A DNA stretch of 64,000 nucleotides, taken from the IMG/VR virus record IMGVR_UViG_3300035208_006730. One strand, given 5' to 3'. Made by a program: the position numbers and the translations under genes. Positions 1 to 64,000 of the stretch are shown one piece after another. The DNA comes from a virus. Taxonomy: Duplodnaviria > Caudoviricetes. The notes below the pieces were generated by a model. The model had not been told where the DNA came from. It saw nothing but the letters and a program-made list of their open reading frames with translations, and made no database searches. How positions within the stretch are numbered: position 1 is the stretch's first letter; each line of letters starts with the position of its first letter.

Positions 1-321
1 ATGTTCAAGTGTATGGATTAGAAAGATATTGTCGTATTTTTCAGGAAGCTTTACAGTTTCGAAAAGTGAATGAATAATTGTAACATCTACTTTTTTTCTT
101 GCTTCTTCTATGGCTTCAGCTGAAGCTTCAACACAAGTAATGTTCTCTAGCCCTCCTAATCTTTCAGTAAAATCTCCACGAGAACTTCCTAATTCAAGAA
201 AGTTTCGACCTCTAATAAAAGGGGCAATTGAACGAAGCATGAATGAATGCATAAGATAGTCAAAGTTATAGACGTATTTATGGTTAGATGTATCCTGATT
301 CTCCTGATTATAATCTCTCAT
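1..321 (-). CDS. Class I SAM-dependent methyltransferase (partial, runs off left edge; not in ORF track)
   Basis: Manual translation from ATG at 321: MRDYNQENQDTSNHKYVYNFDYLMHSFMLRSIAPFIRGRNFLELGSSRGDFTERL...ITCVEAS...YDNIFLIHTLEH. SAM motif I (LELGxxxG) and downstream motifs present; AAGGAG RBS upstream. Confidence 0.85.
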   Translation of the reverse strand, partial: MRDYNQENQDTSNHKYVYNFDYLMHSFMLRSIAPFIRGRNFLELGSSRGDFTERLGGLENITCVEASAEAIEEARKKVDVTIIHSLFETVKLPEKYDNIFLIHTLEH

Positions 322-349
322 CTAGTCTCCTTAGAAGAAAACTAGATTT

Positions 350-378
350 AGTATATTCTTTATTTTTTTGCCATGGAA
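350..378 (-). promoter_or_regulatory. Putative promoter TTCCAT-N17-TATACT
   Basis: Lies in the intergenic gap upstream of the methyltransferase; same layout as sites at 34589-34617 and 53990-54018. Confidence 0.5.
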
Positions 379-401
379 GAGCTGGTATTCCTTAATAAGA
401 A

Positions 402-959
402 TTATATAAGATTCCAGTAGTTACTCTCAATGCAAATTTTTCTGTAATCATCAGACGTTATGCCAACAAGAATTTCATCTAAGTACTCATTGTGTCTAAA
501 AATCCACTCTCTACGACAACCCTCTTCTATCCAACCAAGTTTTTTATAGAAATTCAGACTAGGAGTATTAGTCGATAATATTGAGCCATCAAGTCTATGA
601 AGACCTAGCTCATCAAATGCAAATCTCATTGTTGCCATTACAGTGTCGAAACCAAGACCCTTCTTTCTATTTTGTGTGTCGCCTATCATTAGGCCATGCC
701 AAGCTCTTTTGTTCCTCCAATTAATTTCAATAAGACTAGAGATGCCTATCGGCACTTCTTCAAAAGAAACAATAAAGCGCTGATCTAATGGCTCAGCTTC
801 TAGTTTTTTAATCCAATTTAGATGATAATTTTTAGAGTTAGGGAAATAAATTGTACCCATGGACTCTTGAGTATCTGTATCATCCGCCCATTTTTTTAAA
901 AAGGGAAGATCCTCTTCTTCTATCGCTCGAAGAATAACAAGTTTTCCTTTAATATTCAT
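402..959 (-). CDS. GNAT (RimJ/RimL-type) N-acetyltransferase
   Basis: VILRAIEEEDL, RKKGLG acetyl-CoA loop, FDELGLHR, N..SLNFYKKLGW..EG. Confidence 0.9.
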   Translation of the reverse strand: MNIKGKLVILRAIEEEDLPFLKKWADDTDTQESMGTIYFPNSKNYHLNWIKKLEAEPLDQRFIVSFEEVPIGISSLIEINWRNKRAWHGLMIGDTQNRKKGLGFDTVMATMRFAFDELGLHRLDGSILSTNTPSLNFYKKLGWIEEGCRREWIFRHNEYLDEILVGITSDDYRKICIESNYWNLI

Positions 960-962
960 TTA

Positions 963-1901
963 TTACTCCTGAAGGACTGCTACACCAAAACCATATTTTC
1001 CAAATTCATTCCCATTGTAGAGCATGAAAGTTTTATTGTTGAATTTAAAAACATGAGGATAGTGCTGCATTTGTGAATCCCAACCATTTGACGATAAGTC
1101 TATTCCAGCAAGTTCATCTTGTCTGTTCCAAACAAAAGCGTTTTTAGACCAAGCGTATCCAATTCTGTATCCTCTATCATTATTTCTAAAATTAAAAGCA
1201 GGTCTATAACTAAAAAACATATGATATATACCGTCACTAAAAAATACATCAGGACCTGCCTGACATTCTTCTTCTTGTAAAACGCTGCTTATTAAATCTC
1301 TATTTTCCTTCTGCCAATTAATTCCATCATTTGAAATTGCTAGTCTTATTTTATAAGTAGAATCAATATAATCTTTGCTAGAAGTCCATTTCTCTCCAGC
1401 TAGATAATACATAAACCATATTCCATTGAAAATTCTTACTTTTGGACCGCTCAACTCAAATGGTTCTAATAGAGAGTTTGTTAAGATTGGTCCTTTTCCA
1501 TATCTTTTAAAAGAAATTCCATTATCATCGCTTATAGCTAAACCTATAGAAACAGTATACGGAACAGACTGACATCTTGTCCATCCTCCATAATACAGTC
1601 TAATTGAATTATCATATTTAATTATCGATGTAGGATAAATTCCAAACTCATCAAATGTTCCTAATTCTCCTAGGGAAAGAATTGGTTTCTTGGCAATATT
1701 AATAACTTTAAAATTCTGATCTAAGTCTATAAAAGCTGTATAGCTAACATACTGATTATTTTTTGCTTCGGGTCTACAGGAAAAATATACTCTTATAAAT
1801 TCATCAAAAATAAGCGTACTAGTACACTGGGCATGAGAGTTCATCCACGAAATTTTAAACATCTGTGGATTAAATACTTGTCCTAGTTTCTTCCATTTCA
1901 T
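963..1901 (-). CDS. Five-bladed beta-propeller glycoside hydrolase-like protein (GH32/GH130-like), typical of glycan loci
   Basis: MKWKKLG N-terminus; repeated blades IGLAISDDNGISF, IRLAISNDGINW, IGYAWSKN; ends MLYNGNEFGKYGFG. Confidence 0.7.
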   Translation of the reverse strand: MKWKKLGQVFNPQMFKISWMNSHAQCTSTLIFDEFIRVYFSCRPEAKNNQYVSYTAFIDLDQNFKVINIAKKPILSLGELGTFDEFGIYPTSIIKYDNSIRLYYGGWTRCQSVPYTVSIGLAISDDNGISFKRYGKGPILTNSLLEPFELSGPKVRIFNGIWFMYYLAGEKWTSSKDYIDSTYKIRLAISNDGINWQKENRDLISSVLQEEECQAGPDVFFSDGIYHMFFSYRPAFNFRNNDRGYRIGYAWSKNAFVWNRQDELAGIDLSSNGWDSQMQHYPHVFKFNNKTFMLYNGNEFGKYGFGVAVLQE

Positions 1902-2596
1902 CTTAATTCGTACTCCTGTAGATATTCTTGTATCTTATTTTTTGAATTAAACATAATTACATCTAAAACGGAAAGCCACGGAACAAAATTATCTCCAAAC
2001 TGTAAGTAGGAAAGATTCTCATTCGTAAATAAGAAAGAGAGTTTAATTTCATTAAAATTTTTCCGATGATAAAGCTCAGTACCACCTCGAGGATTAATGT
2101 ATTGGTCTACTTTTAATTCCTTACAGATAGCTATAATCTTATCTTCTCCTTTTAATGAGTGATCAATTGAAATAGTAGAAGAGATAATAAATGGAGTTGT
2201 GATTTCTAGATAAGAATTTACTTTTTGAAGAGATCTTAAAAGATACTGAAAAAGATTAATTTCCTCAATATCAAACACTTCTTCGAGTAATTTGCTTCCT
2301 TCGTTAAAAAACGGAGCTCCGTTGTAAGCAGTAATAACTTTATTTAAAATTTTCTTTTTGTCTTGCTGCCAAGTTTCAGCTAGATACCTGTCTCTGATGT
2401 CCAACGTATCAGAATTCTTCTTTAGAGGTAGTGTAAAGTAAGCATCTTGTTCGTTCAGTAGATAACGATTTCTGTTGATCCAACCTTTTTTGGTGTATTG
2501 AATATTATCCCAAATCACAAACTTATCTACAACTGATATTAATTGGAAATATCCAATATACGGAAGAAAATAAGGTTGCATAATAGCGAGTTTCAT
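1898..2596 (-). CDS. wbqC: WbqC family protein
   Basis: MKLAIMQPYFLPYIGYFQLI...WINRN...YINP.GG.ELY...Y.QFG..FVPWLSVLDVIMFN signature. Confidence 0.9.
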   Translation of the reverse strand: MKLAIMQPYFLPYIGYFQLISVVDKFVIWDNIQYTKKGWINRNRYLLNEQDAYFTLPLKKNSDTLDIRDRYLAETWQQDKKKILNKVITAYNGAPFFNEGSKLLEEVFDIEEINLFQYLLRSLQKVNSYLEITTPFIISSTISIDHSLKGEDKIIAICKELKVDQYINPRGGTELYHRKNFNEIKLSFLFTNENLSYLQFGDNFVPWLSVLDVIMFNSKNKIQEYLQEYELR

Positions 2597-3423
2597 TAAA
2601 ATACTTCCGTATCCAAAAGAGGATTAAACTTGCATATTGTTTCAGGAAGAACGTTTGAAACAATTTCTTTCATTGTTTTTGAATATTGCCACCAATCTCC
2701 CAGAAGAAGATGTTCTTCAAACCACTTAATTCTTTCTTGGTATCCAATAGGGAATATTTTTTCATCTGCGCGAAAATCAAAACCATAAACTCCAATATTT
2801 AGGAAACGATTAATATGAGTTTGATAGGTTTTCCAATTTCCCTTTTTCAGAGCAAGAATCATAATTTCATCTAATCCAGTTGGTCTTCCATCAGGAAGCT
2901 GAATATGCCATCCATTTCTCGTAATAATAAAATTTTCTGCCAAAAATTGTTTAATAAAATTCTTTGTTATGACTGTTCCCCATGGACAATACCAGGGAAT
3001 AGGATTCTCAAAAAAACCAAGATTATTTACTTCTTCTTTTCTATAGGTTTCACCAGTTAAAAAACATGCAGTGTCTGGTAGTGAGATTACTGATATATTT
3101 TTTTTAATAAATTGTAAAAAGTTTTTATGTAACAAAATGTCTTCTTCTACTGGAAGAAAGAAAGTATCCATATCTTCCAAGATAGTTTTTATTCCTTCCA
3201 TTGTATTTCTTGTTATACCATAATTACTTGGTCTTTTTATTATCTTTTTGGGAAATGGAAATTCTTCTGCAAGATGGTAGGTCTCTACAGCTGCCCCACC
3301 ATCAATTAAAAAAAATGTAGTAATATCAAAATCTTTAGCTAAATTTCGCGCTTCTTGTTCGTACTTTAAGGAAAGATAAAGCATCTCAGGTCGATTAAAA
3401 CATGTGCGAAAAATATAGTTCAT
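2596..3423 (-). CDS. GT-A fold glycosyltransferase-like protein
   Basis: FNRPEML, FLIDG, NYGITRN, VEEDILL (DxD-like), PWG, NIGVYG. Confidence 0.65.
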   Translation of the reverse strand: MNYIFRTCFNRPEMLYLSLKYEQEARNLAKDFDITTFFLIDGGAAVETYHLAEEFPFPKKIIKRPSNYGITRNTMEGIKTILEDMDTFFLPVEEDILLHKNFLQFIKKNISVISLPDTACFLTGETYRKEEVNNLGFFENPIPWYCPWGTVITKNFIKQFLAENFIITRNGWHIQLPDGRPTGLDEIMILALKKGNWKTYQTHINRFLNIGVYGFDFRADEKIFPIGYQERIKWFEEHLLLGDWWQYSKTMKEIVSNVLPETICKFNPLLDTEVF

Positions 3424-4058
3424 TTTAACCTCAAGATAAACGGATAGTTTTCTGGATTCTTTTTATCAAATGGAAAGGTTTGAGTTGCTTCAAAATTAAC
3501 TATCTCGTAGTTCCTTAATTTAAATTCTTGTTCCCAATCTTCTTTCGTGAGGACAACGTAATGTTCTATGGTCCAATTCGAATCAAATCTCTTCATTCCA
3601 TTTTTATTTAGAGGAACTGTGAGAGATACCTGAGATGAGACTTGTTGAAGTTTTTCAAATAATTCTGGATAAAAATTATAAGGAATATGTTCTATGATAT
3701 CAAGGGCAACAATCAGATCGTAAGTTTTTGTTATCTCAATATCTTGGGCTGCTTGATGCCTAATAAAAGAAGCGATTTCTGGAACAATTGGATGAGCGAT
3801 AGACCATTCAGAAATATCTATTCCTTCTGCTTCAACTCCTCGATCTCGAAAAGCTTTTATTAGAGAACCTCGTCCGCATCCTAATTCCAATACAGTATTT
3901 GGATGAAGAAGATGAATCAAGTCTTCTGCTATACCGTTCCATCTTTCGGTTCTATTGTAATGTTCTGGATCAGCAAATCCACCCGGAACATCTCCAAATT
4001 GATGTGCTCCGTTATATTTCTCTCCATAAAGTTCAGACATTAAAATTTTATCATACAT
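3420..4058 (-). CDS. Class I SAM-dependent methyltransferase
   Basis: VLELGCGRG, GIDISEW, YDLIVALDIIEHI. Confidence 0.9.
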   Translation of the reverse strand: MYDKILMSELYGEKYNGAHQFGDVPGGFADPEHYNRTERWNGIAEDLIHLLHPNTVLELGCGRGSLIKAFRDRGVEAEGIDISEWSIAHPIVPEIASFIRHQAAQDIEITKTYDLIVALDIIEHIPYNFYPELFEKLQQVSSQVSLTVPLNKNGMKRFDSNWTIEHYVVLTKEDWEQEFKLRNYEIVNFEATQTFPFDKKNPENYPFILRLK

Positions 4059-6087
4059 TTTCTACTCCAAGATCTGCTTCTACCATCATTCGAACTAGGT
4101 CTCTGAAATGAACTGATGGTCTCCATCCTAATTCTTCTCGAGCACGAGTCCAGTTAGCTTTCAAATAATTAACTTCTGCTGGACGATAAAGACCTGGATC
4201 TATTTCAATGAAATTCTGATAGTCTCCAAGACCTGCAATCTGAAATGCTAACTCGAGAAATTCCCGAATTGTGTGAGTTTCTCCTGTGCCAATAACATAG
4301 TCGTCTGCATAATCATGGTTAAGCATAAGCCACATTGCTTTAACAAAATCACCTGCAAATCCCCAATCACGAGCTGTATCTATATTTCCTAATTTGATTT
4401 TCTGAATCTTGCCCGCGACAATATCTTTGATTCCAAGTGTAATTTTTCTGGTGACAAAGTTAGATCCGCGACGAGGGGAATTCCCAACTATAGCTATCCC
4501 AATTCCAGCCATCACAATACCAGATTCTGTTTCTATGTCAAAGACATGTTGATTATCTTCAGATCTATTTATTATTTTTTTTACTATATTATTGTCTAAT
4601 ATTAAGTGGTCTCCTTTTGATCTAGTCTTATTGGGAGATCTTAAATTAATCTGATGATAAACTTTTCCATTTTGTTCAAATGTATTAATACAGTATTCAG
4701 ACTTTATAGTATTGTTAACCAAGTATAGAATCCCTTGGGCTAACAAGGGAGAGTTTGTTTTGAATGATTTAAATTCATAATTTGTTTTGTCTTGTTTAAG
4801 TCCATCAGCTTGATTATATCCTTTTAAAAATGCTAACTGAATTTCAGATTTTGCATTCAAAATAATTGCTGGTACTTTTTTATGTTTAGTGCGGGTTTCG
4901 TAAAGCATTTCTCTTAACACTTCGCATTGTGACTGAGTTAATCCGTGTAGGTCAACGTGAGTAGTTGTTCCATTATAACCAGATACATGACTGTTAATAG
5001 AAGAAGTAATATTAAAAAAGGTCTTTTTTGCTAAGGCAATAAAATTTTGTTGTATAATAGGGTCGTTATTTGTTAATCTTACTCCTTTCGAAATATGTCC
5101 ATCTCCTGCTAAAAGACCAAGTAATTCTGCAAATTCTTCTGTAATAAATTTACTAATTCTACAATCTGGATATCTTCCCAAAACCAATTGTGTTCCATTA
5201 GTCATTTCTCTCGCTTCTTTGGTTTCTATTTTAGTCTTAACTAATTTGTGATTTGGAGTTGTAGCAATAGAGGCTCCAGGAGCAATAGTTATTTGTCTAT
5301 ACTGATCTGTGGCATTTTGTAACATAGAAAGCTTTCTACGAGATACGGCTTTAAGTTTAACAAACTGATTTCCGTCCCATATATTTGTATTAAGAGAATC
5401 ATATTCTTTAATATATGTATTTGAGTCACTACTAATGTCTTTTCTATGAGGAACAAGGGAGGAAATATAGACAATGTCAATATCTCTATTTTCTTTTTCA
5501 ATTATCACTGGAGTATCAGCGAAGAAACACTCATGGTTGAAAAGTATCCCTGAAACAGCATACATATTATAGGCTTCTCGATAATGCTTTGTCCACCAAA
5601 ATCCTGCTAGTTTAGCGATGCCATAAGGAGAACGAGGATGAAATGGAGTCTTCTCACTTGAACCATTGACCGTAATGCTTTCAGTTAATCCTCCGAAAAG
5701 TTCGCTCGTACTAGCATTATAGAGCTTTGTATTAATTCCTGATACCCGAATTGCTTCGAGACAATTAAAAGTCCCAATTGCATTACAGTTAAAAGTATAG
5801 ATAGGCTGAGAAAATGAAGTTCCAACATGACTTTGCGCAGCAAGGTGATACATTTCATCAGCTCTAACCATCTTACAAATATTAGTCATACTAATTAAAT
5901 CTGTTACATCACCCTCTTCTAATCTAAAGTGAGGATTATCTAGTAAATGCTGAACGTTTCCTCCACTATTAGAAGAATTGCGTCGTTTAATTCCCACAAC
6001 ATCATAATCTTTTTCTAGAAGAAATTCAGATAAATATGATGAATCCTGACCACTAATACCAGTTATTATTGCAACTTTATTCTTCAT
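4051..6087 (-). CDS. gmd: GDP-mannose 4,6-dehydratase with intein (spliced product about 328 aa)
   Basis: ITGISGQDSSYL, HLAAQSHV, ASTSELFG, PRSPYGIAK, GILFNHE / SPRRGSNFVTRKIT, RDWGFAGD, RPAEV. Confidence 0.95.
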   Translation of the reverse strand: MKNKVAIITGISGQDSSYLSEFLLEKDYDVVGIKRRNSSNSGGNVQHLLDNPHFRLEEGDVTDLISMTNICKMVRADEMYHLAAQSHVGTSFSQPIYTFNCNAIGTFNCLEAIRVSGINTKLYNASTSELFGGLTESITVNGSSEKTPFHPRSPYGIAKLAGFWWTKHYREAYNMYAVSGILFNHECFFADTPVIIEKENRDIDIVYISSLVPHRKDISSDSNTYIKEYDSLNTNIWDGNQFVKLKAVSRRKLSMLQNATDQYRQITIAPGASIATTPNHKLVKTKIETKEAREMTNGTQLVLGRYPDCRISKFITEEFAELLGLLAGDGHISKGVRLTNNDPIIQQNFIALAKKTFFNITSSINSHVSGYNGTTTHVDLHGLTQSQCEVLREMLYETRTKHKKVPAIILNAKSEIQLAFLKGYNQADGLKQDKTNYEFKSFKTNSPLLAQGILYLVNNTIKSEYCINTFEQNGKVYHQINLRSPNKTRSKGDHLILDNNIVKKIINRSEDNQHVFDIETESGIVMAGIGIAIVGNSPRRGSNFVTRKITLGIKDIVAGKIQKIKLGNIDTARDWGFAGDFVKAMWLMLNHDYADDYVIGTGETHTIREFLELAFQIAGLGDYQNFIEIDPGLYRPAEVNYLKANWTRAREELGWRPSVHFRDLVRMMVEADLGVENV
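4480..5529 (-). mobile_element. Intein (350 aa) with LAGLIDADG endonuclease in gmd
   Basis: Starts CFFADTPV after NHE; block B TPNH; LLGLLAGDG and FLKGYNQADG; ends VFDIETE...IVGN, +1 Ser. Confidence 0.92.
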
Positions 6088-6853
6088 GATTTTTGTCCCA
6101 TTTGTAACTGTAACACTTAACAGGAGATGGTCCTATATACTTAAGTAAAGATAGAAATCCATTTTTACCTTCTATTCTAATTCTATTATTTGGAGTTAAA
6201 TGACTAGAAATTCCCTCTTTATCGAGTAAGATAACAAGTCTTTCATTATCTCCTTTTGTAAAAGCTTCAGTGCAAAAATAACCTCCATATGTTGCTCCAT
6301 TTTTTTCTTGATGTTTCGTACCATCTCCTAACCACCACCAAAGAACAGTTATTGGAGTTAATATCAAATCTTGTGGAATAAATTTTATTTTATCCTTATA
6401 CCATTTTGTTTGTTCATCTTTTAACTGCAAAGAACTTCTAGTTCTAGAGTGCCATCCTAATGTTTTTTTATTATATTTTGGAAGAGACCAAAGTAAACTC
6501 TCGGTTTTTGATATAATCTCATTTGCCATTTCTAAATATTTAAATCCAAATGAAGCTCTTGATTGATAACCCGTACATTCAAGATGTAAATCGCTTAATA
6601 ATAATCCATATAAAACTTCTTTTTCAACCGGGGAAAATGAAATTGATTTATTTTTCCAAAGTCTTGTGCATTCAGATGGAGATCTTCCATTAAAATCAAA
6701 ATATTTACACCATTTTTCTATGCAACTTATTGAACAAACTAGTTTTTGAGCAATTTTCGATTGACTTAAGTTTTGGTTATAATACATATCGTAAAGTAAT
6801 GTTTTAAACTCTTCTTTATCAATTCTAAGTTTCTTATGTAATCCTACTGGCAT
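6077..6853 (-). mobile_element. Free-standing LAGLIDADG homing endonuclease with N-terminal HTH
   Basis: LSQSKIAQKL HTH-like segment; LYGLLLSDLHL; LTPITVLWWWLGDG; FCTEAFT; YSYKW C-terminus. Confidence 0.85.
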
Positions 6854-7957
6854 CTATATTTCCTCGCAAGATTCAATGAATCGTTTGATACAAAGATCCC
6901 AGTTGAAATGTTTAACAAGATGCTTTCGAGCTTGTCGACCTTTTTCTTGTCCTTCTTCTGGATTATCAACAACTCTTTGCATCGTTTGAATTAGTTGTCC
7001 AATATCTGGTTGCGCCCATAACATATCACCTTCATACCAGGGAATCCAGGGCATTTTATTGGCTACAGTCAAAGAGTAATCCAATGGATAAGAGTTTTCT
7101 TCGGTCATAAAATCCATGTTACCTGAAAACCCTGTAGCAATAATTGGCTTACCAAAAGACATTGCATCAGCAATTGGCATTCCCCAACCTTCAGCTCGAG
7201 CTGGAGAAACGTAACAATCTCCTAGACGATGAAGCTGGTTGATTTCATCATGAGATAAAAGACCTCCAATAAGAAAGATTGGAGGATAATGTTTCAATGG
7301 TTGTTCTTTTTTCAAAGCAATAATTTGTTGTTTGATAAGATTCTTCTGAGCATCAGAAGTATCAGAGCCATAGGTCTTTAGGATTAGACAAACATTTTCA
7401 TTATTAGTAAATGCCGCCCAAAAAGCTTTCAGTAGTCCAGAAGGATTCTTCCGTTCTGTCCATTGGAAAATAGAATAAAACCTGTATTGAAAGCTATCTA
7501 TTCCTGATATTTCGTATTTCTTTCCTTCGCTTTCTTGAAGGGATACTCCTGGGGATACCATTTTGATCTTTTTGTGTACGCCAGAATTTTTAAAAACTTC
7601 TACATTCCAAGTACAAGGAACAAAGATTCCATCTATCTTGTTGCATTCCTCAACCCACAGTTTAGAAATTCTCGTAGTTTCAAACATTGTAAAACCAACA
7701 TTTTTCGTTGTCTCATCTTTGTAATTCTTGAAATGCTCAGGCGTTAGATTAACTATATTAATATCTGGTTTGATTTTATTGTTCTGAAGGTCCATGCATG
7801 TTTTTGATACTTTATCTTCAGCTGGTTTTACTTTCTCAAATGATACTAGATTTGTTTGTACGTTGTGTCCTCGAGAATGAAGCTCCCAAATAAAATTTCT
7901 GGAGAAGTTGCCATATCCTGAATGATCAAGGAATGGAGCTGTATATCGAATGTTCAT
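6854..7957 (-). CDS. Glycosyltransferase family 4 (GT-B)
   Basis: SGYG, FETT, VPCTWN, RKNP, RAEGWGMPIADAMSFGKPIIATGFSGNMDF. Confidence 0.9.
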   Translation of the reverse strand: MNIRYTAPFLDHSGYGNFSRNFIWELHSRGHNVQTNLVSFEKVKPAEDKVSKTCMDLQNNKIKPDINIVNLTPEHFKNYKDETTKNVGFTMFETTRISKLWVEECNKIDGIFVPCTWNVEVFKNSGVHKKIKMVSPGVSLQESEGKKYEISGIDSFQYRFYSIFQWTERKNPSGLLKAFWAAFTNNENVCLILKTYGSDTSDAQKNLIKQQIIALKKEQPLKHYPPIFLIGGLLSHDEINQLHRLGDCYVSPARAEGWGMPIADAMSFGKPIIATGFSGNMDFMTEENSYPLDYSLTVANKMPWIPWYEGDMLWAQPDIGQLIQTMQRVVDNPEEGQEKGRQARKHLVKHFNWDLCIKRFIESCEEI

Positions 7958-10500
7958 ATCTGAATTACTCCATGATCTTTCTTTACATCTGTATCTTGAA
8001 GAACTTTATCAAAAAGTTCAACCCATTTTTCGCCAGCTAATTGCCAAGTATTCTTTTGACACCAAGTCACGGCGTTTTTAACTACATTCTGGAGAATACT
8101 TGAAGAGCCTTTCCAAAGACTATGGATTAAAAATATTCCTTTTAAAATATCTTCCATACGTCCTATTGGACGATAGCCAATATTATCAATAAAGATAAGA
8201 TCTTTGCAAGGATAAAGAAATCCTCTTTCTCCATTGGTTCCTGTAAAATCTTTCATATTTGTATTATCTGGAACTAGAACCGGAAGTCCACAAGCTAAAG
8301 CCTCATGAACAGAGTTATGTACTAATACTCCATTAGCAATAAAAGAATGAACATCTTCTACACAAATATCATAAACTTCTGTAGATTTTGATTCTACTTT
8401 TATTTGTTTAACTTTAACGTAAAAATAATTTTTATCTTCTAAGAAATAAACTGCAGATTTTCTATTAATTATTTTCCAATTAAAAGATTGATTAATAAAA
8501 GTGGCCCACCGCTCTAGATGTGAACCAACAATTTTGCAAATAAAAAATGAATGTTTTCCTATATTTTTTGGAGGATATTCTTTTGTGGATATCAAAATAT
8601 TATTTGCCGCACAAATGTATTTTGTCTGATACGCTAAGGATGGAGATATAGTTGAAAGTGAATGATGTCTTCTTTGATAATTTAAGTGTCCATCTCCTTG
8701 AAATAATGAACGCATTAAAGGTCCTAATTTTTGGGGACTTTTTAAAAGAAAACTAGGTATTCTTTTATTATAGGAATGAATTCCACAAATAGTTCCCATT
8801 ACTTTTGCTAATATTTGGCCCGATACACGAATTCTACATTTATTTGGACCATTTTGTTCCACAATACCTTGTGTCTCAAAAATACAAGATAGATATTCGT
8901 TGAGTTTATGGGCGAAAGATAATTCATCTATATTTAAATCTATTTCGATTCTTTGTTTATTACTGTTGTTTCCTTCACTTAGATACCAACCTAAAAAATA
9001 TAAAAATTCATCAGTAATAGGAATATATCTTCTTATTTTTAACTGCTGAGTATTTACCAATGTATTAGTTTTACAAAGATCTTGAGAAATACTATAGGCT
9101 AAAGAACTAGGTAATCCTCTACTAGCAGAAGAAACATTAAGAAAAGCTCGTCTTGCATCTTCTGCAACTCGCTTGCTAACTTTATATTTTTTCTGTATGT
9201 CGGAAATTGACATTCCATTTTTTCTTGGTGAATATCCCATTTTATACCAAATATATTCGCCATCTGTTTCTATTTCTTCATTTTCAAGATAATCTAAAAG
9301 ATCTAAATTCATAGGTAATTTATCATTTTCTGTAGACTTAGGTATAGCTAAAAAATCTCCAGTTTGAATGTCTTTAGCTTTAGTCCATAAGGGATTATCG
9401 ATATCTTTAGTTTTAACGTAAAAAGGATGTTCTGCTGTAACCTGAATATCCGATGAATACATTGTTTTTATTGTTAAAATCTCTTCAACTATACGACTCG
9501 TTTTATTTAAGACCTTATGAAATTTACCGTCTCCACCAACAACTTGATCGCCAATTAAAATATCTTTAATCGAAATAACACCTCTATATGTGTCTAATTT
9601 TGTTAATGAATCAAGGCATAGACCCCAACCCTCACCCAGATGATTGGATATAAACATGTCTGCAGCACCATAAAGCTGATTCAGGATAATATCAGGAATT
9701 CCTTTATTCGCCGAGTATCCTCCCGGAAAAAGAACTTGCTGTTCCGTTAGTCCTAAATCTTTGCATGCCGAAAGAAGATCGATTCCATTATCTTGAGGCT
9801 GACAGTGGAGATAGAGCATTGAATTAGGATTCTTTTGACGGAAGAGAGAGTAAGCAAGAAGTGTTTGAGATAATTGTTTCCGATTAGAATTTCTGTTTAC
9901 ATTTATGATGAGAAACGTATCGTCTGCAATATGAAATTTTTCTCTTCGAATTCCGTACTTCATTTCCTTTTTGATTGGATAAAACTTTGAAGTATCAACT
10001 CCATGTGGAATTTTTTCCAGCTTTATTTGCGGAAATATCTTCAATGTTTCCTTAATGCCAAAATCATTGTAAGCAACTGCGACATCGGCAAAAGAAATCA
10101 TCTCTGCAAGTTGAGGTAAGAGTTTACAGTCGACAGGATAGTAATAGATAACTTTAGGAAATTTCTTTTTAGCTACAAGGTAGTCTTCTTTTACTTTTTT
10201 GAGCATTGGCACAGAGTCTTGTACGACAAAAGTGTCATTCAGAATCCAAATGACATCATATTCTTTAGTACGAATAGCTCTTTCAAACATTGCTCTTCCG
10301 TAAGGATCAGAGGGATCTAGCAGTCGCGCAGGAGAAATAGTGTATGGAAGATTATGAAATTGACCAAGATAATTGATTCCAAGAACATCTATTTGATATC
10401 TACCTGTGTCTTGTAAAGCTTTGAGAACATGCTGACTCACGATACCAAATCCTGTAGAACAGGTTGGAGAATCACAATAGGCTAAAACTTTTACTTTCAT
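7954..10500 (-). CDS. Glycosyltransferase family 4 with intein (spliced product about 413 aa)
   Basis: DSPTCSTGFG, IPHGVDT..FYP, NRNSNRK, GEGWGL / SVHEALACGLPV. Confidence 0.92.
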   Translation of the reverse strand: MKVKVLAYCDSPTCSTGFGIVSQHVLKALQDTGRYQIDVLGINYLGQFHNLPYTISPARLLDPSDPYGRAMFERAIRTKEYDVIWILNDTFVVQDSVPMLKKVKEDYLVAKKKFPKVIYYYPVDCKLLPQLAEMISFADVAVAYNDFGIKETLKIFPQIKLEKIPHGVDTSKFYPIKKEMKYGIRREKFHIADDTFLIINVNRNSNRKQLSQTLLAYSLFRQKNPNSMLYLHCQPQDNGIDLLSACKDLGLTEQQVLFPGGYSANKGIPDIILNQLYGAADMFISNHLGEGWGLCLDSLTKLDTYRGVISIKDILIGDQVVGGDGKFHKVLNKTSRIVEEILTIKTMYSSDIQVTAEHPFYVKTKDIDNPLWTKAKDIQTGDFLAIPKSTENDKLPMNLDLLDYLENEEIETDGEYIWYKMGYSPRKNGMSISDIQKKYKVSKRVAEDARRAFLNVSSASRGLPSSLAYSISQDLCKTNTLVNTQQLKIRRYIPITDEFLYFLGWYLSEGNNSNKQRIEIDLNIDELSFAHKLNEYLSCIFETQGIVEQNGPNKCRIRVSGQILAKVMGTICGIHSYNKRIPSFLLKSPQKLGPLMRSLFQGDGHLNYQRRHHSLSTISPSLAYQTKYICAANNILISTKEYPPKNIGKHSFFICKIVGSHLERWATFINQSFNWKIINRKSAVYFLEDKNYFYVKVKQIKVESKSTEVYDICVEDVHSFIANGVLVHNSVHEALACGLPVLVPDNTNMKDFTGTNGERGFLYPCKDLIFIDNIGYRPIGRMEDILKGIFLIHSLWKGSSSILQNVVKNAVTWCQKNTWQLAGEKWVELFDKVLQDTDVKKDHGVIQI
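8314..9618 (-). mobile_element. Intein (435 aa) with LAGLIDADG endonuclease in GT4
   Basis: CLDSLTK start; VTAEHPF; FLGWYLSEG and LFQGDG; VYDICVEDVHSFIANGVLVHN, +1 Ser. Confidence 0.95.
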
Positions 10501-11585
10501 ATTCTTTCGGCTCCTACCATAATTTTTGGTTCTATCTTTTCTTCTATAATCTTGTAAGCAAGAGTTAGAATGTCTGCGGCTTTAATTGACTTCCAGCAAA
10601 TCTGATGTCTACATTTTCCAATTTCTGAATACCAACATGGGCAAAGCTGACAAGCTCGTTTTCCGGGCCAATAAGCTGTAGCTGTAGGATATTGATCAGT
10701 TCTTGCTCGAGCATCAGTATGACCGAAAATGGCAAGAACCTTTTTATCTAAAGCCGCTGCAAGATGTAACATAGCTGAATCAGGACAAATAATTAAACTA
10801 GAATAATAAATAAGAGAAGCGATTTTCCTAACACCTGCATTCTTAATTTCTTCGTCTGCACATCCATCCCAATAGACATCTTTGGTATAATCTGAATCAT
10901 GAGTGAAAAGAAGAATCTTTACGTTTCTTAATGTGCTCCTTAATGTCCGAGCAACATCTTTCATAATGTCAGGTTCTATACTTCTCTGAATATTACTAGC
11001 AAATGGAGCAATACAAATAAGTTTTTTATCTCCTAGACGTAACTTTGTGGCAAGCCAAGTTTTAGCTTCAACGAGTTCTTGTTCGGTAGGAACAAATATT
11101 GGTTTTCTATCAGAAAGAGTTACTCCGATATGACGCGCAAAAAGATCCATTCTAGAAATTGGGTTGGGTGGTACGCCATTTTTTACTTGTTCGTGAGCTA
11201 CACAGGGGCAATGAAGATCAAGAATTGCATCGAATTCTTCTGGAACAATATTCGTCCATGGAATGATATTTTGGACAAATGGATTGTTCTGAAGAGTTTC
11301 AATCAGAGCGCCTTTTAAATAATTTGTATTAGTTGCATAAGTGATTTTGCATCCAGGAAATTGCTGATGAAGAAATTTTGCTATTGGCGTACTCATTAGG
11401 ATGTCGCCAATACCTTCTCCTCTTCTAATGCAGATATCAGGGGCATGAATCCCGTTAACAAGATTATGAATTCTACAAAGCCTTTGTCCATGTTTAGTTG
11501 TTGGAGTAACTCTACATGTTGGATTAAGGGTTTGATTAACTGGCCGTTTCCATTCGATTGTTCCATCAGAGGATACTTTGTTCAT
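10497..11585 (-). CDS. Glycosyltransferase family 9 (heptosyltransferase-like)
   Basis: GIGDILMSTP, IAPFAS..RS, DSAMLHLAAAL.K..LAIFG.T, CxxCPCW. Start moved to ATG 11585 (MNKVSS), which has a GAAGGA RBS; the ORF track gives 11633. Confidence 0.88.
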   Translation of the reverse strand: MNKVSSDGTIEWKRPVNQTLNPTCRVTPTTKHGQRLCRIHNLVNGIHAPDICIRRGEGIGDILMSTPIAKFLHQQFPGCKITYATNTNYLKGALIETLQNNPFVQNIIPWTNIVPEEFDAILDLHCPCVAHEQVKNGVPPNPISRMDLFARHIGVTLSDRKPIFVPTEQELVEAKTWLATKLRLGDKKLICIAPFASNIQRSIEPDIMKDVARTLRSTLRNVKILLFTHDSDYTKDVYWDGCADEEIKNAGVRKIASLIYYSSLIICPDSAMLHLAAALDKKVLAIFGHTDARARTDQYPTATAYWPGKRACQLCPCWYSEIGKCRHQICWKSIKAADILTLAYKIIEEKIEPKIMVGAERI

Positions 11586-11604
11586 GTGTCTTCCTTCTTT
11601 AGAA

Positions 11605-11633
11605 AGAATAACACATGATTTTCGGGAAAGCAA
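11605..11633 (-). promoter_or_regulatory. Putative sigma70-like extended -10 promoter TTGCTT-N17-(TGn)TATTCT upstream of the glycan cluster
   Basis: 17-nt spacing counted; the GTGTTATTCT decamer also occurs in the gap at 29854-29863. Confidence 0.5.
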
Positions 11634-11640
11634 AAGATAT

Positions 11641-13701
11641 TTAATGAGCTAATGCGGGATGTTTGAAGGATCGAACCTTCTTTTGAAGATCTTCGTAGGT
11701 GATTCCGAGTGATTGACAGATCAAAGAAACAACTCCATAAAGTTCTCCAATAGCTCCAAGGGATAATCCATCAAGAGATTTTCGAGAAACAAATCCGTTC
11801 TTCATTACTCCAATACGTTCAAGATCTTCTTTATGGTATTGAAGAACTTGATCCCATTTTCCTGCCATTATATAGGCTGCATCTTGACAAGCAAGGGCAT
11901 CTTGTTCTTCATCGAATCCACCACCAAGTGCACTACCATCATAAAAAACATCACCATCACCTTGAATTACAAATCTTGATTGACCATTATTTGCTATCAT
12001 AAAAATATTTCCTGAATCTGGCCATGCAGTTCCACCGCCACCACGGTCTGTGTAGATTGCGTTAAAAATAGTGGGACAATAAGCTGTTCCAGAAACAGTA
12101 GTTGTATTTGTATCTCCGTACGAATTGCATTGGAAGGTATTTTCATTACCATTATTGTTAAAAACTTTCATTACAAAGTGAGAGGCAGAAGCCTCACAAT
12201 TTATTACTGTGTCAGTTGGAGCTACTAAAGAGAAAGAATGACCGCATCCTGCATGCCTAATCTCAGCAAATAAATCTCCATCTCCTAGAATAACATCGGG
12301 AATAGATAAGCAAAAACCAGCATCAATGAATGGAACAACAGTCGTTCCTAAAACATTCACTTTTCCTAGAACTAATTGTTGAGTTAATACATCCTCTAAT
12401 TGAGTGCTAAATGTAAGAGTTGAATTAACTGGAGATGTTACATCTGTTGCGTTACATTTTATTTCTCCATATTTAATTGTACTAGCTGCATCATCTTGTC
12501 CATAGAAACAGATTCTACCTTTTTCTCCTATTATTCCAGATACAGTTGTACTTTCTGAATACAAACTTAAATAACCTTGATTTAAATCTGCAATCAAATC
12601 TCCATCTCCCCAAAAATACATTCCATGATCAGTATTATCTTCTAACCCTGTATCGGTGAGAGAAAATTTTAAAGCTAGACTTGAATTTGAATCCAACACA
12701 ATAGTTTCCGCTATAAAACTTACTCCACTAACCGTTGTAGAAGATGAAAGTGATCCACATGAAATTGCGTTAGTCACATCAAGAGAATTATTGACTAGCA
12801 GACTTTCAGAGATTGACATATCTCCTGTAAAGTTAGAGTCTCCATCAACAGTGAGACGATTAGCAGGCGTGTCTGTTCCAATTCCTATGTATCCATTGCT
12901 ACTTTGAATAAATAGTGCATCATTCAAAGTGTCTGATCTAAATCTAATATCCATATCAACTTGATCTGGGTTAATATCTATAGATAAATCAGAATAAGTT
13001 ACAAAGGAATAGTTAGAGTTTGGAAGACCACCATTGTACCAAATACCAACAACTTTACTTGGTTGACAATTAATATAGTAATTTCCCGATGATGTTGTCA
13101 TTGCAAGTTCAAGAACCGTTAATCTATCAGTTATCGAACTATCGAGAACTCCTTGGCCGTCATCATTTAAAGCTGCTCCTGTACCATAGATATCATAAGC
13201 TAGTTGCCAAAGATTAAAGTCGTTTAGATTTATCCTGTAGTCCATTGAGGTATTGTTACTTGTCCCGCCAAAAATTCGATAACCAATTAATTCTTTTTCT
13301 GTTTCCGATAGAATAGCTGATGAAGCTGAAATTAATGTCGTTAGATTCGATTCAACAGTATCTGCGTAGGAATAGAGATCTACTAATTGATCTTTAATCG
13401 TATTGGGTCTAACTTGAGTCGAATTGAAATAGTCTCCTTCTGTTGCGTCTGGGTCTACATAGATAGTTTCTCCAGAAATACCATTGGTAAATGCATCGAC
13501 TTTATCCTCTCCATCTGTAGTTGTGATTCCAGACGGTAAAGAACTTAAAACAAGAACAAGAGAATCATTCCAACTCGCTTGGATCTGAGTCAGATCTGCT
13601 GAAAGTTCAGCTATTGTATCGTTCAATAGAGCAGAAGATGCAGGTCCATTCTTTCTGGAATTTCGTTTGAATAGATTTATAATCAAACTTGTTAATTTCA
13701 T
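11641..13701 (-). CDS. Tail fibre/spike-like protein with possible C-terminal chaperone-like domain
   Basis: GYIGIGTDTPANRLTVDG fibre motif; beta-rich body; helical C-terminal region (FDEEQD...GAIGELY). Confidence 0.65.
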   Translation of the reverse strand: MKLTSLIINLFKRNSRKNGPASSALLNDTIAELSADLTQIQASWNDSLVLVLSSLPSGITTTDGEDKVDAFTNGISGETIYVDPDATEGDYFNSTQVRPNTIKDQLVDLYSYADTVESNLTTLISASSAILSETEKELIGYRIFGGTSNNTSMDYRINLNDFNLWQLAYDIYGTGAALNDDGQGVLDSSITDRLTVLELAMTTSSGNYYINCQPSKVVGIWYNGGLPNSNYSFVTYSDLSIDINPDQVDMDIRFRSDTLNDALFIQSSNGYIGIGTDTPANRLTVDGDSNFTGDMSISESLLVNNSLDVTNAISCGSLSSSTTVSGVSFIAETIVLDSNSSLALKFSLTDTGLEDNTDHGMYFWGDGDLIADLNQGYLSLYSESTTVSGIIGEKGRICFYGQDDAASTIKYGEIKCNATDVTSPVNSTLTFSTQLEDVLTQQLVLGKVNVLGTTVVPFIDAGFCLSIPDVILGDGDLFAEIRHAGCGHSFSLVAPTDTVINCEASASHFVMKVFNNNGNENTFQCNSYGDTNTTTVSGTAYCPTIFNAIYTDRGGGGTAWPDSGNIFMIANNGQSRFVIQGDGDVFYDGSALGGGFDEEQDALACQDAAYIMAGKWDQVLQYHKEDLERIGVMKNGFVSRKSLDGLSLGAIGELYGVVSLICQSLGITYEDLQKKVRSFKHPALAH

Positions 13702-13710
13702 TGAATGCTC

Positions 13711-16002
13711 CTAAGCTATTCGAATTTTATAGCCACTCAAAAGTGGTGTAGAATCTTCGTCTTCAGTTTCAAATTCCGCTTTCAGCCTCAAGTATTTAAA
13801 CTTTTGATCTACGATTTTCAATTCAATTCTAAAAGTTTCATTTAAACTATCTGATTTATTTTCGTCTATCTTAACAAGAAAAATCATATTGGAATAAAGA
13901 TTAGTTGTGCCAGAAAATGGATCATTGTAGCTTCCAGGATAATCTCTATCTATGGCGAATCTGCCATAATTATCACTAGGAAGGCTATTGAGAAAATCTA
14001 GAATAGGAATTTCATCCATCCTTGTTTCTGCAAAAAGATCAACTCCAGTATAGATCTGTTCAGTAGAATCGAATCCTTCAGGATAAGAGTAACCTTCAAT
14101 TAAAAGTTTATGATTAAAAGGGTAAAGAGTATCTGCGGTAATGAGTTCTTGAAGAGTCTCAATATTTGCCGAAACCTCGAGCCAATTGTCCTTATGAATT
14201 TTAATTAAATGTTCTCCCGTCGCTCCTGTCTCATCGTTCTTTCCAGAAATAATTACTGAGTTACCTCTTTTAGGTTTATCATCGATCCAAAGAAATTGGT
14301 CTCCAATTGAGACAGTCTTACCTTCTGGATTATTGATTCGAATCCAACAAAAATAGAAAGGATCTTCGAATTTCCATCCTCGTTGAATTCCTCTCACTTT
14401 TGAGGTATTTAAAGAACTGTCTAATCCTTGAGCTCCAATGTTTCTCCAAACCTTGAGACTTTCTTTATCGATTAGAAAAAAGGATGGACCTTCTGTTGGA
14501 TCAGAAAGTAGATCAGCAGACTTTGGAATTTTAAACTGATAGGAAAGAATTCTATCATTAGAGTTCACGGGAACATAACGAACTTCATCAGAAGATGAAA
14601 CTGATGAATTAGTCAGATCTCCATTAATGTCGAGATGAATCAGATTGAAGTCAGCTGCTGGACTTTTTTGATCTGCGCCAACTCCCCCACCTACAGGAGA
14701 TGCTATGTAAGAAATCTTTACATCTTCAGTATCTCCATAAACCACAGAACTTAAATCTCCGATATCAAGAACAGAATTGCTTTCTTTATCTTTTCTAGAT
14801 GAAGGATCAATTGCAAACCAATCAGTACTAATTGTAACTGGAACTTCAGAATCATTAGAAATTGTTACAAAATAATGAATGTTCGTTTTATCTTGAATAG
14901 ATTCACACGAATCGAGAGAAAGTCTCGAAAACTGAATTTCTTCTCCCAAAGTATCAACAACTGAAAGAGGTTTTGAAATCAATCGAGGTTTTGGGTCCAT
15001 CTCAGTAGTCGTATCAAAAGCTTCTTCAAAAAATTGAATTCTCTTGGCGCCAAACTCAAAAATAAAACGATCACGGTCTTCATAGTCTGATGTTGCTTTA
15101 GAGAGAAGAAATTTTACGTGGGTCATTGAAGTTTTTGGAAAATAAAAGACACCAACATCAATCACAGTTTGAGTAGGATTAGTTCCGGGTAATTGTGAAA
15201 AGTTATATCCATCATTTGAATACATCGGAGTAATCTGAAGAGATGAACCTTGATTAACCGCCTGAACAATAAAATCTATTCGAGATACACCGATTGGTGT
15301 ATCCGAGATCTTTATTTGCAACTCAGCAGTTATTGATTCGTCTTTTTCAGTTGATAGTCTAACCTGCCAATTTTCGTCTTTATCTGTTACAGCATTCTTC
15401 AGAGATGAAAGGGGTGTTTGCTGAACAATTCCGTTGGACTTCGACGCGATACGAAATGAAATATCTTCATCTTTTATATTTAAACTTAAAGGATGGTGAA
15501 CCCTTGATGAAGGGGCAAGTGTTGCGATGTGAGTTGTTGGGTTAACGTCAATCGTTGTTAGATCTTGATCTATAAGGGAAAGGTCTACAAAAGTATCTGC
15601 AACATAATTAACGTATCCATCTACATCGTTAGTTACGATAATAAGATTAGATACTCTTTCTTCAAGTTTCATTGCACTTGATTCAATTGCTTCAATTTCA
15701 GTTTGCCATTGTTCATGCATATCAATAGAAGTTTCAGTAAGAGATTTCATCTCTGTCAGTAAGGCCTGTAAATCCTGATAGATAGCGTCGATAGTATTTT
15801 TAAACTTACTCTTACTTGATTCTTCGCCGTAAATAACTTTCCATTCACTTGCCAGAAACTGAGGAACAGTAAAATCATTTACATTATTGTATTGGTACAA
15901 AAGAGTTTCGATATCAGAAAAACTAGGAATAATTCCTTGACGTAGTTGGTCCTTAAGATATTCTTCTAATTTGATTTTTCGATATGTAGAGTCGATTGCC
16001 AT
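13711..16002 (-). CDS. Virion structural protein (baseplate periphery; related to the two upstream genes)
   Basis: N-terminal helical segment followed by beta-sandwich-like region; C-terminal YLRLKAEF...TPLLSGYKI; tail-module context. Confidence 0.55.
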   Translation of the reverse strand: MAIDSTYRKIKLEEYLKDQLRQGIIPSFSDIETLLYQYNNVNDFTVPQFLASEWKVIYGEESSKSKFKNTIDAIYQDLQALLTEMKSLTETSIDMHEQWQTEIEAIESSAMKLEERVSNLIIVTNDVDGYVNYVADTFVDLSLIDQDLTTIDVNPTTHIATLAPSSRVHHPLSLNIKDEDISFRIASKSNGIVQQTPLSSLKNAVTDKDENWQVRLSTEKDESITAELQIKISDTPIGVSRIDFIVQAVNQGSSLQITPMYSNDGYNFSQLPGTNPTQTVIDVGVFYFPKTSMTHVKFLLSKATSDYEDRDRFIFEFGAKRIQFFEEAFDTTTEMDPKPRLISKPLSVVDTLGEEIQFSRLSLDSCESIQDKTNIHYFVTISNDSEVPVTISTDWFAIDPSSRKDKESNSVLDIGDLSSVVYGDTEDVKISYIASPVGGGVGADQKSPAADFNLIHLDINGDLTNSSVSSSDEVRYVPVNSNDRILSYQFKIPKSADLLSDPTEGPSFFLIDKESLKVWRNIGAQGLDSSLNTSKVRGIQRGWKFEDPFYFCWIRINNPEGKTVSIGDQFLWIDDKPKRGNSVIISGKNDETGATGEHLIKIHKDNWLEVSANIETLQELITADTLYPFNHKLLIEGYSYPEGFDSTEQIYTGVDLFAETRMDEIPILDFLNSLPSDNYGRFAIDRDYPGSYNDPFSGTTNLYSNMIFLVKIDENKSDSLNETFRIELKIVDQKFKYLRLKAEFETEDEDSTPLLSGYKIRIA

Positions 16003-19000
16003 TATAGCTCCTGAGGAATGATCTTCAATGAATAGTCCTTGATAATAGGAGTAAAATAATCTTTCAGTAAAGAAACATCCTCTCTTGTCTCCTGAACATA
16101 ATCATAACTGATTTGATAGCGCGCAGGAAGCAGAGAAGCTAGTTGATCTGGTGTTGCGGTTTCAGAATAGTTTGTAATGACAATGGTTTTTTCATTATAG
16201 TTCACCGTATAGTCGCTCGACTTAACGCTTCTCGCAATGGGATAATCGATCCGAAAATCTGAGTATCGGTATCGACATTCAATTGAAGAAACATCCATAC
16301 TACTAAAAGAAGTCCCTGTATAAATTACTCCATTTTTATAGTCTACAGAATAAAGACCTGAAACAGTTGTTGAGGATGGTCGTTCGTAAAAATAGAAAAT
16401 AGAACCGGGTTCTGTTACTTCCTGATCAACTCGAACAGTTACTGTATTTCCAGATTTATCAATACTGTAATCTCCAACATCATCAAGAGATGCATCTTCG
16501 ATAATAAATATTCCTGAATTTGTAAAACTAACTGTTGCATCAGAATCTGAGGTAATATTTTCTGTTAAAGAAAAGGTTACGTTAGCTGGATAACTACTAT
16601 TCTGTAATGAAGAGATTTTTTCTTCCGTATAGATCAGATTTGATAATTCATCGAGGCCATTCAAGAATGGAACTTCCTCTTGGAAAGGAGAGATCGTTCC
16701 AGTTGTTTCAATGACTAAACTTTTCTTTACAATCGATTGATGTGGCAGTTCAAAATATTTTGTTGGACTACTGATATTCCCACTAGTTTCTAAAGAATGA
16801 TTATAAGGAACTGTAATCCAAGCAGAATCTTTTAGAACGACACTATCGTTTAATTCTCCAACAGTACCCCAATCCCAGTCTTCTTCTTTGAGTTTATCTA
16901 CCTGGGTATATGTATAACTAATAGTTTTTATTGTAGTATTTGGAGATGAAAAATAGATAATTCCATTTTCTTTATCAATTGAATATTTAGATCCTGAAAG
17001 TTCATCAATCCCATTTATAAATGATTGCTCAATATAAGGGGACATACTCGAGGTAATATCTGAGATATTTTTATTTGGAAGTTTAACTATAGTGGTTCCT
17101 TGAGTAATTGCCACTGCTCCGTTTTTTAGTTCACTATAGCGATAAATTGAGATCTGTTTCTTTTCGGCACCAGTAGGAAAAGATAATTGGACTGGAGAGT
17201 TAACTCCATTTATTGGAAAAAGTTTCTCTCTTTCAAAATAAAGAGAGACTACATCTGTATCTTTAGGGGCTTGACCATTAGTATCATTTCCGAAAAACAA
17301 TGTTGGTCCCTCTTCCATTCTCCAATCAATATTGTAGACAGTATCAGAACTTGAATAGTTCGTTAATGCTGATGTAGCTATTGTCCATTTTTTATTACCT
17401 ATAATTAGATTGATCCATTCAGAATCAGGAACTAAGACCGTTTTCCAAAGATTACCACTAGCTTCTTTCTTAGTTGGTCTTTTTTCCCAAATCTTATCCC
17501 AAGCAGGCAATGAGTACTGAGTTCTAGCTTGTCCAGTTCCAATTTTGTATGCAGCTCTTTGAATTCCGCAACTACCAAAACAAGGATCGACAAGTTTGAC
17601 ACTATCTCTAATTGGAGTCTTCTCTAACTTTATTGAATGAGGAGCAATGCGAGGCTGGTCTCTAAATTCTATTTGCTTAGCTGATACGGTATAAAAACCT
17701 TCACTAGTCGAAGTGAAGGCGGTGTCATCTCGTTCTAGAATTGCTTTCCAACGAAGAGACAAAACGGGAATATTTGAGTCAAAAGAATTATTTGAAGCAT
17801 TATTAAAATTGACAATTTCTGGTATTTCAGAAGTGAGACCAGCAAGACCCTTGTCAGTTTGAGGGCGAATAGGAAGCCACGTTATTCCATTGTCTGGAGA
17901 TACAAAATGAGAAATATTGGCAAGAGTAGAAAGTCCACTGGGAGATTGAGTTGCTTGTAAAGAAATTTTAGATACAGGCTGATTAAGACTAATAAGCTGA
18001 GATACAACTTCTCCAATAGGTTTAAAGACTAGAGATCTTATCTCAATATCTCTTATCCCTATTGCATATCTTCGCTTTACTCCTGTAGAGGTATCAATAA
18101 GATATGCTTCAGATTGTGAAAGTATGAAATGGACATATTTAGCTTTACGCGGAGTAAAAGTAAAAAATCCCTGTCCTGCATATTTTGAACTTGATGGAGC
18201 TAAAACAAAAACATTTTCTTCGTCTTCCGTGAGATATCCAGCAATTGGAATATCGTCCTTGACGCTAATAAAGCTTTTCCCATCAAGAGAGGTTTCTATT
18301 GTGTCGATCTTAATGCTAGTTCTTTGTCCAAAATTATTTGGATTAAGTCTAACGTAGTTGATTATCTGAGGATTTCCAAGATTAAGTGTTATATCCAAAA
18401 TCAAGGGCTCATTATTATCTTGAGACTGGAGAATAACTTTTTCGTACTCAAACCAAGTATCTGGGTTATAGTCCGTAATCGTTGAAATATCGTTGTGAAG
18501 ATCTGCATCAAGTTGATAGTTATTTCCAATAATTCCATTAGAATTTGGATTAATAGTTGGTTGATTGTAAATCTTAATACGACTATCTTTTGCTGTATCA
18601 ATAGACAAAGTAACAATACCTTCAGGAGTACTTACTCTACATTGATCTTCATTTAAAAGCTTTGAGTTCAATTCAATTCGATCAGTACTTGTAAAGCTAT
18701 CTCTGACTAAGGTGACTCCTCGAGTTGTTCCTGTATATAACTGATAGTCCTGAGTTAAAGAAAGAATTTTCTTCAGGCGCGCTTGAATTCTACTTGAGCC
18801 TGTAATCGTTGAGTTGAAGTTGGCAAGAACAAGACTCTCGACATTTTCTAATTCATTAAAAATTGTTTCAAGATTGTCTGCAAGATCTCTAAAAGTTGTA
18901 TTAAAATCATCTGCATTAGGTGAATGCCCAACGTGCGGAAGAGATTCTTTATCCAAAACAGGAGTATCAAGTTGTCGATAAAAAGATGAAAGAGTCTTAA

Positions 19001-19133
19001 CGGCCTCATTTAAATACTGTTCTGAGGTATAAAAGTCAGGAGAAGCAATACTGGCTTGAAGAGTACGAGCTAGTCTATCAAGTTTATTTTTAAGTATTGC
19101 AGACTCTTGAGAGCGAAGATATTTGTTAGACAT
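16002..19133 (-). CDS. Virion structural protein with repeated YS(I/V)DxxNG modules
   Basis: YSIDKENGIIYF, YSIDKSGN, YSVDYKNGVIY, YTVNYNEKTI; discoidin-like segment ITDYNPDTWFE...LNLGNPQIINYVRL. Confidence 0.55.
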   Translation of the reverse strand: MSNKYLRSQESAILKNKLDRLARTLQASIASPDFYTSEQYLNEAVKTLSSFYRQLDTPVLDKESLPHVGHSPNADDFNTTFRDLADNLETIFNELENVESLVLANFNSTITGSSRIQARLKKILSLTQDYQLYTGTTRGVTLVRDSFTSTDRIELNSKLLNEDQCRVSTPEGIVTLSIDTAKDSRIKIYNQPTINPNSNGIIGNNYQLDADLHNDISTITDYNPDTWFEYEKVILQSQDNNEPLILDITLNLGNPQIINYVRLNPNNFGQRTSIKIDTIETSLDGKSFISVKDDIPIAGYLTEDEENVFVLAPSSSKYAGQGFFTFTPRKAKYVHFILSQSEAYLIDTSTGVKRRYAIGIRDIEIRSLVFKPIGEVVSQLISLNQPVSKISLQATQSPSGLSTLANISHFVSPDNGITWLPIRPQTDKGLAGLTSEIPEIVNFNNASNNSFDSNIPVLSLRWKAILERDDTAFTSTSEGFYTVSAKQIEFRDQPRIAPHSIKLEKTPIRDSVKLVDPCFGSCGIQRAAYKIGTGQARTQYSLPAWDKIWEKRPTKKEASGNLWKTVLVPDSEWINLIIGNKKWTIATSALTNYSSSDTVYNIDWRMEEGPTLFFGNDTNGQAPKDTDVVSLYFEREKLFPINGVNSPVQLSFPTGAEKKQISIYRYSELKNGAVAITQGTTIVKLPNKNISDITSSMSPYIEQSFINGIDELSGSKYSIDKENGIIYFSSPNTTIKTISYTYTQVDKLKEEDWDWGTVGELNDSVVLKDSAWITVPYNHSLETSGNISSPTKYFELPHQSIVKKSLVIETTGTISPFQEEVPFLNGLDELSNLIYTEEKISSLQNSSYPANVTFSLTENITSDSDATVSFTNSGIFIIEDASLDDVGDYSIDKSGNTVTVRVDQEVTEPGSIFYFYERPSSTTVSGLYSVDYKNGVIYTGTSFSSMDVSSIECRYRYSDFRIDYPIARSVKSSDYTVNYNEKTIVITNYSETATPDQLASLLPARYQISYDYVQETREDVSLLKDYFTPIIKDYSLKIIPQEL

Positions 19134-19134
19134 T

Positions 19135-21105
19135 TTATTCCTCTATCTTACCTGCATCCTGAAGATTAACTGCAAGAAGAAATTCTTTTGTCAGGGGAGA
19201 TAAATTGTCATTTGAACAATTTCTTCTCATGATCACCATTATATAGGAATTCACAGAAGATATCTCACTTATTTTTTTAAACTGAGAAGTTATTACAAGT
19301 TGATCAGTGAAGCTTCTAGCAGATAAATCTCCAATTAAATCAACAAGGAATTGATTCGTTGAACTTTCACTGACCTCTTTTGTTGAAATATTACTTGTAA
19401 TTGGAGTATATGAAACAGTAAAAATATCCCCATCTTTTGGCATTGTAATCAATATTCCAAATTTCATTGGCTTACCACTATTTGGAACATTTTGAGTTAA
19501 AGAAGATTCAGCTGCAGTTAGCGACATCCAACCATCAGAGTCGGTGCTAAGAACTTGGGTTAGCGGATTTGAATCGTTATTTCTGTAAACAATAATATTT
19601 CCAAGAGTTTCATTTGTATAAAAAATAAGCTGACCCGCGTCATTGACTTGTGACGAATTGAAATTATCTGTTAATAGAAGTCTTTCGTGATAAATTCTTT
19701 CTGTTTTCAAAGGTAGAATCGGAACCGTATCTATTGAAACTAAGTTTCCGTTTACGTCGAACAGTTCTCTTATTAACCAATATTCGATACTTCCATAATA
19801 AATATCAGTCGCTGAATATGTTTCGACTTGCTGAATTTGATTCACATCTCCAAGAAGAGATCCTGGTCTAGATTCAGTTGATGTAATACAATAACCTTTT
19901 GAAGGACTATTTACTTTGATAGGGTTTGAAATAAAGATTCCCATATTTTCATATCTATTTAGTCCTACCCATATATTGTCGAATCCAATCTGAAATTTCT
20001 TTCCTGAAAATTTTACTGTATTGACGTTTTCTGTTCCAAGATGTAGAAGGTCAACAACCGCATCGTTGACAACGTCCTTAATTGATAAGTCAGATTCTTC
20101 AACTTGAAAATTTTCCGAAAAACTATTTTCATTGGTAAATACTAATTGGATCTTAGTGGCAATGCTTTTCTTGAGAGAAATTTTTACTCTATGATCTTTT
20201 ACAATTTGGTTAACCGTAATCGTCTCTGGAATACTCGTAGGAGATAATACAATTACATCTGTGAGAACAACTTCAGCTAGAAGTGCTGGTTCAATTTCAA
20301 TGAAGTTTAATAGTTGAGGTCCACCTAAATCTATTTCTATTTTAGTCGTAATACTCGATGGAATTTCTTCTTCAAATAAATATTCAACATTCCAGTAGGT
20401 TCCCTGAGTGCCATCAATAATATTGTGAATGTCGGAATTTTCTGGATTAACCCTTACTCCTGTAGATATTGCTTCATTATCAAAAATCTGACGAATGTCG
20501 GTCAAAGTTAAATAACTTGTTTCACTGGTTGGGAGAGTAAGATATTTCCCAACTTCATCTAAAGATAGATCATATTTGGAAGTAACTGTTTTCTTCGTGC
20601 GCGGATCTAAAAATAGATTTTGTGCTTCAAGACTTCTTCCAAGTCTATTCCCACCTTGACCTAAAAAATTAGAGAATAATGTTCTATCGAATCCTTGTTC
20701 AAAGTTCGTGGCCATTTCATGAACTCTGATTTTCGCTTCTAGATCTGCCAGAGAATGTCTCAAATTTGGAAGAGTCTGATATTTTAGAATCGCCTGATGA
20801 CTTTTCAGAACCGTATTGATTTGATTGGTTTCAAAAAAAGCGATTTCCAAATCATCTTGAATTTTCTCGAGCATAAAGTTATAGGTCTCAATATCAATGG
20901 GATTTCCTTTAATGGCAAGGAATAATCGAAGTAAAGGAGTGATCCTTTTTTGGAATAAATCCTGGATTATACTGTCAATTCCCTTTTTAAAATCGTCGAG
21001 AGATTGGTATTGACCATTTACTTTGTAGTTGTTAACGTCCTTGAGTAGACGATTATATTGATTATTGCTAATTGTCTCATTGAATTTATCTAGATATATT
21101 CCCAT
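19135..21105 (-). CDS. Virion structural protein with discoidin/CBM-like domain
   Basis: NIIDGTQGTYW...IEIDLGGPQLLNFIEIEP; context. Confidence 0.55.
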   Translation of the reverse strand: MGIYLDKFNETISNNQYNRLLKDVNNYKVNGQYQSLDDFKKGIDSIIQDLFQKRITPLLRLFLAIKGNPIDIETYNFMLEKIQDDLEIAFFETNQINTVLKSHQAILKYQTLPNLRHSLADLEAKIRVHEMATNFEQGFDRTLFSNFLGQGGNRLGRSLEAQNLFLDPRTKKTVTSKYDLSLDEVGKYLTLPTSETSYLTLTDIRQIFDNEAISTGVRVNPENSDIHNIIDGTQGTYWNVEYLFEEEIPSSITTKIEIDLGGPQLLNFIEIEPALLAEVVLTDVIVLSPTSIPETITVNQIVKDHRVKISLKKSIATKIQLVFTNENSFSENFQVEESDLSIKDVVNDAVVDLLHLGTENVNTVKFSGKKFQIGFDNIWVGLNRYENMGIFISNPIKVNSPSKGYCITSTESRPGSLLGDVNQIQQVETYSATDIYYGSIEYWLIRELFDVNGNLVSIDTVPILPLKTERIYHERLLLTDNFNSSQVNDAGQLIFYTNETLGNIIVYRNNDSNPLTQVLSTDSDGWMSLTAAESSLTQNVPNSGKPMKFGILITMPKDGDIFTVSYTPITSNISTKEVSESSTNQFLVDLIGDLSARSFTDQLVITSQFKKISEISSVNSYIMVIMRRNCSNDNLSPLTKEFLLAVNLQDAGKIEE

Positions 21106-21106
21106 T

Positions 21107-23218
21107 TTATCCTGCCACAGCTGAGAAGGTAAAAGGATTACTAACTGTCAAATTTTCTTTGACACTTGGACCAACGATTCTTCCTACAATTTCTTCGTCA
21201 TCAGTCAATCCAATAATTCTAAAGTAATATTTTATACCACTCTTAAGTCCAGAAACAGTACAGGAATTAATTCCAGATGGCACTTGAGAATAGGAAGAAT
21301 TTAGATTCCAAGGTCCATCAAGATAAAGGCTTGTATATACATTAAATTCTGTTCCGATCTCGTGACTAGTCCATTCTAGATAGACTCCAGAAGTAGTGGA
21401 TTGCATTTCCGTAATGTATGGATCGATTCCATAGGTTCTAATTACTGGATAAAAACCAAAAGCAGTATGCTTTTCCACAACCTCTCTTATCTCGTTTGAG
21501 TCAAATTCTCCTCCACCTTCAGCAGAGACTTCAAATGGTAATTCAATAAAATAACATCCTGCTCCAGGAAATGGAGTTCCATCAAGTCCAGCAAAATCAT
21601 TGCAGGCTTTGGAGATTTCTTCTCCCTCTACAAATCCTCCACCTTCTTGTCTAACGTCAATTAAATCAATGTTAGATAAGACTGTATGATTGATAATAGA
21701 AACTTCTCCAAGGATTAAATAAACACCTGAGACTGTAACTGAATATTGATCAGTGAAATTAACATACGGACTTAAATACCAATCAGGGGCATTTTTATAG
21801 AATAATGTCTTCCCAATGTCAGGTCCAGAACTAATTAATTCTGTTGTGTTGTTAAAGAAATCAAGATCTGTATAGATGATTCTACCATTTTTATCTGCTA
21901 AAAGCGTATAAACATTTTTTGTTCTTTGAGAAATGTTGTCATCAGGGATAACGCAGGCGATTAACGTTTCATTAATTATTTCGTTATTTTGAGTTGGATT
22001 GAGATTAACTTCTGTAAGGAGTAGATCTGCGCATTCATAGTGGAAAGTACATCGTGCAGAATAAATGGATTGAAGAGTTATTCCCTTGATATCAATAAAT
22101 CCTCCGAGAATATCAACGCTTCTAATTCCATAACTTCCGCCTACAGACAAACATGAATAGCGAATAGAATCAGAACAGACAGTCCCATGAAGAGAAGGAT
22201 CTGTTGTAACCGCCCAAAGAAGGACATCTTCTTCATCATAGATCTTAACTGTGATAAAAAGATCTTCAAAAATATTTCCAAATGAAGTCTTAATTAGATT
22301 AGGATTCAGAATTGTTCCACTTTCATCAATTGCTTTACGATAAGGAACATATGGATTAAATGGTTGTGAATAGATTTCGGCAATGTGATACTTGTATGGA
22401 GTTCCATTAACTGATGTCCAAAAAGTTCCATTGCGCACTCGTGCGTACCAGGGATCATCGCCCTCAGCTTGAATAGGTGGAAGAAGTTGAATCCGAGAAC
22501 TTTCTTTTTTTCGTAGGGCATATTCTCCAGCTACAGCAAATGTAAATACAAAATAACCAGTAGATAATTCGTCTACAAGATAAACTTCAGTTGCTGTAGA
22601 AAGAAGAGTTAGAAATGGAGAAAGATCGGTATAATCCGCTTGAGCAAAAACTGGTTGATTATTAAGAAGGACAGTATAGTTCTTAAAAACGGAAGTTGAT
22701 TCTCTGACGGTGTATTGAAGATAAAAAACTTCGAACGATCCATCTCCAGGAGAATAAGAAGATTCTAGATCATTGTAAAAAATTCCATTATCTAAATCAG
22801 TTAATCGATAAATTGTATCTGTAACAAACATTGTATTATCTAAGAGTTTTAAAGACAATAGTTTATGACCAGCCGTTGGATCAAAATGAGTTGTTGGAAT
22901 TACATGTTTGTAAAAAAGAGGATAAGCATTAATTGATCCAGACTCTTCTGTAAAAATATTTGTGATAAGAACTTTATCAGTATCTGATGAAATTGTAAAA
23001 CTATCTGAGACTTTAGAGTACTCATTCTTATCAAAGATTTTGTTCGAGATGATCTTATCTGCAGAAATATCTGAAACTGCCACATTATCTATAGAATTCA
23101 GCTTATCCATTGAAAGAAAAGAAACAAGAGGATGCTGTGATCCTACTGAAGATTTATATCCAACTGATTCTATTCTTTTATGGATATTAAGAACTATATC
23201 AAAATAAGATACAGACAT
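21107..23218 (-). CDS. Virion structural protein with C-terminal fibronectin type III-like domain
   Basis: VYLEWT...FNVYTS....GPW...TVSGLKSGIKYYFRI; IDVRQEGGG motif. Confidence 0.6.
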   Translation of the reverse strand: MSVSYFDIVLNIHKRIESVGYKSSVGSQHPLVSFLSMDKLNSIDNVAVSDISADKIISNKIFDKNEYSKVSDSFTISSDTDKVLITNIFTEESGSINAYPLFYKHVIPTTHFDPTAGHKLLSLKLLDNTMFVTDTIYRLTDLDNGIFYNDLESSYSPGDGSFEVFYLQYTVRESTSVFKNYTVLLNNQPVFAQADYTDLSPFLTLLSTATEVYLVDELSTGYFVFTFAVAGEYALRKKESSRIQLLPPIQAEGDDPWYARVRNGTFWTSVNGTPYKYHIAEIYSQPFNPYVPYRKAIDESGTILNPNLIKTSFGNIFEDLFITVKIYDEEDVLLWAVTTDPSLHGTVCSDSIRYSCLSVGGSYGIRSVDILGGFIDIKGITLQSIYSARCTFHYECADLLLTEVNLNPTQNNEIINETLIACVIPDDNISQRTKNVYTLLADKNGRIIYTDLDFFNNTTELISSGPDIGKTLFYKNAPDWYLSPYVNFTDQYSVTVSGVYLILGEVSIINHTVLSNIDLIDVRQEGGGFVEGEEISKACNDFAGLDGTPFPGAGCYFIELPFEVSAEGGGEFDSNEIREVVEKHTAFGFYPVIRTYGIDPYITEMQSTTSGVYLEWTSHEIGTEFNVYTSLYLDGPWNLNSSYSQVPSGINSCTVSGLKSGIKYYFRIIGLTDDEEIVGRIVGPSVKENLTVSNPFTFSAVAG

Positions 23219-23227
23219 TTATTTACC

Positions 23228-25900
23228 TTAAGCGTGTGATATTTGTTTCCAGGTTGCAGCAGAAGGATTAGCTACTGTACAGATATGAAATTCTCCATTT
23301 GCCGTTACGTAAAGATCTCCAAGTTGTCCAAAGCCTGGAAGATTATTGTCTGATCCAGGAACAAATCTAATAAGTCCAGTAGCAAGATTCCCTCTAAGAA
23401 TAGCGGCATATCCATGAACAGAAACAGCCCTTAATGCCGCAGAAGTATTTGTTGATGCATCATTGTATGCAGAGATAGCGTCAGAACCAGCTTTTGATTG
23501 TGTTACGTAAACGCTAGTTGCACCACTTGCTGTAACTGATATCGCATTATTTGATACTGCAGTTGAAACTAAAGATATTCCCTTACCTGAACTTGTATCC
23601 AAATCTAAAAGATTTCCGGTTCCAGTACTTCTTACATACATGGTTGCAGCGTTTTGAGCTGTTATATTTAATCCATAACCATCAGTTGAACCTGTACCTC
23701 CAATTGCTGTAATTGCAGAACCACCCTCATTACTCAAACCAGAACCAGTTCCTCCAGTTACATATAATCCAGCTCCTCCAGTTAATCCAGTTCCACCTGT
23801 TAGTTCAAGACCTCTTCCACCAGTTCCCGTTCCACTTCGTGCCCCTCCAAACATAATGTTCTTCCAAGCAGAACCAGAAGATACGCTAGGAGGTAGAACA
23901 TGTAAGAATCCAGTTGGAGCATTTGTTCCAATACCAATTTCACCAGTAGATAAGATAGTAAGTCTTGTTGCGAGTCCAGTTGCTAACTGAAATGTACTAC
24001 TAGAACGAAGACATATTGAACCTAGAAGAGTATCCGTGGTTCCAGTTCCTGCTGCATCTTGACCTGCTGTTGAAACAGGTCCTAGATACAGATTAGAGTA
24101 AGATTCTCCAAATCCTGTACCAATATAAAAATATCTCTTCCAAGTTGGAGAATCTGAATTTACTATTCCTATCTCTTGACCTAATCCAGAAAGATTAACT
24201 AAAAGACTCGAATAGCTAAGAGATACTGCACTAATTTTTGCTCTTTCAGTTACTGAATCTGCTCCTACAGTTAGGTGACAGTCATCAGAACTTCCAGGTC
24301 TATCGATTTGAATAGAGTCAAAATATTTGTCATATTCAATACTGTAACTAGAAGAACCAATACTTCCAAAATAAATTGAATAACTGTCGGCAGTTTGATT
24401 ATTATAAAATGGAACACTAGCTCCTTTGCTAGTTGAGCCAATCAAAAGATCTCCTAAGATGGCATTATTGTAAATATCTCTCATGTATGTATTAGGAGAT
24501 TTAGATCCTGCGCGATGAATGTATCCTAAATGGTCATCAGCTTCCCAGTTTGAGAGATGTAGCTGAACATCCTGACATCCAGTACTAGTTCCATCTGAAA
24601 ATGGGAAAAAAGGCCAAGCTCCAGGTTGATTTACTCCCTGATAGGTTGGGTTCAAAAAGTCTAGATCGTAATGAGCAACGCGCCGAGAAAATCCTGTTTC
24701 AGAAGAATTGTGCTGATGATTTAACATCATCATTTCAAGGAGCATTAATTTTTCAGCATGACTCGTTCCAGTAACAAGAAGACGGATAGTCGACTGATAA
24801 GCTGTAGGAGTTTCCAATGTTGGAGCAGCTGTAGTTCCCGTAGAGTCACAAATAGTATCCAAATCAGTTTGATAAACGGAAGTATAGACTTGAATGCAAT
24901 AGGAATTCTGATTGATCGTTACGCCTGCGTAAGTAGATCCAGTCGGAATACTAAAAACTATTCCATCAAGAACCCGACCGTTCTTTTCTAGTTTAATAAA
25001 TCCATCTGGGATTCTATTCCCAGCAGTAAGATTTGTAACTTGGCTTGGAAAACGATAACGATAGTGAGTTGCAGCTGCAGTACTAACTGGAGCATTAGCT
25101 GATTCTAACCAGAAGAATCTTGGATCTGTTACATTATCTGTACTCGAAAGATTCTCATTTGAGGCGCCAACAACAGGATATTGAAGAGCTCTTTCACTTT
25201 TTAAAGAGAGTCTTTGACGAGGAGGAAGAAAGATATAGTAGTAACCTGCAGTTGCTCCTTTAATTATTTTGCATCCAGTAAATCCTGTAGACTGTTCAAC
25301 TGGAGGTAAAACGTTAGGAGTAAGGTCAAATAGATCTGAGTCAAAAGAAGATGGATGACAAGGCATTGAAGAAGAAAGAATTGAATAAGAAAGATTTGCA
25401 GCCTTAGCCGACATTAGATCGGCAGAAGTAGAATAGAGTCCAAGATATTTATTGGCTCGAGAATCAAAGAACCATGTTCTGCCTGATTGACCGTCAAAAT
25501 TTAAAGGTCCAGTAACAGTTGAAGCTGCAGCTGATACTTTGACATTTGTTGCAGGGAATGGAAGCGGAAGTTCTGTTTTTGAATTGTAAACGGTATCTTG
25601 AGGAGTTCCAACAAGAAGGTTTAATCCAGAGTTAGTAGTCTTATCAAAGATAGGAGAAAGATAATTCGATTCTCCCAAATTCCTTCCTATTGTAGCAATT
25701 TGAAGATGAGCTCTTGTATTGGCAGCGGCTGAAAAAAATTCATCTCCAGCTTGATTCCAAATATCCCCAACTGCACCTTCAATAATCGCCAACCCATTGC
25801 GCGCTTGATCGGCAATAGAGTTTAGTTTATTGGCTACTGGTTGTTCACCATCAATATGGGTAACTCGGATAGGAAATGTCTTCCTGATTTTATCGGTCAT
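23228..25900 (-). CDS. Tail fibre-like protein with Gly-rich repeats
   Basis: RLTILSTGEIGIGTNAPTGFLHV; GLELTGGTG / GLYVTGGTG / AITAIGGTG repeats; C-terminal GQLGDLYV...TWKQI. Confidence 0.7.
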   Translation of the reverse strand: MTDKIRKTFPIRVTHIDGEQPVANKLNSIADQARNGLAIIEGAVGDIWNQAGDEFFSAAANTRAHLQIATIGRNLGESNYLSPIFDKTTNSGLNLLVGTPQDTVYNSKTELPLPFPATNVKVSAAASTVTGPLNFDGQSGRTWFFDSRANKYLGLYSTSADLMSAKAANLSYSILSSSMPCHPSSFDSDLFDLTPNVLPPVEQSTGFTGCKIIKGATAGYYYIFLPPRQRLSLKSERALQYPVVGASNENLSSTDNVTDPRFFWLESANAPVSTAAATHYRYRFPSQVTNLTAGNRIPDGFIKLEKNGRVLDGIVFSIPTGSTYAGVTINQNSYCIQVYTSVYQTDLDTICDSTGTTAAPTLETPTAYQSTIRLLVTGTSHAEKLMLLEMMMLNHQHNSSETGFSRRVAHYDLDFLNPTYQGVNQPGAWPFFPFSDGTSTGCQDVQLHLSNWEADDHLGYIHRAGSKSPNTYMRDIYNNAILGDLLIGSTSKGASVPFYNNQTADSYSIYFGSIGSSSYSIEYDKYFDSIQIDRPGSSDDCHLTVGADSVTERAKISAVSLSYSSLLVNLSGLGQEIGIVNSDSPTWKRYFYIGTGFGESYSNLYLGPVSTAGQDAAGTGTTDTLLGSICLRSSSTFQLATGLATRLTILSTGEIGIGTNAPTGFLHVLPPSVSSGSAWKNIMFGGARSGTGTGGRGLELTGGTGLTGGAGLYVTGGTGSGLSNEGGSAITAIGGTGSTDGYGLNITAQNAATMYVRSTGTGNLLDLDTSSGKGISLVSTAVSNNAISVTASGATSVYVTQSKAGSDAISAYNDASTNTSAALRAVSVHGYAAILRGNLATGLIRFVPGSDNNLPGFGQLGDLYVTANGEFHICTVANPSAATWKQISHA

Positions 25901-25908
25901 TCACCACC

Positions 25909-28900
25909 TCACTGATAAATCCCACTTACTGTATTATGCCATGGATCTAAGAAAACGATACCATTTAAAGCAGAAGCAAGAGTAATTCCAGAAGTTTTTA
26001 ATCTGAACCCAAGAGGTATTACACCTGAAGTAGTTTCAGCTGAAGAAACTTCAACTCTTCCAAGAGTTTCGCTATCAAGACTTCTCGTCCGATCAAAGTA
26101 GTCCTCAGGAGTTTCAGAATTAAACTTGTCAGATTCGATAAGATATTCTTCTTGAAGGTCTAGATCGACAAAAGAGCCACCAGAAATTAAAGAAGCTCTT
26201 TGAGTATTGTATTCTGTTTGATTGAGTGCACGTTGTAAAAGTCCTGACGGTAATGCCGATAAATCATCTGAAATGTAAACGCCATTCATAGAGTCTGGAA
26301 TAGTTATTTCGACAGTAATTTCATTTGAAGAAACCCAAACTCCTCGAGTTTCATTCCACGCTTTAGCTCGAAATTTAACATATCCATTGGTAGCCACAAA
26401 ATAACTTTTGAAATCTCCAGAATTAGTAATGGGATCTAATTCAACATCGTATCTAACAATAGTCGTATCGGAAAGAATTGTGATATTTGAAGGTTGTAAT
26501 ACAGTTACATTTGGAAAAGAACCTGTATGAGGATTAATAACATCTGGTTCTGAACTAGAGGTTAGAACTATCTTTTTAGCCCCAATTGCGATCTCACCAC
26601 TTCCATAGACTGTAGGAGTAGGCAGTTGATTTGCTAAACGATAATTTCCTTCTTCATCTCGCTCTGTTGCAAAATCAGAATAACTAATTTGCTCTTCTAG
26701 AAGGTAGTCCGCATAATAGTCATTCAGCTTATTTACAGGTATTCCAAGAACATCATCTTCTTTAAGAACCTGGTAAAGATAGAGAGGAGAATCAAGAGTT
26801 GCAACTAATCTATCAAAATAAAGATCAGTTGAACCTAGATTGGCTCCAATAATTGCAGTTGCTTTTCCTAAAGAATCAATAGAAGTTGGAGGAGAATAAA
26901 TTGCAAAAGCTTTTCCCTGATAATTTGTAACAGCCGTAATAGATGTTTCGTCTTCTCCAAATGAACCAACTGGAATACCTATCATTTCGAAAATAACTTC
27001 ATGACCTTCTATTAATTCGTCGTCTTCTCCAGTAACATCACAGGTCAAGCGAGAGAAGAGATTTCCTAGCTCAAGAGGTCCAAAAACTCCTAAGGAAGTT
27101 TCTGTTAATTCTGAGGATAAAGTTAGAGATAAAGGTTCTTGATCTTTGTTGCGCAAATGAACAAATCCTTTAGGAGCTATGCCCGTCAAAGGATTAATGT
27201 CAGTTCTAGTCTCTAAGAAATGGTCGGTTGTTTTTTCAACTTCATAATCAACTTGAACTCCACGTTTGTATCTTATCGCAGCTCGATGACCAAGAGAAAG
27301 AAAGTTCTTTGTTTCATAAACACCGCCAAAAGAACGATGTTCAAATGTCGATAAAAATATCGTAGTTGGACTGTCAATATTCATTACGTCTGGAGCTATT
27401 TCTAAATAAACATTTTGAGTAACTACTCCCGAATAAGTAAGAGAACATTCAAACCAATTATAACCAACATCACCACTTGGAATATCATCTACAACCCATT
27501 GAATAGCTTCGCGTGGTTCAACCGTTGTAGAGCTAACTCTAATACCAGAAGAAGTCCATAGATATTCACAGTATCCCAATTGTCCAAGATTAGTAATTCT
27601 AAGTGTTCCAGAAACAGTTAGATCATCTGTGTAAATTTTTATATTATTGCATTCTGATGATGTATCGGAAAATCCTATAAAAAATGAAATTTCATGCATT
27701 ATTCCGCTATTCGAAGCAGTCACATCTCCATAAGCCCAATAATCTTCTGTGAGCCCAAGTGTTGTATCAAAATTAAAAAGATAAACATTAGAACAACCAC
27801 TTGGAGGTAGTATATAATAATCATCTCCCCAGTCTGATGAAGCATCGATTTTTTCATCATTACCAGAACCGCTAGTCCAAGTTAAAGGATCACTTAATTC
27901 GTTTGTATCTGGAGAAGGAGTCGTTGAATCATATTCTTTAAAAGTTCTACTACCAAAAGTTATTTCTCCAATATCAATATCTACTAAACATTCGTATGAG
28001 CTGAGTGTTACTTGATTATCTGTTTGAAGCACTGGTGTCCATTCAGTAATACTCGATTGTACTCCTGAGATTGTTTCCCAGTAGGTATAGATCGATAGAT
28101 TAGAAGAGATGAGTGGCGCAAAATGTGTTTTAAACTTTTGGTTAGCACAACCAGTTCCTGTTCCAAGATATTCATACCAATCCAACAGTCCGCTTACCTC
28201 GGTATCTTCCCAACAATTCCATCGATAGTCGCCATTTAGAATAATCTGAGGAGGCAAAATTCCACTAACAGAAGTGCTCCAATCTAAAATAAATTCAGGT
28301 TCGACCTGCTGAACGTTGGCCCAAATTAAAAGTCCAGTTTCATCTCGAACGTCGAGCATTTCTCCAGAAACAATCGTTCCAGAAAAATCGTCTACTTTTC
28401 TGAATATCTGATCTTCAATAAGAAATCCATTTTCATTTCTAAAATTATGAACAAGGATAGGAATGGTCGGTTTAGGAATTTCACTTAATGTCTTGATTTG
28501 AAAGTTTCCAGTATCTAAAGAATCAGTAAAAAACTCAGTTGCTATACCATCTGAAAATAGATAATGTTCATCTTTATAGATGTAAAAAAAACCATGATTT
28601 ATTTTCGGTAACCATTTTTCAGATTCATTAATTGATTGTTTTTCAAGACTAATTAAAGAAAGATCGTCACCATAACCAATTCCAGATTTCCATTTGGTTT
28701 TATCGGTATTAAAGAGAGATAGATCAAAGATTAAAGGGATAAAAGATTCTTCGTTAACCTCTTCATTTCTTGGCCAAGAAGCAATGTCCCACTTCCATCC
28801 TTCAATTTTGTTTCCTGTTCCAGGATGAGGAACTGAAGTAAACTTCGAATCAAAACCTACAGTTGTATCTATTCCTACAGAATTATAACTGTCTAGAACA

Positions 28901-28929
28901 ATATCAAATCTTTTTAAATAGAGTCCCAT
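25909..28929 (-). CDS. Large acidic baseplate/structural protein with Big-1 (invasin) Ig-like segment
   Basis: LTCDVTGEDDELIEGHEVIFE...TAVTNYQGKAFAIYSPP; GTGCANQKFKT baseplate-like motif. Confidence 0.55.
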   Translation of the reverse strand: MGLYLKRFDIVLDSYNSVGIDTTVGFDSKFTSVPHPGTGNKIEGWKWDIASWPRNEEVNEESFIPLIFDLSLFNTDKTKWKSGIGYGDDLSLISLEKQSINESEKWLPKINHGFFYIYKDEHYLFSDGIATEFFTDSLDTGNFQIKTLSEIPKPTIPILVHNFRNENGFLIEDQIFRKVDDFSGTIVSGEMLDVRDETGLLIWANVQQVEPEFILDWSTSVSGILPPQIILNGDYRWNCWEDTEVSGLLDWYEYLGTGTGCANQKFKTHFAPLISSNLSIYTYWETISGVQSSITEWTPVLQTDNQVTLSSYECLVDIDIGEITFGSRTFKEYDSTTPSPDTNELSDPLTWTSGSGNDEKIDASSDWGDDYYILPPSGCSNVYLFNFDTTLGLTEDYWAYGDVTASNSGIMHEISFFIGFSDTSSECNNIKIYTDDLTVSGTLRITNLGQLGYCEYLWTSSGIRVSSTTVEPREAIQWVVDDIPSGDVGYNWFECSLTYSGVVTQNVYLEIAPDVMNIDSPTTIFLSTFEHRSFGGVYETKNFLSLGHRAAIRYKRGVQVDYEVEKTTDHFLETRTDINPLTGIAPKGFVHLRNKDQEPLSLTLSSELTETSLGVFGPLELGNLFSRLTCDVTGEDDELIEGHEVIFEMIGIPVGSFGEDETSITAVTNYQGKAFAIYSPPTSIDSLGKATAIIGANLGSTDLYFDRLVATLDSPLYLYQVLKEDDVLGIPVNKLNDYYADYLLEEQISYSDFATERDEEGNYRLANQLPTPTVYGSGEIAIGAKKIVLTSSSEPDVINPHTGSFPNVTVLQPSNITILSDTTIVRYDVELDPITNSGDFKSYFVATNGYVKFRAKAWNETRGVWVSSNEITVEITIPDSMNGVYISDDLSALPSGLLQRALNQTEYNTQRASLISGGSFVDLDLQEEYLIESDKFNSETPEDYFDRTRSLDSETLGRVEVSSAETTSGVIPLGFRLKTSGITLASALNGIVFLDPWHNTVSGIYQ

Positions 28930-29835
28930 TTATTTGCCCCAGTATACAGAAGATACAGAGTGTAGTTCATTAATCAAATCTAATCCAAGAATTGAAGGAA
29001 TAGTATCAATATCTTCATTATACTGATTTGTTACGGTTTCAAAAAGTTTATGTTTAAACGGTTCTTTTTGTAGATTGTGAAGAATAACTGGACTCGCCTG
29101 AATCATTTTTGGGTCGTCGTAATACCAGTAACCAGCTTTTGATCCTGGAGCTGGAGCGTCCCAACAAACAATTACTCCGTGATCAAAATCAACCCAATAT
29201 TGACCAGCATGCAAGACCAAGTTTTCTGTAGCAACTCTATCGTTCAGATTCGGACTAACAAGATTAAACGTTCCTGGAATGATATGATCTTCTCTTAGTT
29301 GCACTCTATTCGAAGAAGTTGAGACATCTTCTGAGATAACAAGACCTGCGGTATTCTGATTAAAGATACATTCAGATCTCATCCACCGATCAGCAGTTGA
29401 TTCTAGAGTTGCAGTAAAGTATGGAGTAGCATTAATCGTATCGACCAGACCACCAAGAAACCATTCTGAAGCAGTTCTTATGTGTCTATCTATCTCGAGA
29501 TAAACTTCGTAATTTTCTGGATCAACATTCGAAATTAAATAGACCATATTGTCGTCAAATTTAATGGCCGGAGCATCAAGAAGATACTCTCCATCAGAAT
29601 CTTTTGTGCATTCTATTGTCATTACGTTAGAAATAGATAATCCTAATTCTCTAGTGATACCGTAAATTAAACCAAGATATGTTGAGTTTGCCTTATTGAC
29701 TCGAGAATCGAGAAGTCGTCTTTTATATTCCCTATTTGTTTCGCCTTGAAGTCTCTTCACATTCAGAATCAGATCTCCATGTTGATCTAATTCATTGTAA
29801 ACATTATGAAGTTGTGGCGTAAAAGTTTGAACCAT
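28930..29835 (-). CDS. Putative baseplate wedge protein
   Basis: LDQHGDL...KRLQGETNREYKRRL...ANSTYLGL motif; located downstream of baseplate J. Confidence 0.6.
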   Translation of the reverse strand: MVQTFTPQLHNVYNELDQHGDLILNVKRLQGETNREYKRRLLDSRVNKANSTYLGLIYGITRELGLSISNVMTIECTKDSDGEYLLDAPAIKFDDNMVYLISNVDPENYEVYLEIDRHIRTASEWFLGGLVDTINATPYFTATLESTADRWMRSECIFNQNTAGLVISEDVSTSSNRVQLREDHIIPGTFNLVSPNLNDRVATENLVLHAGQYWVDFDHGVIVCWDAPAPGSKAGYWYYDDPKMIQASPVILHNLQKEPFKHKLFETVTNQYNEDIDTIPSILGLDLINELHSVSSVYWGK

Positions 29836-29853
29836 TATTATCTCCCAACCACT

Positions 29854-29863
29854 AGAATAACAC
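29854..29863 (-). promoter_or_regulatory. Putative extended -10 element GTGTTATTCT
   Basis: Identical 10-mer to 11605-11614; both are in intergenic gaps shortly upstream of an RBS. Confidence 0.4.
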
Positions 29864-29865
29864 GC

Positions 29866-31470
29866 TTACGGAAGAACTGAAATGCTTTCGTAGGGCTCTC
29901 TGAGAAAAATCTTTTTATTTTCAAAGTCTATCATCATTACGTCATGGTGAGTATTGATTTGGAAAAATCCAGAAGTTGTTTCTACCCAAAGACGTTGGTC
30001 AGAGTCAAAAGTAATTCCAGTGGGAGTTCCAAGTAATCCAGATACAGTTGTTAGATCAAAAGACTTGAGAGCGACCTTTAAATCAATAATGAATCCACGT
30101 TTTTGACGAAGAAGAGATCCATCATTTAGATAGACCTCAAAACTGATAAAATATTCTCCAAGTTGATTTGGTTCAAATACGAATGGAGAATCAACTTGAT
30201 ATCGATAACTGTCTGTATAGTTCCAGTCATCTGTAACAAAGGTAATTGTATCTCCACCTAGAATGCCCGACTGAGTTCCATCTGGACAGTCAAGCCAAAC
30301 ACGATACCGATCAATTGGATAAAACTGATCTGGATTTATAAACTGAACCGTTACTGAATCTCCACGAGCGATGTGATAGAAGTCAGCAACAATCTCATGT
30401 CTTGAATCCTGATCTATTTCGTTCAGAGCATCAGTATCTTCTATCATGGTTAAATAATTATCAAAGACATAAAGTTTGGATGCGCTCAATCCCCAAATCC
30501 AATCCGAAAATGGTTGCTGAGCAATATCTAAAACATTGATGTTATTGCTGGATTCGTCAAGAAGTTCAAATTGTATTTCAGTGTAAAGACTAAAAATACC
30601 ATCAAGCATTTGTCGAACGTCATCTGTTGAGTATTTAATATAGTTTAGAAAACTTGTAGACCCAGAAGTAACTCCCCAAAATGTATCTATCTTTTTTCGT
30701 TGGTCTGAATAGGAAATGTTCCAAATATCGACGTATGGACTGCCATTAAAATCTGCTGAAACTACATCGATTAGAACTCCTGAGGGCATATCAAAACAGT
30801 CAACTTTGTAGACCGTATCCCATTCCTTCTGGGTTCTTTGCTTCATGTCCCAAGGAAATGGAATCGTTTCTTGTTCGAGAGTTCCTTTTCTTGTCTTTCC
30901 TGTGATCTGAACAAGTGGGCGTCGAAAAATTTCTTCATCATCGACTCTAATATACTGTTCTCCACCGACACAATCAACCCACAGATAATTGGGAATAAAA
31001 GAAGTAACTGTACCTGAAAATGGAGCATCCTCAATATCTGAACTACTTAAAATCGTATAGGTTCCGGTAGCAATATCTCCAATAGAAATACGATCTGGAA
31101 GATGGGTATACCAAAACTCTTCAAGATTATTTTTTTCTGCTAGAGATATTTGATAATAACTCCCATCGAGTAGACCACTCGCTGTAGGGGCTTCGTCGAC
31201 TTCATTAAATGGGTCAAGACTATTCGTTGAAAATTCAAAATCTAAACCGAGATCGACTCTATAGATCCAATCGATTTCATTGAGATTTGCGGTAGTAAGA
31301 TGAAGATTAGCACTATTCCTAATAATTTCTTTTTCAAGCTTTTCTGTAGGAACTGCAATAGAGTTCAAAAGACGATGACCCACAGACTGTTCATCATTCT
31401 GAACTTTTGACCAATAAGGGAATACATTGGCCATCTCTCTTGTGACAGGAGATAATCGTTTAGACATCAT
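29866..31470 (-). CDS. Baseplate-associated structural protein
   Basis: Long acidic ORF in baseplate context. Start moved to MMSKRLSP (31470) to avoid a ~100-nt overlap with baseplate J. Confidence 0.55.
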   Translation of the reverse strand: MMSKRLSPVTREMANVFPYWSKVQNDEQSVGHRLLNSIAVPTEKLEKEIIRNSANLHLTTANLNEIDWIYRVDLGLDFEFSTNSLDPFNEVDEAPTASGLLDGSYYQISLAEKNNLEEFWYTHLPDRISIGDIATGTYTILSSSDIEDAPFSGTVTSFIPNYLWVDCVGGEQYIRVDDEEIFRRPLVQITGKTRKGTLEQETIPFPWDMKQRTQKEWDTVYKVDCFDMPSGVLIDVVSADFNGSPYVDIWNISYSDQRKKIDTFWGVTSGSTSFLNYIKYSTDDVRQMLDGIFSLYTEIQFELLDESSNNINVLDIAQQPFSDWIWGLSASKLYVFDNYLTMIEDTDALNEIDQDSRHEIVADFYHIARGDSVTVQFINPDQFYPIDRYRVWLDCPDGTQSGILGGDTITFVTDDWNYTDSYRYQVDSPFVFEPNQLGEYFISFEVYLNDGSLLRQKRGFIIDLKVALKSFDLTTVSGLLGTPTGITFDSDQRLWVETTSGFFQINTHHDVMMIDFENKKIFLREPYESISVLP

Positions 31471-32713
31471 ATCCCTCGATGGCAACTTGAATAGGATCTC
31501 CAACTGAACCGTCGAAAATAATAACCCGTTCATTAGCTTTTGTTGAATAATCTCCAATTAGTCCACTACTTGGATCTATTAATGTTTCTCTAACGTAATT
31601 ATCAAGAAGACGAGTTTGCTTGTGGGTATACATCCAAGTTATTGGCTTTGTTGGAGTGCCAACAGTTTTGATTCTACCATCTAGTCCCATAACAATTTGA
31701 GTGAATTTATTGACGATAATAGATTCTCCAATATCGGTATTATTTACATAGTTGGTTAGGGTTTGCTTACCGTTTGTAATAATATTCAATGCATCTTGAA
31801 TTGGTATCACTTCTCTCAATTGAATATCAACTTTGAATGTTAATCCGACTTCAATTGGTCTCTTTGCTATTGGAGAAGCTCCTTGAGCTGTTGCTCCATC
31901 AACTGCAAATTGAACTGCAGTAAGAAGTCCATCAGTACATCTAGGAGCTATAGATTTTACAAGAAGATCAAATGTAGATAGACCTCGAGCATAAGGTTCC
32001 ATAATAACGTCTGCGACCCCAGGAACCGACAATGCCGCTAAACGTATTGCGGTTTTATTTGCTTGTTCTGACTCTGTAACTGCTTGAGAAAGTCTATATC
32101 GATAGTTAGTATCACTCTCAACGTCAGAGCCAGTTACAATCTCTGCTCTATTGGATACCTTTAAGGTTTGATTTAGGGAGTCGGTATAGTCAGTAAAATT
32201 ATGATAAACAAGTTGATTTGCTCCAATGTTGCCAGCAGCTCCAATCGTAGAAGCCTGAACAGCAACATACACTTCAGACAAAGAGCTATTGAGAAGAGTG
32301 TCATATAGAACTTTGTAGATTGTTCCAGTACTATTTCGCCCAGAACTAACGATGGTATTTCTTTTTAGAAGAATCGATGCTCCACCGTTTATCGCGCCAA
32401 AAGTTCCAGAATCTACAAAGAAACGAACGTTAAAAGATCTTGCAGTGACTAAAGCTACTTGACGATCATATCTTGTTTTTCCTAGCAGCTCTCCAATAAA
32501 ATCTAGATATTGTCCTGTTGCTCCTGAAAGAAACGCTTGAACAATATTAACGTCGAGTTTAGTGTACATTCTACCAAGTTTATTAGAGACTGATTCAGAA
32601 AGCGTTCTCAATTTAGAGCCTGGAGAAGACCTAGTAAGACCTGTACCGGTAGTCATTTCTGACAGAATTTCTGAAAGAATCTGTCCATCTCTAGGAACAA
32701 GAAGAACTGCCAT
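31460..32713 (-). CDS. Baseplate J / gp47-like wedge protein
   Basis: ATGQYLDFIG, GAAGNIGAN, GSDVESDTNYRYR, ALSVPGVADV. Confidence 0.88.
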   Translation of the reverse strand: MAVLLVPRDGQILSEILSEMTTGTGLTRSSPGSKLRTLSESVSNKLGRMYTKLDVNIVQAFLSGATGQYLDFIGELLGKTRYDRQVALVTARSFNVRFFVDSGTFGAINGGASILLKRNTIVSSGRNSTGTIYKVLYDTLLNSSLSEVYVAVQASTIGAAGNIGANQLVYHNFTDYTDSLNQTLKVSNRAEIVTGSDVESDTNYRYRLSQAVTESEQANKTAIRLAALSVPGVADVIMEPYARGLSTFDLLVKSIAPRCTDGLLTAVQFAVDGATAQGASPIAKRPIEVGLTFKVDIQLREVIPIQDALNIITNGKQTLTNYVNNTDIGESIIVNKFTQIVMGLDGRIKTVGTPTKPITWMYTHKQTRLLDNYVRETLIDPSSGLIGDYSTKANERVIIFDGSVGDPIQVAIEGYDV

Positions 32714-32716
32714 AGA

Positions 32717-33199
32717 TTACCTCATCACTGGTACAAGGTTCGTAGATTTATCTTTTTCAACGTAGACAATACCACCTGAGACTAGATTGAATGTAAATTT
32801 AATTTCAAGAGGTTGACCAGCTTCAAGAGAATTGTATTGGGTCGCAGCGGCATTAATCTGAATAATAATCATTATTGCGTCAAAACGAATTGGAACTACG
32901 CGGACCTTGATGTCATTCGCAGCAACAATATTCGCTAGAACAAGAGAAGTTCGAATTTTGTCTGAAATCTCTTTGCCAGTTTCTCTTGTATTGGGCTTAC
33001 CAATAAATTCTTTCAAATCTCCAGCAAAGGTATAATGGAGTTCGTAGTCACCTGAAAGGGACATTAGGAGATTAAGAATTTCTGCTTCTTCTGACTCAAT
33101 AGCATCCTCATCTGTAGAAGCGAGATCTCCAGTAGAATCCTTAAGGAAATCTCCTCGAACAGACCAAGAAAAATCTATTGAATCGTAATTAGTTGCCAC
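32717..33199 (-). CDS. Baseplate wedge gp25/GPW-like protein
   Basis: GDLA...GDYELH..FAGDLKEFIGKPNT...I...L...IKVRVVP; position upstream of J. Confidence 0.75.
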   Translation of the reverse strand: MATNYDSIDFSWSVRGDFLKDSTGDLASTDEDAIESEEAEILNLLMSLSGDYELHYTFAGDLKEFIGKPNTRETGKEISDKIRTSLVLANIVAANDIKVRVVPIRFDAIMIIIQINAAATQYNSLEAGQPLEIKFTFNLVSGGIVYVEKDKSTNLVPVMR

Positions 33200-33779
33200 T
33201 TATCCATTCCGCCTTTTTTGCTTTGAAATTGTGCGTTATATTTATAAGAAGATCGTTGATTGATACGCCAAAGTTATAACCACCAAACTCTACATCAGTT
33301 AAAACAAGTCTTAAAGATTTGTTGGCTACATTTGCAAATTTTAGTTCAAGTGTACCATTCGGTAAGGTCTTCGGAGCTTCGTCGGTAAAAATATCGATTA
33401 AACTTCCTTTACAAGATTCATCTCTTTCTACTGCAAAATTAATACCCTGTGCTTCAGCATGACGTTCTCCATTAATAAGAACAATACAATCAATAGCGTT
33501 AAAAGGTTCATACTTTGAAGCAACAAGATCTCTTTCTTCTAGTTCTTTTTGAATCTTTATGTGTTCTTGGATCGTATCCCAAAACTCTTTTTTTATTGCC
33601 ATCTTCAAACGATCTCGAATTTCTTTGTCAACAAGTTCTTTTGATTCCTTTTGAGTTTTTACGTATTCTGGAATCCTCTCTACTAATTCTCCACCTAATG
33701 TCTTGATGTCCATTTCTCTCTTCTTGTGGTTTTGGATTTCATTTTCTGCGAGTACTTTGTTGAATTCATTAGTGTCCAT
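33189..33779 (-). CDS. Hypothetical protein: N-terminal coiled coil plus degenerate tail-tube-like domain
   Basis: C-terminal half FNAIDCIV...AQGINFAVER...GSL...LKFANV...GVSINDL aligns by eye with the tube at 54019-54705. Confidence 0.5.
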   Translation of the reverse strand: MDTNEFNKVLAENEIQNHKKREMDIKTLGGELVERIPEYVKTQKESKELVDKEIRDRLKMAIKKEFWDTIQEHIKIQKELEERDLVASKYEPFNAIDCIVLINGERHAEAQGINFAVERDESCKGSLIDIFTDEAPKTLPNGTLELKFANVANKSLRLVLTDVEFGGYNFGVSINDLLINITHNFKAKKAEWISGN

Positions 33780-33789
33780 TTCTCTCTCC

Positions 33790-34134
33790 TTATTTGGGTA
33801 TTAAAGCCATACCAATTTGCACTGCACCTAGCAATTGCATAATCATTCCAAGAGGTGGAATGGGAAGGTGCAGCGGAATTGGAGTCATTATTGTTTTAGG
33901 GATCATGTTTGGAATTTCATTCATTGGGGTAAATAGCGCGCCAGTTTTTCTGCCCTCGCCCATACTTGCAACTGAGAAGTTTCCTCGAACAGTAATTCCG
34001 TTCATACCAACAATAATAAAGTTTTTTTCATTACCATTGATGTTAATGTGATCTTCGTGCACGTCAATGTGCGCAGAAGCGTCTTTATTGATTCGCCAAA
34101 TCTGAGGTTTTCTAGTCTCTTCTTGTTCGGCCAT
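33790..34134 (-). CDS. Hypothetical protein, possible central spike beta-strand/tip part
   Basis: Short beta repeats (HIDVHEDHINING, FIIVGMNGITVRG) and hydrophobic Pro-rich C-terminus; position. Confidence 0.4.
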   Translation of the reverse strand: MAEQEETRKPQIWRINKDASAHIDVHEDHININGNEKNFIIVGMNGITVRGNFSVASMGEGRKTGALFTPMNEIPNMIPKTIMTPIPLHLPIPPLGMIMQLLGAVQIGMALIPK

Positions 34135-34569
34135 TTACATGCCTCCAGAAAAGATTTGAGCTACACCCGTTTCGCCTGATGTATCTGACTTTTCTTGTTT
34201 CAAATAGTTTCCAAATGTTGCGTTAACTCTGCCAATTACTTCGCAAAAAACACTTCGTGGACTTGCGGGATTTCCCGTATAGGTTACCTTAACTGGCATA
34301 CCTTTTTGAAGAGGACCAAAGTTATGGATAATAAAATCTAATTCCTGAAGTACTGGTATTCCTTTTCCCTTTTTAGTATCGCCACACATCTTTTGTCCAT
34401 TTCGATCTTGTAACTCTACGATAACTGTATTGTTTTCCGTAACTTCAAGAATCATCCCAAGTTCAATGTGAACCATTTCATCGGCAGGACGGATAGCTTC
34501 TCGTTGGCTTTGCTGGGAAACACGTTCAAAATTATTTCCGGCCAAACCTGATATCCCACCTTGATTCAT
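34135..34569 (-). CDS. Putative baseplate spike OB-fold (gp5/gpV N-terminal-like) protein
   Basis: ELGMILEV..NTVIVEL...GPLQKGMPVKVTY pattern; follows the hub gene. Confidence 0.45.
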   Translation of the reverse strand: MNQGGISGLAGNNFERVSQQSQREAIRPADEMVHIELGMILEVTENNTVIVELQDRNGQKMCGDTKKGKGIPVLQELDFIIHNFGPLQKGMPVKVTYTGNPASPRSVFCEVIGRVNATFGNYLKQEKSDTSGETGVAQIFSGGM

Positions 34570-34588
34570 TTATTTTTCCTCCAAACCA

Positions 34589-34617
34589 ATTATATCGATT
34601 AGAGAATCTCTTGGGAA
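34589..34617 (-). promoter_or_regulatory. Putative promoter TTCCCA-N17-TATAAT
   Basis: Perfect -10 and 17-nt spacer, followed by a GGAGG RBS. Confidence 0.55.
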
Positions 34618-34618
34618 G

Positions 34619-37600
34619 CTATTTTAAAATTGGACCCGTATATCCTTGATTTCTATCATTCAAAAGATATCCACCAAAATCTCCCTTGATCCAATTCCAG
34701 TTCTCAGGAGAATATTCGTATGCAGCATTATCAAGAGCTTTAGAAAGACCAGAAGCTCCTTCAGAAATAAACTTGAGACCATCCCAAAGCATCCCACCTT
34801 GAGTGTACTTAGAGGTTAATCCGTGAATAAGAGGTTTATCTTTATAAATCAGTGGATCAATTCTAAACGGATGTGCGTACTGAGAAGATGCAACAATTTT
34901 TCTCATTAACCATTTTAATGGTCCTCCTAAAACGATGTCTAATGCTTTCAAGGGACCTGCAACTGCAGTCTTACCAACAGTACCAGTAGCATTAATTAAA
35001 CCCTCGCCCTCTTTAACAAGTGCTCTAGCTCGAGTAACTTGATCCTTTAGCCAGTCACCAGGCATATATTCAGCTACAACTCTTCCCATCAATTCGTCAG
35101 TTGAGATAGTAGCGTTCTGATTAATGTGGATTACTGCATTAGGAGTAATCTCTGAGATGAATCCATTAACCTCATTAAATTTATGGATCACAGATTCTAC
35201 TTCTATTGGTCCATACATGTTGGTGTGATCATCGGCTATAAAGACTATATCGAAAGGTTTTATGGCAGGATTACCGATAATAACTATTGATCCTTGATAG
35301 GATTTTTTCAAAAGCCTCCAAAGAAGTCCGATAGCGTACCTTTTCGCCTGAGACTTTCCGATACAATTAGGGTAGGTCATAAACAATTCTCTGGTATCTT
35401 CATCGGAAATGTCTTCATCGGCTTTCATCGTTAGAATTGCGGGTTCTCGAGAAACAAGTCTTCCAAACTCTAGATCTTTGGTTTGTTCATCACGTAGCCA
35501 TGTTGTATCTGAATACTGAACTGCAACGGCATTAAAGACGCCCTTGGTTCTTGAAGAAATATTGTTAGCTATAATGTCGTATTTGTCTGTGATTAGATAG
35601 TAGTTTCTAAATGGTTTAACGATATCCATCTCTTCAGCTAGCGTGTTTTTAAGAGTAGTAAAGAAGGCGACCTTATCGACCTTTTGGAATTCTGGATCTT
35701 GCAAAGATTTGGTTAATCCTTCTATTTCCGAATTAGACATTGTAGTATTGCGCGATAGAATTGATTTTAACTTCTCTTCTGTAAGATCATCTGTTGGATT
35801 GCCACTTTTAATATCGTCGACAAGTCCCGCCAAGTCTTTCGCAAAGTTAGCTTCATTGGGATTAGGGTCTCTTGAATAATAAAGTTGATTTGGCATTCCA
35901 AAATACATTGTCATTCTAGCGCCCCAGGAAGCGGTGTACGGAACTGCTTGAGCGATGAATCCTGGATGACGAATACACATCTCTTGGAATACGTCCCAAA
36001 TGGTAGTACGAAATAGTTTATAAGGATCAGATGACTTGAACATTGAAATACAAGTTGATCCACCTGGGGCGAAAATATTTAAATCCTCAGGTTTTTCTGT
36101 GAATTGGAATTTTTGGGTAAGAGTGTCATAAAAATCTCCCATACCCTTTTGACCTGGTTCCCAGCGTCCAAAGTGAACGAGTTCTGGCTCATTCATTAGT
36201 TCATGGAGCAAGGGTCCAGTATCTCCAGTCTTTGTAAAAAAACCACCATAATTAACTGAGTCCTCAATCCCCTTCATTCTTGTTATTAGTTCAGTACCAT
36301 AACTTTGAGCAACAATATTTAGTAGATCATCTGATTCTGAAAATTGCACCTCTGTAATAACGCCGTGAAAATTATTGTTTAAAAATAAAGGATTATTGGA
36401 ATATCCAAGACACAGTTTTACATGTATCCCTGGCTTAACAACAAGAGATATTAACGGATTTTCTTTCTTAGAGTCAACATCTCGAGCTTTCGTTTTTCCC
36501 TCGTTTTGAGCAATTGGATTATCGAATGGTTGGAGTTTACCTGTCTCAGTATTCATTACATTCTGAAACTTTCTATTAGATAGAATTCCAGAGATATTTG
36601 TCAGTTCAAGAACTATGATATCGGCTGCAACGTTCTGATTCATAACGTGCGTAATATCTTTAACTGAAGCGTAACTAAAGAAGTCATCAAAACCATATTC
36701 TCTACGCTCACCATAATCTGACTCGATGAAGTAGAGCTTGAACGTTGGCCATGCTTTCGCAAGACCTCTACAAAATCCTTTATTCATATTTCTGGTATGT
36801 TGACGGATTAAGCGAGGAACAAGTCCTGTTGTTTCTGGAGAATTGACTGAAGTTAGTTTGTCGCAGATTCGGACGTTACCCAGAATCTCTAATGGGGATT
36901 GATGCGCTCCATCCTTTAGGATCATAAAGTGAAGATGAACTCCAGTTGAAATTCCAGAACTTCCCATGATAGCAATTGGCTCTCCACCTCGAACAAACGG
37001 TTGGATACCCCTTGCAAGTGAAGCTTTCCAATTGTCGAGATAATACCCGTCATCTTTAAGGTGGGAGTAACTCGATGTCCATCCATTACCATGATCAATC
37101 TTAATATATCCAACGGGAATTTTTATTCCTTGATCTCGACGACGAAGAACTTCTGCAGCGGAATAAGTCTCTCCAATATTACAAGCTACAATTTTTCCTG
37201 GAGCAGCTGCTTCAATCACAGTCTCAAGTCCACTACTCCCAATATCGATACCGTCATGTTCCCAGTTTTCTTTCCTCGCTTTGTCTAACTGACGTTGAGC
37301 ATCAGCTTCGGAGATAATTCCTTGTTGTGTTTTTTGAGATAGCGCTGCAATCTTTTGTTCAATAAATGGATTTGGACGTGACCCATATGGAGACGTAATA
37401 TTGTGATTCTCGAAAGCATACACAGCAGGAACTGGCCAACACCATTGCTGTGGACCAGTTTCCATTGAACTTTCAGTTCCAAAGGTTTCTCCAGCTAAAT
37501 AGATTTGACCGTCTTCGAGAAGAGCTTTACCTCCTAGAATGTGTTTGATTCTTTTGCTTTCATCTTTGAGTCGATCTGGGAGTTTCTGTTTTCCGCCAGA

Positions 37601-40543
37601 ACGTCCAGAACAGTTCCAATACTGAGATAAAGGGCTACCATCTTTAGTTTTGGTGAAATCGAGAACTGATGTTTCGGGAAGATAATCGTCATTGCCTTGT
37701 GAAGACGTAAATACATCACTGATAATAGTTCCTTCTGGAAATTCATCAGGAACACAAAGCTTAGCCTGTTCTTCAATTGCTTGTTTTATTCCAGATGCTC
37801 CTTCTGGAATCTTGGGTTCTTTCCCCTGTTCTTTTAGTTTTTGTTTTGCAGCCTCAATATCTCCCGCGTCTGCAACTTCATTTGAACTGTTTACATCTCC
37901 AGATGTCCAACGATAGATCTCTCTTGTCCAGTCCTTTTTCTGCGTTTTAAACTTCTTTTGACGTTGGGCATTTTCGTTACTAAGTTTATCTAGTAATGTG
38001 TCATGCGCTGTTTTGTATTCTTCGAGATGAGTTTTTACGACACTTTTTATTTCTTCAATTTTTGTTTCATCAAGTTTGGTTCCATCTGATATTTCATTGA
38101 TTAGGTAGAATGATGGATCGATTAACGATTGTGGAGATATGCCCGCAGTTAAAAAGGAACCTTTATTCCAAGAATTGAAGAGGATGTCATCAAATTTTTT
38201 ATTACCATAATCTCCAAGAAGAGATAAAACCTCTTTCATTGGAAAATCAGGATAGGCACACGAAGTTCCCGACTGTTTAGACTTTTCGTACTCTTGGCGA
38301 AGAACATCAGAGAACAATGGATCTCGAAGAATTCCATCGGCAACGGCGTTATCGATAATCTCTTTGAGACGTTTTTCATAAACAGTGAATGACTCTTTAA
38401 TTATCGAAGTCTTATTTGCTCCAGCAAAACGAGAAATGTCGTTCAGTTCACTAAGAAATGAAGCTCCCAATTGCTTTAAAACCCCTGCCTCAGAATTCTT
38501 TATCCCCTGAAGTTCTTGTTGTCTAGCATTGGCGGTATCAAGACGAGTTTTATTGTCCGCTTCTTTTCCTGCTTCTGCTAATTGAGAATAGTCTTGAAGC
38601 TCTTGATAGATACTATCGAGCTCTTGGCTTTTGTTCCGAATCTGGTTTTCTAGATCTGCTCTTCTGTCAGGAGTCGCGTTCTGTAGTTGAGATTTTAACT
38701 GACTTAAATCATTCTTTACGGCATCTTGTCTTTGCGAAAGAGAATAGGCTTTTGCGTCTTTTTCTTGATTAACTACAGACAGAGTTTTAGGTTGAACGAT
38801 ACCTTGAGATATTCTGGAGTCCCAAAGATCTTTTCTAACCTTTTCTATGCCTGGCCATTCGGAAACATTTGTTCCCATTATTTCAGATAAAGAAGTTTTG
38901 TCATACAATCCACCTGGATACCAAAGAACAGAATGGAGATAGGTTGAAAGTTCTGTCATTAAGACAGAGACTTCTGACATCACTTTAAACTGAACGGCAT
39001 TTCCTCTAGACTCCATCTCTGCTTTCGAAAGAACTGGACTATACAGAACGGATGTAATACCATAATTTGATGCAGCATATAAGGTTCCCTGTCCCTCAAG
39101 ATAGATAGGGATAAGAGAACGATGAGAAATAGTTTTGCCTAAAGGTAACCCAACAATGGATTGAATTAGTTTTGTTGCAATTTTTTTGCTACGTTCCCAG
39201 TCGCTTGTTGCAAACTCTCTTCCGAATTTTTGTTCTAAATCTTCGTACCGATTAGAAGACACTAGAAGGTTAATCGCAAATGTATCTATTTGTCCTGGTA
39301 TTGTATTCAGGGTAAATTGTTCGACAATAGTCTCATCAACTCCGCAGAGATTAATGATGTCGTTTCCTATCATTAAGGATCTAATACCAGCAGGAATGTC
39401 CTTGAATTCAATCTCCTGCCGTTCTATCGCAGTGTACATCTGATGGATTTTTGCGCTCGCTTCTTGTCCATTTCCTATCATTTGAATTTGTACGGCAACA
39501 TCTGCACTTCCAATATGCTGATAGGTTGCGTACTGTTGTCCAATAAGAGGAATAGTTGCAAGGCGATGAGAGAATGAAATGTCTAGTCCAGTTGTTGTAA
39601 TAGAGTTCGCTTTTGTTGATAGTCGGGTAATGCGCGAGAAAAGAGGTTTTCCATGATAGATCATCTCTTTTCCATTCAGATTCACAGGTTCCCATTCCAA
39701 ACCTTTATAGGTCACAGTTCTATTTTTCTCGTCCTTCATCACAACATCAGAAAATACATCGAAATACATTGAGGTAGTAAAACCAAGAAGTTGATTAACC
39801 GATGTGATTTGTTCTGAGGTGAGAACGGAAATGCGCTTTGAAGTCTCACTTGCCCCTAATTTAAGTAACTCACTTTTAGCTTTCGAATCTGCATCTGACT
39901 TTATTTGCTTAAACTTTTCAACAGTTTCTTGTGGCGATAAAACGTTTCCTTGTTCGTTTTCTATCACAGGAGCAAGAAATTCACGAAAAGCAAAAGTAAT
40001 GTTGTCTGAAAGTTCTCCCTGAATGGCCCTGTATTTGCCTCGATTAATTTCAGCTTCAGTTAGGATATTCCAGGCTAAAGAATTTTGGGGAAGGTTCGTA
40101 CTTTTACGACCAAAGACTTCTACTCGATACTGCCAAATATCTGTGTATGGCTTAAAGTTGAACCAAACAAAATCGAAGAGAACTTTAATGACGTTAACGT
40201 CAGTATCATTCTTTCTAATATTGATGTGCTTGCACGCGAGAATTATTGGGTCTGTCGTATCGCCATGATAGATAGTATTCCGAATTAACTGATTTTCAAC
40301 GTAGCAAAACGGGACAACTCTGAGTTGTGCGACTATTCTTCGGAGTTTTTCCCAGCCTTCTTGGTCAACAAAACTTGCTTCAACTCTCACCGATAAAATT
40401 GTATGTCCGCTTTTTATTTTAACTGAGTTTCTAGTCCTCAGAGTGTACCATTCATGGTTAAAGGCTTGTTCTGAAATGCCTATTGCCTGAGGCGGGACTG
40501 AAAACCCGACATCATTTAAGACAAAACTACCGGAATCTTCCAT
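34619..40543 (-). CDS. Large baseplate hub-like tail protein with M23 peptidoglycan endopeptidase domain
   Basis: M23 motifs ITSPYGSR, HDGIDIG, YSHL, STGVHLHF (about 36890-37440); hub-like LGYSNNP...FHGVITEV and GSIVIIGNPAIKPFD...VESVIHKF....GFISEITP. Confidence 0.8.
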   Translation of the reverse strand: MEDSGSFVLNDVGFSVPPQAIGISEQAFNHEWYTLRTRNSVKIKSGHTILSVRVEASFVDQEGWEKLRRIVAQLRVVPFCYVENQLIRNTIYHGDTTDPIILACKHINIRKNDTDVNVIKVLFDFVWFNFKPYTDIWQYRVEVFGRKSTNLPQNSLAWNILTEAEINRGKYRAIQGELSDNITFAFREFLAPVIENEQGNVLSPQETVEKFKQIKSDADSKAKSELLKLGASETSKRISVLTSEQITSVNQLLGFTTSMYFDVFSDVVMKDEKNRTVTYKGLEWEPVNLNGKEMIYHGKPLFSRITRLSTKANSITTTGLDISFSHRLATIPLIGQQYATYQHIGSADVAVQIQMIGNGQEASAKIHQMYTAIERQEIEFKDIPAGIRSLMIGNDIINLCGVDETIVEQFTLNTIPGQIDTFAINLLVSSNRYEDLEQKFGREFATSDWERSKKIATKLIQSIVGLPLGKTISHRSLIPIYLEGQGTLYAASNYGITSVLYSPVLSKAEMESRGNAVQFKVMSEVSVLMTELSTYLHSVLWYPGGLYDKTSLSEIMGTNVSEWPGIEKVRKDLWDSRISQGIVQPKTLSVVNQEKDAKAYSLSQRQDAVKNDLSQLKSQLQNATPDRRADLENQIRNKSQELDSIYQELQDYSQLAEAGKEADNKTRLDTANARQQELQGIKNSEAGVLKQLGASFLSELNDISRFAGANKTSIIKESFTVYEKRLKEIIDNAVADGILRDPLFSDVLRQEYEKSKQSGTSCAYPDFPMKEVLSLLGDYGNKKFDDILFNSWNKGSFLTAGISPQSLIDPSFYLINEISDGTKLDETKIEEIKSVVKTHLEEYKTAHDTLLDKLSNENAQRQKKFKTQKKDWTREIYRWTSGDVNSSNEVADAGDIEAAKQKLKEQGKEPKIPEGASGIKQAIEEQAKLCVPDEFPEGTIISDVFTSSQGNDDYLPETSVLDFTKTKDGSPLSQYWNCSGRSGGKQKLPDRLKDESKRIKHILGGKALLEDGQIYLAGETFGTESSMETGPQQWCWPVPAVYAFENHNITSPYGSRPNPFIEQKIAALSQKTQQGIISEADAQRQLDKARKENWEHDGIDIGSSGLETVIEAAAPGKIVACNIGETYSAAEVLRRRDQGIKIPVGYIKIDHGNGWTSSYSHLKDDGYYLDNWKASLARGIQPFVRGGEPIAIMGSSGISTGVHLHFMILKDGAHQSPLEILGNVRICDKLTSVNSPETTGLVPRLIRQHTRNMNKGFCRGLAKAWPTFKLYFIESDYGERREYGFDDFFSYASVKDITHVMNQNVAADIIVLELTNISGILSNRKFQNVMNTETGKLQPFDNPIAQNEGKTKARDVDSKKENPLISLVVKPGIHVKLCLGYSNNPLFLNNNFHGVITEVQFSESDDLLNIVAQSYGTELITRMKGIEDSVNYGGFFTKTGDTGPLLHELMNEPELVHFGRWEPGQKGMGDFYDTLTQKFQFTEKPEDLNIFAPGGSTCISMFKSSDPYKLFRTTIWDVFQEMCIRHPGFIAQAVPYTASWGARMTMYFGMPNQLYYSRDPNPNEANFAKDLAGLVDDIKSGNPTDDLTEEKLKSILSRNTTMSNSEIEGLTKSLQDPEFQKVDKVAFFTTLKNTLAEEMDIVKPFRNYYLITDKYDIIANNISSRTKGVFNAVAVQYSDTTWLRDEQTKDLEFGRLVSREPAILTMKADEDISDEDTRELFMTYPNCIGKSQAKRYAIGLLWRLLKKSYQGSIVIIGNPAIKPFDIVFIADDHTNMYGPIEVESVIHKFNEVNGFISEITPNAVIHINQNATISTDELMGRVVAEYMPGDWLKDQVTRARALVKEGEGLINATGTVGKTAVAGPLKALDIVLGGPLKWLMRKIVASSQYAHPFRIDPLIYKDKPLIHGLTSKYTQGGMLWDGLKFISEGASGLSKALDNAAYEYSPENWNWIKGDFGGYLLNDRNQGYTGPILK

Positions 40544-40551
40544 GATGACCT

Positions 40552-43500
40552 CTAGAAAAGTTTATTAAGTATGGTGTCCATATTGAGAGTCGATAGGTTA
40601 TCTCTCACGGTTATTGTTGAGTTATTCACGTTTCCCACTATCATCTTCATTGCGCCTGCAAGTCCAGCTGGATCGTTATCACTATCTTTTGTGTACAATC
40701 GAGCATTTACATTATACCCTCTATTTGATCCTATCATGGCTGTTGGTGACATCAAATGAGAAGGAGCCGAAGGACTACCTAAAGATGAAGTAGAAGTTTC
40801 TGTATCTCCCTGCCGAAGAGAAGCTTCGCTAGTATGGCGAACTGGTTTCGAATAGAGAGATGCGGCATCACCTGAAGAGCGCATTCCAACTAGACTTTGA
40901 GGTGTATTTGCCATAGCCGCAAGACCAAGAGCAATGCCAGCTCCAATCGCTATTGGTTTTGCGTATTTTAATGCTCGTTTACCGTCAGCTATTGAAATAT
41001 TACTCGCCGCCATTTCTAAGCGAGAGAGCATGCCCATTGTTCCCTCGCCCTCTGTCATTCTTGCCATAGACTTTACGTAGTCTTTTATGCCTGCAGCTGA
41101 TGGAGAGATTTTGGATTTGCCAGCCATTTTTCTAAATTCTTCAAGGCGACCAGAACTTTTGAAAGAGTCCCGAGAACCCGCTATTGTCCTTGCCGTTTCT
41201 TCAAGATTAATTCCAGAAACAGAAGAGCCCATATCGACGCCTAACCTTGATTTCGCTTCTCTTGCGAATCTTTCTGACACTGGCATATCTTGACCAAGAG
41301 CAGCTTCAATGTCTGAACCAAAATTTTTACCTAATAATCCTCTAAAATTTTCAGCTATTTCAGAAGACGTACCAGAAGAGATCGCTCTTTTAGTCGCTTC
41401 AAGACTTTGGCGCAGTTGGTCGGTTTTTCCAACTATGTCACCTGCGGCCATATGCTTGGCAGAAATGGGGAGTTGTTCCATTAACTCGAGCATTGAAAGT
41501 GCTGTAGACTTGTTAGCATTTCCAGAAGCAGATACGGAAGCCTTAGCTTCGCTCAATACTGTAGACAATTGTCCAATAAAACTTTTTGTTGCCTCATCTT
41601 TTCTAAGGGCAACTTTCGTTAAATCTGCAAGGGTAAACTGATTCATTTCAGCTACTGCAGATTGGGCCTTTGGCTTAATTGTTTGTACTCGAATTGCGTG
41701 CTCGAGGTAGGCACGAAGACTTGTAGCGTCCCAATACTTCGACGCTTGTTCTGCAGTCTGTCCCTTCAGCAGCATCAGACCCGCAAAGTCACCATCGAAG
41801 TCTGCAGCCATGCCTGTAACTGCAGAAATATTGATTCCATCTATTTTAATTTCTGGCATGACCATTACGGCTTCTTTTGTATTGGTCGCAAGACGATGGA
41901 TATTAACTGGAACAGTTGAGTAGGGACCAATGTTAGGATGTCTCCAAGCTACTCCAGAAACAGTTCCTTTTGTCTTCCACTGCTCCTTTAGTTCGGCCAA
42001 TTCCTCAGGAGAACCTTCCATTTCAGCGGACATCTTGTTAAACCAAAAATCAGAAATTCCCACTCCAAATGGATCTTGAATTGTTTCATCCCCAATTTTT
42101 GATGCCAGTTGAAGAAAGCGACTTCCAGTTATTTTTTGATTTGGATTAATTCTTCCACGATAAAATCCGCCAACACCCTTTCCAAAAGGTGCCTGTTCAG
42201 CCTGAATGTTTTGTGCAGCTTCCCAGTATTGTTTTTCGAAAGCTTCAGAGGTGATATCACCTGACTCTAATCCAGAAAGCCCTCTAGCTAAATTTTGATA
42301 GGTTCTATAGAGCTTTCCTCTAAAACCTCCCTGCATTTTTATCGCATCAATATCTGGTACGTAAATATTCTTTGCTCCAGTAATCCAACCCCCACCGCCC
42401 TCAACAAATTCAGCAAAAGCTTTCGAACTAAAATTCGAACTAGCTTCAAATCGACGATCACCTCTTCCTGGCATACCACCAGCAAAAGAAGAAAGAGACT
42501 TTAATAGCTCTTTAGATACAACGTTTTGTTCTCCTGGACCTGATAGGCGCGATGAAAATTCCGAAACAAGTTCTTCGCCTAATGGTCCAAGGTGTCCCTG
42601 TCCAAGCATTTCAATTGTTCTTGGCTCTATAGTCGCTCTGCGGTTGTATCCAAATCGCTCACTTCTCGGACCACCGTGAGTTGCCCAAATAACGCCTTTC
42701 GCTGTACCAGTTTCAAAAGCTCTAGTTTCTCTTTGAGTAAGCGGATTATCAAGATACTTCCCAACATCTTCTTTGTAGTTTTGACCCAACACAGTTGGAA
42801 CTGCACCAAATACTTCTCCTAATTCCTGTTTAGTCAGACCCTCTGAACGAGCGGTTTTAACTAATTCAGCAACTGTTTGAGCGTGGATATATCTACCTTG
42901 ATTCTGTTCGGTAATAGTTTTTGTTAAAGAGTTAAAGTAGTTCCTTGGGTCATTAATTCCAGAACTCATTCCTCGCTTTTTTCTTGCTTCAATGGCTTCC
43001 CAGAGTCGAGTTGCCATCTGTTGGTAATGTAGATGTGGCCCCTTTTTTAATGCATCTATGTCTGCAATTGCCTGTACTCCCTTACCTGCAAGTCCAATAA
43101 TTTTTGATCCCTCATCGAAAACCATACTCCCCTTTAGTCCAAAGATCTTTTCTTGGGCTCTCAAGGGTAACTCTTCTTCTGTCTGTAGGATGATGTTGGA
43201 ATCTTGAATCGTCTGCCCAAGAATTTTTAGATTGCGTCCTGCAGTAATTGGATTTCCCATTGGATCGTTTCCAATAAATTCCCCTTTACCAACAGACATT
43301 GTCCCAGAGGTATCAAGTCCTTTAATCACATTTGTCGCAAGACTTTCTAGTCTCATTTCAGCTTCTCGATATCCCTTACCGTAGGCCTTCATTTGTTTGG
43401 CGACAATTATTTCTCCATCTCCCATGAGCCGTCCAAATGTCTGCTGTCTCTGCATAAATGCTGTTCGCATAAAGAAAGCGTTTGAACTGCCAAGAAGATC

Positions 43501-44889
43501 TCCTGAGGGACCATAAACTCCAAACATATTCAAATGAGATTCCGGCAAAGACCACAGATACTTATTCTGAATGGCATCAAGGTTCTTTCCAAGAGAAGGT
43601 TCCCATGCGCGCATACCAAAACGTTTTACGGCTTGACCAGGAGCTCGAGCTTCAGGAACACTTTCTGCTCCCATATAAAGTTGACGTACATCGTATGTAG
43701 CTAAAGCTCCTCTAGTTTTTGATGTTCCAGAAATACCTCCAGAAAAATACTTGGAACCAAGACCTCCCTCAATCTCTGGAATTGAAGCAGCTTCAGTCGC
43801 CCGCACAGGCTTTCCGTCTAGACTGGAAAATAAAGTCGTTTGAGAACGGATATTGACATAACCTCGTAACTGAGAAGAATAACTTTCAGGTGAAGTCAGA
43901 GGGATATTTGTTAGACGTTCTCTGACTTCTCGAGTCAATTGTTTTCCGATTCCTCTTTTTTCTCTTCCAGACAGTTCGTTCAACCTGCCATAATAACTCC
44001 CTTTGAATCTTTCTATAATGTATTGTTCTGGCAAAAGGTCCTGAGCTACAACGGTTCCAGTACCAGGGTCAATAACGGAAAATTTACTCGCAATGTATCG
44101 AGACGAAAGGTCCTTACCAAGAACTACAGAACCACCTGAAGAGATTGGAACATTAAACGAAACACCACGATCTGCGAAGGTAAATCGATAAGAGCCATGA
44201 CCCGTTGCAGCAAGATCGGATCTTGTTTGATGAAAGATACGAAAATCCTTATTCTTTTCTAAAAATTCTTTAGCGTATCCCTGAATAGCTGAAGGCAGAC
44301 GGTTGTACGCCTGAGGATTAATTAACTGGGATTTAATACTATTTGGAGATCTAACGCCTTGTGTGGCGAGCATTTCTTGGGCCATATTAACTGCGAATTG
44401 ATGTGGATTTTCTATTGGAGTATTCGCAATATCTGAAAGAACTTTACTATAGGTCCTTGAAAATATAGGTTTATTTCTTGAGAACGACTTAATAAATTGA
44501 TTGCGGATACCAAGAGGTAGCATCTTAAGTTTGTCTCTAAATAAATTCTCCATAGAGCCAATAGGATTTTCAAATTGACTTGGATCTAGTTCTCCTCGAA
44601 AATTTTCAGGTATATTATCCAATGCTTTTTGCCATGCCCAAAGAATACTTTCGGCAGATCCAGAAAGAGCTCTGGTTGCAAAATTTGAAACTTTATCTCC
44701 CATCAGCGGACCAGCAGAAGGGATAGTTCCTGGATAACGACCCATATTCGCTAATGAATCAAGAACATTAGATTTCGGATTCATTCTTGTTATTATATTT
44801 TGACCCGCGATTACTCCTCCAATTACCACAGGAGAAAGCATCGCAAGATCCATAAAGCCTAGACCATTAGTTCCATTATTATCTGCCAT
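40552..44889 (-). CDS. Putative single-subunit two-barrel (DPBB) DNA-dependent RNA polymerase, probably virion-associated
   Basis: GDGEIIV (D491), EKIFGLKG (K581/K586), GGFYRG..KITGSR, GVGIS, WRHPNIG (R983), GMAADFDGD (D1030-D1034, nt 41788-41802), IGQLS, EQLPISAKH, in the expected order. Confidence 0.8.
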   Translation of the reverse strand: MADNNGTNGLGFMDLAMLSPVVIGGVIAGQNIITRMNPKSNVLDSLANMGRYPGTIPSAGPLMGDKVSNFATRALSGSAESILWAWQKALDNIPENFRGELDPSQFENPIGSMENLFRDKLKMLPLGIRNQFIKSFSRNKPIFSRTYSKVLSDIANTPIENPHQFAVNMAQEMLATQGVRSPNSIKSQLINPQAYNRLPSAIQGYAKEFLEKNKDFRIFHQTRSDLAATGHGSYRFTFADRGVSFNVPISSGGSVVLGKDLSSRYIASKFSVIDPGTGTVVAQDLLPEQYIIERFKGSYYGRLNELSGREKRGIGKQLTREVRERLTNIPLTSPESYSSQLRGYVNIRSQTTLFSSLDGKPVRATEAASIPEIEGGLGSKYFSGGISGTSKTRGALATYDVRQLYMGAESVPEARAPGQAVKRFGMRAWEPSLGKNLDAIQNKYLWSLPESHLNMFGVYGPSGDLLGSSNAFFMRTAFMQRQQTFGRLMGDGEIIVAKQMKAYGKGYREAEMRLESLATNVIKGLDTSGTMSVGKGEFIGNDPMGNPITAGRNLKILGQTIQDSNIILQTEEELPLRAQEKIFGLKGSMVFDEGSKIIGLAGKGVQAIADIDALKKGPHLHYQQMATRLWEAIEARKKRGMSSGINDPRNYFNSLTKTITEQNQGRYIHAQTVAELVKTARSEGLTKQELGEVFGAVPTVLGQNYKEDVGKYLDNPLTQRETRAFETGTAKGVIWATHGGPRSERFGYNRRATIEPRTIEMLGQGHLGPLGEELVSEFSSRLSGPGEQNVVSKELLKSLSSFAGGMPGRGDRRFEASSNFSSKAFAEFVEGGGGWITGAKNIYVPDIDAIKMQGGFRGKLYRTYQNLARGLSGLESGDITSEAFEKQYWEAAQNIQAEQAPFGKGVGGFYRGRINPNQKITGSRFLQLASKIGDETIQDPFGVGISDFWFNKMSAEMEGSPEELAELKEQWKTKGTVSGVAWRHPNIGPYSTVPVNIHRLATNTKEAVMVMPEIKIDGINISAVTGMAADFDGDFAGLMLLKGQTAEQASKYWDATSLRAYLEHAIRVQTIKPKAQSAVAEMNQFTLADLTKVALRKDEATKSFIGQLSTVLSEAKASVSASGNANKSTALSMLELMEQLPISAKHMAAGDIVGKTDQLRQSLEATKRAISSGTSSEIAENFRGLLGKNFGSDIEAALGQDMPVSERFAREAKSRLGVDMGSSVSGINLEETARTIAGSRDSFKSSGRLEEFRKMAGKSKISPSAAGIKDYVKSMARMTEGEGTMGMLSRLEMAASNISIADGKRALKYAKPIAIGAGIALGLAAMANTPQSLVGMRSSGDAASLYSKPVRHTSEASLRQGDTETSTSSLGSPSAPSHLMSPTAMIGSNRGYNVNARLYTKDSDNDPAGLAGAMKMIVGNVNNSTITVRDNLSTLNMDTILNKLF

Positions 44890-47800
44890 TGAAAGCGTCC
44901 CTTAATCCATCTCTTACGTCATCAAATCTATCCACTTCTAATTCTACACTGGATGAGTTCATTCCTAATAGGGAAAGTTGCTGAGTCATTGTAAAATTTC
45001 CCTGAAGATTATCTCTCTCCATCAAAGAATTCATCTGATCTCTAATCTCTCCTTCTGAATACTGTTGTCCAATCTCTTGAACGCTTTGATTATTTACCCA
45101 AGGCTTGTATCTTGATGCCATTTCTCTATCTGGCCAAAGATTAAAATCATGAAATTCTAATCCCTGTTTTTGCACGTATTTCAGCTTCAAATCATCAAGA
45201 TCAGCCTGTGGATGGAAGCCTACCCAGTCAGGCCCAGGCATCGATTTCTCTTTCAATTGCTTTGGAACTAAGTAGGTTCTACGATACCAATCCGCATAAC
45301 TCTCTCCAGTAACTCTGGAACCGTAATACTCCTGACGAAGTTCGTCATTTACTGGAAATCCAGCAGATGTGGCCAAAGATTCAATTTCAGCTCCAGCAAT
45401 TAAAGCGTCCTCATTGTCTGTTTTCTTTGCCGCTTCAGAAAATCTTCGTTGCCATTGAGCGATGTAAATTGGACGCATTTGTTCGGGAACCATCTGAAGA
45501 ATCTTTTCTCGAGCTTCAGGAGAAGTCTCCATTCTAAATGCGTCAAAATAAGACCTTTCTCTGGCTGGTATTGCGGCCATCAAGTCCTTGAAATTCATAG
45601 TGTATGGATTAATACCAGTTAATGTTTGCTTACTTGATTTAACGTATTCATCGGCCAAATCAAGATCGCCTGCTTCAAATGCTCGAGTTGCTAACGTTCT
45701 GAACTTAGCGTATTTTAGCGCATCGAATTGTTCGTCAATCTCTCTTTGTTCTTGAATCCGATCAGGGATTCCATTCCATCCAAAGGCATGAGCCGTAGAA
45801 GAAGCAAATGGGGAAAGAAAGTTTTGAATAGGTTTATTCCAAAATTTGTTGGAAGTACCATAAATCATATCTTTTTCATAATCTTCAATAGCTGTGCGCG
45901 CATGCACGAACTTTGCAAATGGAGCCATTGGAGTTAACTGTTCAAGAGAAGTCTCTGCTCCATGGCTAATCCATTCCCAATAGCCACCAAATAGAGATCC
46001 AATAATACCTCTATCTTTTTTACCTGAAGCGTTTTCCTTATTAATCTCGGATAATACTTTTGATTCTAATGAGTTGCCAGTTTCAAATGGTTCAAGAACT
46101 TCGTACTCTGAAAAACTTTTTTTCTCTTTCTTTGCTTTTATTTGTTCGATAGTTCTGTTAAAAAGTTCCTCTTCGTAGTCCGTCCAATTTCCAGATGACC
46201 GCTGCATTCTAATGCCAGCTGCAGCTGCTTTGTATTTGGAAGAATATGGGGCTACATCGGCAAGAATTTTCCAGATATGAATGAGAGGATAATCTTCTGG
46301 ATCTAGACCAGCAAGCTCTGGATAACGTTGTTCGTAGCCAAGACCAGGGAGACGCACTTCCCCGAGATCAATCTTTGCGAATGGATCACCAGAACGAAAG
46401 TCTTCCGATAGATCTCCTGTATCAGGCATCCATTGTGGCATCTGGTTTCTAATAGGATTGTATGTCTGAATGCTTTTTCTTTTACTTGGATAAAGACGCC
46501 GATACCATTCGCTTAATCCTAAGGCGCCTCCAAATCCCTCTTCCCAGAAAGATTTTCTGGCACTAGTAATTTCTCCTGCAGCTTCCAATTGGCGTTGATC
46601 TGCAAAGAAATCTGGAGAACCAGTTAACTCTTCCTTGAGTGAAGAAAATAAGAATCCAGGAAGACCTACCATCTCACTATTATGGACTAGACAATCTTCT
46701 GCATAATAAATATGAGTATTTTCTACTTCAAGATCGTAAAGATCTATTGATTCCATATAAATATCTTTAATATTAGTTATTTTTTTGAAGATGAAATAAT
46801 AATTATTGTCTTCTTTTATGAAGTTTCTAGTAGTATTTGTTTCGCCTACAGCAATTGGACGCGATAATTTAAAACCAGATTTACCTAATTGTCTTAATTT
46901 TTGAATATTTGTTCTAAAAAGTCCAAGTCCATAATTTTTATATTTTTTTACTTGTCCATTTTTTTTGATTGTGGAGTAACCAGATGTATTTGAAACCAAT
47001 ATACCCAATTGATTAAAAATATAGGTTAATTGTTTCTGCAGAGTTAAACTAGATTGATTACATTCTAATTCCTTTTCTCGAATATGGAAATCGCCATCTA
47101 TAAAACCATTAATTAAACCAAGAAGAAACTCTCTATTCGAAGATAATAGAGATGCATGGATTATTTTATGGCTTGGTAATCCGATCAAAGTTCTGAATAA
47201 TTGACTTATGGCCGTACTGCATATACTTGTCTCTACTCCGTTCCCTATAATTCCATCTTTTTCCTTTCTCCACCATGTAGTTGTCCCATTATAATTAAAT
47301 AACGTTTTCATTGATTCGAATAACTTTTTATAATGAGTTTCAGTTTCAGAGATTTCTGCAGCATAACTAATTTGGGTGTTACTTGGAGACCCTTCCGCTA
47401 AAGTATATCCGCATAACCAACCTAAATCCCAAGTAAGTTCGAGCCTAATTGGAAGACTTCCTGCGTTCTTATCTAAATAGTCGCATTCATAATTATTATT
47501 TGGTCGTTTTACTAAAGTTCCCTTATTGTTTAAATATTCACAACCCTTTCTTAGAAAAGACTTTTTAATTCTTCTATAAATGGTATTTCCTTGGATTCCA
47601 AAATTATTCATATCCAAAATATCAGGTAAATATAGGAATTTTTTTTCGTTAATTATCTTTGGAATTATTTCTACTAGAAAATCGCCCTTATCCAGATTCT
47701 TAACGGAAAGCCATTCAGGTTTGTAATTTAAGTAATGAGGATGAATACATCTTTTACAGTGATCTCCATCATGACTTCCATGAAGACTGCAATTATAGTC

Positions 47801-50800
47801 CTTTGCGCTACAATATTTAGTTTTTAGCGCAAAAACTTTATGATTTTCTGTTACCTTTAACTTTTGGTAAGTATTAGTAAGAGATATTTCCTTTAGGACA
47901 TCTTTCTGGATATTTTTTCTTTTAAATACTTTGGTTACTTTTTCGAAAGAACTGTGTCCCCATACAAACTCCTTTTCAACTATATTCCTTATTTCTTTGT
48001 ATGAACTATCTGCCATACGAATCCGCGTATCTTCAGTAAAACACATACGATACATCTGTTCATTAATCGTTTGACTAAGAGAGTAGGGAGATATAGCTTC
48101 GCCTTCTGGAATTTGGCCTAATTCTTCTGAAAATGTTTGTCCATATCCAAGAGGGTTAGATAACTGTTGTCCATTTTGCATCCATTCAGAGGTATGCATT
48201 TTCATTTCAGGTTTAATTACTTGCCCAATAGTAGCTCCAAGTAGAGGACCAATCAAAGGGACCTCAGAAAATGCGGGACTTGAATTATGGACAATACATG
48301 TCGTTAAAAACGATTGTTCTTTTTCTACTGTGATATCAAAAACATCTCCTTCATATGGTATTTCCTTAATTTGTCTAACCGGAATATAGAAGTTGTCATT
48401 ATAAATAAGTCCCTTTCTATCTCCAGTGGTTTTAATGCATTTAACTTCTTCTTCGAATAAAGAAAAGTTTTCAAAGCCGAATCCAGTTATGCTTAAGTAG
48501 TAATGAACATTTTTCGGAATTTCACGTCCATTAATAAGAGCTTTTTTCCAGTTCTTTTTAGGAACTGCCTTAGTGAATGATACGGGAATACCAATACTTA
48601 AAAGAAGTAATCTTAACTGATTTGTTAGATAAGATGAAGCAGATGTAAATGTGATTTCATTTTTCTTTTTTGTAGAGCCATCTCCTCGAATTAATCCCTT
48701 AGCAAAAGCCTGTTTCAATCTTACTGGCCAACTTAAATAGTCTAGAGAAAATCCCTTTTGAGGAGCATGTTTTTTTTCAAAAAGACCATCTAAGATTTCA
48801 CTTAAAATTCTAGAATACACTCTTAATTGAACACCGTTCTCACTTTTCTGACTAACACTTGTATTTGCTTGAAATTTCTTCATAACTATTTTCTGTATAT
48901 CGGCGATATATGTAGGTATCTCATTTGAATTAAAAGCAAATCCAACTTGATCTTTGCTCGTAAAACCTTCTGCTAAGAATAAGCCGAACAAATATGCCAT
49001 ATCTTCGTCTATTTCTAGGTATCTATCTAGAAATTTTTTATAGCCGTTTCTTTTTCTTAAATCCCATAAAAGAGAATATTTAACTAAAAATGTCTTACTA
49101 GCATCTTTTATTGAAAGATTTGAGTAAAAAGCATCTACTACATTTTGAGTCGCTCTTCTATCGTAAATAATCTTATCTTTTATATAGGCACGTCCTGTTA
49201 ATATAGCTAAATCTATAATTGGATTTTTTTCTAAAGAAGTAATTTTTCTTGCTGGCACAACAACAAAATCATGTCTTTTAATGTCTTTTGCTGGAATCCA
49301 TTCAAGACATCCTGACTTTATCGCTTTTATTTTTTCTCTATTTCTATCTCCTCTTTTTTGATAAGTTAAATGGTTTTTTAGACATAAAATTTTATGTTGA
49401 GGAGTTACTAAAAGTTTTCTGTTATCGGCGGCTATTGTAATTTCTATGAGCTTTCCTTCTGTACATTTTCTGCTTGTTTTTTCGATAACAGTTGTCCACT
49501 CATTATCTCTATTTAAAACCTGATCGCCCCTTTGAATATGAGATATGTTTTTAAAACCTTCAATTGTATAAACTGGCGTATCAGGATGAAAACACATTGG
49601 GTATGGCCGATCCCAGTAATGAAATTTTTCTATATCGTAAGTAAAATTCTCTTTCCATGTTTTGGTAAACTCGGAAATATTGTCTGCGCCTTCTCCCCAT
49701 ATTTGTTTATCTCTTGCTCTCCAAACCATTCTTGGAAACCAGTGAGGAGCGTAATAAGCTTCATTAGAACCTTCCCACTTGGAGTTGCCCATCTCCCAAA
49801 AAGCGCCCTTACCTACAGGAACTTCTTCTTCTCCTGAGTAGATTCTACGGAGTTTATCGGGACGATCTGATGGAATAAGGGCTCCTGGGATAAAGGGAGA
49901 AACAATGGCTGCACCAATGAAAGCCCCAAGACCAATAGCTAATTTTTTAGGAGTGAGATTTTTAAAGATACCGCCACGCGAAATTAAATTTTTGCCTAAT
50001 TTTCCAAACCAAGATCCTCCAAACTCACCAACTGTTTCCATTGCGGCAGCTCTAGCTGCCTCGAGATTCATTCCTGCTCTTTGATTCTTAAAAGTTTGAT
50101 AGACCCGTTCGCCGTAGGTGCTAACGGAACCAACTATCCATCCAGCTAGAGGGAATCCGGCAAGTGCTGAAAGATTTGTGCTTCCAGGAGCTGCTTCTTC
50201 TTGCCATTCTCGATATCGGTGAAGCCCCATAGTTTCTGCAGTAGAAGAAATGGAAAGATTTCCTTGAGCCCAAAGAGAGGCAATACCTGTCGTAATACCT
50301 TCATTAAAAACTGTCTTATCGAAAAGTAGATTGTTTCTTACTAATCGATCTGCTTCAGAATAGAGAAGATAGCCAAGAGGCGCTACAGCTCCCCATTTGA
50401 GAGATAGCCGACCAAGAGTAGAAAGAGCTCCACCAGGTTTAACTCCCAACCCATACTTAAAAAATTCTTTACCAAATGGGAGCCTTTTCCCTAAACTTTC
50501 TAAATATTTATATCCTCTGCCAATTACTGGAAGATCAGAAGGCATTTGAAGAAGACGGTTGTATCGTTCAACTAATTCTGAAGCAATACCACTAACTTGT
50601 CGTTTCGCAGCTTGAAGTTTAGAGTGTCCACCGATAACCTGAACCCCGAAACTGGGATGGAGTTGTTCTTCTCCTGAACGGGAAAAGACTTCTGTTAATT
50701 TGGCTCCTTCCCAATTCGTCCCGTAATCATCTACTCCCAAGGCTCTTGCATATCCGGCTGAGTAGTGAGACGATGTTTTGAAAATATCTGTAGCCGTTGT

Positions 50801-51250
50801 GTTGAGAACTACCGATGCATGCTCTAGAGCTATATCCTGGGAGCTGCCCCAAAATAATTTATTTCCAGAAAAAGACAAGCCAGTTGAACCTATCTTCTCA
50901 GGTTTACTGCCGATGAGTTTCGAGAGATAGGTTAATTGTTCAGGGTTATTACTTAGAAACTCTGGACTAATGAATATTGGACTTTTCGCTTCAGATGTAA
51001 ATTGACTAAAGAAATTCGATAATTGAAACGTTCGGAGAAACCCACCAGGTGAATACTCTTCTGCAGTCCGAATGGCTCCTACGAACCGGTCATATCCCAG
51101 TGAGTTACCAAGTTTGGCTTTGCCGAGTAAATGGAGTCCAGTTACTCCACCACCAATAAGGGCCGTATTTGTTAGAAGATTAGATTGAGACGGAAGCTGA
51201 TCTTCGTCTGACCAAAGAGGTTGAGGGACAAAATCTAAAAATGTCGCCAT
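44879..51250 (-). CDS. Large tape-measure-position / ejection-type protein with two inteins (spliced product about 1231 aa)
   Basis: Directly after the chaperone; Gly/Ala-rich helical sequence with hydrophobic segments (e.g. KLAIGLGAFIGAAIVSPFIPGALI); two Hint+LAGLIDADG insertions. Confidence 0.65.
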   Translation of the reverse strand: MATFLDFVPQPLWSDEDQLPSQSNLLTNTALIGGGVTGLHLLGKAKLGNSLGYDRFVGAIRTAEEYSPGGFLRTFQLSNFFSQFTSEAKSPIFISPEFLSNNPEQLTYLSKLIGSKPEKIGSTGLSFSGNKLFWGSSQDIALEHASVVLNTTATDIFKTSSHYSAGYARALGVDDYGTNWEGAKLTEVFSRSGEEQLHPSFGVQVIGGHSKLQAAKRQVSGIASELVERYNRLLQMPSDLPVIGRGYKYLESLGKRLPFGKEFFKYGLGVKPGGALSTLGRLSLKWGAVAPLGYLLYSEADRLVRNNLLFDKTVFNEGITTGIASLWAQGNLSISSTAETMGLHRYREWQEEAAPGSTNLSALAGFPLAGWIVGSVSTYGERVYQTFKNQRAGMNLEAARAAAMETVGEFGGSWFGKLGKNLISRGGIFKNLTPKKLAIGLGAFIGAAIVSPFIPGALIPSDRPDKLRRIYSGEEEVPVGKGAFWEMGNSKWEGSNEAYYAPHWFPRMVWRARDKQIWGEGADNISEFTKTWKENFTYDIEKFHYWDRPYPMCFHPDTPVYTIEGFKNISHIQRGDQVLNRDNEWTTVIEKTSRKCTEGKLIEITIAADNRKLLVTPQHKILCLKNHLTYQKRGDRNREKIKAIKSGCLEWIPAKDIKRHDFVVVPARKITSLEKNPIIDLAILTGRAYIKDKIIYDRRATQNVVDAFYSNLSIKDASKTFLVKYSLLWDLRKRNGYKKFLDRYLEIDEDMAYLFGLFLAEGFTSKDQVGFAFNSNEIPTYIADIQKIVMKKFQANTSVSQKSENGVQLRVYSRILSEILDGLFEKKHAPQKGFSLDYLSWPVRLKQAFAKGLIRGDGSTKKKNEITFTSASSYLTNQLRLLLLSIGIPVSFTKAVPKKNWKKALINGREIPKNVHYYLSITGFGFENFSLFEEEVKCIKTTGDRKGLIYNDNFYIPVRQIKEIPYEGDVFDITVEKEQSFLTTCIVHNSSPAFSEVPLIGPLLGATIGQVIKPEMKMHTSEWMQNGQQLSNPLGYGQTFSEELGQIPEGEAISPYSLSQTINEQMYRMCFTEDTRIRMADSSYKEIRNIVEKEFVWGHSSFEKVTKVFKRKNIQKDVLKEISLTNTYQKLKVTENHKVFALKTKYCSAKDYNCSLHGSHDGDHCKRCIHPHYLNYKPEWLSVKNLDKGDFLVEIIPKIINEKKFLYLPDILDMNNFGIQGNTIYRRIKKSFLRKGCEYLNNKGTLVKRPNNNYECDYLDKNAGSLPIRLELTWDLGWLCGYTLAEGSPSNTQISYAAEISETETHYKKLFESMKTLFNYNGTTTWWRKEKDGIIGNGVETSICSTAISQLFRTLIGLPSHKIIHASLLSSNREFLLGLINGFIDGDFHIREKELECNQSSLTLQKQLTYIFNQLGILVSNTSGYSTIKKNGQVKKYKNYGLGLFRTNIQKLRQLGKSGFKLSRPIAVGETNTTRNFIKEDNNYYFIFKKITNIKDIYMESIDLYDLEVENTHIYYAEDCLVHNSEMVGLPGFLFSSLKEELTGSPDFFADQRQLEAAGEITSARKSFWEEGFGGALGLSEWYRRLYPSKRKSIQTYNPIRNQMPQWMPDTGDLSEDFRSGDPFAKIDLGEVRLPGLGYEQRYPELAGLDPEDYPLIHIWKILADVAPYSSKYKAAAAGIRMQRSSGNWTDYEEELFNRTIEQIKAKKEKKSFSEYEVLEPFETGNSLESKVLSEINKENASGKKDRGIIGSLFGGYWEWISHGAETSLEQLTPMAPFAKFVHARTAIEDYEKDMIYGTSNKFWNKPIQNFLSPFASSTAHAFGWNGIPDRIQEQREIDEQFDALKYAKFRTLATRAFEAGDLDLADEYVKSSKQTLTGINPYTMNFKDLMAAIPARERSYFDAFRMETSPEAREKILQMVPEQMRPIYIAQWQRRFSEAAKKTDNEDALIAGAEIESLATSAGFPVNDELRQEYYGSRVTGESYADWYRRTYLVPKQLKEKSMPGPDWVGFHPQADLDDLKLKYVQKQGLEFHDFNLWPDREMASRYKPWVNNQSVQEIGQQYSEGEIRDQMNSLMERDNLQGNFTMTQQLSLLGMNSSSVELEVDRFDDVRDGLRDAFNGR
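46679..48043 (-). mobile_element. Intein 2 (455 aa) with LAGLIDADG endonuclease
   Basis: CFTEDTRI start; VTENHKV; LCGYTLAEG and LINGFIDGD; LYDLEVE...CLVHN, +1 Ser. Confidence 0.93.
48284..49594 (-). mobile_element. Intein 1 (437 aa) with LAGLIDADG endonuclease
   Basis: CFHPDTPV start; VTPQHKI; LFGLFLAEG and FAKGLIRGDG; VFDITVE...CIVHN, +1 Ser. Confidence 0.93.
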
Positions 51251-51257
51251 TCACTCG

Positions 51258-52196
51258 TTACCTCTTTTTTGGTTTCTTTTGTCCTTTCAAAAACTTCTGC
51301 TCTATTATAGCATTATTCTTTGATTCTTTGCGCTGCTGAGCTAGTAGTGTCTTTTGAAAGTTTTTCTCGTTTTCAACTTTTCTTGTCTCTGCATCTTTGA
51401 TTCGATTATCAAATTGATCTTTGAAATCTTGTGGCGTAATCTTGCCTTTTTCCTTTTGAATGTCTAAGTATTTTCCAAAGATCTGTTGAGCTTCCTTTAT
51501 CATCTGCTGCCTCAGTCTGTCGTTCTCGCCTTCAGTTTCTTCTCTTGGCAATCCTTCTGATAACTTTCCAGTTTCTTCTTGTGTGACAACGAATTCATTA
51601 GATTGTTGTGGAGCATGTTGTCTCTCGTACTCTTCTTTAAGCTTTTCTGGTGCAATTTTCTGCTTAGCGGGAATATTTTTGCCGGGAATAACCAAATTAA
51701 TAGGCGATTTCATTATCCCAGCTTCTATCAATTTCTTTTCGGCCAAAGCCAATCTTCGCAGAAATACATCAATGCTCATTCCGTAAACATCTTCGGGCTT
51801 GTATGCGGGGAACGCCTGCAGAATAGTAATAACTAATTGTTCCCAAATTGAAGTGTCGACGAATGCGCGATGTGCTGCAAGAACTTCGTTAAAAATATTT
51901 ACATCACCAATAATAGAATGGTCTAAAATCGCAGAAGAAACCGTACTAACAGATCCAGCCCTACCATCATCGATATTCTTAACGAGATATTCATCTGTTA
52001 CACATTTGGTGTAAATTTTGTCTTCAGTATCTAATGTTGGTATCTCGCCAGTTATGAGAGAAAAGTCGTCTTGAGCTAGCTCGAGATATTCCCCTATAGT
52101 TAATTTACGCCAAGGGATAACCGTTTCATCAGGAAATACGGAGATATGGTCGGCCTTTTTATGTATACTCTTTAGTTTTTTTAATTCTTCGTTCAC
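51258..52196 (-). CDS. Putative tail assembly chaperone
   Basis: IPWRKLTIGEY...AGSVSTVS...AFPAYKPEDVYGM; position between tube paralogues and the tape-measure-like gene. Confidence 0.55.
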   Translation of the reverse strand: MNEELKKLKSIHKKADHISVFPDETVIPWRKLTIGEYLELAQDDFSLITGEIPTLDTEDKIYTKCVTDEYLVKNIDDGRAGSVSTVSSAILDHSIIGDVNIFNEVLAAHRAFVDTSIWEQLVITILQAFPAYKPEDVYGMSIDVFLRRLALAEKKLIEAGIMKSPINLVIPGKNIPAKQKIAPEKLKEEYERQHAPQQSNEFVVTQEETGKLSEGLPREETEGENDRLRQQMIKEAQQIFGKYLDIQKEKGKITPQDFKDQFDNRIKDAETRKVENEKNFQKTLLAQQRKESKNNAIIEQKFLKGQKKPKKR

Positions 52197-52969
52197 ACAA
52201 TGTTCCTTGCAAAGAATGGGTACTCTTCCAAAATGGGTCTTCCATCAGGATTAAGTACCATTCTTGGCCCAAGTAAATGTACGTTTAAAATCTTTATGAT
52301 CGTATGATTCGCAAAGTTATTTGTAAAATCACCGAAAGAGATAAAAATATCGAATCCATTAATCCGATGATCATCTACTCGGCGAAGACCAAGACTTGCG
52401 TCTGTTCCTAATGCTGGATCTCTCCAGATTTCGTTTTCGAATTTCTCATACTTGTCTTCAGCTTTATCGTTTCCGCCTCTTAATCGTCCCTCTTGACCAA
52501 TGCTTGCAAAATTTCCAGTAGAATTGAATCTCTGCCCCTCAGCATAAGAAGCATAACTTTGGTCCAAAATTTGCTCAATATTTCTTTGGGTAAAAATGGA
52601 ACCATCCAAGGGAAGATTATTTCCGGCCAACGACTTGCGGTAGGGATCATTGCTTTCAGTACCAGAAGAAAAGAATGGATTAGCTTTACCTTCCATTTCT
52701 TTTAGATGATTAAGGATGAGGAAGAGATAGCCGGATTCCTTGAAGTTGAGAGTGAATGTCCCACGAACGAACAATGGACCTCGAGCTACTGCATCAAAAA
52801 GTTGAGACGCATAACCGAATATTGGAGTTTTCGCCTGTTGTGCTTCAAAATGAAAAGAGTTTATTTCATCAACCCAAACGTCGCCAAAGTAGACAGAAGC
52901 CTGTGATCCTGAAAAATATTCAGAGTCCATAATGTTGGGAGATTGTTGAGAATTTGTATATTTATCCAT
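52193..52969 (-). CDS. Tail tube paralogue (tube initiator-like)
   Basis: YFSGSQASVYF, KTPIFGYAS..FDAVARG...VRGTFTLNF, GFDIFISFG, EEYPFFARNI. Confidence 0.7.
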   Translation of the reverse strand: MDKYTNSQQSPNIMDSEYFSGSQASVYFGDVWVDEINSFHFEAQQAKTPIFGYASQLFDAVARGPLFVRGTFTLNFKESGYLFLILNHLKEMEGKANPFFSSGTESNDPYRKSLAGNNLPLDGSIFTQRNIEQILDQSYASYAEGQRFNSTGNFASIGQEGRLRGGNDKAEDKYEKFENEIWRDPALGTDASLGLRRVDDHRINGFDIFISFGDFTNNFANHTIIKILNVHLLGPRMVLNPDGRPILEEYPFFARNIV

Positions 52970-53960
52970 AAGGATTCCTCTTTAGTCCAAGTCTATACTG
53001 ATAGTCAAGATACTGTCCATGATTCTTTGTTAGGAGAGTAGATCCGCTTTCTGGAAGCAGAACAGCTTCACTCATCTTTCCCCTACTCACTCTGTCCCAA
53101 TTTACGCTTCCTCTTCGTAGCATTGGATCGTAATCTTGAGCGATGAAGGAACAAGTATTTTCTGAAAAAATGTCCTGAATTGACATTACCTGACCATCAT
53201 CCACAAATTCAACTCCATAGATGCCCATCTCAGAAATTGAACCATACTCATTTGAAAATCTAATAGTAATCGTCATTGGAGGAAGTTGGTCGATCAAGGG
53301 AACAGTACCAATCTGTTCATGAATCCAGGTATTAGCTGGAAACGCAAGGAATGGAGCTAACGCATGTTCGTCAAAAGAAGTAAAAACTATTGTGCCTGCG
53401 ACCGTGCGCGGACCTTTTGAAGTTCCTTTAGAATGACAAAATCCTAGTGCACGAACTGCGTACTTTTCTCTAAAAACTTGCACAGAAAGAGATTGAGCTG
53501 TTGCCAGAGGAATAAGGGCAAACTTGCGACTAAGATCTTTTTTTCTTTCATCCCACTGAAGAGTTGCTGCTGTTATTTGGTCTCGAAGAACGGCATATCT
53601 ATTGGTGAGAGAGATTCTATTTTTATCTGTGGACGAAACGATCTGTTCTCCTAGGGAAGTCCATTCGGTATTCAGTTCATCAAGATTTCTTTGAGCTTCT
53701 TCTACGTAAAATTCAAGGGCTTTCGTATTTCTAACTGTAGCTAGAATTTCAATATCGGCCCCAGAATAAGAACTTCCTAAAAAGTTTACTGTTCCGTTTC
53801 CTGAAGATTCTGGATTATTGCTCCCTTTTCTTACAATGTTCGAAGCTGATGAACTTGAATACTCGTTTGTTGGGACACTTTTTGAGCCTCGCCCAGCAAA
53901 ATCAAGTAATTGTTGTTCTGCGTAGGTTGGCGCGGGATTTCTAGGAGTTGATGCACCCAT
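52962..53960 (-). CDS. Tail tube paralogue with coiled-coil insertion
   Basis: SYSGADI, REKYAVRALG, KGPRTVAGTIVF..FD, DQLPPM.ITI.FSNEYG, GQVMSIQD. Confidence 0.75.
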   Translation of the reverse strand: MGASTPRNPAPTYAEQQLLDFAGRGSKSVPTNEYSSSSASNIVRKGSNNPESSGNGTVNFLGSSYSGADIEILATVRNTKALEFYVEEAQRNLDELNTEWTSLGEQIVSSTDKNRISLTNRYAVLRDQITAATLQWDERKKDLSRKFALIPLATAQSLSVQVFREKYAVRALGFCHSKGTSKGPRTVAGTIVFTSFDEHALAPFLAFPANTWIHEQIGTVPLIDQLPPMTITIRFSNEYGSISEMGIYGVEFVDDGQVMSIQDIFSENTCSFIAQDYDPMLRRGSVNWDRVSRGKMSEAVLLPESGSTLLTKNHGQYLDYQYRLGLKRNPYG

Positions 53961-53989
53961 TTCAACCTCGAGGAAAAAGTTCCTGACTA

Positions 53990-54018
53990 ATTATACTGAA
54001 TTTTAGTGAACTTAGGAA
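53990..54018 (-). promoter_or_regulatory. Putative promoter TTCCTA-N17-TATAAT
   Basis: Fills the gap after the tail tube stop codon; perfect -10 with 17-nt spacer. Confidence 0.55.
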
Positions 54019-54705
54019 TTAGGTCGAAGGATTGATATTGAGCTCGCCGATACGGCTAGGTAAATTGGTCCATGGCATAACGGCTTTTGCGACGTAGGTC
54101 GACTGCTGAGCGCTTTGAATATCGTCAACAGAAGTGCCAAAGCCTTCATTAAGAATTTCGCATCCGTAGATTCTCATGACAGCTGAAGCGCCATATTCAT
54201 TCGCAGCGGCCAACGTAATGTCGAATGGAAGAATTTGGTCTGCATACCAAGGAAGAGCAGCTTGCTGATCCGAACCAACATCAGAAAGGGGAGATTCTTG
54301 TTCTTGGACAGTTGCCCCAATAGTACGGCCTGATGGAGCACTAAGAGTTTGGGTAGTGTCAGAGATTTGACCAAGGTTCTGACTGAAAGCAGGACGAAGG
54401 TCATCCATATCGGCCATAAATTTGGGTAACGTACCAGCAGTTGCAGGAGACGCCAAGAAGCCAAGAGCTCCAAGCATAGCATGGCGATCAAACATGATGA
54501 AAATTAATGTGCCAGCAATACCGCGTTTACCTCTAGAGAAAGACCGAGGATCAGCTGATCCCATCGTATAGATTGGGGCTTTTTCTCTAGTGATAGAGTA
54601 GGAAATTGCCTGAAGTTCTCCAATGATAACATTGTTGAAGACCGCTTTAATATCTACTCCAGAAAAACTGTTGTATGCCCCGGTGAAAATTGTACCTTGA
54701 GCCAT
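54019..54705 (-). CDS. Tail tube protein
   Basis: SFSGVDIKAVF, REKAPIYTMGSADPRSFSRGKRGIAGTLIF, DQILPFDIT..AANEYG; immediately follows the sheath gene; GGAGG RBS. Confidence 0.85.
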   Translation of the reverse strand: MAQGTIFTGAYNSFSGVDIKAVFNNVIIGELQAISYSITREKAPIYTMGSADPRSFSRGKRGIAGTLIFIMFDRHAMLGALGFLASPATAGTLPKFMADMDDLRPAFSQNLGQISDTTQTLSAPSGRTIGATVQEQESPLSDVGSDQQAALPWYADQILPFDITLAAANEYGASAVMRIYGCEILNEGFGTSVDDIQSAQQSTYVAKAVMPWTNLPSRIGELNINPST

Positions 54706-54717
54706 TGCTTCCTCCTA

Positions 54718-56649
54718 TTAAACGGCCGCTAGGGCGACAATAACTGTTAATTGACGTAGCTCGAATTGAGGCACAAGGGTAAGTTCAAGCACCGCTTGTC
54801 CATTGACTTTTTGGGCCGGAGTTGCTGAAAGTTTTTTATTGTATCGGCTGAGATACTGTCCCTTAACTCTCAATGAAAGTGCCTCATCAAGTTTGGTTTC
54901 AAGAGCTTGCATTTTTACTTTTGAAAGAACTTCGCCGAGGAAAGGTTCCGCAACTGCTCGACAATCGTCCACAACGTCTTTGACGATACGAACAGTCGTG
55001 AGTCTGCGATAATCACTTGACGGACGCGCAGCCGTAGGAGCATCTGAAACCACTGTACCCTTTGGCTTGGTGTGGAAAGTAACATATCCGAGACCAGCCA
55101 AGAGATCAAGTTTAGGAGTTGACACCCTGTAAGGCAAACGGACGCTTGGAACCACTTTGTTCATCGGCGAACTATTCGAAGGCAACGAACTAACAAAACC
55201 GAGATAAGTCGGAGCGAGAGTTGCGACATAAGAGGTTGACTTAGAAATATTGCGCAACGAAGAGAAAGTTGGAACCACACTGATGTAAGCGCCGATATCG
55301 ATCAGTCTATCGTTGTCATCTTTGAGTTGAGTTCCATCAAGAAACCCAGAATCAGTCGCATAGAAACCGCCGAAAAGTAGACCATCAATACCGTCTACGG
55401 CCATTCCTGGACGACCCGAAGAAGCAACGTCCGACAAACGTCCGGCCATAAACTTGTTACCCATAAGCCCAGTACCATTTTCGGTAATGAGATTGGTGCC
55501 GTCTTCTTGCAATTCATAGGTAGGAAGAGTCCCGACCCAAATAGAAACATCTTTGGGCGAATAACTTGATGGAGGACGAACGCCGATTGAACCAATGCAA
55601 TCAATGACATTACTTGAATGATTGTAGCAGAAGTTGGCGAGTTCATACGCAAAGTTAACTTCGTGAAAGTCACTACCGGTTAACAGTCCGGAAGCAGTGG
55701 TGTGAGTTCCATCAGCTGAACCGTCTGAAGGAAAGATTTGAGCGCCATTGTCTGAAGTGAATGTAGCATCCACATCGGCGTTAGGGCTCGACGGGAACCA
55801 CCACCAAAACTTGTATTCGCCTTCATACTCTTCAACATACACTTTGGCAAGAGCATCGTCTGTAGCGCCTTCAGTCGGATAGGCCTCTGAGGGATCGAGT
55901 GCGACGTGAGGAATGTAGGCGTCAAAGATAGAAGCCATTTCAGCAGCAGTATGATCCATGACATTTGCGTCATCAAGATAAACGTTCATTGGCAAAACGT
56001 AATCTATTCTTTGATCTTCAAGAGTCTGATAGGCAATGTAAAGCTCTTCCCAAAGTTTCATTCTTGAAAGGTTCACGCCATCAGTCCCATTAACGATCAC
56101 AACAGCAGCGTCATCAAGATCGGCATCTTCCATCACTCTTGGACTCGCAAAAGTGCCAATGGAATCGCCAGCACCAATTACGGCTTCACCTGAAACCATA
56201 AAGTGGCCAAGATCGACAGCGTCAGAAGTCGAAACGGGATTGTTGTCATAAACCAAAGAATTGTCTGAAATTCTCCAAATGCGAAGACGAGTTGTAGTGT
56301 CGTCATACACCATGGAGTAAGAAGAGCCAATCGAATCGTCTTTCAGAATAGACTCGACCGTAATTGCGCCACCAATATTAGAGACGCTGAAAGATGTAGC
56401 TCCAATACGATAGAGACGCGAATTCTTAGCGCCCATCAGAGTCGCTTCAACGAGTCCGCGAATTAGGGTGCCTGTTTTCCCATATGCGGCCACTGCGTCT
56501 TTCACCGAGCGTACTTGATAGAACGTTTCTGAAGCACCCTTGCTTGCTGTGCCGATGACTAGAAATGCAGGGTCATTATTAACGATGACCTCTGACAAGC
56601 CTCCATCATTACGTTCCTCAAATATACCAGGCAGATTTACATATGCCAT
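54718..56649 (-). CDS. Contractile tail sheath protein
   Basis: NLPGIF N-terminus, FLVIGTASKG, SDYRRLTTVRIV, PFLGE, LVPQFELRQL C-terminus. Confidence 0.9.
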   Translation of the reverse strand: MAYVNLPGIFEERNDGGLSEVIVNNDPAFLVIGTASKGASETFYQVRSVKDAVAAYGKTGTLIRGLVEATLMGAKNSRLYRIGATSFSVSNIGGAITVESILKDDSIGSSYSMVYDDTTTRLRIWRISDNSLVYDNNPVSTSDAVDLGHFMVSGEAVIGAGDSIGTFASPRVMEDADLDDAAVVIVNGTDGVNLSRMKLWEELYIAYQTLEDQRIDYVLPMNVYLDDANVMDHTAAEMASIFDAYIPHVALDPSEAYPTEGATDDALAKVYVEEYEGEYKFWWWFPSSPNADVDATFTSDNGAQIFPSDGSADGTHTTASGLLTGSDFHEVNFAYELANFCYNHSSNVIDCIGSIGVRPPSSYSPKDVSIWVGTLPTYELQEDGTNLITENGTGLMGNKFMAGRLSDVASSGRPGMAVDGIDGLLFGGFYATDSGFLDGTQLKDDNDRLIDIGAYISVVPTFSSLRNISKSTSYVATLAPTYLGFVSSLPSNSSPMNKVVPSVRLPYRVSTPKLDLLAGLGYVTFHTKPKGTVVSDAPTAARPSSDYRRLTTVRIVKDVVDDCRAVAEPFLGEVLSKVKMQALETKLDEALSLRVKGQYLSRYNKKLSATPAQKVNGQAVLELTLVPQFELRQLTVIVALAAV

Positions 56650-56661
56650 TAGATTCTCCTC

Positions 56662-57390
56662 CTATGCTTTTTGGATACCAAGTTGGATGACTAGTTCAGT
56701 CATCGTTTTCGTACTAACCGTTTGAAGCTTTTCCGTTCTCACAAAATAGTCAACTGGCCGACCATAAATTTTATTATCGTTTACGGTCAACACAATCTCG
56801 CCCTTGCTACCCCAATAGATTACGCGATTTATCCCCTGAGACGTGAACCACCATGCGTAATTGTCCATCACATTTTCGAGCCACAACATCCTGTCGAAAG
56901 CTTGCCAACTTACTTTCGCCCAACAGATGAGACGGACTATGTGGTCAAAATGTTTTCCAAGGATAGCTAGTCGATATCCAGGAGCATTAGGATCTTCGAT
57001 TTCTTCACGGAGGATAGGGCGTAGATTTCTAACCTCCTGTTTCATCGGTGATCCTTGATCGAATCCGCCTGGATCTCTTTCGACTACTGCGAACGTAATA
57101 CGCTCCAATTCAGTCGTTGAATTCGGAGCTTCATAACTAAAATTAACTAATTGTCGAGCCTTTTCTCTAGTTTGAGCATTCTCTATTGCCTGTTTAACAA
57201 GTAAAGAAAACTCTCGAATATCTTTTGCGGCTGTAGGCGTTTGCATTCTGCGATCATCTTGATTCGCATCCAGTCTACTTGTCGCCACATTGGAATTGGC
57301 AATATTAGTAATAAGTGAAGAATACAGTTTTTCAACAGTAATTCTCGCATTTGTTTCGAGAAGGTCTGCTGAAAAAGGAGCTTCTTGCAC
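56662..57390 (-). CDS. Putative tail completion/terminator or neck protein
   Basis: Directly upstream of sheath; GTG start with AGGGG RBS; FDHIVRLICWAK...RPVDYFVRTE. Confidence 0.5.
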   Translation of the reverse strand: MQEAPFSADLLETNARITVEKLYSSLITNIANSNVATSRLDANQDDRRMQTPTAAKDIREFSLLVKQAIENAQTREKARQLVNFSYEAPNSTTELERITFAVVERDPGGFDQGSPMKQEVRNLRPILREEIEDPNAPGYRLAILGKHFDHIVRLICWAKVSWQAFDRMLWLENVMDNYAWWFTSQGINRVIYWGSKGEIVLTVNDNKIYGRPVDYFVRTEKLQTVSTKTMTELVIQLGIQKA

Positions 57391-57391
57391 T

Positions 57392-57991
57392 TTATCCCCT
57401 CGACGTTAAAGGTAACATCTTATCCTGATAAGCAAGCACTTTCCAATACTCGAGTCGTCCGTCATCCAGTCGCAGGTCATTCAGTGTCCCAAATCTGTAG
57501 ATTGACCTACGTTGATACGGAAGTATTGGTAATCCTTCCTTATCTAAAACCAATTCTATCAGCTTATCATCAAGTGTCAAATCTTCTGAATAGGCAATAT
57601 AAAAGATTTTTATAGGAATATTAAGGGTTCCTGGCTTCGTAAGTGATTCGTTGAGACTTTTTGCACTATCGTATCCTGGCTCCCAACGGTAAAAGTCAAT
57701 GAGAGTTTCATCCCATAGATTACCTTCACCACTACAATAAGGACAGGGCGTTGTCTTATCAGGTTCTCCTGAGGCTGAATCGTTACAACTGCATTTAATT
57801 AACTTTCCTAAGGAATCTCTTCTCATCGTCCGAATAACGCCATTTTGACGTTTCTTTTCTTCAGAGAAAAGGCCTTGCAAAGTATTGATTAATTCATTCC
57901 TAATGCTAATTTCACTAGAAACTGACGAATAGATATCTAATGGATTATTTTTAGACGATTTTGAGTAAAGATTGTCAAGATAGGTCTTCAT
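57392..57991 (-). CDS. Putative head closure/neck protein with Zn-binding motif
   Basis: CSC...PDKTTPCPYCSGEG; DGRLEYW; position in neck region. Confidence 0.55.
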   Translation of the reverse strand: MKTYLDNLYSKSSKNNPLDIYSSVSSEISIRNELINTLQGLFSEEKKRQNGVIRTMRRDSLGKLIKCSCNDSASGEPDKTTPCPYCSGEGNLWDETLIDFYRWEPGYDSAKSLNESLTKPGTLNIPIKIFYIAYSEDLTLDDKLIELVLDKEGLPILPYQRRSIYRFGTLNDLRLDDGRLEYWKVLAYQDKMLPLTSRG

Positions 57992-58978
57992 TTACCACCT
58001 ACTTTTAAATCCAGTTAACCAACGTCGATGACCAGCTTCTTTTCTTTTAGAATTGGCCACTGGAATACGGCGCGAAGTATTAGATTCTTCATCTAAAGCT
58101 TTCCATAATCGAGCAATGATTGGACGGTCTGGATCATGTTCTCCTTTGATAACATTTCTGGGAGTTTGTGTTTTTTGACCACCGGTATTAACCTGAATCT
58201 CCCATTTTTGAAGACATGCTGCTACACGATCCAAAAGAGCATCAACGGCTCTATCATTGTAAGTTACAGAAAAGTCGCCTAAAGACTTAGATTTTGTAGT
58301 TTGAAGTCCAGGCCCATTCAATGCAAGATTTGCGGCGGCGCGACATGTCGCCCATTCTCTGCGCGCATGCTCGTAAAATGCCGAATTAAGATGTCTCGCA
58401 AAAGTAATCGCATCTGCCTCGAGACTTGCTTCGAGGATAGAAAGATAGATTGCGTTACTTGGAACTCCCCTAATTGCACTTCCTACCTCAATTCTAACCT
58501 TCATTTCATCTGTGTAAATTGGCGAGATTTCAGTTAAAAATGAAAACTGATACTCATCTTCAAGGCTTGTCCCGTCTGTAGCTAGAATTCCAGAATTAAC
58601 AATAACATCAACCCAATTATTGAGATTAATTTGTCCTGGTAAACTTTCCCATATTCCGCTTGCAGAAACTTCAAAAGAAAAAATTCCAGAAAGAGTCTGA
58701 CCATTCAGTTTGCCAACCCAAACATCAATCCAATCTCCATCTGGACCGTCTTCTGGAGGGGTAAAATCGGCTTCAAAAATTCCTTCTTCCCAATAAGTTG
58801 GAACTAGGGTATCAACGGCATTGGATGAGTCTGCAAGGAATGCATCAAGATCTTCTCCAGTCAAAGAGGTTGGTTCAAATATGTAAGTGAGAACTCCACT
58901 CGCTTGAGCTGGATCATTGAGGTCATCAAGCATCTTTGCTCGAAGAACTATTTCGTTCCCTGCACGGACACCTCTCAT
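57992..58978 (-). CDS. Putative head-tail adaptor with N-terminal Ig-like domain
   Basis: KSKSLGDFSVTY adaptor-like motif; GIFEADFT...GDWIDVW. Start moved to MRGVRAG (58978), which has a GGAGG RBS. Confidence 0.55.
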   Translation of the reverse strand: MRGVRAGNEIVLRAKMLDDLNDPAQASGVLTYIFEPTSLTGEDLDAFLADSSNAVDTLVPTYWEEGIFEADFTPPEDGPDGDWIDVWVGKLNGQTLSGIFSFEVSASGIWESLPGQINLNNWVDVIVNSGILATDGTSLEDEYQFSFLTEISPIYTDEMKVRIEVGSAIRGVPSNAIYLSILEASLEADAITFARHLNSAFYEHARREWATCRAAANLALNGPGLQTTKSKSLGDFSVTYNDRAVDALLDRVAACLQKWEIQVNTGGQKTQTPRNVIKGEHDPDRPIIARLWKALDEESNTSRRIPVANSKRKEAGHRRWLTGFKSRW

Positions 58979-58991
58979 TTTAGACCTCCAG

Positions 58992-59159
58992 TTATGCTGC
59001 CCACTTAATTGCACCATATCTTGCACCGAGATCAAGTATCTGAAAGTTGCCATTTATCCAGTTTACAGTTTGAGTTGTTCCGGTAGGCACCATTGTTGCG
59101 GGAATTGTATGGCTAATTTGTTTTGAAAATATTAATGATTGAGCGAATTTACGAGTCAT
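58992..59159 (-). CDS. Small 55-aa ORF, possibly a truncated fibre-domain remnant (not in ORF track)
   Basis: MTRKFAQSLIFSKQISHTIPATMVPTGTTQTVNWINGNFQILDLGARYGAIKWAA; fills the gap between two genes; AGGA upstream. Confidence 0.55.
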   Translation of the reverse strand: MTRKFAQSLIFSKQISHTIPATMVPTGTTQTVNWINGNFQILDLGARYGAIKWAA

Positions 59160-59168
59160 TGTATTTTC

Positions 59169-60743
59169 CTAGGTAAGTCTCTTGAGTTCTGAACCAGCAG
59201 ATCCCTCAACCGTACTTCCTGCGTTAGCGAAATCACCGGCCCAAGTATAGTCAACAGCATCAACGTTACAATTTGTTGTTCCGCCCATACCTGAGGGGGC
59301 ATTAAGGGCCAAAAAGCCACCGCTAGAAATTCGAGCACCAAAGGTATTTCCAGAACAATTTAGAAATGTTCCAGAACCGCCTACTTGACAGAAAGCTCCA
59401 ACATTAGAAATAACGGCGTAAGCATCTGTGCATTTAAAGTGATTAAACATATGGATTTGAGCTAGACCGCCCTCGAAACATCCTAACTGAAGAGCAACTC
59501 CAGTCCCAGATGTAACTGCTCTAAAGTTGTAACTTCCGAGTTTCAGATAAGAACCAGCGATAGAAATTCCATACTTAGAGTTGTTTCCGGTCGTATCATA
59601 AATTGTCAATTTACTAATATCAGCTATTCCGCCGCCGATTAATTTAATTGCAGCTGAAGCTCCACCTCCCGAATTTGCTTTGATAAAACAACCTCGAGAG
59701 TATAGATAACAACTATCGTCTGTATGGATTACATTGGCGCCTGCGCCCTCGCTTGAAGGAACAAAGCAACATTCATAAAGCTTAATTGGATTCGAAACAA
59801 CTTGACCATAGGACATGAAAAAGTTTGTATCTGCAGCAAGATATCCAATGCAGTTTTTAAACTCTAGAGCTCCATTGCCGGTTCCAGTATTCGATTCAGC
59901 AAATCCAAGACCATCTTTACCGAACTGGATGTTTCTGAATTCAATGTCGGCATTTAATCCAGCTTTGCCTCGAGCAACTTCAATCCCATACCATTGATAT
60001 TCTCCTGAGGCGAAGGCGGCAATGCCAATTGCTTTTGGTTCAACAATTGTGAATCTCATAGCAAGACCAGAAGCAGAGAAATATTCAGCTGGAACCTCCA
60101 GTGTTGTTGAAGTATTAGAACAAATTGGAATCTTGTAACCAGTGTAGAATCCACTAGTCACGTCCATTAATTTACCTTGAAATTCGTTTGTTACCCAGTC
60201 GCTTCCAGTACTTCTAACGAAATAGTCGAGCCCAGAAGTAGTTCCAGCTTGTTCAGGCTCTAGTTCCGTATTGTTGCGCCCGACAAAATAGATTCGCCCA
60301 TTCTGAAGAAACGCATCGTTCATATTTCCAGAAGGAACCGTATTGGCCACTATGGAACTATCTACTGTATAAAAGCTCTTATTGATTGCAAGCCATGCTG
60401 TCTCGAGATATGTTCCATCATTCCCGACGTTGCCTTCAACTCCAGGATGTTCTCCATCTTCTAGGTTGACAATGACGTACGGCCCAATTCCGTTTGGCAG
60501 AATATCTAAAGCATATTGAGCCCTTTTTAATGGGCCACCCAAAGCATCGTATTCTGTTTGATTTGTAACTAGGGTCCCACTTGGAGGAATTATTCCCGTT
60601 GCATCGTCTACTGACATTACAATATTTGTAGTAGTTCTTAATACGGAGAACTCTCTAACTGCTGCTTCGTCCACACCTGAAGGATCAACTCCTAAAATAG
60701 CGTGGTCGGTGATATGGTCAACTAGTCTTTTGCCTATAGACAT
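59169..60743 (-). CDS. Right-handed beta-helix-like virion appendage/decoration protein
   Basis: QYALDILP...VNLEDGEH cap motif, then Gly/Asn/Cys-rich beta repeats. Start moved to MSIGKR (60743), which has an AAGGAG RBS. Confidence 0.55.
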   Translation of the reverse strand: MSIGKRLVDHITDHAILGVDPSGVDEAAVREFSVLRTTTNIVMSVDDATGIIPPSGTLVTNQTEYDALGGPLKRAQYALDILPNGIGPYVIVNLEDGEHPGVEGNVGNDGTYLETAWLAINKSFYTVDSSIVANTVPSGNMNDAFLQNGRIYFVGRNNTELEPEQAGTTSGLDYFVRSTGSDWVTNEFQGKLMDVTSGFYTGYKIPICSNTSTTLEVPAEYFSASGLAMRFTIVEPKAIGIAAFASGEYQWYGIEVARGKAGLNADIEFRNIQFGKDGLGFAESNTGTGNGALEFKNCIGYLAADTNFFMSYGQVVSNPIKLYECCFVPSSEGAGANVIHTDDSCYLYSRGCFIKANSGGGASAAIKLIGGGIADISKLTIYDTTGNNSKYGISIAGSYLKLGSYNFRAVTSGTGVALQLGCFEGGLAQIHMFNHFKCTDAYAVISNVGAFCQVGGSGTFLNCSGNTFGARISSGGFLALNAPSGMGGTTNCNVDAVDYTWAGDFANAGSTVEGSAGSELKRLT

Positions 60744-60753
60744 TGATATCTCC

Positions 60754-61155
60754 TTAAACAGTCGTTCCAATGATAGGAAGATCTGCCATATTCACCGTGA
60801 TAGAGCCCAAGGTTGCATTAATTAGCCAAGTTGCAGTTAGATAACTCCCGGAGTTTTCAGTAAAACTTGTAAAATCTCCAATCATTTGGATTTCTGCAAC
60901 GACCCTAGAAGCTCCAGTATCTAAGCTAAAAATTTTCGGACTAACTTCCCTAGAGTTCTGAAGTAAACGACCAGTTACGGTAGATTCTCCTCCGATAATG
61001 GGAGTCATAGCAGGAAGAGCCGAAAATTCGTAGGTAACCTCATCTATTCGAAGAACGTCACCAGCGGCATTTTTGTAGATTCTATTTAGAGAGCCAACAC
61101 CAACCTTATCTGGACGATAGGTGCAAGGAATAAAGAAGCGATACATGTCGACCAT
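60754..61155 (-). CDS. Hypothetical protein
   Basis: In-operon ORF with AGGAG RBS; no recognised motif. Confidence 0.6.
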   Translation of the reverse strand: MVDMYRFFIPCTYRPDKVGVGSLNRIYKNAAGDVLRIDEVTYEFSALPAMTPIIGGESTVTGRLLQNSREVSPKIFSLDTGASRVVAEIQMIGDFTSFTENSGSYLTATWLINATLGSITVNMADLPIIGTTV

Positions 61156-61164
61156 TTTGAACTC

Positions 61165-62181
61165 CTACAAAAGGATTTTAAGTGTTTTTCCAGTAACAAC
61201 AAGACGTTTTGACAGTTCTCCATTCGCCGTTACATCTGCAGCTGGATGCGAAGTGGCACTATTTGCGATAATAGTAACACTATCGTCTGTAACGGATGAA
61301 GAATCAATGTCTTTATTGAATTCTATTGTGATCTCTAGATTCTCTGGATCGACTTGAGCTTCTCTATTTTCTGGAGATGTTTTTTCTACATGAAATGGCT
61401 CGTCTGATTTTTCCCAAAGAGCAGAAAGAATACTTGTGCTTGTTGTTGAAGGTAAAGCAATAATTGTTCCAGTTCCTGTTTCAAACGTCCAGGTTAGATG
61501 ACCTTCATAAACAGTTCCCTCAGTTAAGGTGGCAGAATACAAATCGTCGACTTCAAATTCTCCATCTTCAAATTTTACTGAGACCCCATCTTTGAGGAGA
61601 ACTTCGCCTCTCCTTGTTGAAAGAACTGGACCATGAAGAGTAAATGGATCTGAATCCATATACCAAGTAAACTTAGCGATACCAGCTACTCCTGAGGTAG
61701 TTGCGCGAAGATTTATTGTATCTGACGTACCTTCCCAAGTCCCATTAAAGGTTAGTTCGCCATTTCCAACGTTTCCTACACCAGGAGCTCCAGTCACAAT
61801 TGAATTTGCAGGAACATCAAATAGATGAGCAGTATATTCGGTAGAAGCCTTCAGTGGTTGACTGGGAGTAAAAGTTAAAATTGTACTATTTATCCCAGAA
61901 ACTACGGTGATTTCTCCTGCTACTATTCCATGATATCCGGCAGACTCGAGGAAATCTGGCATTTGACCGAGATGCTCGCCCCAAATATTTTGGGGAAGTT
62001 CAACGTGAGAATCTGGCCCTATTACAACATCATAATCAGGTCCTTCCAGGCAGAAAGACTTTTTTAGATACTCCTCGTCCATCACAAGAGAAAACTCTAC
62101 AGTAATAGTAGAACGTAATGGGACGCTAAGAGCCCCAGAGGGAGGAGAATAGTCAGAGATGATGTCGATGAGATTGGCCAT
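61165..62181 (-). CDS. Ig-like (Big_5-type) domain structural protein
   Basis: SPPSGALSVPLRSTITVEFS...LTFTPSQPLKASTEYT; second copy TSPENREAQV....ITIEFNKDIDSSSV. Confidence 0.75.
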   Translation of the reverse strand: MANLIDIISDYSPPSGALSVPLRSTITVEFSLVMDEEYLKKSFCLEGPDYDVVIGPDSHVELPQNIWGEHLGQMPDFLESAGYHGIVAGEITVVSGINSTILTFTPSQPLKASTEYTAHLFDVPANSIVTGAPGVGNVGNGELTFNGTWEGTSDTINLRATTSGVAGIAKFTWYMDSDPFTLHGPVLSTRRGEVLLKDGVSVKFEDGEFEVDDLYSATLTEGTVYEGHLTWTFETGTGTIIALPSTTSTSILSALWEKSDEPFHVEKTSPENREAQVDPENLEITIEFNKDIDSSSVTDDSVTIIANSATSHPAADVTANGELSKRLVVTGKTLKILL

Positions 62182-62182
62182 T

Positions 62183-62797
62183 TTATTCCTCGGAAATTAC
62201 TCCATTCGGATCCAATGTTTCGTACATCTCTTCGCAGGTTATGTCCGCTAAACCTTTATCGCCAGAGGCTTTCATTTCTTGATTTACTTTACCGCTAATG
62301 GTTGCGAAATTGGCAGAATTAATTGCATCTATCTTACCGTTTAGATAAGAAATAACTGCTTTTCTCTTTGAGCCAATACGTTCCAATTTCCTCATCTCTT
62401 CTAAAAGAAATACAGTAGAAATTTCATCAATATTTTGCTTTACAACTTCTACTTTGTTGCGAAGTTTCGCTACCAATTCAGCACGTTGATCGTCTTTAAT
62501 CTTTTGCCTTTTCTCTAAAACTTGGCCCTTTAACTGTTCTTTCTTTTCTTCGATAATTTTTTGAATAGGATTCAACGGAGCTTTGACTTCTGGTAACGCT
62601 GTTTTGAGAAGGGGATGATCGGGTAAAGGTTCGGACCCGCTTAATCTTCTAGAGTCAATTGATTTCTTTACAATGAGATATTCGTCAAGTGGCATATTAA
62701 TTGGATCTATCGATTGCTCTGGTGTAATACCATTCAAATAAACCCTTGATTTGAAAAGAATCATCATGTCTTTTGTGTTTGTGAGTCTAATCTTCAT
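62183..62797 (-). CDS. Hypothetical protein downstream of the capsid gene
   Basis: AAGGAG RBS; charged helical protein with E...KRKAVISYL segment. Confidence 0.6.
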   Translation of the reverse strand: MKIRLTNTKDMMILFKSRVYLNGITPEQSIDPINMPLDEYLIVKKSIDSRRLSGSEPLPDHPLLKTALPEVKAPLNPIQKIIEEKKEQLKGQVLEKRQKIKDDQRAELVAKLRNKVEVVKQNIDEISTVFLLEEMRKLERIGSKRKAVISYLNGKIDAINSANFATISGKVNQEMKASGDKGLADITCEEMYETLDPNGVISEE

Positions 62798-62820
62798 TAT
62801 TTTCTCCTTAGCGTGGATAG

Positions 62821-62847
62821 AACTGGAGGAAGTTATTTCCTCCAGTT
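62821..62847 (-). terminator. Hairpin after the capsid gene (weak terminator or stabiliser)
   Basis: Perfect 11-bp inverted repeat AACTGGAGGAA / TTCCTCCAGTT with 5-nt loop; poor U-tract on the minus strand. Confidence 0.6.
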
Positions 62848-62874
62848 TAGTTTAGCATATTTGGGGAATTGAAA

Positions 62875-64000
62875 CTAGACTACAGCGGTAGTGGCAGAAA
62901 GAGTAGCGAGATTTGAGCCTGACACATCAATGGTAGCTTGAGCAGGTAGCACGAGTTCATTCGCTGTAACCTTGACGTTTTTAGCGACTACAGTCTGGAG
63001 ACCATCATGCAACTGGAACATCGAGTAACGTTCTCTGAGTTTGATTTTGGTCATGTCGTTTTTCGGATCAGTCCACTCTTCTGTGGTCACTTCTTCGTCA
63101 ACGACAAGAGCGCCAAGTTCATTCGCATCGCACAAAATCACGTCAGTGAGCATGTTGTCGACATCGAAACGCACGAACGGCGAAACGACCATTCGGAATG
63201 GGAAACCAAAATAACTTGGAATAGAAGGTGCCGAATTCATTTGCGGATTGTACTCAGTCAGCGCGCTAGGCGTTAACGAAGCAGAATTGCCGCCAGGAAT
63301 AATGGCTTGACCTGCTGTTCCACCGATGCCACCTTGAATGGCACTTTGCCATGCTTGTTGATTGACATTGCCCTGCCATCCCTGGAAGAACGAGCCGCCA
63401 CCAGAGGCAAGAGCGAAAGCGCGCATGATGGGATCTTTAATGAAGGCGACCCACATTAAAGGATGGACGATCATGCAGTTGGGCACAAAGCCCTGCGTCA
63501 TCAGAATGGCGAACATATCAAAAATGTCATCCATAATCATGGAGCCGTTACCAGTGCCGTTCAAAGCCCGACCAGTAGTAGGACCCTTGATTGACGAGGT
63601 AGGATTGGTGTTGTCGAAAGCAACAGTACCAGCATTGAGGATCATGTTGGCAACTTTCACTTCTTTCCAACGTGCTAGAGCTCTACCAGCAGCACGGAGC
63701 ATCAAACCGATGAGGTCGAATTGAGAATACCTAATCATCTCTTCGCTGACTTTGACGGCCAAACCTGATTTACCAATCGTGCAGGTCTTGCTTCCGCTTG
63801 CCGTGTCGATTGATTGCTCCTTGTATTCTCCGCTTTCACCGATATCCGAAGCTTCAAAGGCACCAATCGCTCCGTAGGTGATCGTTTGACCAACTGAATA
63901 GTTGATACGAGTCAAGAGAGGAGTGAGGGTAAGAATAGGTTCGATAGCTTCACGAACAATATTCGTAATCACTTTGGGGAGAAGGGTACTCGCATTGTGC
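62875..64000 (-). CDS. Major capsid protein (HK97-fold; partial, N-terminus lies beyond right edge)
   Basis: Frame is open to the window edge (..STLLPKVITNIVREAIEP); IGKSGLAVKVSEEMIRYSQFD, IVHPLMW, KIKLRERY; heads the structural operon. Confidence 0.88.
   Translation of the reverse strand, partial: HNASTLLPKVITNIVREAIEPILTLTPLLTRINYSVGQTITYGAIGAFEASDIGESGEYKEQSIDTASGSKTCTIGKSGLAVKVSEEMIRYSQFDLIGLMLRAAGRALARWKEVKVANMILNAGTVAFDNTNPTSSIKGPTTGRALNGTGNGSMIMDDIFDMFAILMTQGFVPNCMIVHPLMWVAFIKDPIMRAFALASGGGSFFQGWQGNVNQQAWQSAIQGGIGGTAGQAIIPGGNSASLTPSALTEYNPQMNSAPSIPSYFGFPFRMVVSPFVRFDVDNMLTDVILCDANELGALVVDEEVTTEEWTDPKNDMTKIKLRERYSMFQLHDGLQTVVAKNVKVTANELVLPAQATIDVSGSNLATLSATTAVV

What the first reader, a model, noticed from the sequence alone, without database searches (positions are those of the whole stretch)
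11641..31470. Recurrent T-x-S-G / S-G motif in unrelated outer structural proteins: candidate glycosylation sequon
Seen (hand counts, approximate): about 21 SG dipeptides in the 1006-aa protein (TISGV, TVSGT, TSSGI, TYSGV, TTSGV, TVSGI, SVSGI, EVSGL and others). The 29866 protein has 7 (TASGL, TQSGI, TVSGL, TTSGF among them). TTVSG occurs three times in the 686-aa fibre, TVSGV/TTSGV/TVSGL in the 703-aa protein and TTVSGL in the 1043-aa protein. The motif recurs in head/neck proteins and sheath (TLSGI, SASGI, TTSGV, TTSGL, TASGL). I saw no T-x-S-G in the 1974-aa hub, and the glycan enzymes do not appear enriched. These proteins are not homologous repeats, so the short motif appears convergent. 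Inference: Ser in (T)-x-S-G-hydrophobic is the acceptor for the adjacent glycosyltransferases, analogous to Ser-Gly attachment sites of proteoglycans. This would be a writer-plus-sequon glycan shield.
Basis: partly seen in the sequence, partly recalled or inferred. Interest (0 to 1): 0.85.

Follow-up and report, generated by a model that had tools for sequence, protein, structure and literature searches.

The report
Candidate glycosylation motif on phage tail
A short motif, Thr-x-Ser-Gly-hydrophobic, is about 17 times more common than chance on the outer tail proteins of an uncultured large phage; among related phages it goes with a virus-encoded pair of sugar-transferring enzymes, so it is a good but unproven candidate for the site where the phage coats its own tail with sugars.

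Summary
In the nine outer-tail proteins (window 11641-31557), T-x-S-G occurs 24 times (3.9 expected) and T-x-S-G-[VILFM] 18 times (1.08 expected). T.SG is the top-ranked of all 8000 a-x-b-c patterns. Local composition, codon reuse, paralogy and internal repeats do not explain it. The phage's internal virion proteins, glycan enzymes and 104 non-structural proteins are at background. So are two cultured phages of the same architecture (49.5k aa) and 339k aa of unrelated phage proteins.

The excess replicates in 13 related phages that carry the same GT4-GT4 glycan cluster (124 vs 45; again rank 1 of 8000). Sites turn over heavily: only 3 of 24 window sites have a counterpart in a relative.

A sister clade with a double GT9 but no GT4 is at background (TxSGh 6 vs 7.1), whereas two GT9-less, GT4-bearing relatives keep the excess. 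The motif therefore tracks the GT4 pair, not GT9.

A virion O-glycosylation sequon is the best explanation (about 0.5). There is no chemical evidence. The GT4 association rests on one or two evolutionary contrasts. Some sites are ordinary fn3-type or conserved structural features.

The parts
25909..28929 (-). 1006-aa outer tail protein, the most motif-rich. 21 SG and 7 TxSG: TISGV aa286, TVSGT 438, TSSGI 459, TYSGV 498, TNSGD 835, TTSGV 966, TVSGI 1000.
   Evidence: SG 21 vs 7.4, TxSG 7 vs 0.7, TxSGh 5 vs 0.2. Its five homologues carry 16 TxSG vs 2.7 expected. With the window protein's seven, the 23 sites fall in about 20 alignment columns.
29866..31467 (-). 533-aa peripheral baseplate protein, next to baseplate J. 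The listed ORF runs to 31557, but the true start is at its residue 31. Four TxSGh: TASGL, TQSGI, TVSGL, TTSGF.
   Evidence: TxSGh 4 vs 0.06. The AF2 model (pLDDT 90.5) places the four sites in four different local contexts. In the 117-member representative alignment only the first site is shared; the last also recurs in the L003 phage. Orthologues in GT4-bearing genomes: TxSG 19 vs 1.38. In GT4-less genomes: 2 vs 1.05.
11641..13701 (-). 686-aa distal fibre protein directly upstream of GT9. 4 TxSG, three of them TTVSG.
   Evidence: TxSG 4 vs 0.6. Only its N-terminal ~110 aa are shared with relatives.
16002..19133 (-). 1043-aa conserved fibre-block protein, used as the anchor to find relatives. 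2 TxSGh (TNSGI aa871, TVSGL aa923).
   Evidence: Both sites are window-specific rewrites of turns that its homologues also have: STTVSGLYSVDY vs D-NGLYSVDY, and FTNSGIF vs FSNKDVF.
21107..23218 (-). 703-aa tail protein with 3 TxSGh. Two lie in a weak fn3 domain (aa606-674), and TVSGLKSGIKYYFRI is a classic fn3 E-F corner.
23228..25900 (-). 890-aa Gly/Ser/Thr-rich tail protein with 4 TxSG (2 with a hydrophobic residue following).
   Evidence: TxSG 4 vs 1.1.
54718..56649 (-). Tail sheath (643 aa) with 2 TxSGh (TASGL aa318, TDSGF aa432). The first lies just upstream of the profile-matched sheath region (aa329-642) and the second inside it.
57992..63972 (-). Neck/head-side virion proteins with single sites (TLSGI, TTSGL, TTSGV, TISGK, TASGS). 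Modest excess.
   Evidence: The tube/sheath/neck/head class as a whole: TxSGh 5 vs 1.12.
13711..16002 (-). 763-aa fibre-block protein with no motif. The 656-aa (19135-21105) and 301-aa (28930-29835) proteins also have none.
   Evidence: This shows the excess is protein-specific within the block.
6854..10500 (-). Conserved GT4 pair: GT4a (7954-10500, interrupted by an intein) and GT4b (6854-7957). These are the candidate writers.
   Evidence: Pfam; the pair is conserved in all motif-rich relatives; best solved relative is chlorovirus B736L (3OY2); for GT4a the second hit is GtfA/Gtf1.
10497..11633 (-). GT9-family glycosyltransferase directly after the last fibre gene. Probably an elongating enzyme rather than the site-defining one.
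   Evidence: Absent from two motif-enriched relatives. Present as a tandem fusion in the motif-poor clade.
402..6087 (-). Sugar-nucleotide tailoring genes: GNAT, GH130-like, WbqC, an unknown 275-aa protein, a methyltransferase, and GDP-mannose 4,6-dehydratase with an intein.
   Evidence: This gene set varies among relatives.
34619..51250 (-). Internal or ejected virion proteins at background: 1974-aa hub with Peptidase_M23, the 1445-aa protein, and the 2123-aa intein-bearing giant protein.
   Evidence: With the five small baseplate proteins at 31460-34569: TxSG 1 vs 2.53, TxSGh 1 vs 0.69.

Best explanation
T-(V/x)-S-G-(L/V/I) is a short linear acceptor motif (sequon) for cytoplasmic O-glycosylation of the phage's own outer virion proteins. 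Inferred mechanism: late in infection the co-transcribed glycan module makes GDP-6-deoxyhexose-type and other donors. The conserved GT4-GT4 pair primes the Ser hydroxyl at strand ends and hairpin loops of peripheral baseplate, fibre and, to a lesser extent, sheath and head proteins. GT9 and the variable tailoring enzymes then extend and decorate the glycan. Selection acts on how many sites a surface protein carries, not on where they sit, so sites are gained and lost quickly, as in the glycan shields of animal viruses.

Shown: the motif excess, its restriction to outer virion proteins, its turnover, and its co-occurrence with the GT4 pair.
Inferred: that the Ser is modified, which enzyme does it, and what the glycan does (shielding, stability or adsorption).
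For: 1. Strength and specificity. Fibre block TxSGh 18 vs 1.08. T.SG is rank 1 of 8000 patterns. [not T].SGh is flat, T.S[not G]h is depleted, T.NGh and T.DGh are 0, and order permutations are flat.
2. Location. The excess is on outer tail proteins, with a modest excess on tube/sheath/neck/head proteins. It is absent from hub, RNAP and giant protein, from the enzymes, and from 104 non-structural proteins.
3. Not generic. 0305phi8-36 plus ME3 structural modules give 4 vs 4.5. 339k aa of other phage proteins give 29 vs 33.5.
4. Replication without the window. 13 GT4-bearing relatives give TxSG 124 vs 45 (rank 1 of 8000, 3e-22) and TxSGh 47 vs 11.9. The preference for V at position x also recurs.
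5. Independent gains. 104-111 distinct sites in relatives vs 45 expected; 3 of 24 window sites shared; 104 sites in 41 columns of the baseplate family; turns rewritten from NG or KD to SG.
6. Association with GT4. GT4-less double-GT9 sister phages give TxSGh 6 vs 7.1. The same baseplate orthologue gives TxSG 19 vs 1.38 in GT4-bearing genomes and 2 vs 1.05 in GT4-less genomes. Per-genome Mann-Whitney p is about 0.003.
7. Conserved gene order. Fibre genes are followed by (GT9) GT4, GT4 and tailoring genes, co-oriented with the late operon, in every relative where the region is covered.
8. Varied local structure. Sites lie within strands, at strand starts, in loops and at hairpin turns, and almost never in helices.
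9. Precedents. Virus-encoded cytoplasmic glycosylation of virion proteins is known in mycobacteriophages (cited in PMC12619734) and in chloroviruses with atypical sequons (PMC9614988). Ser-only, loop-directed O-glycosylation is known for TibC (PMC4358343).
Against: - There is no chemical evidence that any of these serines is modified.
- GT4-bearing genomes are compatible with one group and GT4-less genomes form one clade. The association therefore amounts to one or two evolutionary contrasts and could reflect any other clade-specific factor, such as the host.
- One GT9+GT4+ relative (G004) shows no excess in its distal fibres (3 vs 3.58), although its baseplate orthologue has 4 sites.
- Several large fibre proteins of the window phage have no site at all.
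- Some sites are ordinary structural features: the fn3 E-F corner, and the semi-conserved P-T-V-[S/T]-G.
- Solvent exposure could not be computed.
- 76 phage loci with distant homologues of GT4a (23-31% identity) show no excess, so there is no independent lineage in support.
- The glycan cluster could act on another target, such as the host envelope.
Confidence: 0.5

Rival explanations
1. It is a lineage-specific structural micro-motif with no modification. T-x-S-G-h would be a favoured way to end a beta-strand or build a hairpin or Greek-key corner in the beta-sandwich-rich outer proteins of this clade, spread by drift or by selection for folding or assembly. The link to the GT4 genes would be a phylogenetic coincidence.
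For: The proteins are beta-rich and sites cluster at strand ends and hairpins. One site is a textbook fn3 E-F corner, and about a third of sites have an aromatic at +9 to +11. The 'P-T-V-[S/T]-G' site is semi-conserved, with G in 85 of 117 family members. The G-hydrophobic part of rewritten sites is conserved in homologues. The GT4 association has only 1-2 independent contrasts.
Against: Fn3-rich and beta-rich structural proteins of 0305phi8-36 and ME3, the GT4-less sister clade and 339k aa of other phage proteins show no excess. Orthologues with the same fold differ 13-fold in motif load. Sites occupy 41 different columns and four different local contexts. Classic turn formers are not co-enriched: T.NGh and T.DGh are 0. 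A purely structural motif should be conserved in position, not turned over.
Confidence: 0.3
2. The motif is a sequon, but the site-defining writer is the GT9 enzyme. GT9 would act like the autotransporter heptosyltransferases TibC/AAH, adding heptose to Ser in beta-strand/loop/beta-strand elements. This is.
For: GT9 sits directly after the last fibre gene. TibC is GT9-like, modifies Ser only, and one mapped site is N-S-G-G at a beta-helix loop (PMC4358343). The phage GT9 family has a semi-conserved C-terminal Cys cluster loosely reminiscent of TibC's iron finger.
Against: Two relatives that lack GT9 but keep GT4-GT4 are as enriched as their GT9-bearing kin: 13 vs 4.9 and 6 vs 2.4. Five phages with a double GT9 and no GT4 are at background. 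The GT9 profile matches generic GT9, WaaC and WaaF in the PDB, not TibC. The Cys cluster is replaced by His in three members.
Confidence: 0.08
3. The motif is a recognition site for some other process acting on outer virion proteins, such as another modification (for example phosphorylation), a fibre chaperone or assembly factor, or avoidance or attraction of a host factor.
For: Other notes on this genome mention a kinase-bearing protein elsewhere in it (earlier finding e1-5762035, not tested here).
Against: No candidate reader co-varies with the motif, whereas the GT4 pair does. The motif-bearing proteins are diverse in fold and position, which fits a surface modification better than a dedicated chaperone.
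Confidence: 0.1
4. It is a chance or compositional artefact of Ser/Gly/Thr-rich fibre proteins.
For: The fibre proteins are rich in S, G and T, and the motif was picked post hoc by eye.
Against: It is rank 1 of 8000 in an unbiased scan, both in the window and in relatives with the window excluded. Local-window shuffles and order permutations exclude composition as the cause.
Confidence: 0.01

Closest known systems
Mycobacteriophage virion glycosylation (Freeman et al. 2023, Cell Host Microbe; known to me through its citation in PMC12619734, the paper itself was not held)
   Same: Phage-encoded glycosyltransferases lie beside the structural genes, glycosylate the phage's own virion proteins in the cytoplasm, and are proposed to form a shield.
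   Different: There the glycans sit at the C-termini of the capsid and tail-tube subunits. Here the candidate sites are a defined internal five-residue motif scattered over many outer tail and baseplate proteins of a jumbo myovirus clade, with a GT4-GT4(-GT9) core. Here nothing has been shown chemically.
Chlorovirus major-capsid-protein glycosylation by virus-encoded enzymes; B736L/A546L GT-B enzymes (PMC9614988; PDB 3OY2)
   Same: A virus-encoded cytoplasmic glycosylation machinery uses atypical, virus-specific sequons. B736L, which binds GDP-mannose, is the best solved relative of both phage GT4s, and the phage cluster encodes a GDP-mannose 4,6-dehydratase.
   Different: Chlorovirus glycans are N-linked to Asn (NTXT, NIPG) on one capsid protein of a eukaryotic virus. 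Similarity to B736L is distant (E 6e-14 and 3e-10), and B736L's own acceptor is unknown.
GtfA-GtfB priming O-GlcNAc transferase of serine-rich-repeat adhesins (PMC6973325; PDB 5E9T, 4PQG)
   Same: Two adjacent GT-B proteins form a cytosolic priming unit that puts the first sugar on Ser/Thr of a surface protein, and further variable glycosyltransferases extend it. GtfA/Gtf1 is the second-best solved hit of GT4a.
   Different: GtfA/B act on long low-complexity Ser-rich repeats and interact through DUF1975. No DUF1975 was detected in the phage proteins, and the similarity is limited to the C-terminal nucleotide-sugar domain.
Bacterial autotransporter heptosyltransferases TibC/AAH (PMC4358343)
   Same: A GT9-like enzyme acts cytoplasmically and Ser-specifically on loops between short beta-strands of a beta-rich surface protein. 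One mapped site reads N-S-G-G.
   Different: The motif does not track GT9 in these phages. The phage GT9 matches LPS-type GT9 enzymes, not TibC. TibC's N-terminal beta-barrel, dodecameric assembly and hairpin thumb were not assessed.
Proteoglycan xylosyltransferase Ser-Gly attachment sites
   Same: The acceptor Ser is followed by Gly.
   Different: As far as I recall, the eukaryotic sites favour flanking acidic residues and G-S-G in disordered regions, and use a GT14-type enzyme in the Golgi. Here the context is T at -2, V at -1 and a hydrophobic residue at +2, in beta-rich folds.

Membership tests
Phage virion glycosylation systems (writer genes plus glycosylated virion proteins) | Glycosyltransferase genes encoded by the phage and linked to the structural operon | tested here: met
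   GT9, GT4 and GT4 plus tailoring genes directly follow the last fibre gene on the same strand. The order is conserved in relatives.
Phage virion glycosylation systems (writer genes plus glycosylated virion proteins) | Glycan covalently attached to virion proteins | not testable with these tools
   Needs glycoprotein staining or mass spectrometry of virions. The phage is uncultured (IMG/VR contig).
Glycosylation sequon (short linear acceptor motif) | Motif over-represented on substrate proteins relative to composition and to non-substrates | tested here: met
   18 vs 1.08 on outer tail proteins. Background levels on internal, enzymatic and non-structural proteins.
Glycosylation sequon (short linear acceptor motif) | Motif presence co-varies with presence of the writer across genomes | tested here: inconclusive
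   GT4-bearing genomes are enriched (47 vs 11.9) and GT4-less genomes are not (6 vs 7.1). Orthologue level: 19 vs 1.38 against 2 vs 1.05. However there are only 1-2 phylogenetic contrasts, and distant GT4 homologues elsewhere show nothing.
Glycosylation sequon (short linear acceptor motif) | Acceptor residue exposed on the folded or assembled protein | tested here: inconclusive
   Secondary-structure contexts (strand ends, hairpins, loops, insertions) are compatible with exposure. The 1006-aa model failed (pLDDT 40).
Bacterial autotransporter heptosyltransferase (BAHT: TibC/AAH) system | Enzyme related to TibC/AAH rather than to LPS heptosyltransferases | tested here: not met
   The profile of 16 phage GT9 sequences hits 3TOV, WaaF and WaaC, and not TibC.
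Bacterial autotransporter heptosyltransferase (BAHT: TibC/AAH) system | Four-Cys iron finger | tested here: inconclusive
   A C-terminal CxC...C...C cluster is present in most members, but His replaces Cys in three. Its structural equivalence to the iron finger was not tested.
Bacterial autotransporter heptosyltransferase (BAHT: TibC/AAH) system | Substrate modification depends on the GT9-like enzyme | tested here: not met
   The motif excess persists in GT9-less relatives and is absent from double-GT9, GT4-less relatives. This is comparative evidence, not biochemical.
GtfA-GtfB type priming complex | Two adjacent GT-B paralogues conserved as a pair | tested here: met
   GT4a (about 417 aa; intein-interrupted in the window) and GT4b (about 370 aa) are adjacent in the window and in the relatives examined at gene level. 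In three IMG/VR records only one of the two was detected.
GtfA-GtfB type priming complex | DUF1975 interaction domain and close similarity to GtfA/GtfB | tested here: not met
   Pfam finds only Glycos_transf_1-type domains. The GtfA hit is E 8e-9 over the C-terminal domain only.
Fibronectin type III E-F corner (ordinary structural reading) | Sites lie in fn3 domains at the t-x-T-G-L-x-P-G-x-x-Y position | tested here: not met
   This holds for one site in the 703-aa protein. Only about a third of sites have the aromatic spacing. Fn3-rich proteins of 0305phi8-36 show no TxSG excess. The family is therefore not an explanation for the whole signal.

The most novel reading that the evidence does not exclude
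A clade of uncultured jumbo myoviruses writes a glycan coat onto its own tail periphery using a defined O-glycosylation sequon, T-V-S-G-(L/V/I), read by a virus-encoded GT4-GT4 priming pair. The sequon is continually gained and lost on baseplate and fibre proteins, as in the evolving glycan shields of animal viruses. This would be the first defined O-glycosylation sequon for a phage.
Probability: 0.45. Interest if true: 0.85.

Novelty: new variant of a known kind. Interest (0 to 1): 0.72.

Why it matters
Glycosylation of phage particles by phage-encoded enzymes has, to my knowledge, been shown only for mycobacteriophages, at protein C-termini and without a defined internal sequon. If T-x-S-G-hydrophobic is a true acceptor motif, three things follow.
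1. Glycosylated phage proteins could be predicted from sequence across a whole clade of large environmental phages.
2. There would be a bacterial-virus counterpart to evolving viral glycan shields, with site turnover readable in metagenomes.
3. It would offer a compact writer-plus-tag pair (two GT4 enzymes and a five-residue tag) that might be used for cytoplasmic O-glycosylation of recombinant proteins.

Even if no sugar is attached, a five-residue motif gained independently more than a hundred times on the outer proteins of one phage clade needs an explanation.

Tried and rejected
- DNA-level motif: rejected. Codons at the sites vary and follow background usage.
- Local composition and low-complexity clustering: rejected by shuffles within 10-40-residue windows and by order permutations.
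- Paralogy among window proteins: rejected. Internal repeats account for a few sites in one relative's 1588-aa protein only.
- Pseudo-replication of orthologous sites: rejected. 104-111 distinct sites vs 45 expected.
- Fn3 / tyrosine-corner explanation: explains at most about a third of sites.
- GT9 as the writer: disfavoured.
- Close relatives in the cultured-phage collection: none. Only distant sheath hits.
- The search for related loci with the 563-aa protein, baseplate J or the divergent family alignment: nothing usable.
- Foldseek of the 533-aa model against the PDB: only meaningless low-TM beta-rich hits.
- AF2 of the 1006-aa protein from a 6-sequence alignment: pLDDT 40, unusable.
- Solvent accessibility: model coordinates are not exposed to the script box.
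- Search for an independent lineage through distant GT4a homologues: 76 loci with no motif excess, so no independent contrast.
- Freeman et al. 2023 could not be read because it is not held. PMC8402811 proved irrelevant to protein sequons.
- No paper in the held library describes an O-glycosylation motif on phage tail proteins.

Full report
WHAT THE WINDOW IS. The window is bases 60522-124521 of a 158,879-bp IMG/VR viral contig, estimated 83% complete. All large genes are on the minus strand. Gene order and weak sheath similarity place it among 0305phi8-36/ME3-like large myoviruses: head genes, neck, sheath, tube paralogues, a 2123-aa giant protein, a 1445-aa protein, a 1974-aa hub with Peptidase_M23, small baseplate proteins, baseplate J, then a block of nine large outer-tail proteins. 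Directly after the last fibre gene, on the same strand, comes a glycan module. It comprises GT9, an intein-interrupted GT4, a second GT4, a LAGLIDADG endonuclease, an intein-bearing GDP-mannose 4,6-dehydratase, a methyltransferase, an unknown protein, WbqC, a GH130-like protein and a GNAT.

The counts I checked are correct.
- Against 500 composition-preserving shuffles per protein, the 41 window proteins contain TxSG 33 times (9.3 expected, z 7.8) and TxSG[VILFM] 25 times (2.5 expected, z 14).
- The nine outer-tail proteins alone hold 24 (3.9 expected) and 18 (1.08 expected).
- To remove the post-hoc choice I scored all 8000 a-x-b-c patterns. T.SG is first (p 1e-9), and VSG and SGI head the contiguous tripeptides.
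- Shuffling within 10-, 20- or 40-residue windows gives the same expectation. The five other orders of T, S and G in the same frame are flat at 6-13 vs 9.2.
- The motif is tightly defined. In the fibre block [not T].SGh is 12 vs 11.6, T.S[not G]h is depleted (6 vs 14.5), and T.NGh and T.DGh are 0. Only T.TGh shows a weak excess.
- Codons at the sites are diverse.
- The proteins are not paralogues of one another.

WHERE IT IS AND IS NOT. Partition of the whole 159-kb genome, TxSGh observed vs expected:
- outer tail block: 18 vs 1.08
- tube/sheath/neck/head: 5 vs 1.12
- inner baseplate, hub, 1445-aa protein and giant protein: 1 vs 0.69
- glycan enzymes: 1 vs 0.25
- 104 non-structural proteins: 1 vs 1.24

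Within the outer block three large proteins (763, 656 and 301 aa) have no site.

IT IS NOT A GENERIC PROPERTY OF FIBRE PROTEINS. The structural modules of 0305phi8-36 and ME3 (49.5k aa, including annotated fn3-rich fibres) give TxSG 21 vs 16.2 and TxSGh 4 vs 4.5. A further 339k aa from 76 unrelated phage neighbourhoods give TxSGh 29 vs 33.5.

RELATIVES. Homologues of the GT9 and of the 1006-aa protein led to four long metagenomic contigs. The conserved 1043-aa protein led to 16 IMG/VR records. Wherever the region is covered, the fibre block is followed by (GT9) GT4, GT4 and a variable set of tailoring genes. Pooled over 13 GT4-bearing relatives, with the window excluded (81.6k aa), TxSG is 124 vs 45.0 and TxSGh is 47 vs 11.9. 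T.SG is again rank 1 of 8000 (3e-22). The preference for V at the x position recurs (3.5-fold), but not in the control sets.

SITES ARE GAINED, NOT INHERITED.
- After collapsing context-similar sites the relatives still hold 104-111 distinct sites vs 45 expected. Only 3 of the window's 24 sites have a counterpart in any relative.
- In the 1006-aa family, 23 sites fall in about 20 alignment columns, many in lineage-specific insertions.
- In the 1043-aa family the window reads STTVSGLYSVDY where relatives read D-NGLYSVDY, and FTNSGIF where they read FSNKDVF.
- The 533-aa baseplate protein belongs to a family of 257 representatives. In 117 full-length members, 104 sites occupy 41 different Ser columns.
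- Of the window protein's four sites, one (P-T-V-[S/T]-G) is semi-conserved. The other three are unique in that alignment, though one recurs in the L003 phage.

STRUCTURE. The AF2 model of the 533-aa protein is confident (pLDDT 90.5). Its four sites lie inside a strand two residues before a hairpin, at the start of a strand, in a loop insertion, and in a tight three-residue hairpin. Across the family the Ser is in strand 49 times, in coil 48 times and in helix twice, usually at strand ends or hairpins. This fits an exposed-loop acceptor, but it is also where a Gly-containing motif would sit anyway. Burial could not be computed because coordinates are not exposed, and the 1006-aa model failed (pLDDT 40). 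One site in the 703-aa protein is a plain fn3 E-F corner. About a third of sites have the matching aromatic spacing.

WHICH ENZYME? Natural variation among relatives separates GT9 from the GT4 pair.
- Two phages (the 207-kb L003/L015 contig, and G005) keep GT4-GT4 but have no GT9. They are as enriched as their kin: TxSG 13 vs 4.9 and 6 vs 2.4.
- The motif-poor half of the baseplate-family tree (63 members: TxSG 22 vs 10.8; the rich clade has 82 vs 10.1) corresponds to phages that carry a tandem double-GT9 fusion and no GT4. PF00534 is found in 0 of 10 records, including one complete and one 91%-complete genome.
- Their full outer blocks, plus G011, total 49k aa and give TxSG 48 vs 31.6 and TxSGh 6 vs 7.1, with T.SG at rank 101.
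- For the same orthologous baseplate protein, eight GT9+GT4+ genomes give TxSG 19 vs 1.38. Five GT4-less genomes give 2 vs 1.05, and one of those two sites is in a mis-picked ORF.
- So the motif tracks the GT4 pair. The caveat is that on the orthologue tree the GT4-bearing genomes are compatible with one group and the GT4-less ones form one clade at 100/99 support. The association is therefore one or two evolutionary events, not 19 independent observations. Distant GT4a homologues in other phages provide no independent support.

WHAT THE ENZYMES RESEMBLE.
- Profiles of both GT4s hit best to chlorovirus B736L (3OY2; E 6e-14 and 3e-10). B736L is a GT-B enzyme that binds GDP-mannose, from a virus family that glycosylates its own capsid at atypical sequons.
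- GT4a's next hit is GtfA/Gtf1, the cytosolic Ser/Thr O-GlcNAc transferase that works as a GtfA-GtfB pair. The DUF1975 domain of that system is not detected here.
- The GT9 profile matches LPS-type GT9 enzymes, not the protein heptosyltransferase TibC. It does carry a semi-conserved C-terminal Cys cluster.
- TibC remains a useful functional analogue: it is Ser-only and acts on loops between short strands, and one mapped site reads NSGG.

VERDICT. The sequon reading is the best available explanation (about 0.5), with the GT4 pair rather than GT9 as the likely site-defining writer. A lineage-specific structural motif remains a serious rival (about 0.3). Nothing here shows a sugar on a serine. 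I found no description of such a motif in the held literature. The known precedent, mycobacteriophage virion glycosylation, concerns C-terminal glycans on capsid and tail-tube proteins.

Noticed in passing
window 4051-6087, 7954-10500, 44879-51250, 6077-6853: Three late genes are interrupted by inteins: GDP-mannose 4,6-dehydratase, the first GT4, and the 2123-aa giant structural protein (Intein_splicing, Hint and LAGLIDADG hits). A free-standing LAGLIDADG_2 endonuclease gene sits between the dehydratase and the second GT4. Relatives have intein-free versions of the first GT4 (about 417 aa).
   Followed up: partly
L009:8980-9978, L011:8994-9992, L015:13083-14087 (relatives); absent from the window's genome: Several relatives encode a full-length actin-like protein of the Volactin family (PF25216, E 5.9e-64) between the fibre genes and the GT cluster. 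No homologue was found in the window's 159-kb contig. An archaeal-type actin homologue in a phage late operon is unexplained.
   Followed up: partly
G017:C1:137207-139117, G018:C1:55504-57342, G023, G025, and L027:18926-20905 (G011): The sister clade carries a ~660-aa tandem fusion of two GT9 domains and no GT4. In four of these genomes it is encoded on the strand opposite the structural operon. Its target is unknown, and no alternative motif was sought after removing the collagen-like and YadA-like repeat proteins that dominate those fibre blocks.
   Followed up: partly
window 10497-11633 (GT9), residues ~331-346: The phage GT9 family has a semi-conserved C-terminal CxCWY..C....CW cluster. 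In three members the first two Cys are replaced by His (HPHWY). This suggests a metal site absent from the LPS heptosyltransferases it otherwise resembles.
   Followed up: partly
window 29866-31557: The listed 563-aa ORF (TTG start) overlaps baseplate J by about 100 nt. The database representative and 150 homologues start at its residue 31, so the real gene is 29866-31467 (533 aa).
   Followed up: yes
G000:C1:6329-10189 (about 50 kb upstream of the window): A 1286-aa protein outside the structural region has 3 TxSG vs 0.41 expected, the only notable case among the non-structural genes. Its identity was not examined.
   Followed up: no
L131 (IMGVR_UViG_3300020478_000203, 12-kb contig): Among 76 loci with distant GT4a homologues, this one alone shows TxSGh 5 vs 0.43. 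It might be an unrecognised clade member or an independent case.
   Followed up: no
literature: PMC12619734: The 'moraphages', a metagenomic lineage of large aquatic phages, are reported to have four core glycosyltransferase families, and the text then turns to the tape-measure gene (the passage I saw is cut there). I did not test whether this phage belongs to that lineage.
   Followed up: no

Follow-up and report, generated by a model that had tools for sequence, protein, structure and literature searches.

P0001, a 1445-aa protein encoded in the tail module of an uncultured phage of the Caudoviricetes (Duplodnaviria; IMG/VR record IMGVR_UViG_3300035208_006730), appears to be a single-chain two-barrel nucleotide polymerase of the cellular type, most likely a DNA-dependent RNA polymerase (RNAP), that forms part of the protein filling the tape-measure slot in a contractile tail. 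We put the probability of this reading at roughly 0.7. The window analysed is a 64,000-nt stretch of this record, the whole of which spans 159 kb. Computation established four points here: the fold, the conserved state of the catalytic residues, the synteny and the homology of the C-terminus to a virion protein.

The original prediction had placed a 1445-aa ORF at 40552-44889 without giving the strand; the ATG-to-TAG frame found there lies on the minus strand, with its stop codon at 40552-40554. The gene shares 11 nt with its upstream neighbour, and 8 nt separate its end from the downstream ATG. The motifs reported in that prediction were all located at the residues given, namely, GDGEIIV (490-496), KIFGLKG (581-587), WRHPNIG (R983), GMAADFDGD (D1030-1034) and EQLPISAKH (1138-1146), and VQAIADI, GGFYRG..KITGSR, GVGIS and IGQLS were also found. 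The protein starts with an N-terminal hydrophobic segment, in which G24 is kept in 80 of 94 relatives, followed by about 400 residues without a recognised fold. In the predicted structure, the middle part consists of a beta-type barrel with a lysine pair, a helical connector of about 310 residues and a beta-prime-type barrel with R-x-P and D-x-D-x-D. A long helix, the EQxPISxKH motif and a C-terminal module also present in the assigned tape measure of phage 0305phi8-36 complete the chain. The gene and its features are:

40552..44889, minus strand: P0001, 1445 codons from ATG to TAG, predicted single-chain two-barrel RNAP in the tape-measure slot
44791..44865, minus strand: N-terminal hydrophobic segment, residues 9-33 (Kyte-Doolittle maximum 1.90 over 19 residues)
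43060..43521, minus strand: beta-type barrel region (DPBB-B), about residues 457-610, strand-rich in the model, with G-[ED]-G (491) and the lysine pair
43129..43149, minus strand: KIFGLKG, with K581 and K586 as the candidate basic pair of the beta-type barrel, from conservation in 94 relatives
42619..42627, minus strand: E755-P756-R757, conserved motif within the inter-barrel connector
41770..42123, minus strand: beta-prime-type barrel (DPBB-A), residues 923-1040, from alignments of isolated double-psi barrels and Rpb1/beta' chains
41935..41943, minus strand: R983-H984-P985, R-x-P upstream of the metal loop
41788..41802, minus strand: D1030-F-D1032-G-D1034, candidate Mg-binding triad
41527..41631, minus strand: 35-residue helix after the second barrel, residues 1087-1121 (model helix 688-722), bridge-helix candidate
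41452..41478, minus strand: EQLPISAKH (1138-1146), conserved motif and trigger-loop candidate
40555..41142, minus strand: C-terminal module of about 190 aa, residues 1250-1445, homologous to the C-terminus of 0305phi8-36 gp146 by family profile

The AlphaFold2 model of residues 400-1200 reached a pLDDT of 89.7 and a pTM of 0.88. Modelling followed by a Foldseek search had been proposed as a check of the polymerase prediction, and on this part of the protein it yielded a two-barrel match to RNAPs only: every one of the best 50 matches in the PDB was an RNAP beta/Rpb2 chain. In VIA-align comparisons, beta-type chains aligned with the first half of the model and beta'-type chains with the second, with single-chain RNAPs spanning both (Z 9-14 overall). 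The first half (residues 400-750) matched the hybrid-binding regions of the beta/Rpb2 chains of AR9, phiKZ, plastid and Pol I enzymes with Z 12-13.9 (AR9 nvRNAP chain C, 13.9; phiKZ nvRNAP chain C, 12.8; Pol I A135, 12.0), and Rpb1/beta' chains matched the second half (model residues 404-801) with Z 8.1-9.6. The latter alignments run through the candidate bridge helix (1087-1121) to model residue 801. Isolated double-psi barrels (CDC48-N, VAT-N and designed DPBBs) aligned to about model residues 523-654, with endpoints varying from match to match (Z 7-8.2). Among the enzymes that align across both halves are the single-chain polymerases QDE-1 (Z 12.4, 363 residues aligned), P74 gp62 (Z 11.3) and RDR2 (Z 10.8), and the virion RNAPs P23-45 gp96 (Z 9.2) and phi14:2 gp66 (Z 6.6, 404 residues aligned). 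An ESM Atlas search returned RNAP clusters in 10 of 10 rows, the nearest ones being fused Rpb2_6+Rpb1_2 phage proteins (TM 0.52-0.53 over 511-526 residues). Both the model and the structural matches place the beta-type barrel (DPBB-B) first and the beta'-type barrel (DPBB-A) second within the single chain. The model, the Foldseek, VIA-align and ESM Atlas searches and the conserved catalytic residues all agree with the proposed single-chain two-barrel RNAP, so that, as modelled, membership of P0001 in the two-barrel RNAP structural kind is strongly supported. The predicted fold does not discriminate between DNA- and RNA-templated synthesis.

The P0001 family comprises 123 representatives at 50% clustering and has a narrow length range of 1355-1592 aa, the longest of the 123 representative-library matches being no more than 1592 aa. 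Conservation was counted after 94 full-length relatives, 18-31% identical to P0001, had been aligned with MAFFT. Invariant in all 94 are D1030, D1032, D1034, P985, R757, P845, G540, E1138 and K1145; R983 is conserved in 92, and E755 and P756 in 91 each. The combination of [RK]-x-P with DxDxD used here is the filter applied in Supplementary Data 4 of PMC10770324. The expectation that DFDGD and RHP would be kept in homologs was borne out for the three aspartates, P985 and R983, but DFDGD as such is peculiar to P0001: the residues between the aspartates vary, and the family consensus is G-D-K-D-A-D. K581 is a lysine in 89 of the 94 sequences and K586 in 90, with arginine in the other four; the model puts these residues on neighbouring strands in the first barrel, where their match to the beta lysines is a candidate one. 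The 5-residue spacing of the two lysines had been taken as an RdRP-type mark, which does not hold for the family, as the spacing is 5 in P0001 and mostly 6 elsewhere (K-x-F-x(2-3)-K). Position D491 is acidic in 76 of 94 sequences (E in 63, D in 13). In EQLPISAKH, H1146 is kept in 85 of 94, and this motif might represent the trigger loop. Conservation across 94 relatives at this level of divergence indicates that the motifs are more than chance matches. P0001 itself had no match in Pfam, including the Rpb1/Rpb2 domain models and PF05183, and PF05183 was found neither in the genome nor in the relatives; the protein family is recognised by no annotation library.

The neighbourhood of the P0001 gene consists of tail genes:

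54718..56649, minus strand: tail sheath gene (phrog_16991, E 4.9e-70)
51258..52196, minus strand: 312-aa gene ahead of the triad of giant genes, present in every related locus whose flank reaches there
44879..51250, minus strand: upstream 2123-aa gene, homolog of ME3_35 and of the virion protein gp145 of 0305phi8-36 by sequence homology
34619..40543, minus strand: downstream 1974-aa gene, baseplate-hub homolog with an M23 peptidase domain (Pfam PF01551)
31460..32713, minus strand: baseplate wedge (gpJ-like) gene at the end of the conserved block (phrog_6, E 6.8e-33; Baseplate_J in relatives)

The sheath gene shows the tail to be contractile, as originally predicted. Two inteins split the upstream gene, at about residues 552-989 and 1071-1524 of its product, and the downstream product has BLASTP matches to ME3_37 (1e-25) and 0305phi8-36 gp147 (5e-14), both annotated as hub. 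In all distinct loci examined (about 15), the conserved block consists of the 312-aa gene, the gp145-like gene, the RNAP gene, the hub gene (M23 or SLT), three small genes and Baseplate_J. The genes of the block share one orientation, with junctions that overlap or measure 8 nt. The simplest explanation for a polymerase gene inside a late structural operon is that the product is packaged for the next infection.

When gene order is compared with that of Bacillus phage 0305phi8-36 and of Acinetobacter phage ME3, P0001 falls in the slot of gp146 and ME3_36, between the gp145-like gene and the hub. The P0001 gene had been described as a separate gene between a tape-measure-like gene and the hub. 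This placement has to be revised, given that P0001 itself takes the tape-measure slot, the giant gene upstream is a gp145 homolog, and P0001 shares C-terminal homology with gp146, to which the tape-measure role is assigned in 0305phi8-36. The family C-terminal profile matched gp146 with 32 bits (E 1.8e-9), compared with 3.1 bits for the best of 250 shuffled controls; in P0001, this module includes a weakly hydrophobic segment at residues 1308-1330. Both gp145 and gp146 are annotated as virion proteins by mass spectrometry, and the assignment of gp146 as the tape measure is tentative, made mainly from tail length (PMC2147016). Neither gp146 nor ME3_36 is annotated as a polymerase. In gp146, sequence and profile comparison detected no DxDxD and no polymerase core. 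ME3_36 carries R-E-P and, about 40 residues on, DHDQD, as well as KFFSVGSK, and an ME3 protein half of matching size was among the best BFVD structural matches; the polymerase-core profile scored 4.2 bits against ME3_36, which is inside the shuffled range and not significant. Gene position and C-terminal homology suit a tape-measure protein; the core of P0001, about 800 residues, is globular and not extended. The gp145-like neighbour, equally long and mostly helical in a low-confidence model, could be the ruler.

The 159-kb record contained no other RNAP signature among those searched (PF05183, PF00940, PF00623, sigma70_r2 and R-x-P..DxDxD). A complete 188.7-kb relative with terminal repeats likewise had no other match to PF05183, PF00940 or PF00623, and gave one short R-x-P..DxDxD regular-expression match, in a 550-aa ORF of the tail region, which is probably due to chance. 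A search of the intergenic regions in the plus-strand gene blocks, which are presumed to be early, yielded no promoter-like word common to them. The phage encodes its own DnaE-type replicative polymerase and primase.

For P0001, we infer polymerase activity, its template, ejection and a role in early transcription; delivery in the virion is plausible. Under the proposed mechanism, P0001 would be made late, with the tail genes, and assembled into the tail beside the gp145-like protein and the peptidoglycan-hydrolase hub. Sheath contraction would expel it before the DNA, its hydrophobic ends would keep it at the membrane, and the polymerase core would refold and transcribe the first DNA to enter. 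Such transcription would free early expression from the host RNA polymerase and may contribute to drawing the genome into the cell. Because the core, at about 90 kDa, is too large to lie folded inside the lumen of the tail tube, the delivery model requires that it be unfolded there or accommodated in some other way. A broader and speculative proposal, against which we judge the odds to lie, is that the tape-measure-slot protein is the only phage RNAP throughout a large branch of the 0305phi8-36-like phages with contractile tails, a branch that is mostly uncultured and to which ME3 probably belongs, and that it travels unfolded through the tail tube, anchors by its hydrophobic ends, starts transcription and helps draw in the 160-190-kb genome. 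If so, the polymerase core was gained or lost in the tape-measure slot during evolution, and 0305phi8-36 keeps the C-terminal module only, with a YonO-like early polymerase instead.

P0001 might alternatively be a genuine two-barrel polymerase that is made late and acts in the infected cell, on late genes, as a primase-like enzyme or on RNA templates, without being packaged. In favour of this alternative, the presence of P0001 in virions is a prediction, its structural match QDE-1 has both DNA- and RNA-templated activity, and the fold leaves the template unfixed. However, a late-gene enzyme would not be expected to be encoded only in a late tail operon with translationally coupled junctions; P0001 keeps its place between virion proteins at every locus examined, its C-terminal homology is to a virion protein of the same slot that mass spectrometry has verified, and it has terminal hydrophobic segments, all of which makes this alternative unlikely. 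Slightly less likely still is a structural protein, tape measure or tail-lumen, that retains an RNAP-derived fold and has lost polymerisation. Such a protein would suit the tape-measure slot, the narrow length range, as expected of a ruler, and the module common to gp146, which itself lacks a polymerase core; the pattern of (near-)invariant residues, comprising the three aspartates, the R-x-P proline, the lysine pair and several other charged residues, at 18-31% identity is the one expected for catalysis and not for a scaffold. That P0001 is a PolD-like DNA polymerase with two barrels, or a nucleotidyl transferase of some other type, is very improbable: the two-barrel core is common to PolD (PMC10770324) and sugar selectivity cannot be read off the model, but the phage already has a replicative polymerase and primase, and the strong structural matches are RNA polymerases without exception.

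Compared with known systems, the preferred reading of P0001 as a tape-measure-slot RNAP has a precedent in P23-45 gp96 (also in P74-26, G20c and TSP4), a tape-measure-fused virion RNAP (PDB 8H2M/8H2N; Chaban et al. 2024, PMC10770324). Each is a single-chain two-barrel protein in the tape-measure position, has a DxDxD loop as well as hydrophobic segments, and belongs to a delivery set that includes a peptidoglycan hydrolase. The two structures align with Z 9.2 over 310-318 residues, a lower Z than for several other RNAPs, and a sequence search detected no similarity between them. P23-45 gp96 has 5,002 residues and unites RNAP, membrane and metallopeptidase domains in the same chain as a long tape-measure body, whereas P0001 is a separate 1,445-aa gene with an M23 peptidase in the next gene, the hub. 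The tail of P23-45 is non-contractile and 800 nm long, whereas that of the P0001 phage is sheathed; the connector between the barrels, about 310 residues in P0001, is short and disordered in gp96. Activity and virion presence have been shown for P23-45 gp96, whereas for P0001 both are predicted.

The AR9/phiKZ non-virion RNAPs, bacterial beta/beta' and Rpb2/Rpb1 are the best structural match for each half and share R-x-P, DxDxD and the lysine pair with P0001. However, multisubunit RNAPs split the barrels over chains, whereas P0001 has both in one ORF, and no further RNAP subunits were found in its genome (PF00623 had no match elsewhere). QDE-1, RDR2 and YonO-type enzymes (PF05183) and P74 gp62/P23-45 gp64 have the same barrel order in one chain (Z 10.8-12.4). 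Unlike YonO-type enzymes, P0001 has no PF05183 match and has extra N- and C-terminal modules; its gene lies in the tail module, whereas orf99 of 0305phi8-36 lies in the early region. The crAss-like phi14:2 gp66 (PDB 6VR4) is likewise a virion-delivered single-chain two-barrel RNAP with giant-gene neighbours, but a Z of 6.6 makes it a weak match despite the 404 aligned residues, its sequence family is a different one, and its podovirus-like virion has no tape-measure slot. P0001 represents a new sequence family of a kind experimentally shown only in Thermus phage P23-45.

The 1445-codon ORF belongs to a long co-oriented late operon of the IMG/VR record (158,879 bp, ~83% complete, 37.7% GC). Four studies have landfill and groundwater metagenomes that contain the same DNA; no RNA data set was among the public runs listed. 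The ORF overlaps the upstream gene (2123 aa) by 11 nt, and 8 nt separate its end from the ATG that starts the downstream gene (1974 aa). The motifs that the original prediction had assigned to a single-chain two-barrel RNA polymerase (RNAP) were all found in this ORF with matching residue numbers. The genes of the window considered here are:

Window 40552-44889 (-): 1445-codon ORF, the predicted polymerase gene
Window 34619-40543 (-): downstream gene, hub-like giant protein with an M23 peptidase domain, as in most loci
Window 44879-51250 (-): upstream gene, gp145-like protein with two inteins carrying LAGLIDADG homing-endonuclease domains (~residues 552-989 and 1071-1524)
Window 52193-54705 (-): a row of three genes (228, 332 and 258 aa), each with a match to phrog_9206, 'major head protein'

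The AlphaFold2 model of residues 400-1200, built from an 84-sequence alignment, reached a pLDDT of 89.7 and a pTM of 0.88, and the best 50 Foldseek matches in the PDB were all chains of RNAP second-largest subunits. When the model was compared with 48,161 representative chains using VIA-align, its first half (protein residues 400-750) matched AR9 nvRNAP chain C (Z 13.9), plastid PEP (Z 13.0), phiKZ nvRNAP chain C (Z 12.8) and Pol I A135 (Z 12.0), and its second half (protein residues 803-1200) matched Rpb1, beta' and RpoA' chains (Z 8.1-9.6). Both halves were spanned by the single chains QDE-1 (Z 12.4, 363 residues aligned), P74 gp62 (Z 11.3), maize RDR2 (Z 10.8), gp96, the tape-measure-fused virion RNAP of Thermus phage P23-45 (Z 9.2), and phi14:2 gp66 (Z 6.6, 404 residues aligned); structures of PolD and YonO were absent from the best 50 VIA-align matches. 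Isolated double-psi beta-barrels (DPBBs), namely CDC48-N, VAT-N and designed DPBBs, aligned to approximately model residues 523-654, which form the DxDxD barrel. All ten matches in the ESM Atlas structure comparison were RNAP clusters, the nearest being phage proteins with Rpb2_6 and Rpb1_2 on one chain (TM 0.52-0.53). The best viral matches in BFVD were unannotated or 'minor tail' proteins, two proteins of Acinetobacter phage ME3 and proteins of Microcystis phages, with poxvirus and giant-virus RNAPs ranking below them. The check by AlphaFold and Foldseek thus bore out the two-barrel reading, with a confident model and RNAPs as its structural matches, and the predicted polymerase core can be considered established as far as prediction allows (probability about 0.95).

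Exhaustive searching of 1.84 billion cluster representatives with HMMER identified 123 relatives (clusters at 50% identity), of which 66 had E < 1e-30. The full-length members measure 1355-1592 aa; as nothing exceeds this length, there are no fused forms among the family members found. In a MAFFT FFT-NS-2 alignment of 94 full-length relatives, which share 18-31% identity with the 1445-aa protein, D1030, D1032, D1034, P985, R757, P845, G540, E1138 and K1145 are invariant (94/94). R983 is conserved in 92 of the 94 sequences, K581 in 89 and H1146 in 85; position 586 is K in 90 and R in the other 4, and position 491 is acidic in 76. The original prediction read DFDGD as the catalytic motif of beta', but the metal loop of the family is G-D-K-D-A-D, and, judged from the alignment, DFDGD in the 1445-aa protein resembles the beta' wording only by coincidence. 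Nor is the 5-residue lysine spacing, likened in the prediction to the eukaryotic RdRP-type motif, a family character, the pair being K-x-F-x(2-3)-K across the family. Residues 9-33 are strongly hydrophobic, and residues 1308-1330 are weakly hydrophobic and conserved.

The 1445-aa protein had no match in PHROGs, NCBIfam or the PDB, the latter searched both with phmmer and with the family profile, and Pfam yielded a sub-threshold TPR match alone. Comparison with 50,697 phage records by tblastn and megablast found no match, a word-indexed protein search recovered only one relative, and searching the ESM Atlas by features yielded nothing usable. Because sequence searches of Pfam, PHROGs, NCBIfam and the PDB miss the family, such genes are now labelled as hypothetical, as tape measure or as minor tail protein; no paper on this family was found in the literature searched.

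Gene order was compared across ~15 distinct loci, comprising the contigs of five family members and 12 IMG/VR loci. As far as the contigs extend, a 312-aa gene and a gene of ~1200-1350 aa precede the polymerase gene, which is followed by a gene of ~1700-2040 aa with a cell-wall hydrolase domain (M23 or SLT), three small genes and Baseplate_J; this order is the same in every locus. Sheath, tube and tube paralogues are encoded upstream of the polymerase, and the baseplate wedge downstream. In the hub-like giants of loci L013 and L014 (L013:14810-20887), an SLT transglycosylase replaces M23 at the same position (~residues 1070-1220), and in the relative carrying family member P0123 a SNase/GDSL-lipase protein is encoded directly after the polymerase gene. 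The phrog_9206 label looks wrong for this lineage, given that the three genes sit at the position of the tube and its paralogues in Bacillus phage 0305phi8-36 and ME3.

The upstream protein matched ME3_35 (BLASTP E 2.7e-48) and gp145 of 0305phi8-36 (E 1.7e-15), as well as Bacillus phage WH1 gp096 and a Moorella phage protein; these are virion proteins of cultured jumbo myoviruses. The AlphaFold2 model of a homologue is mostly helical and too poor for a fold search (pLDDT 54.8). It is unusual for a tail structural protein to contain inteins; both of those here lie at conserved sites, and the gp145-like gene of relatives has 0, 1 or 2 insertions (proteins of 1627, 2085 and 2111 aa). The gp145-like protein of locus L010 has a short TnpB-type zinc-ribbon match at its N-terminus.

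Two proteins annotated as baseplate hubs, ME3_37 (1e-25) and gp147 of 0305phi8-36 (5e-14), matched the downstream protein. In 0305phi8-36 and ME3, the gene order is chaperonins, gp145/ME3_35, gp146/ME3_36 and hub, and gp145 and gp146 are on record as virion proteins by mass spectrometry. The tape-measure protein of 0305phi8-36 was assigned as gp146 mainly from tail length (PMC2147016). Since the neighbours match gp145/ME3_35 and the hub, the polymerase itself fills the tape-measure slot. Overall, the observation behind the original prediction was confirmed and its reading held in part: the fold stood, whereas the lysine-spacing mark and the placement as a separate gene between a tape-measure-like gene and the hub did not.

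A profile of the C-terminal 196 residues of the polymerase matched the gp146 C-terminus (32 bits, E 1.8e-9), compared with a best score of 3.1 bits among 250 shuffles. gp146 shares this homologous C-terminal module but lacks DxDxD and a detectable polymerase core. A profile of the N-terminal 400 residues had no match, and the family core profile scored within the shuffled-control range, not significantly, against both ME3_36 and gp146. In hhalign, the broad family alignment (A1) gave an only suggestive hit to ME3_36 (P 0.0018, probability 15%) and no match to gp146. ME3_36 (KU935715.1 33172-37983; 1603 aa, annotated 'hypothetical protein') contains R-E-P followed after ~40 residues by DHDQD, and also KFFSVGSK. 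One BFVD match is described as the second part of an ME3 protein; at 802 residues it has half the 1603-aa length of ME3_36, and we tentatively identify it as this protein. Another ME3 protein (798 aa) likewise matches the model in structure. By its motifs, ME3_36, in the tape-measure slot, is a cultured candidate for a like enzyme. The list of two-RNAP phages in PMC10770324 includes neither ME3 nor Microcystis phages.

Outside the polymerase gene, the record contained no PF05183, PF00940, PF00623 or sigma70 region 2, nor R-x-P..DxDxD in a large ORF. Among relatives, a complete genome of 188,653 bp that has terminal repeats (IMGVR_UViG_3300021603_000001) was searched for PF05183, PF00623 and the R-x-P..DxDxD regex; neither of the two Pfam families was found, and a 550-aa ORF matches the loose regex, probably by chance. 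A k-mer search of 33 intergenic regions of presumed early blocks revealed no common word above background. The phage encodes its own DnaE-type polymerase, primase and ribonucleotide reductase, which makes a replicative role of the two-barrel enzyme unnecessary. Inteins and homing endonucleases are unusually numerous in this phage, occurring in the DnaE polymerase, primase, large terminase (two) and portal, and the ribonucleotide reductase has an HNH insertion. The genes concerned, and two others outside the window, are:

L004:839-5629, L005:888-4613, L006:10292-14554, L006:3860-7336 and L002:6329-10189: genes bearing inteins or homing endonucleases
L007:1238-4693 (-), positions 141237-144692 of the full record: 1151-aa protein with staphylococcal-nuclease and protein-kinase-like domains, in the head/packaging block
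L007:5481-6650 (-), positions 145480-146649 of the full record: transposase gene (phrog_506, E 1e-111), at the point where the late operon meets the plus-strand block

The computational results comprise the fold, the conserved active site, a position that stays constant among the virion genes, and C-terminal homology to a virion protein. Catalytic activity is probable, and delivery in the virion appears likely. The enzyme would be incorporated into the tail along with its two giant neighbours and expelled by contraction; its hydrophobic ends might hold it at the membrane, where it could transcribe the first-entering DNA. The same scheme has been proposed for P23-45 gp96 (PMC10770324). The connector between the barrels spans ~310 residues, and with it the folded core of ~90 kDa would not fit the tube lumen, so that storage must be unfolded or elsewhere.

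The virion-RNAP strategy seems to be present across a broad clade of contractile-tailed phages (123 clusters at 50% identity), which occurs in metagenomes of landfill, groundwater and other origin. Through its connection with the 0305phi8-36/ME3 module, the family raises the question of how a tail could store a ~90-kDa enzyme and let it through, and ME3 gene 36 offers a cultured test case for virion presence and early rifampicin-resistant transcription. The family also adds a compact, self-contained predicted RNAP core for comparative enzymology. Virion-carried two-barrel RNAPs have been demonstrated experimentally in crAss-like phages and in one siphovirus group (P23-45). The single-chain virion enzymes of crAss-like phages and the virion RNAP tied to the tape measure in P23-45 (2024) are known kinds; the novelty lies in the sequence family, the setting in a contractile tail, the connection with the tail module of 0305phi8-36 and ME3, and the stand-alone 1,445-aa polymerase gene, the peptidase remaining part of the hub gene.
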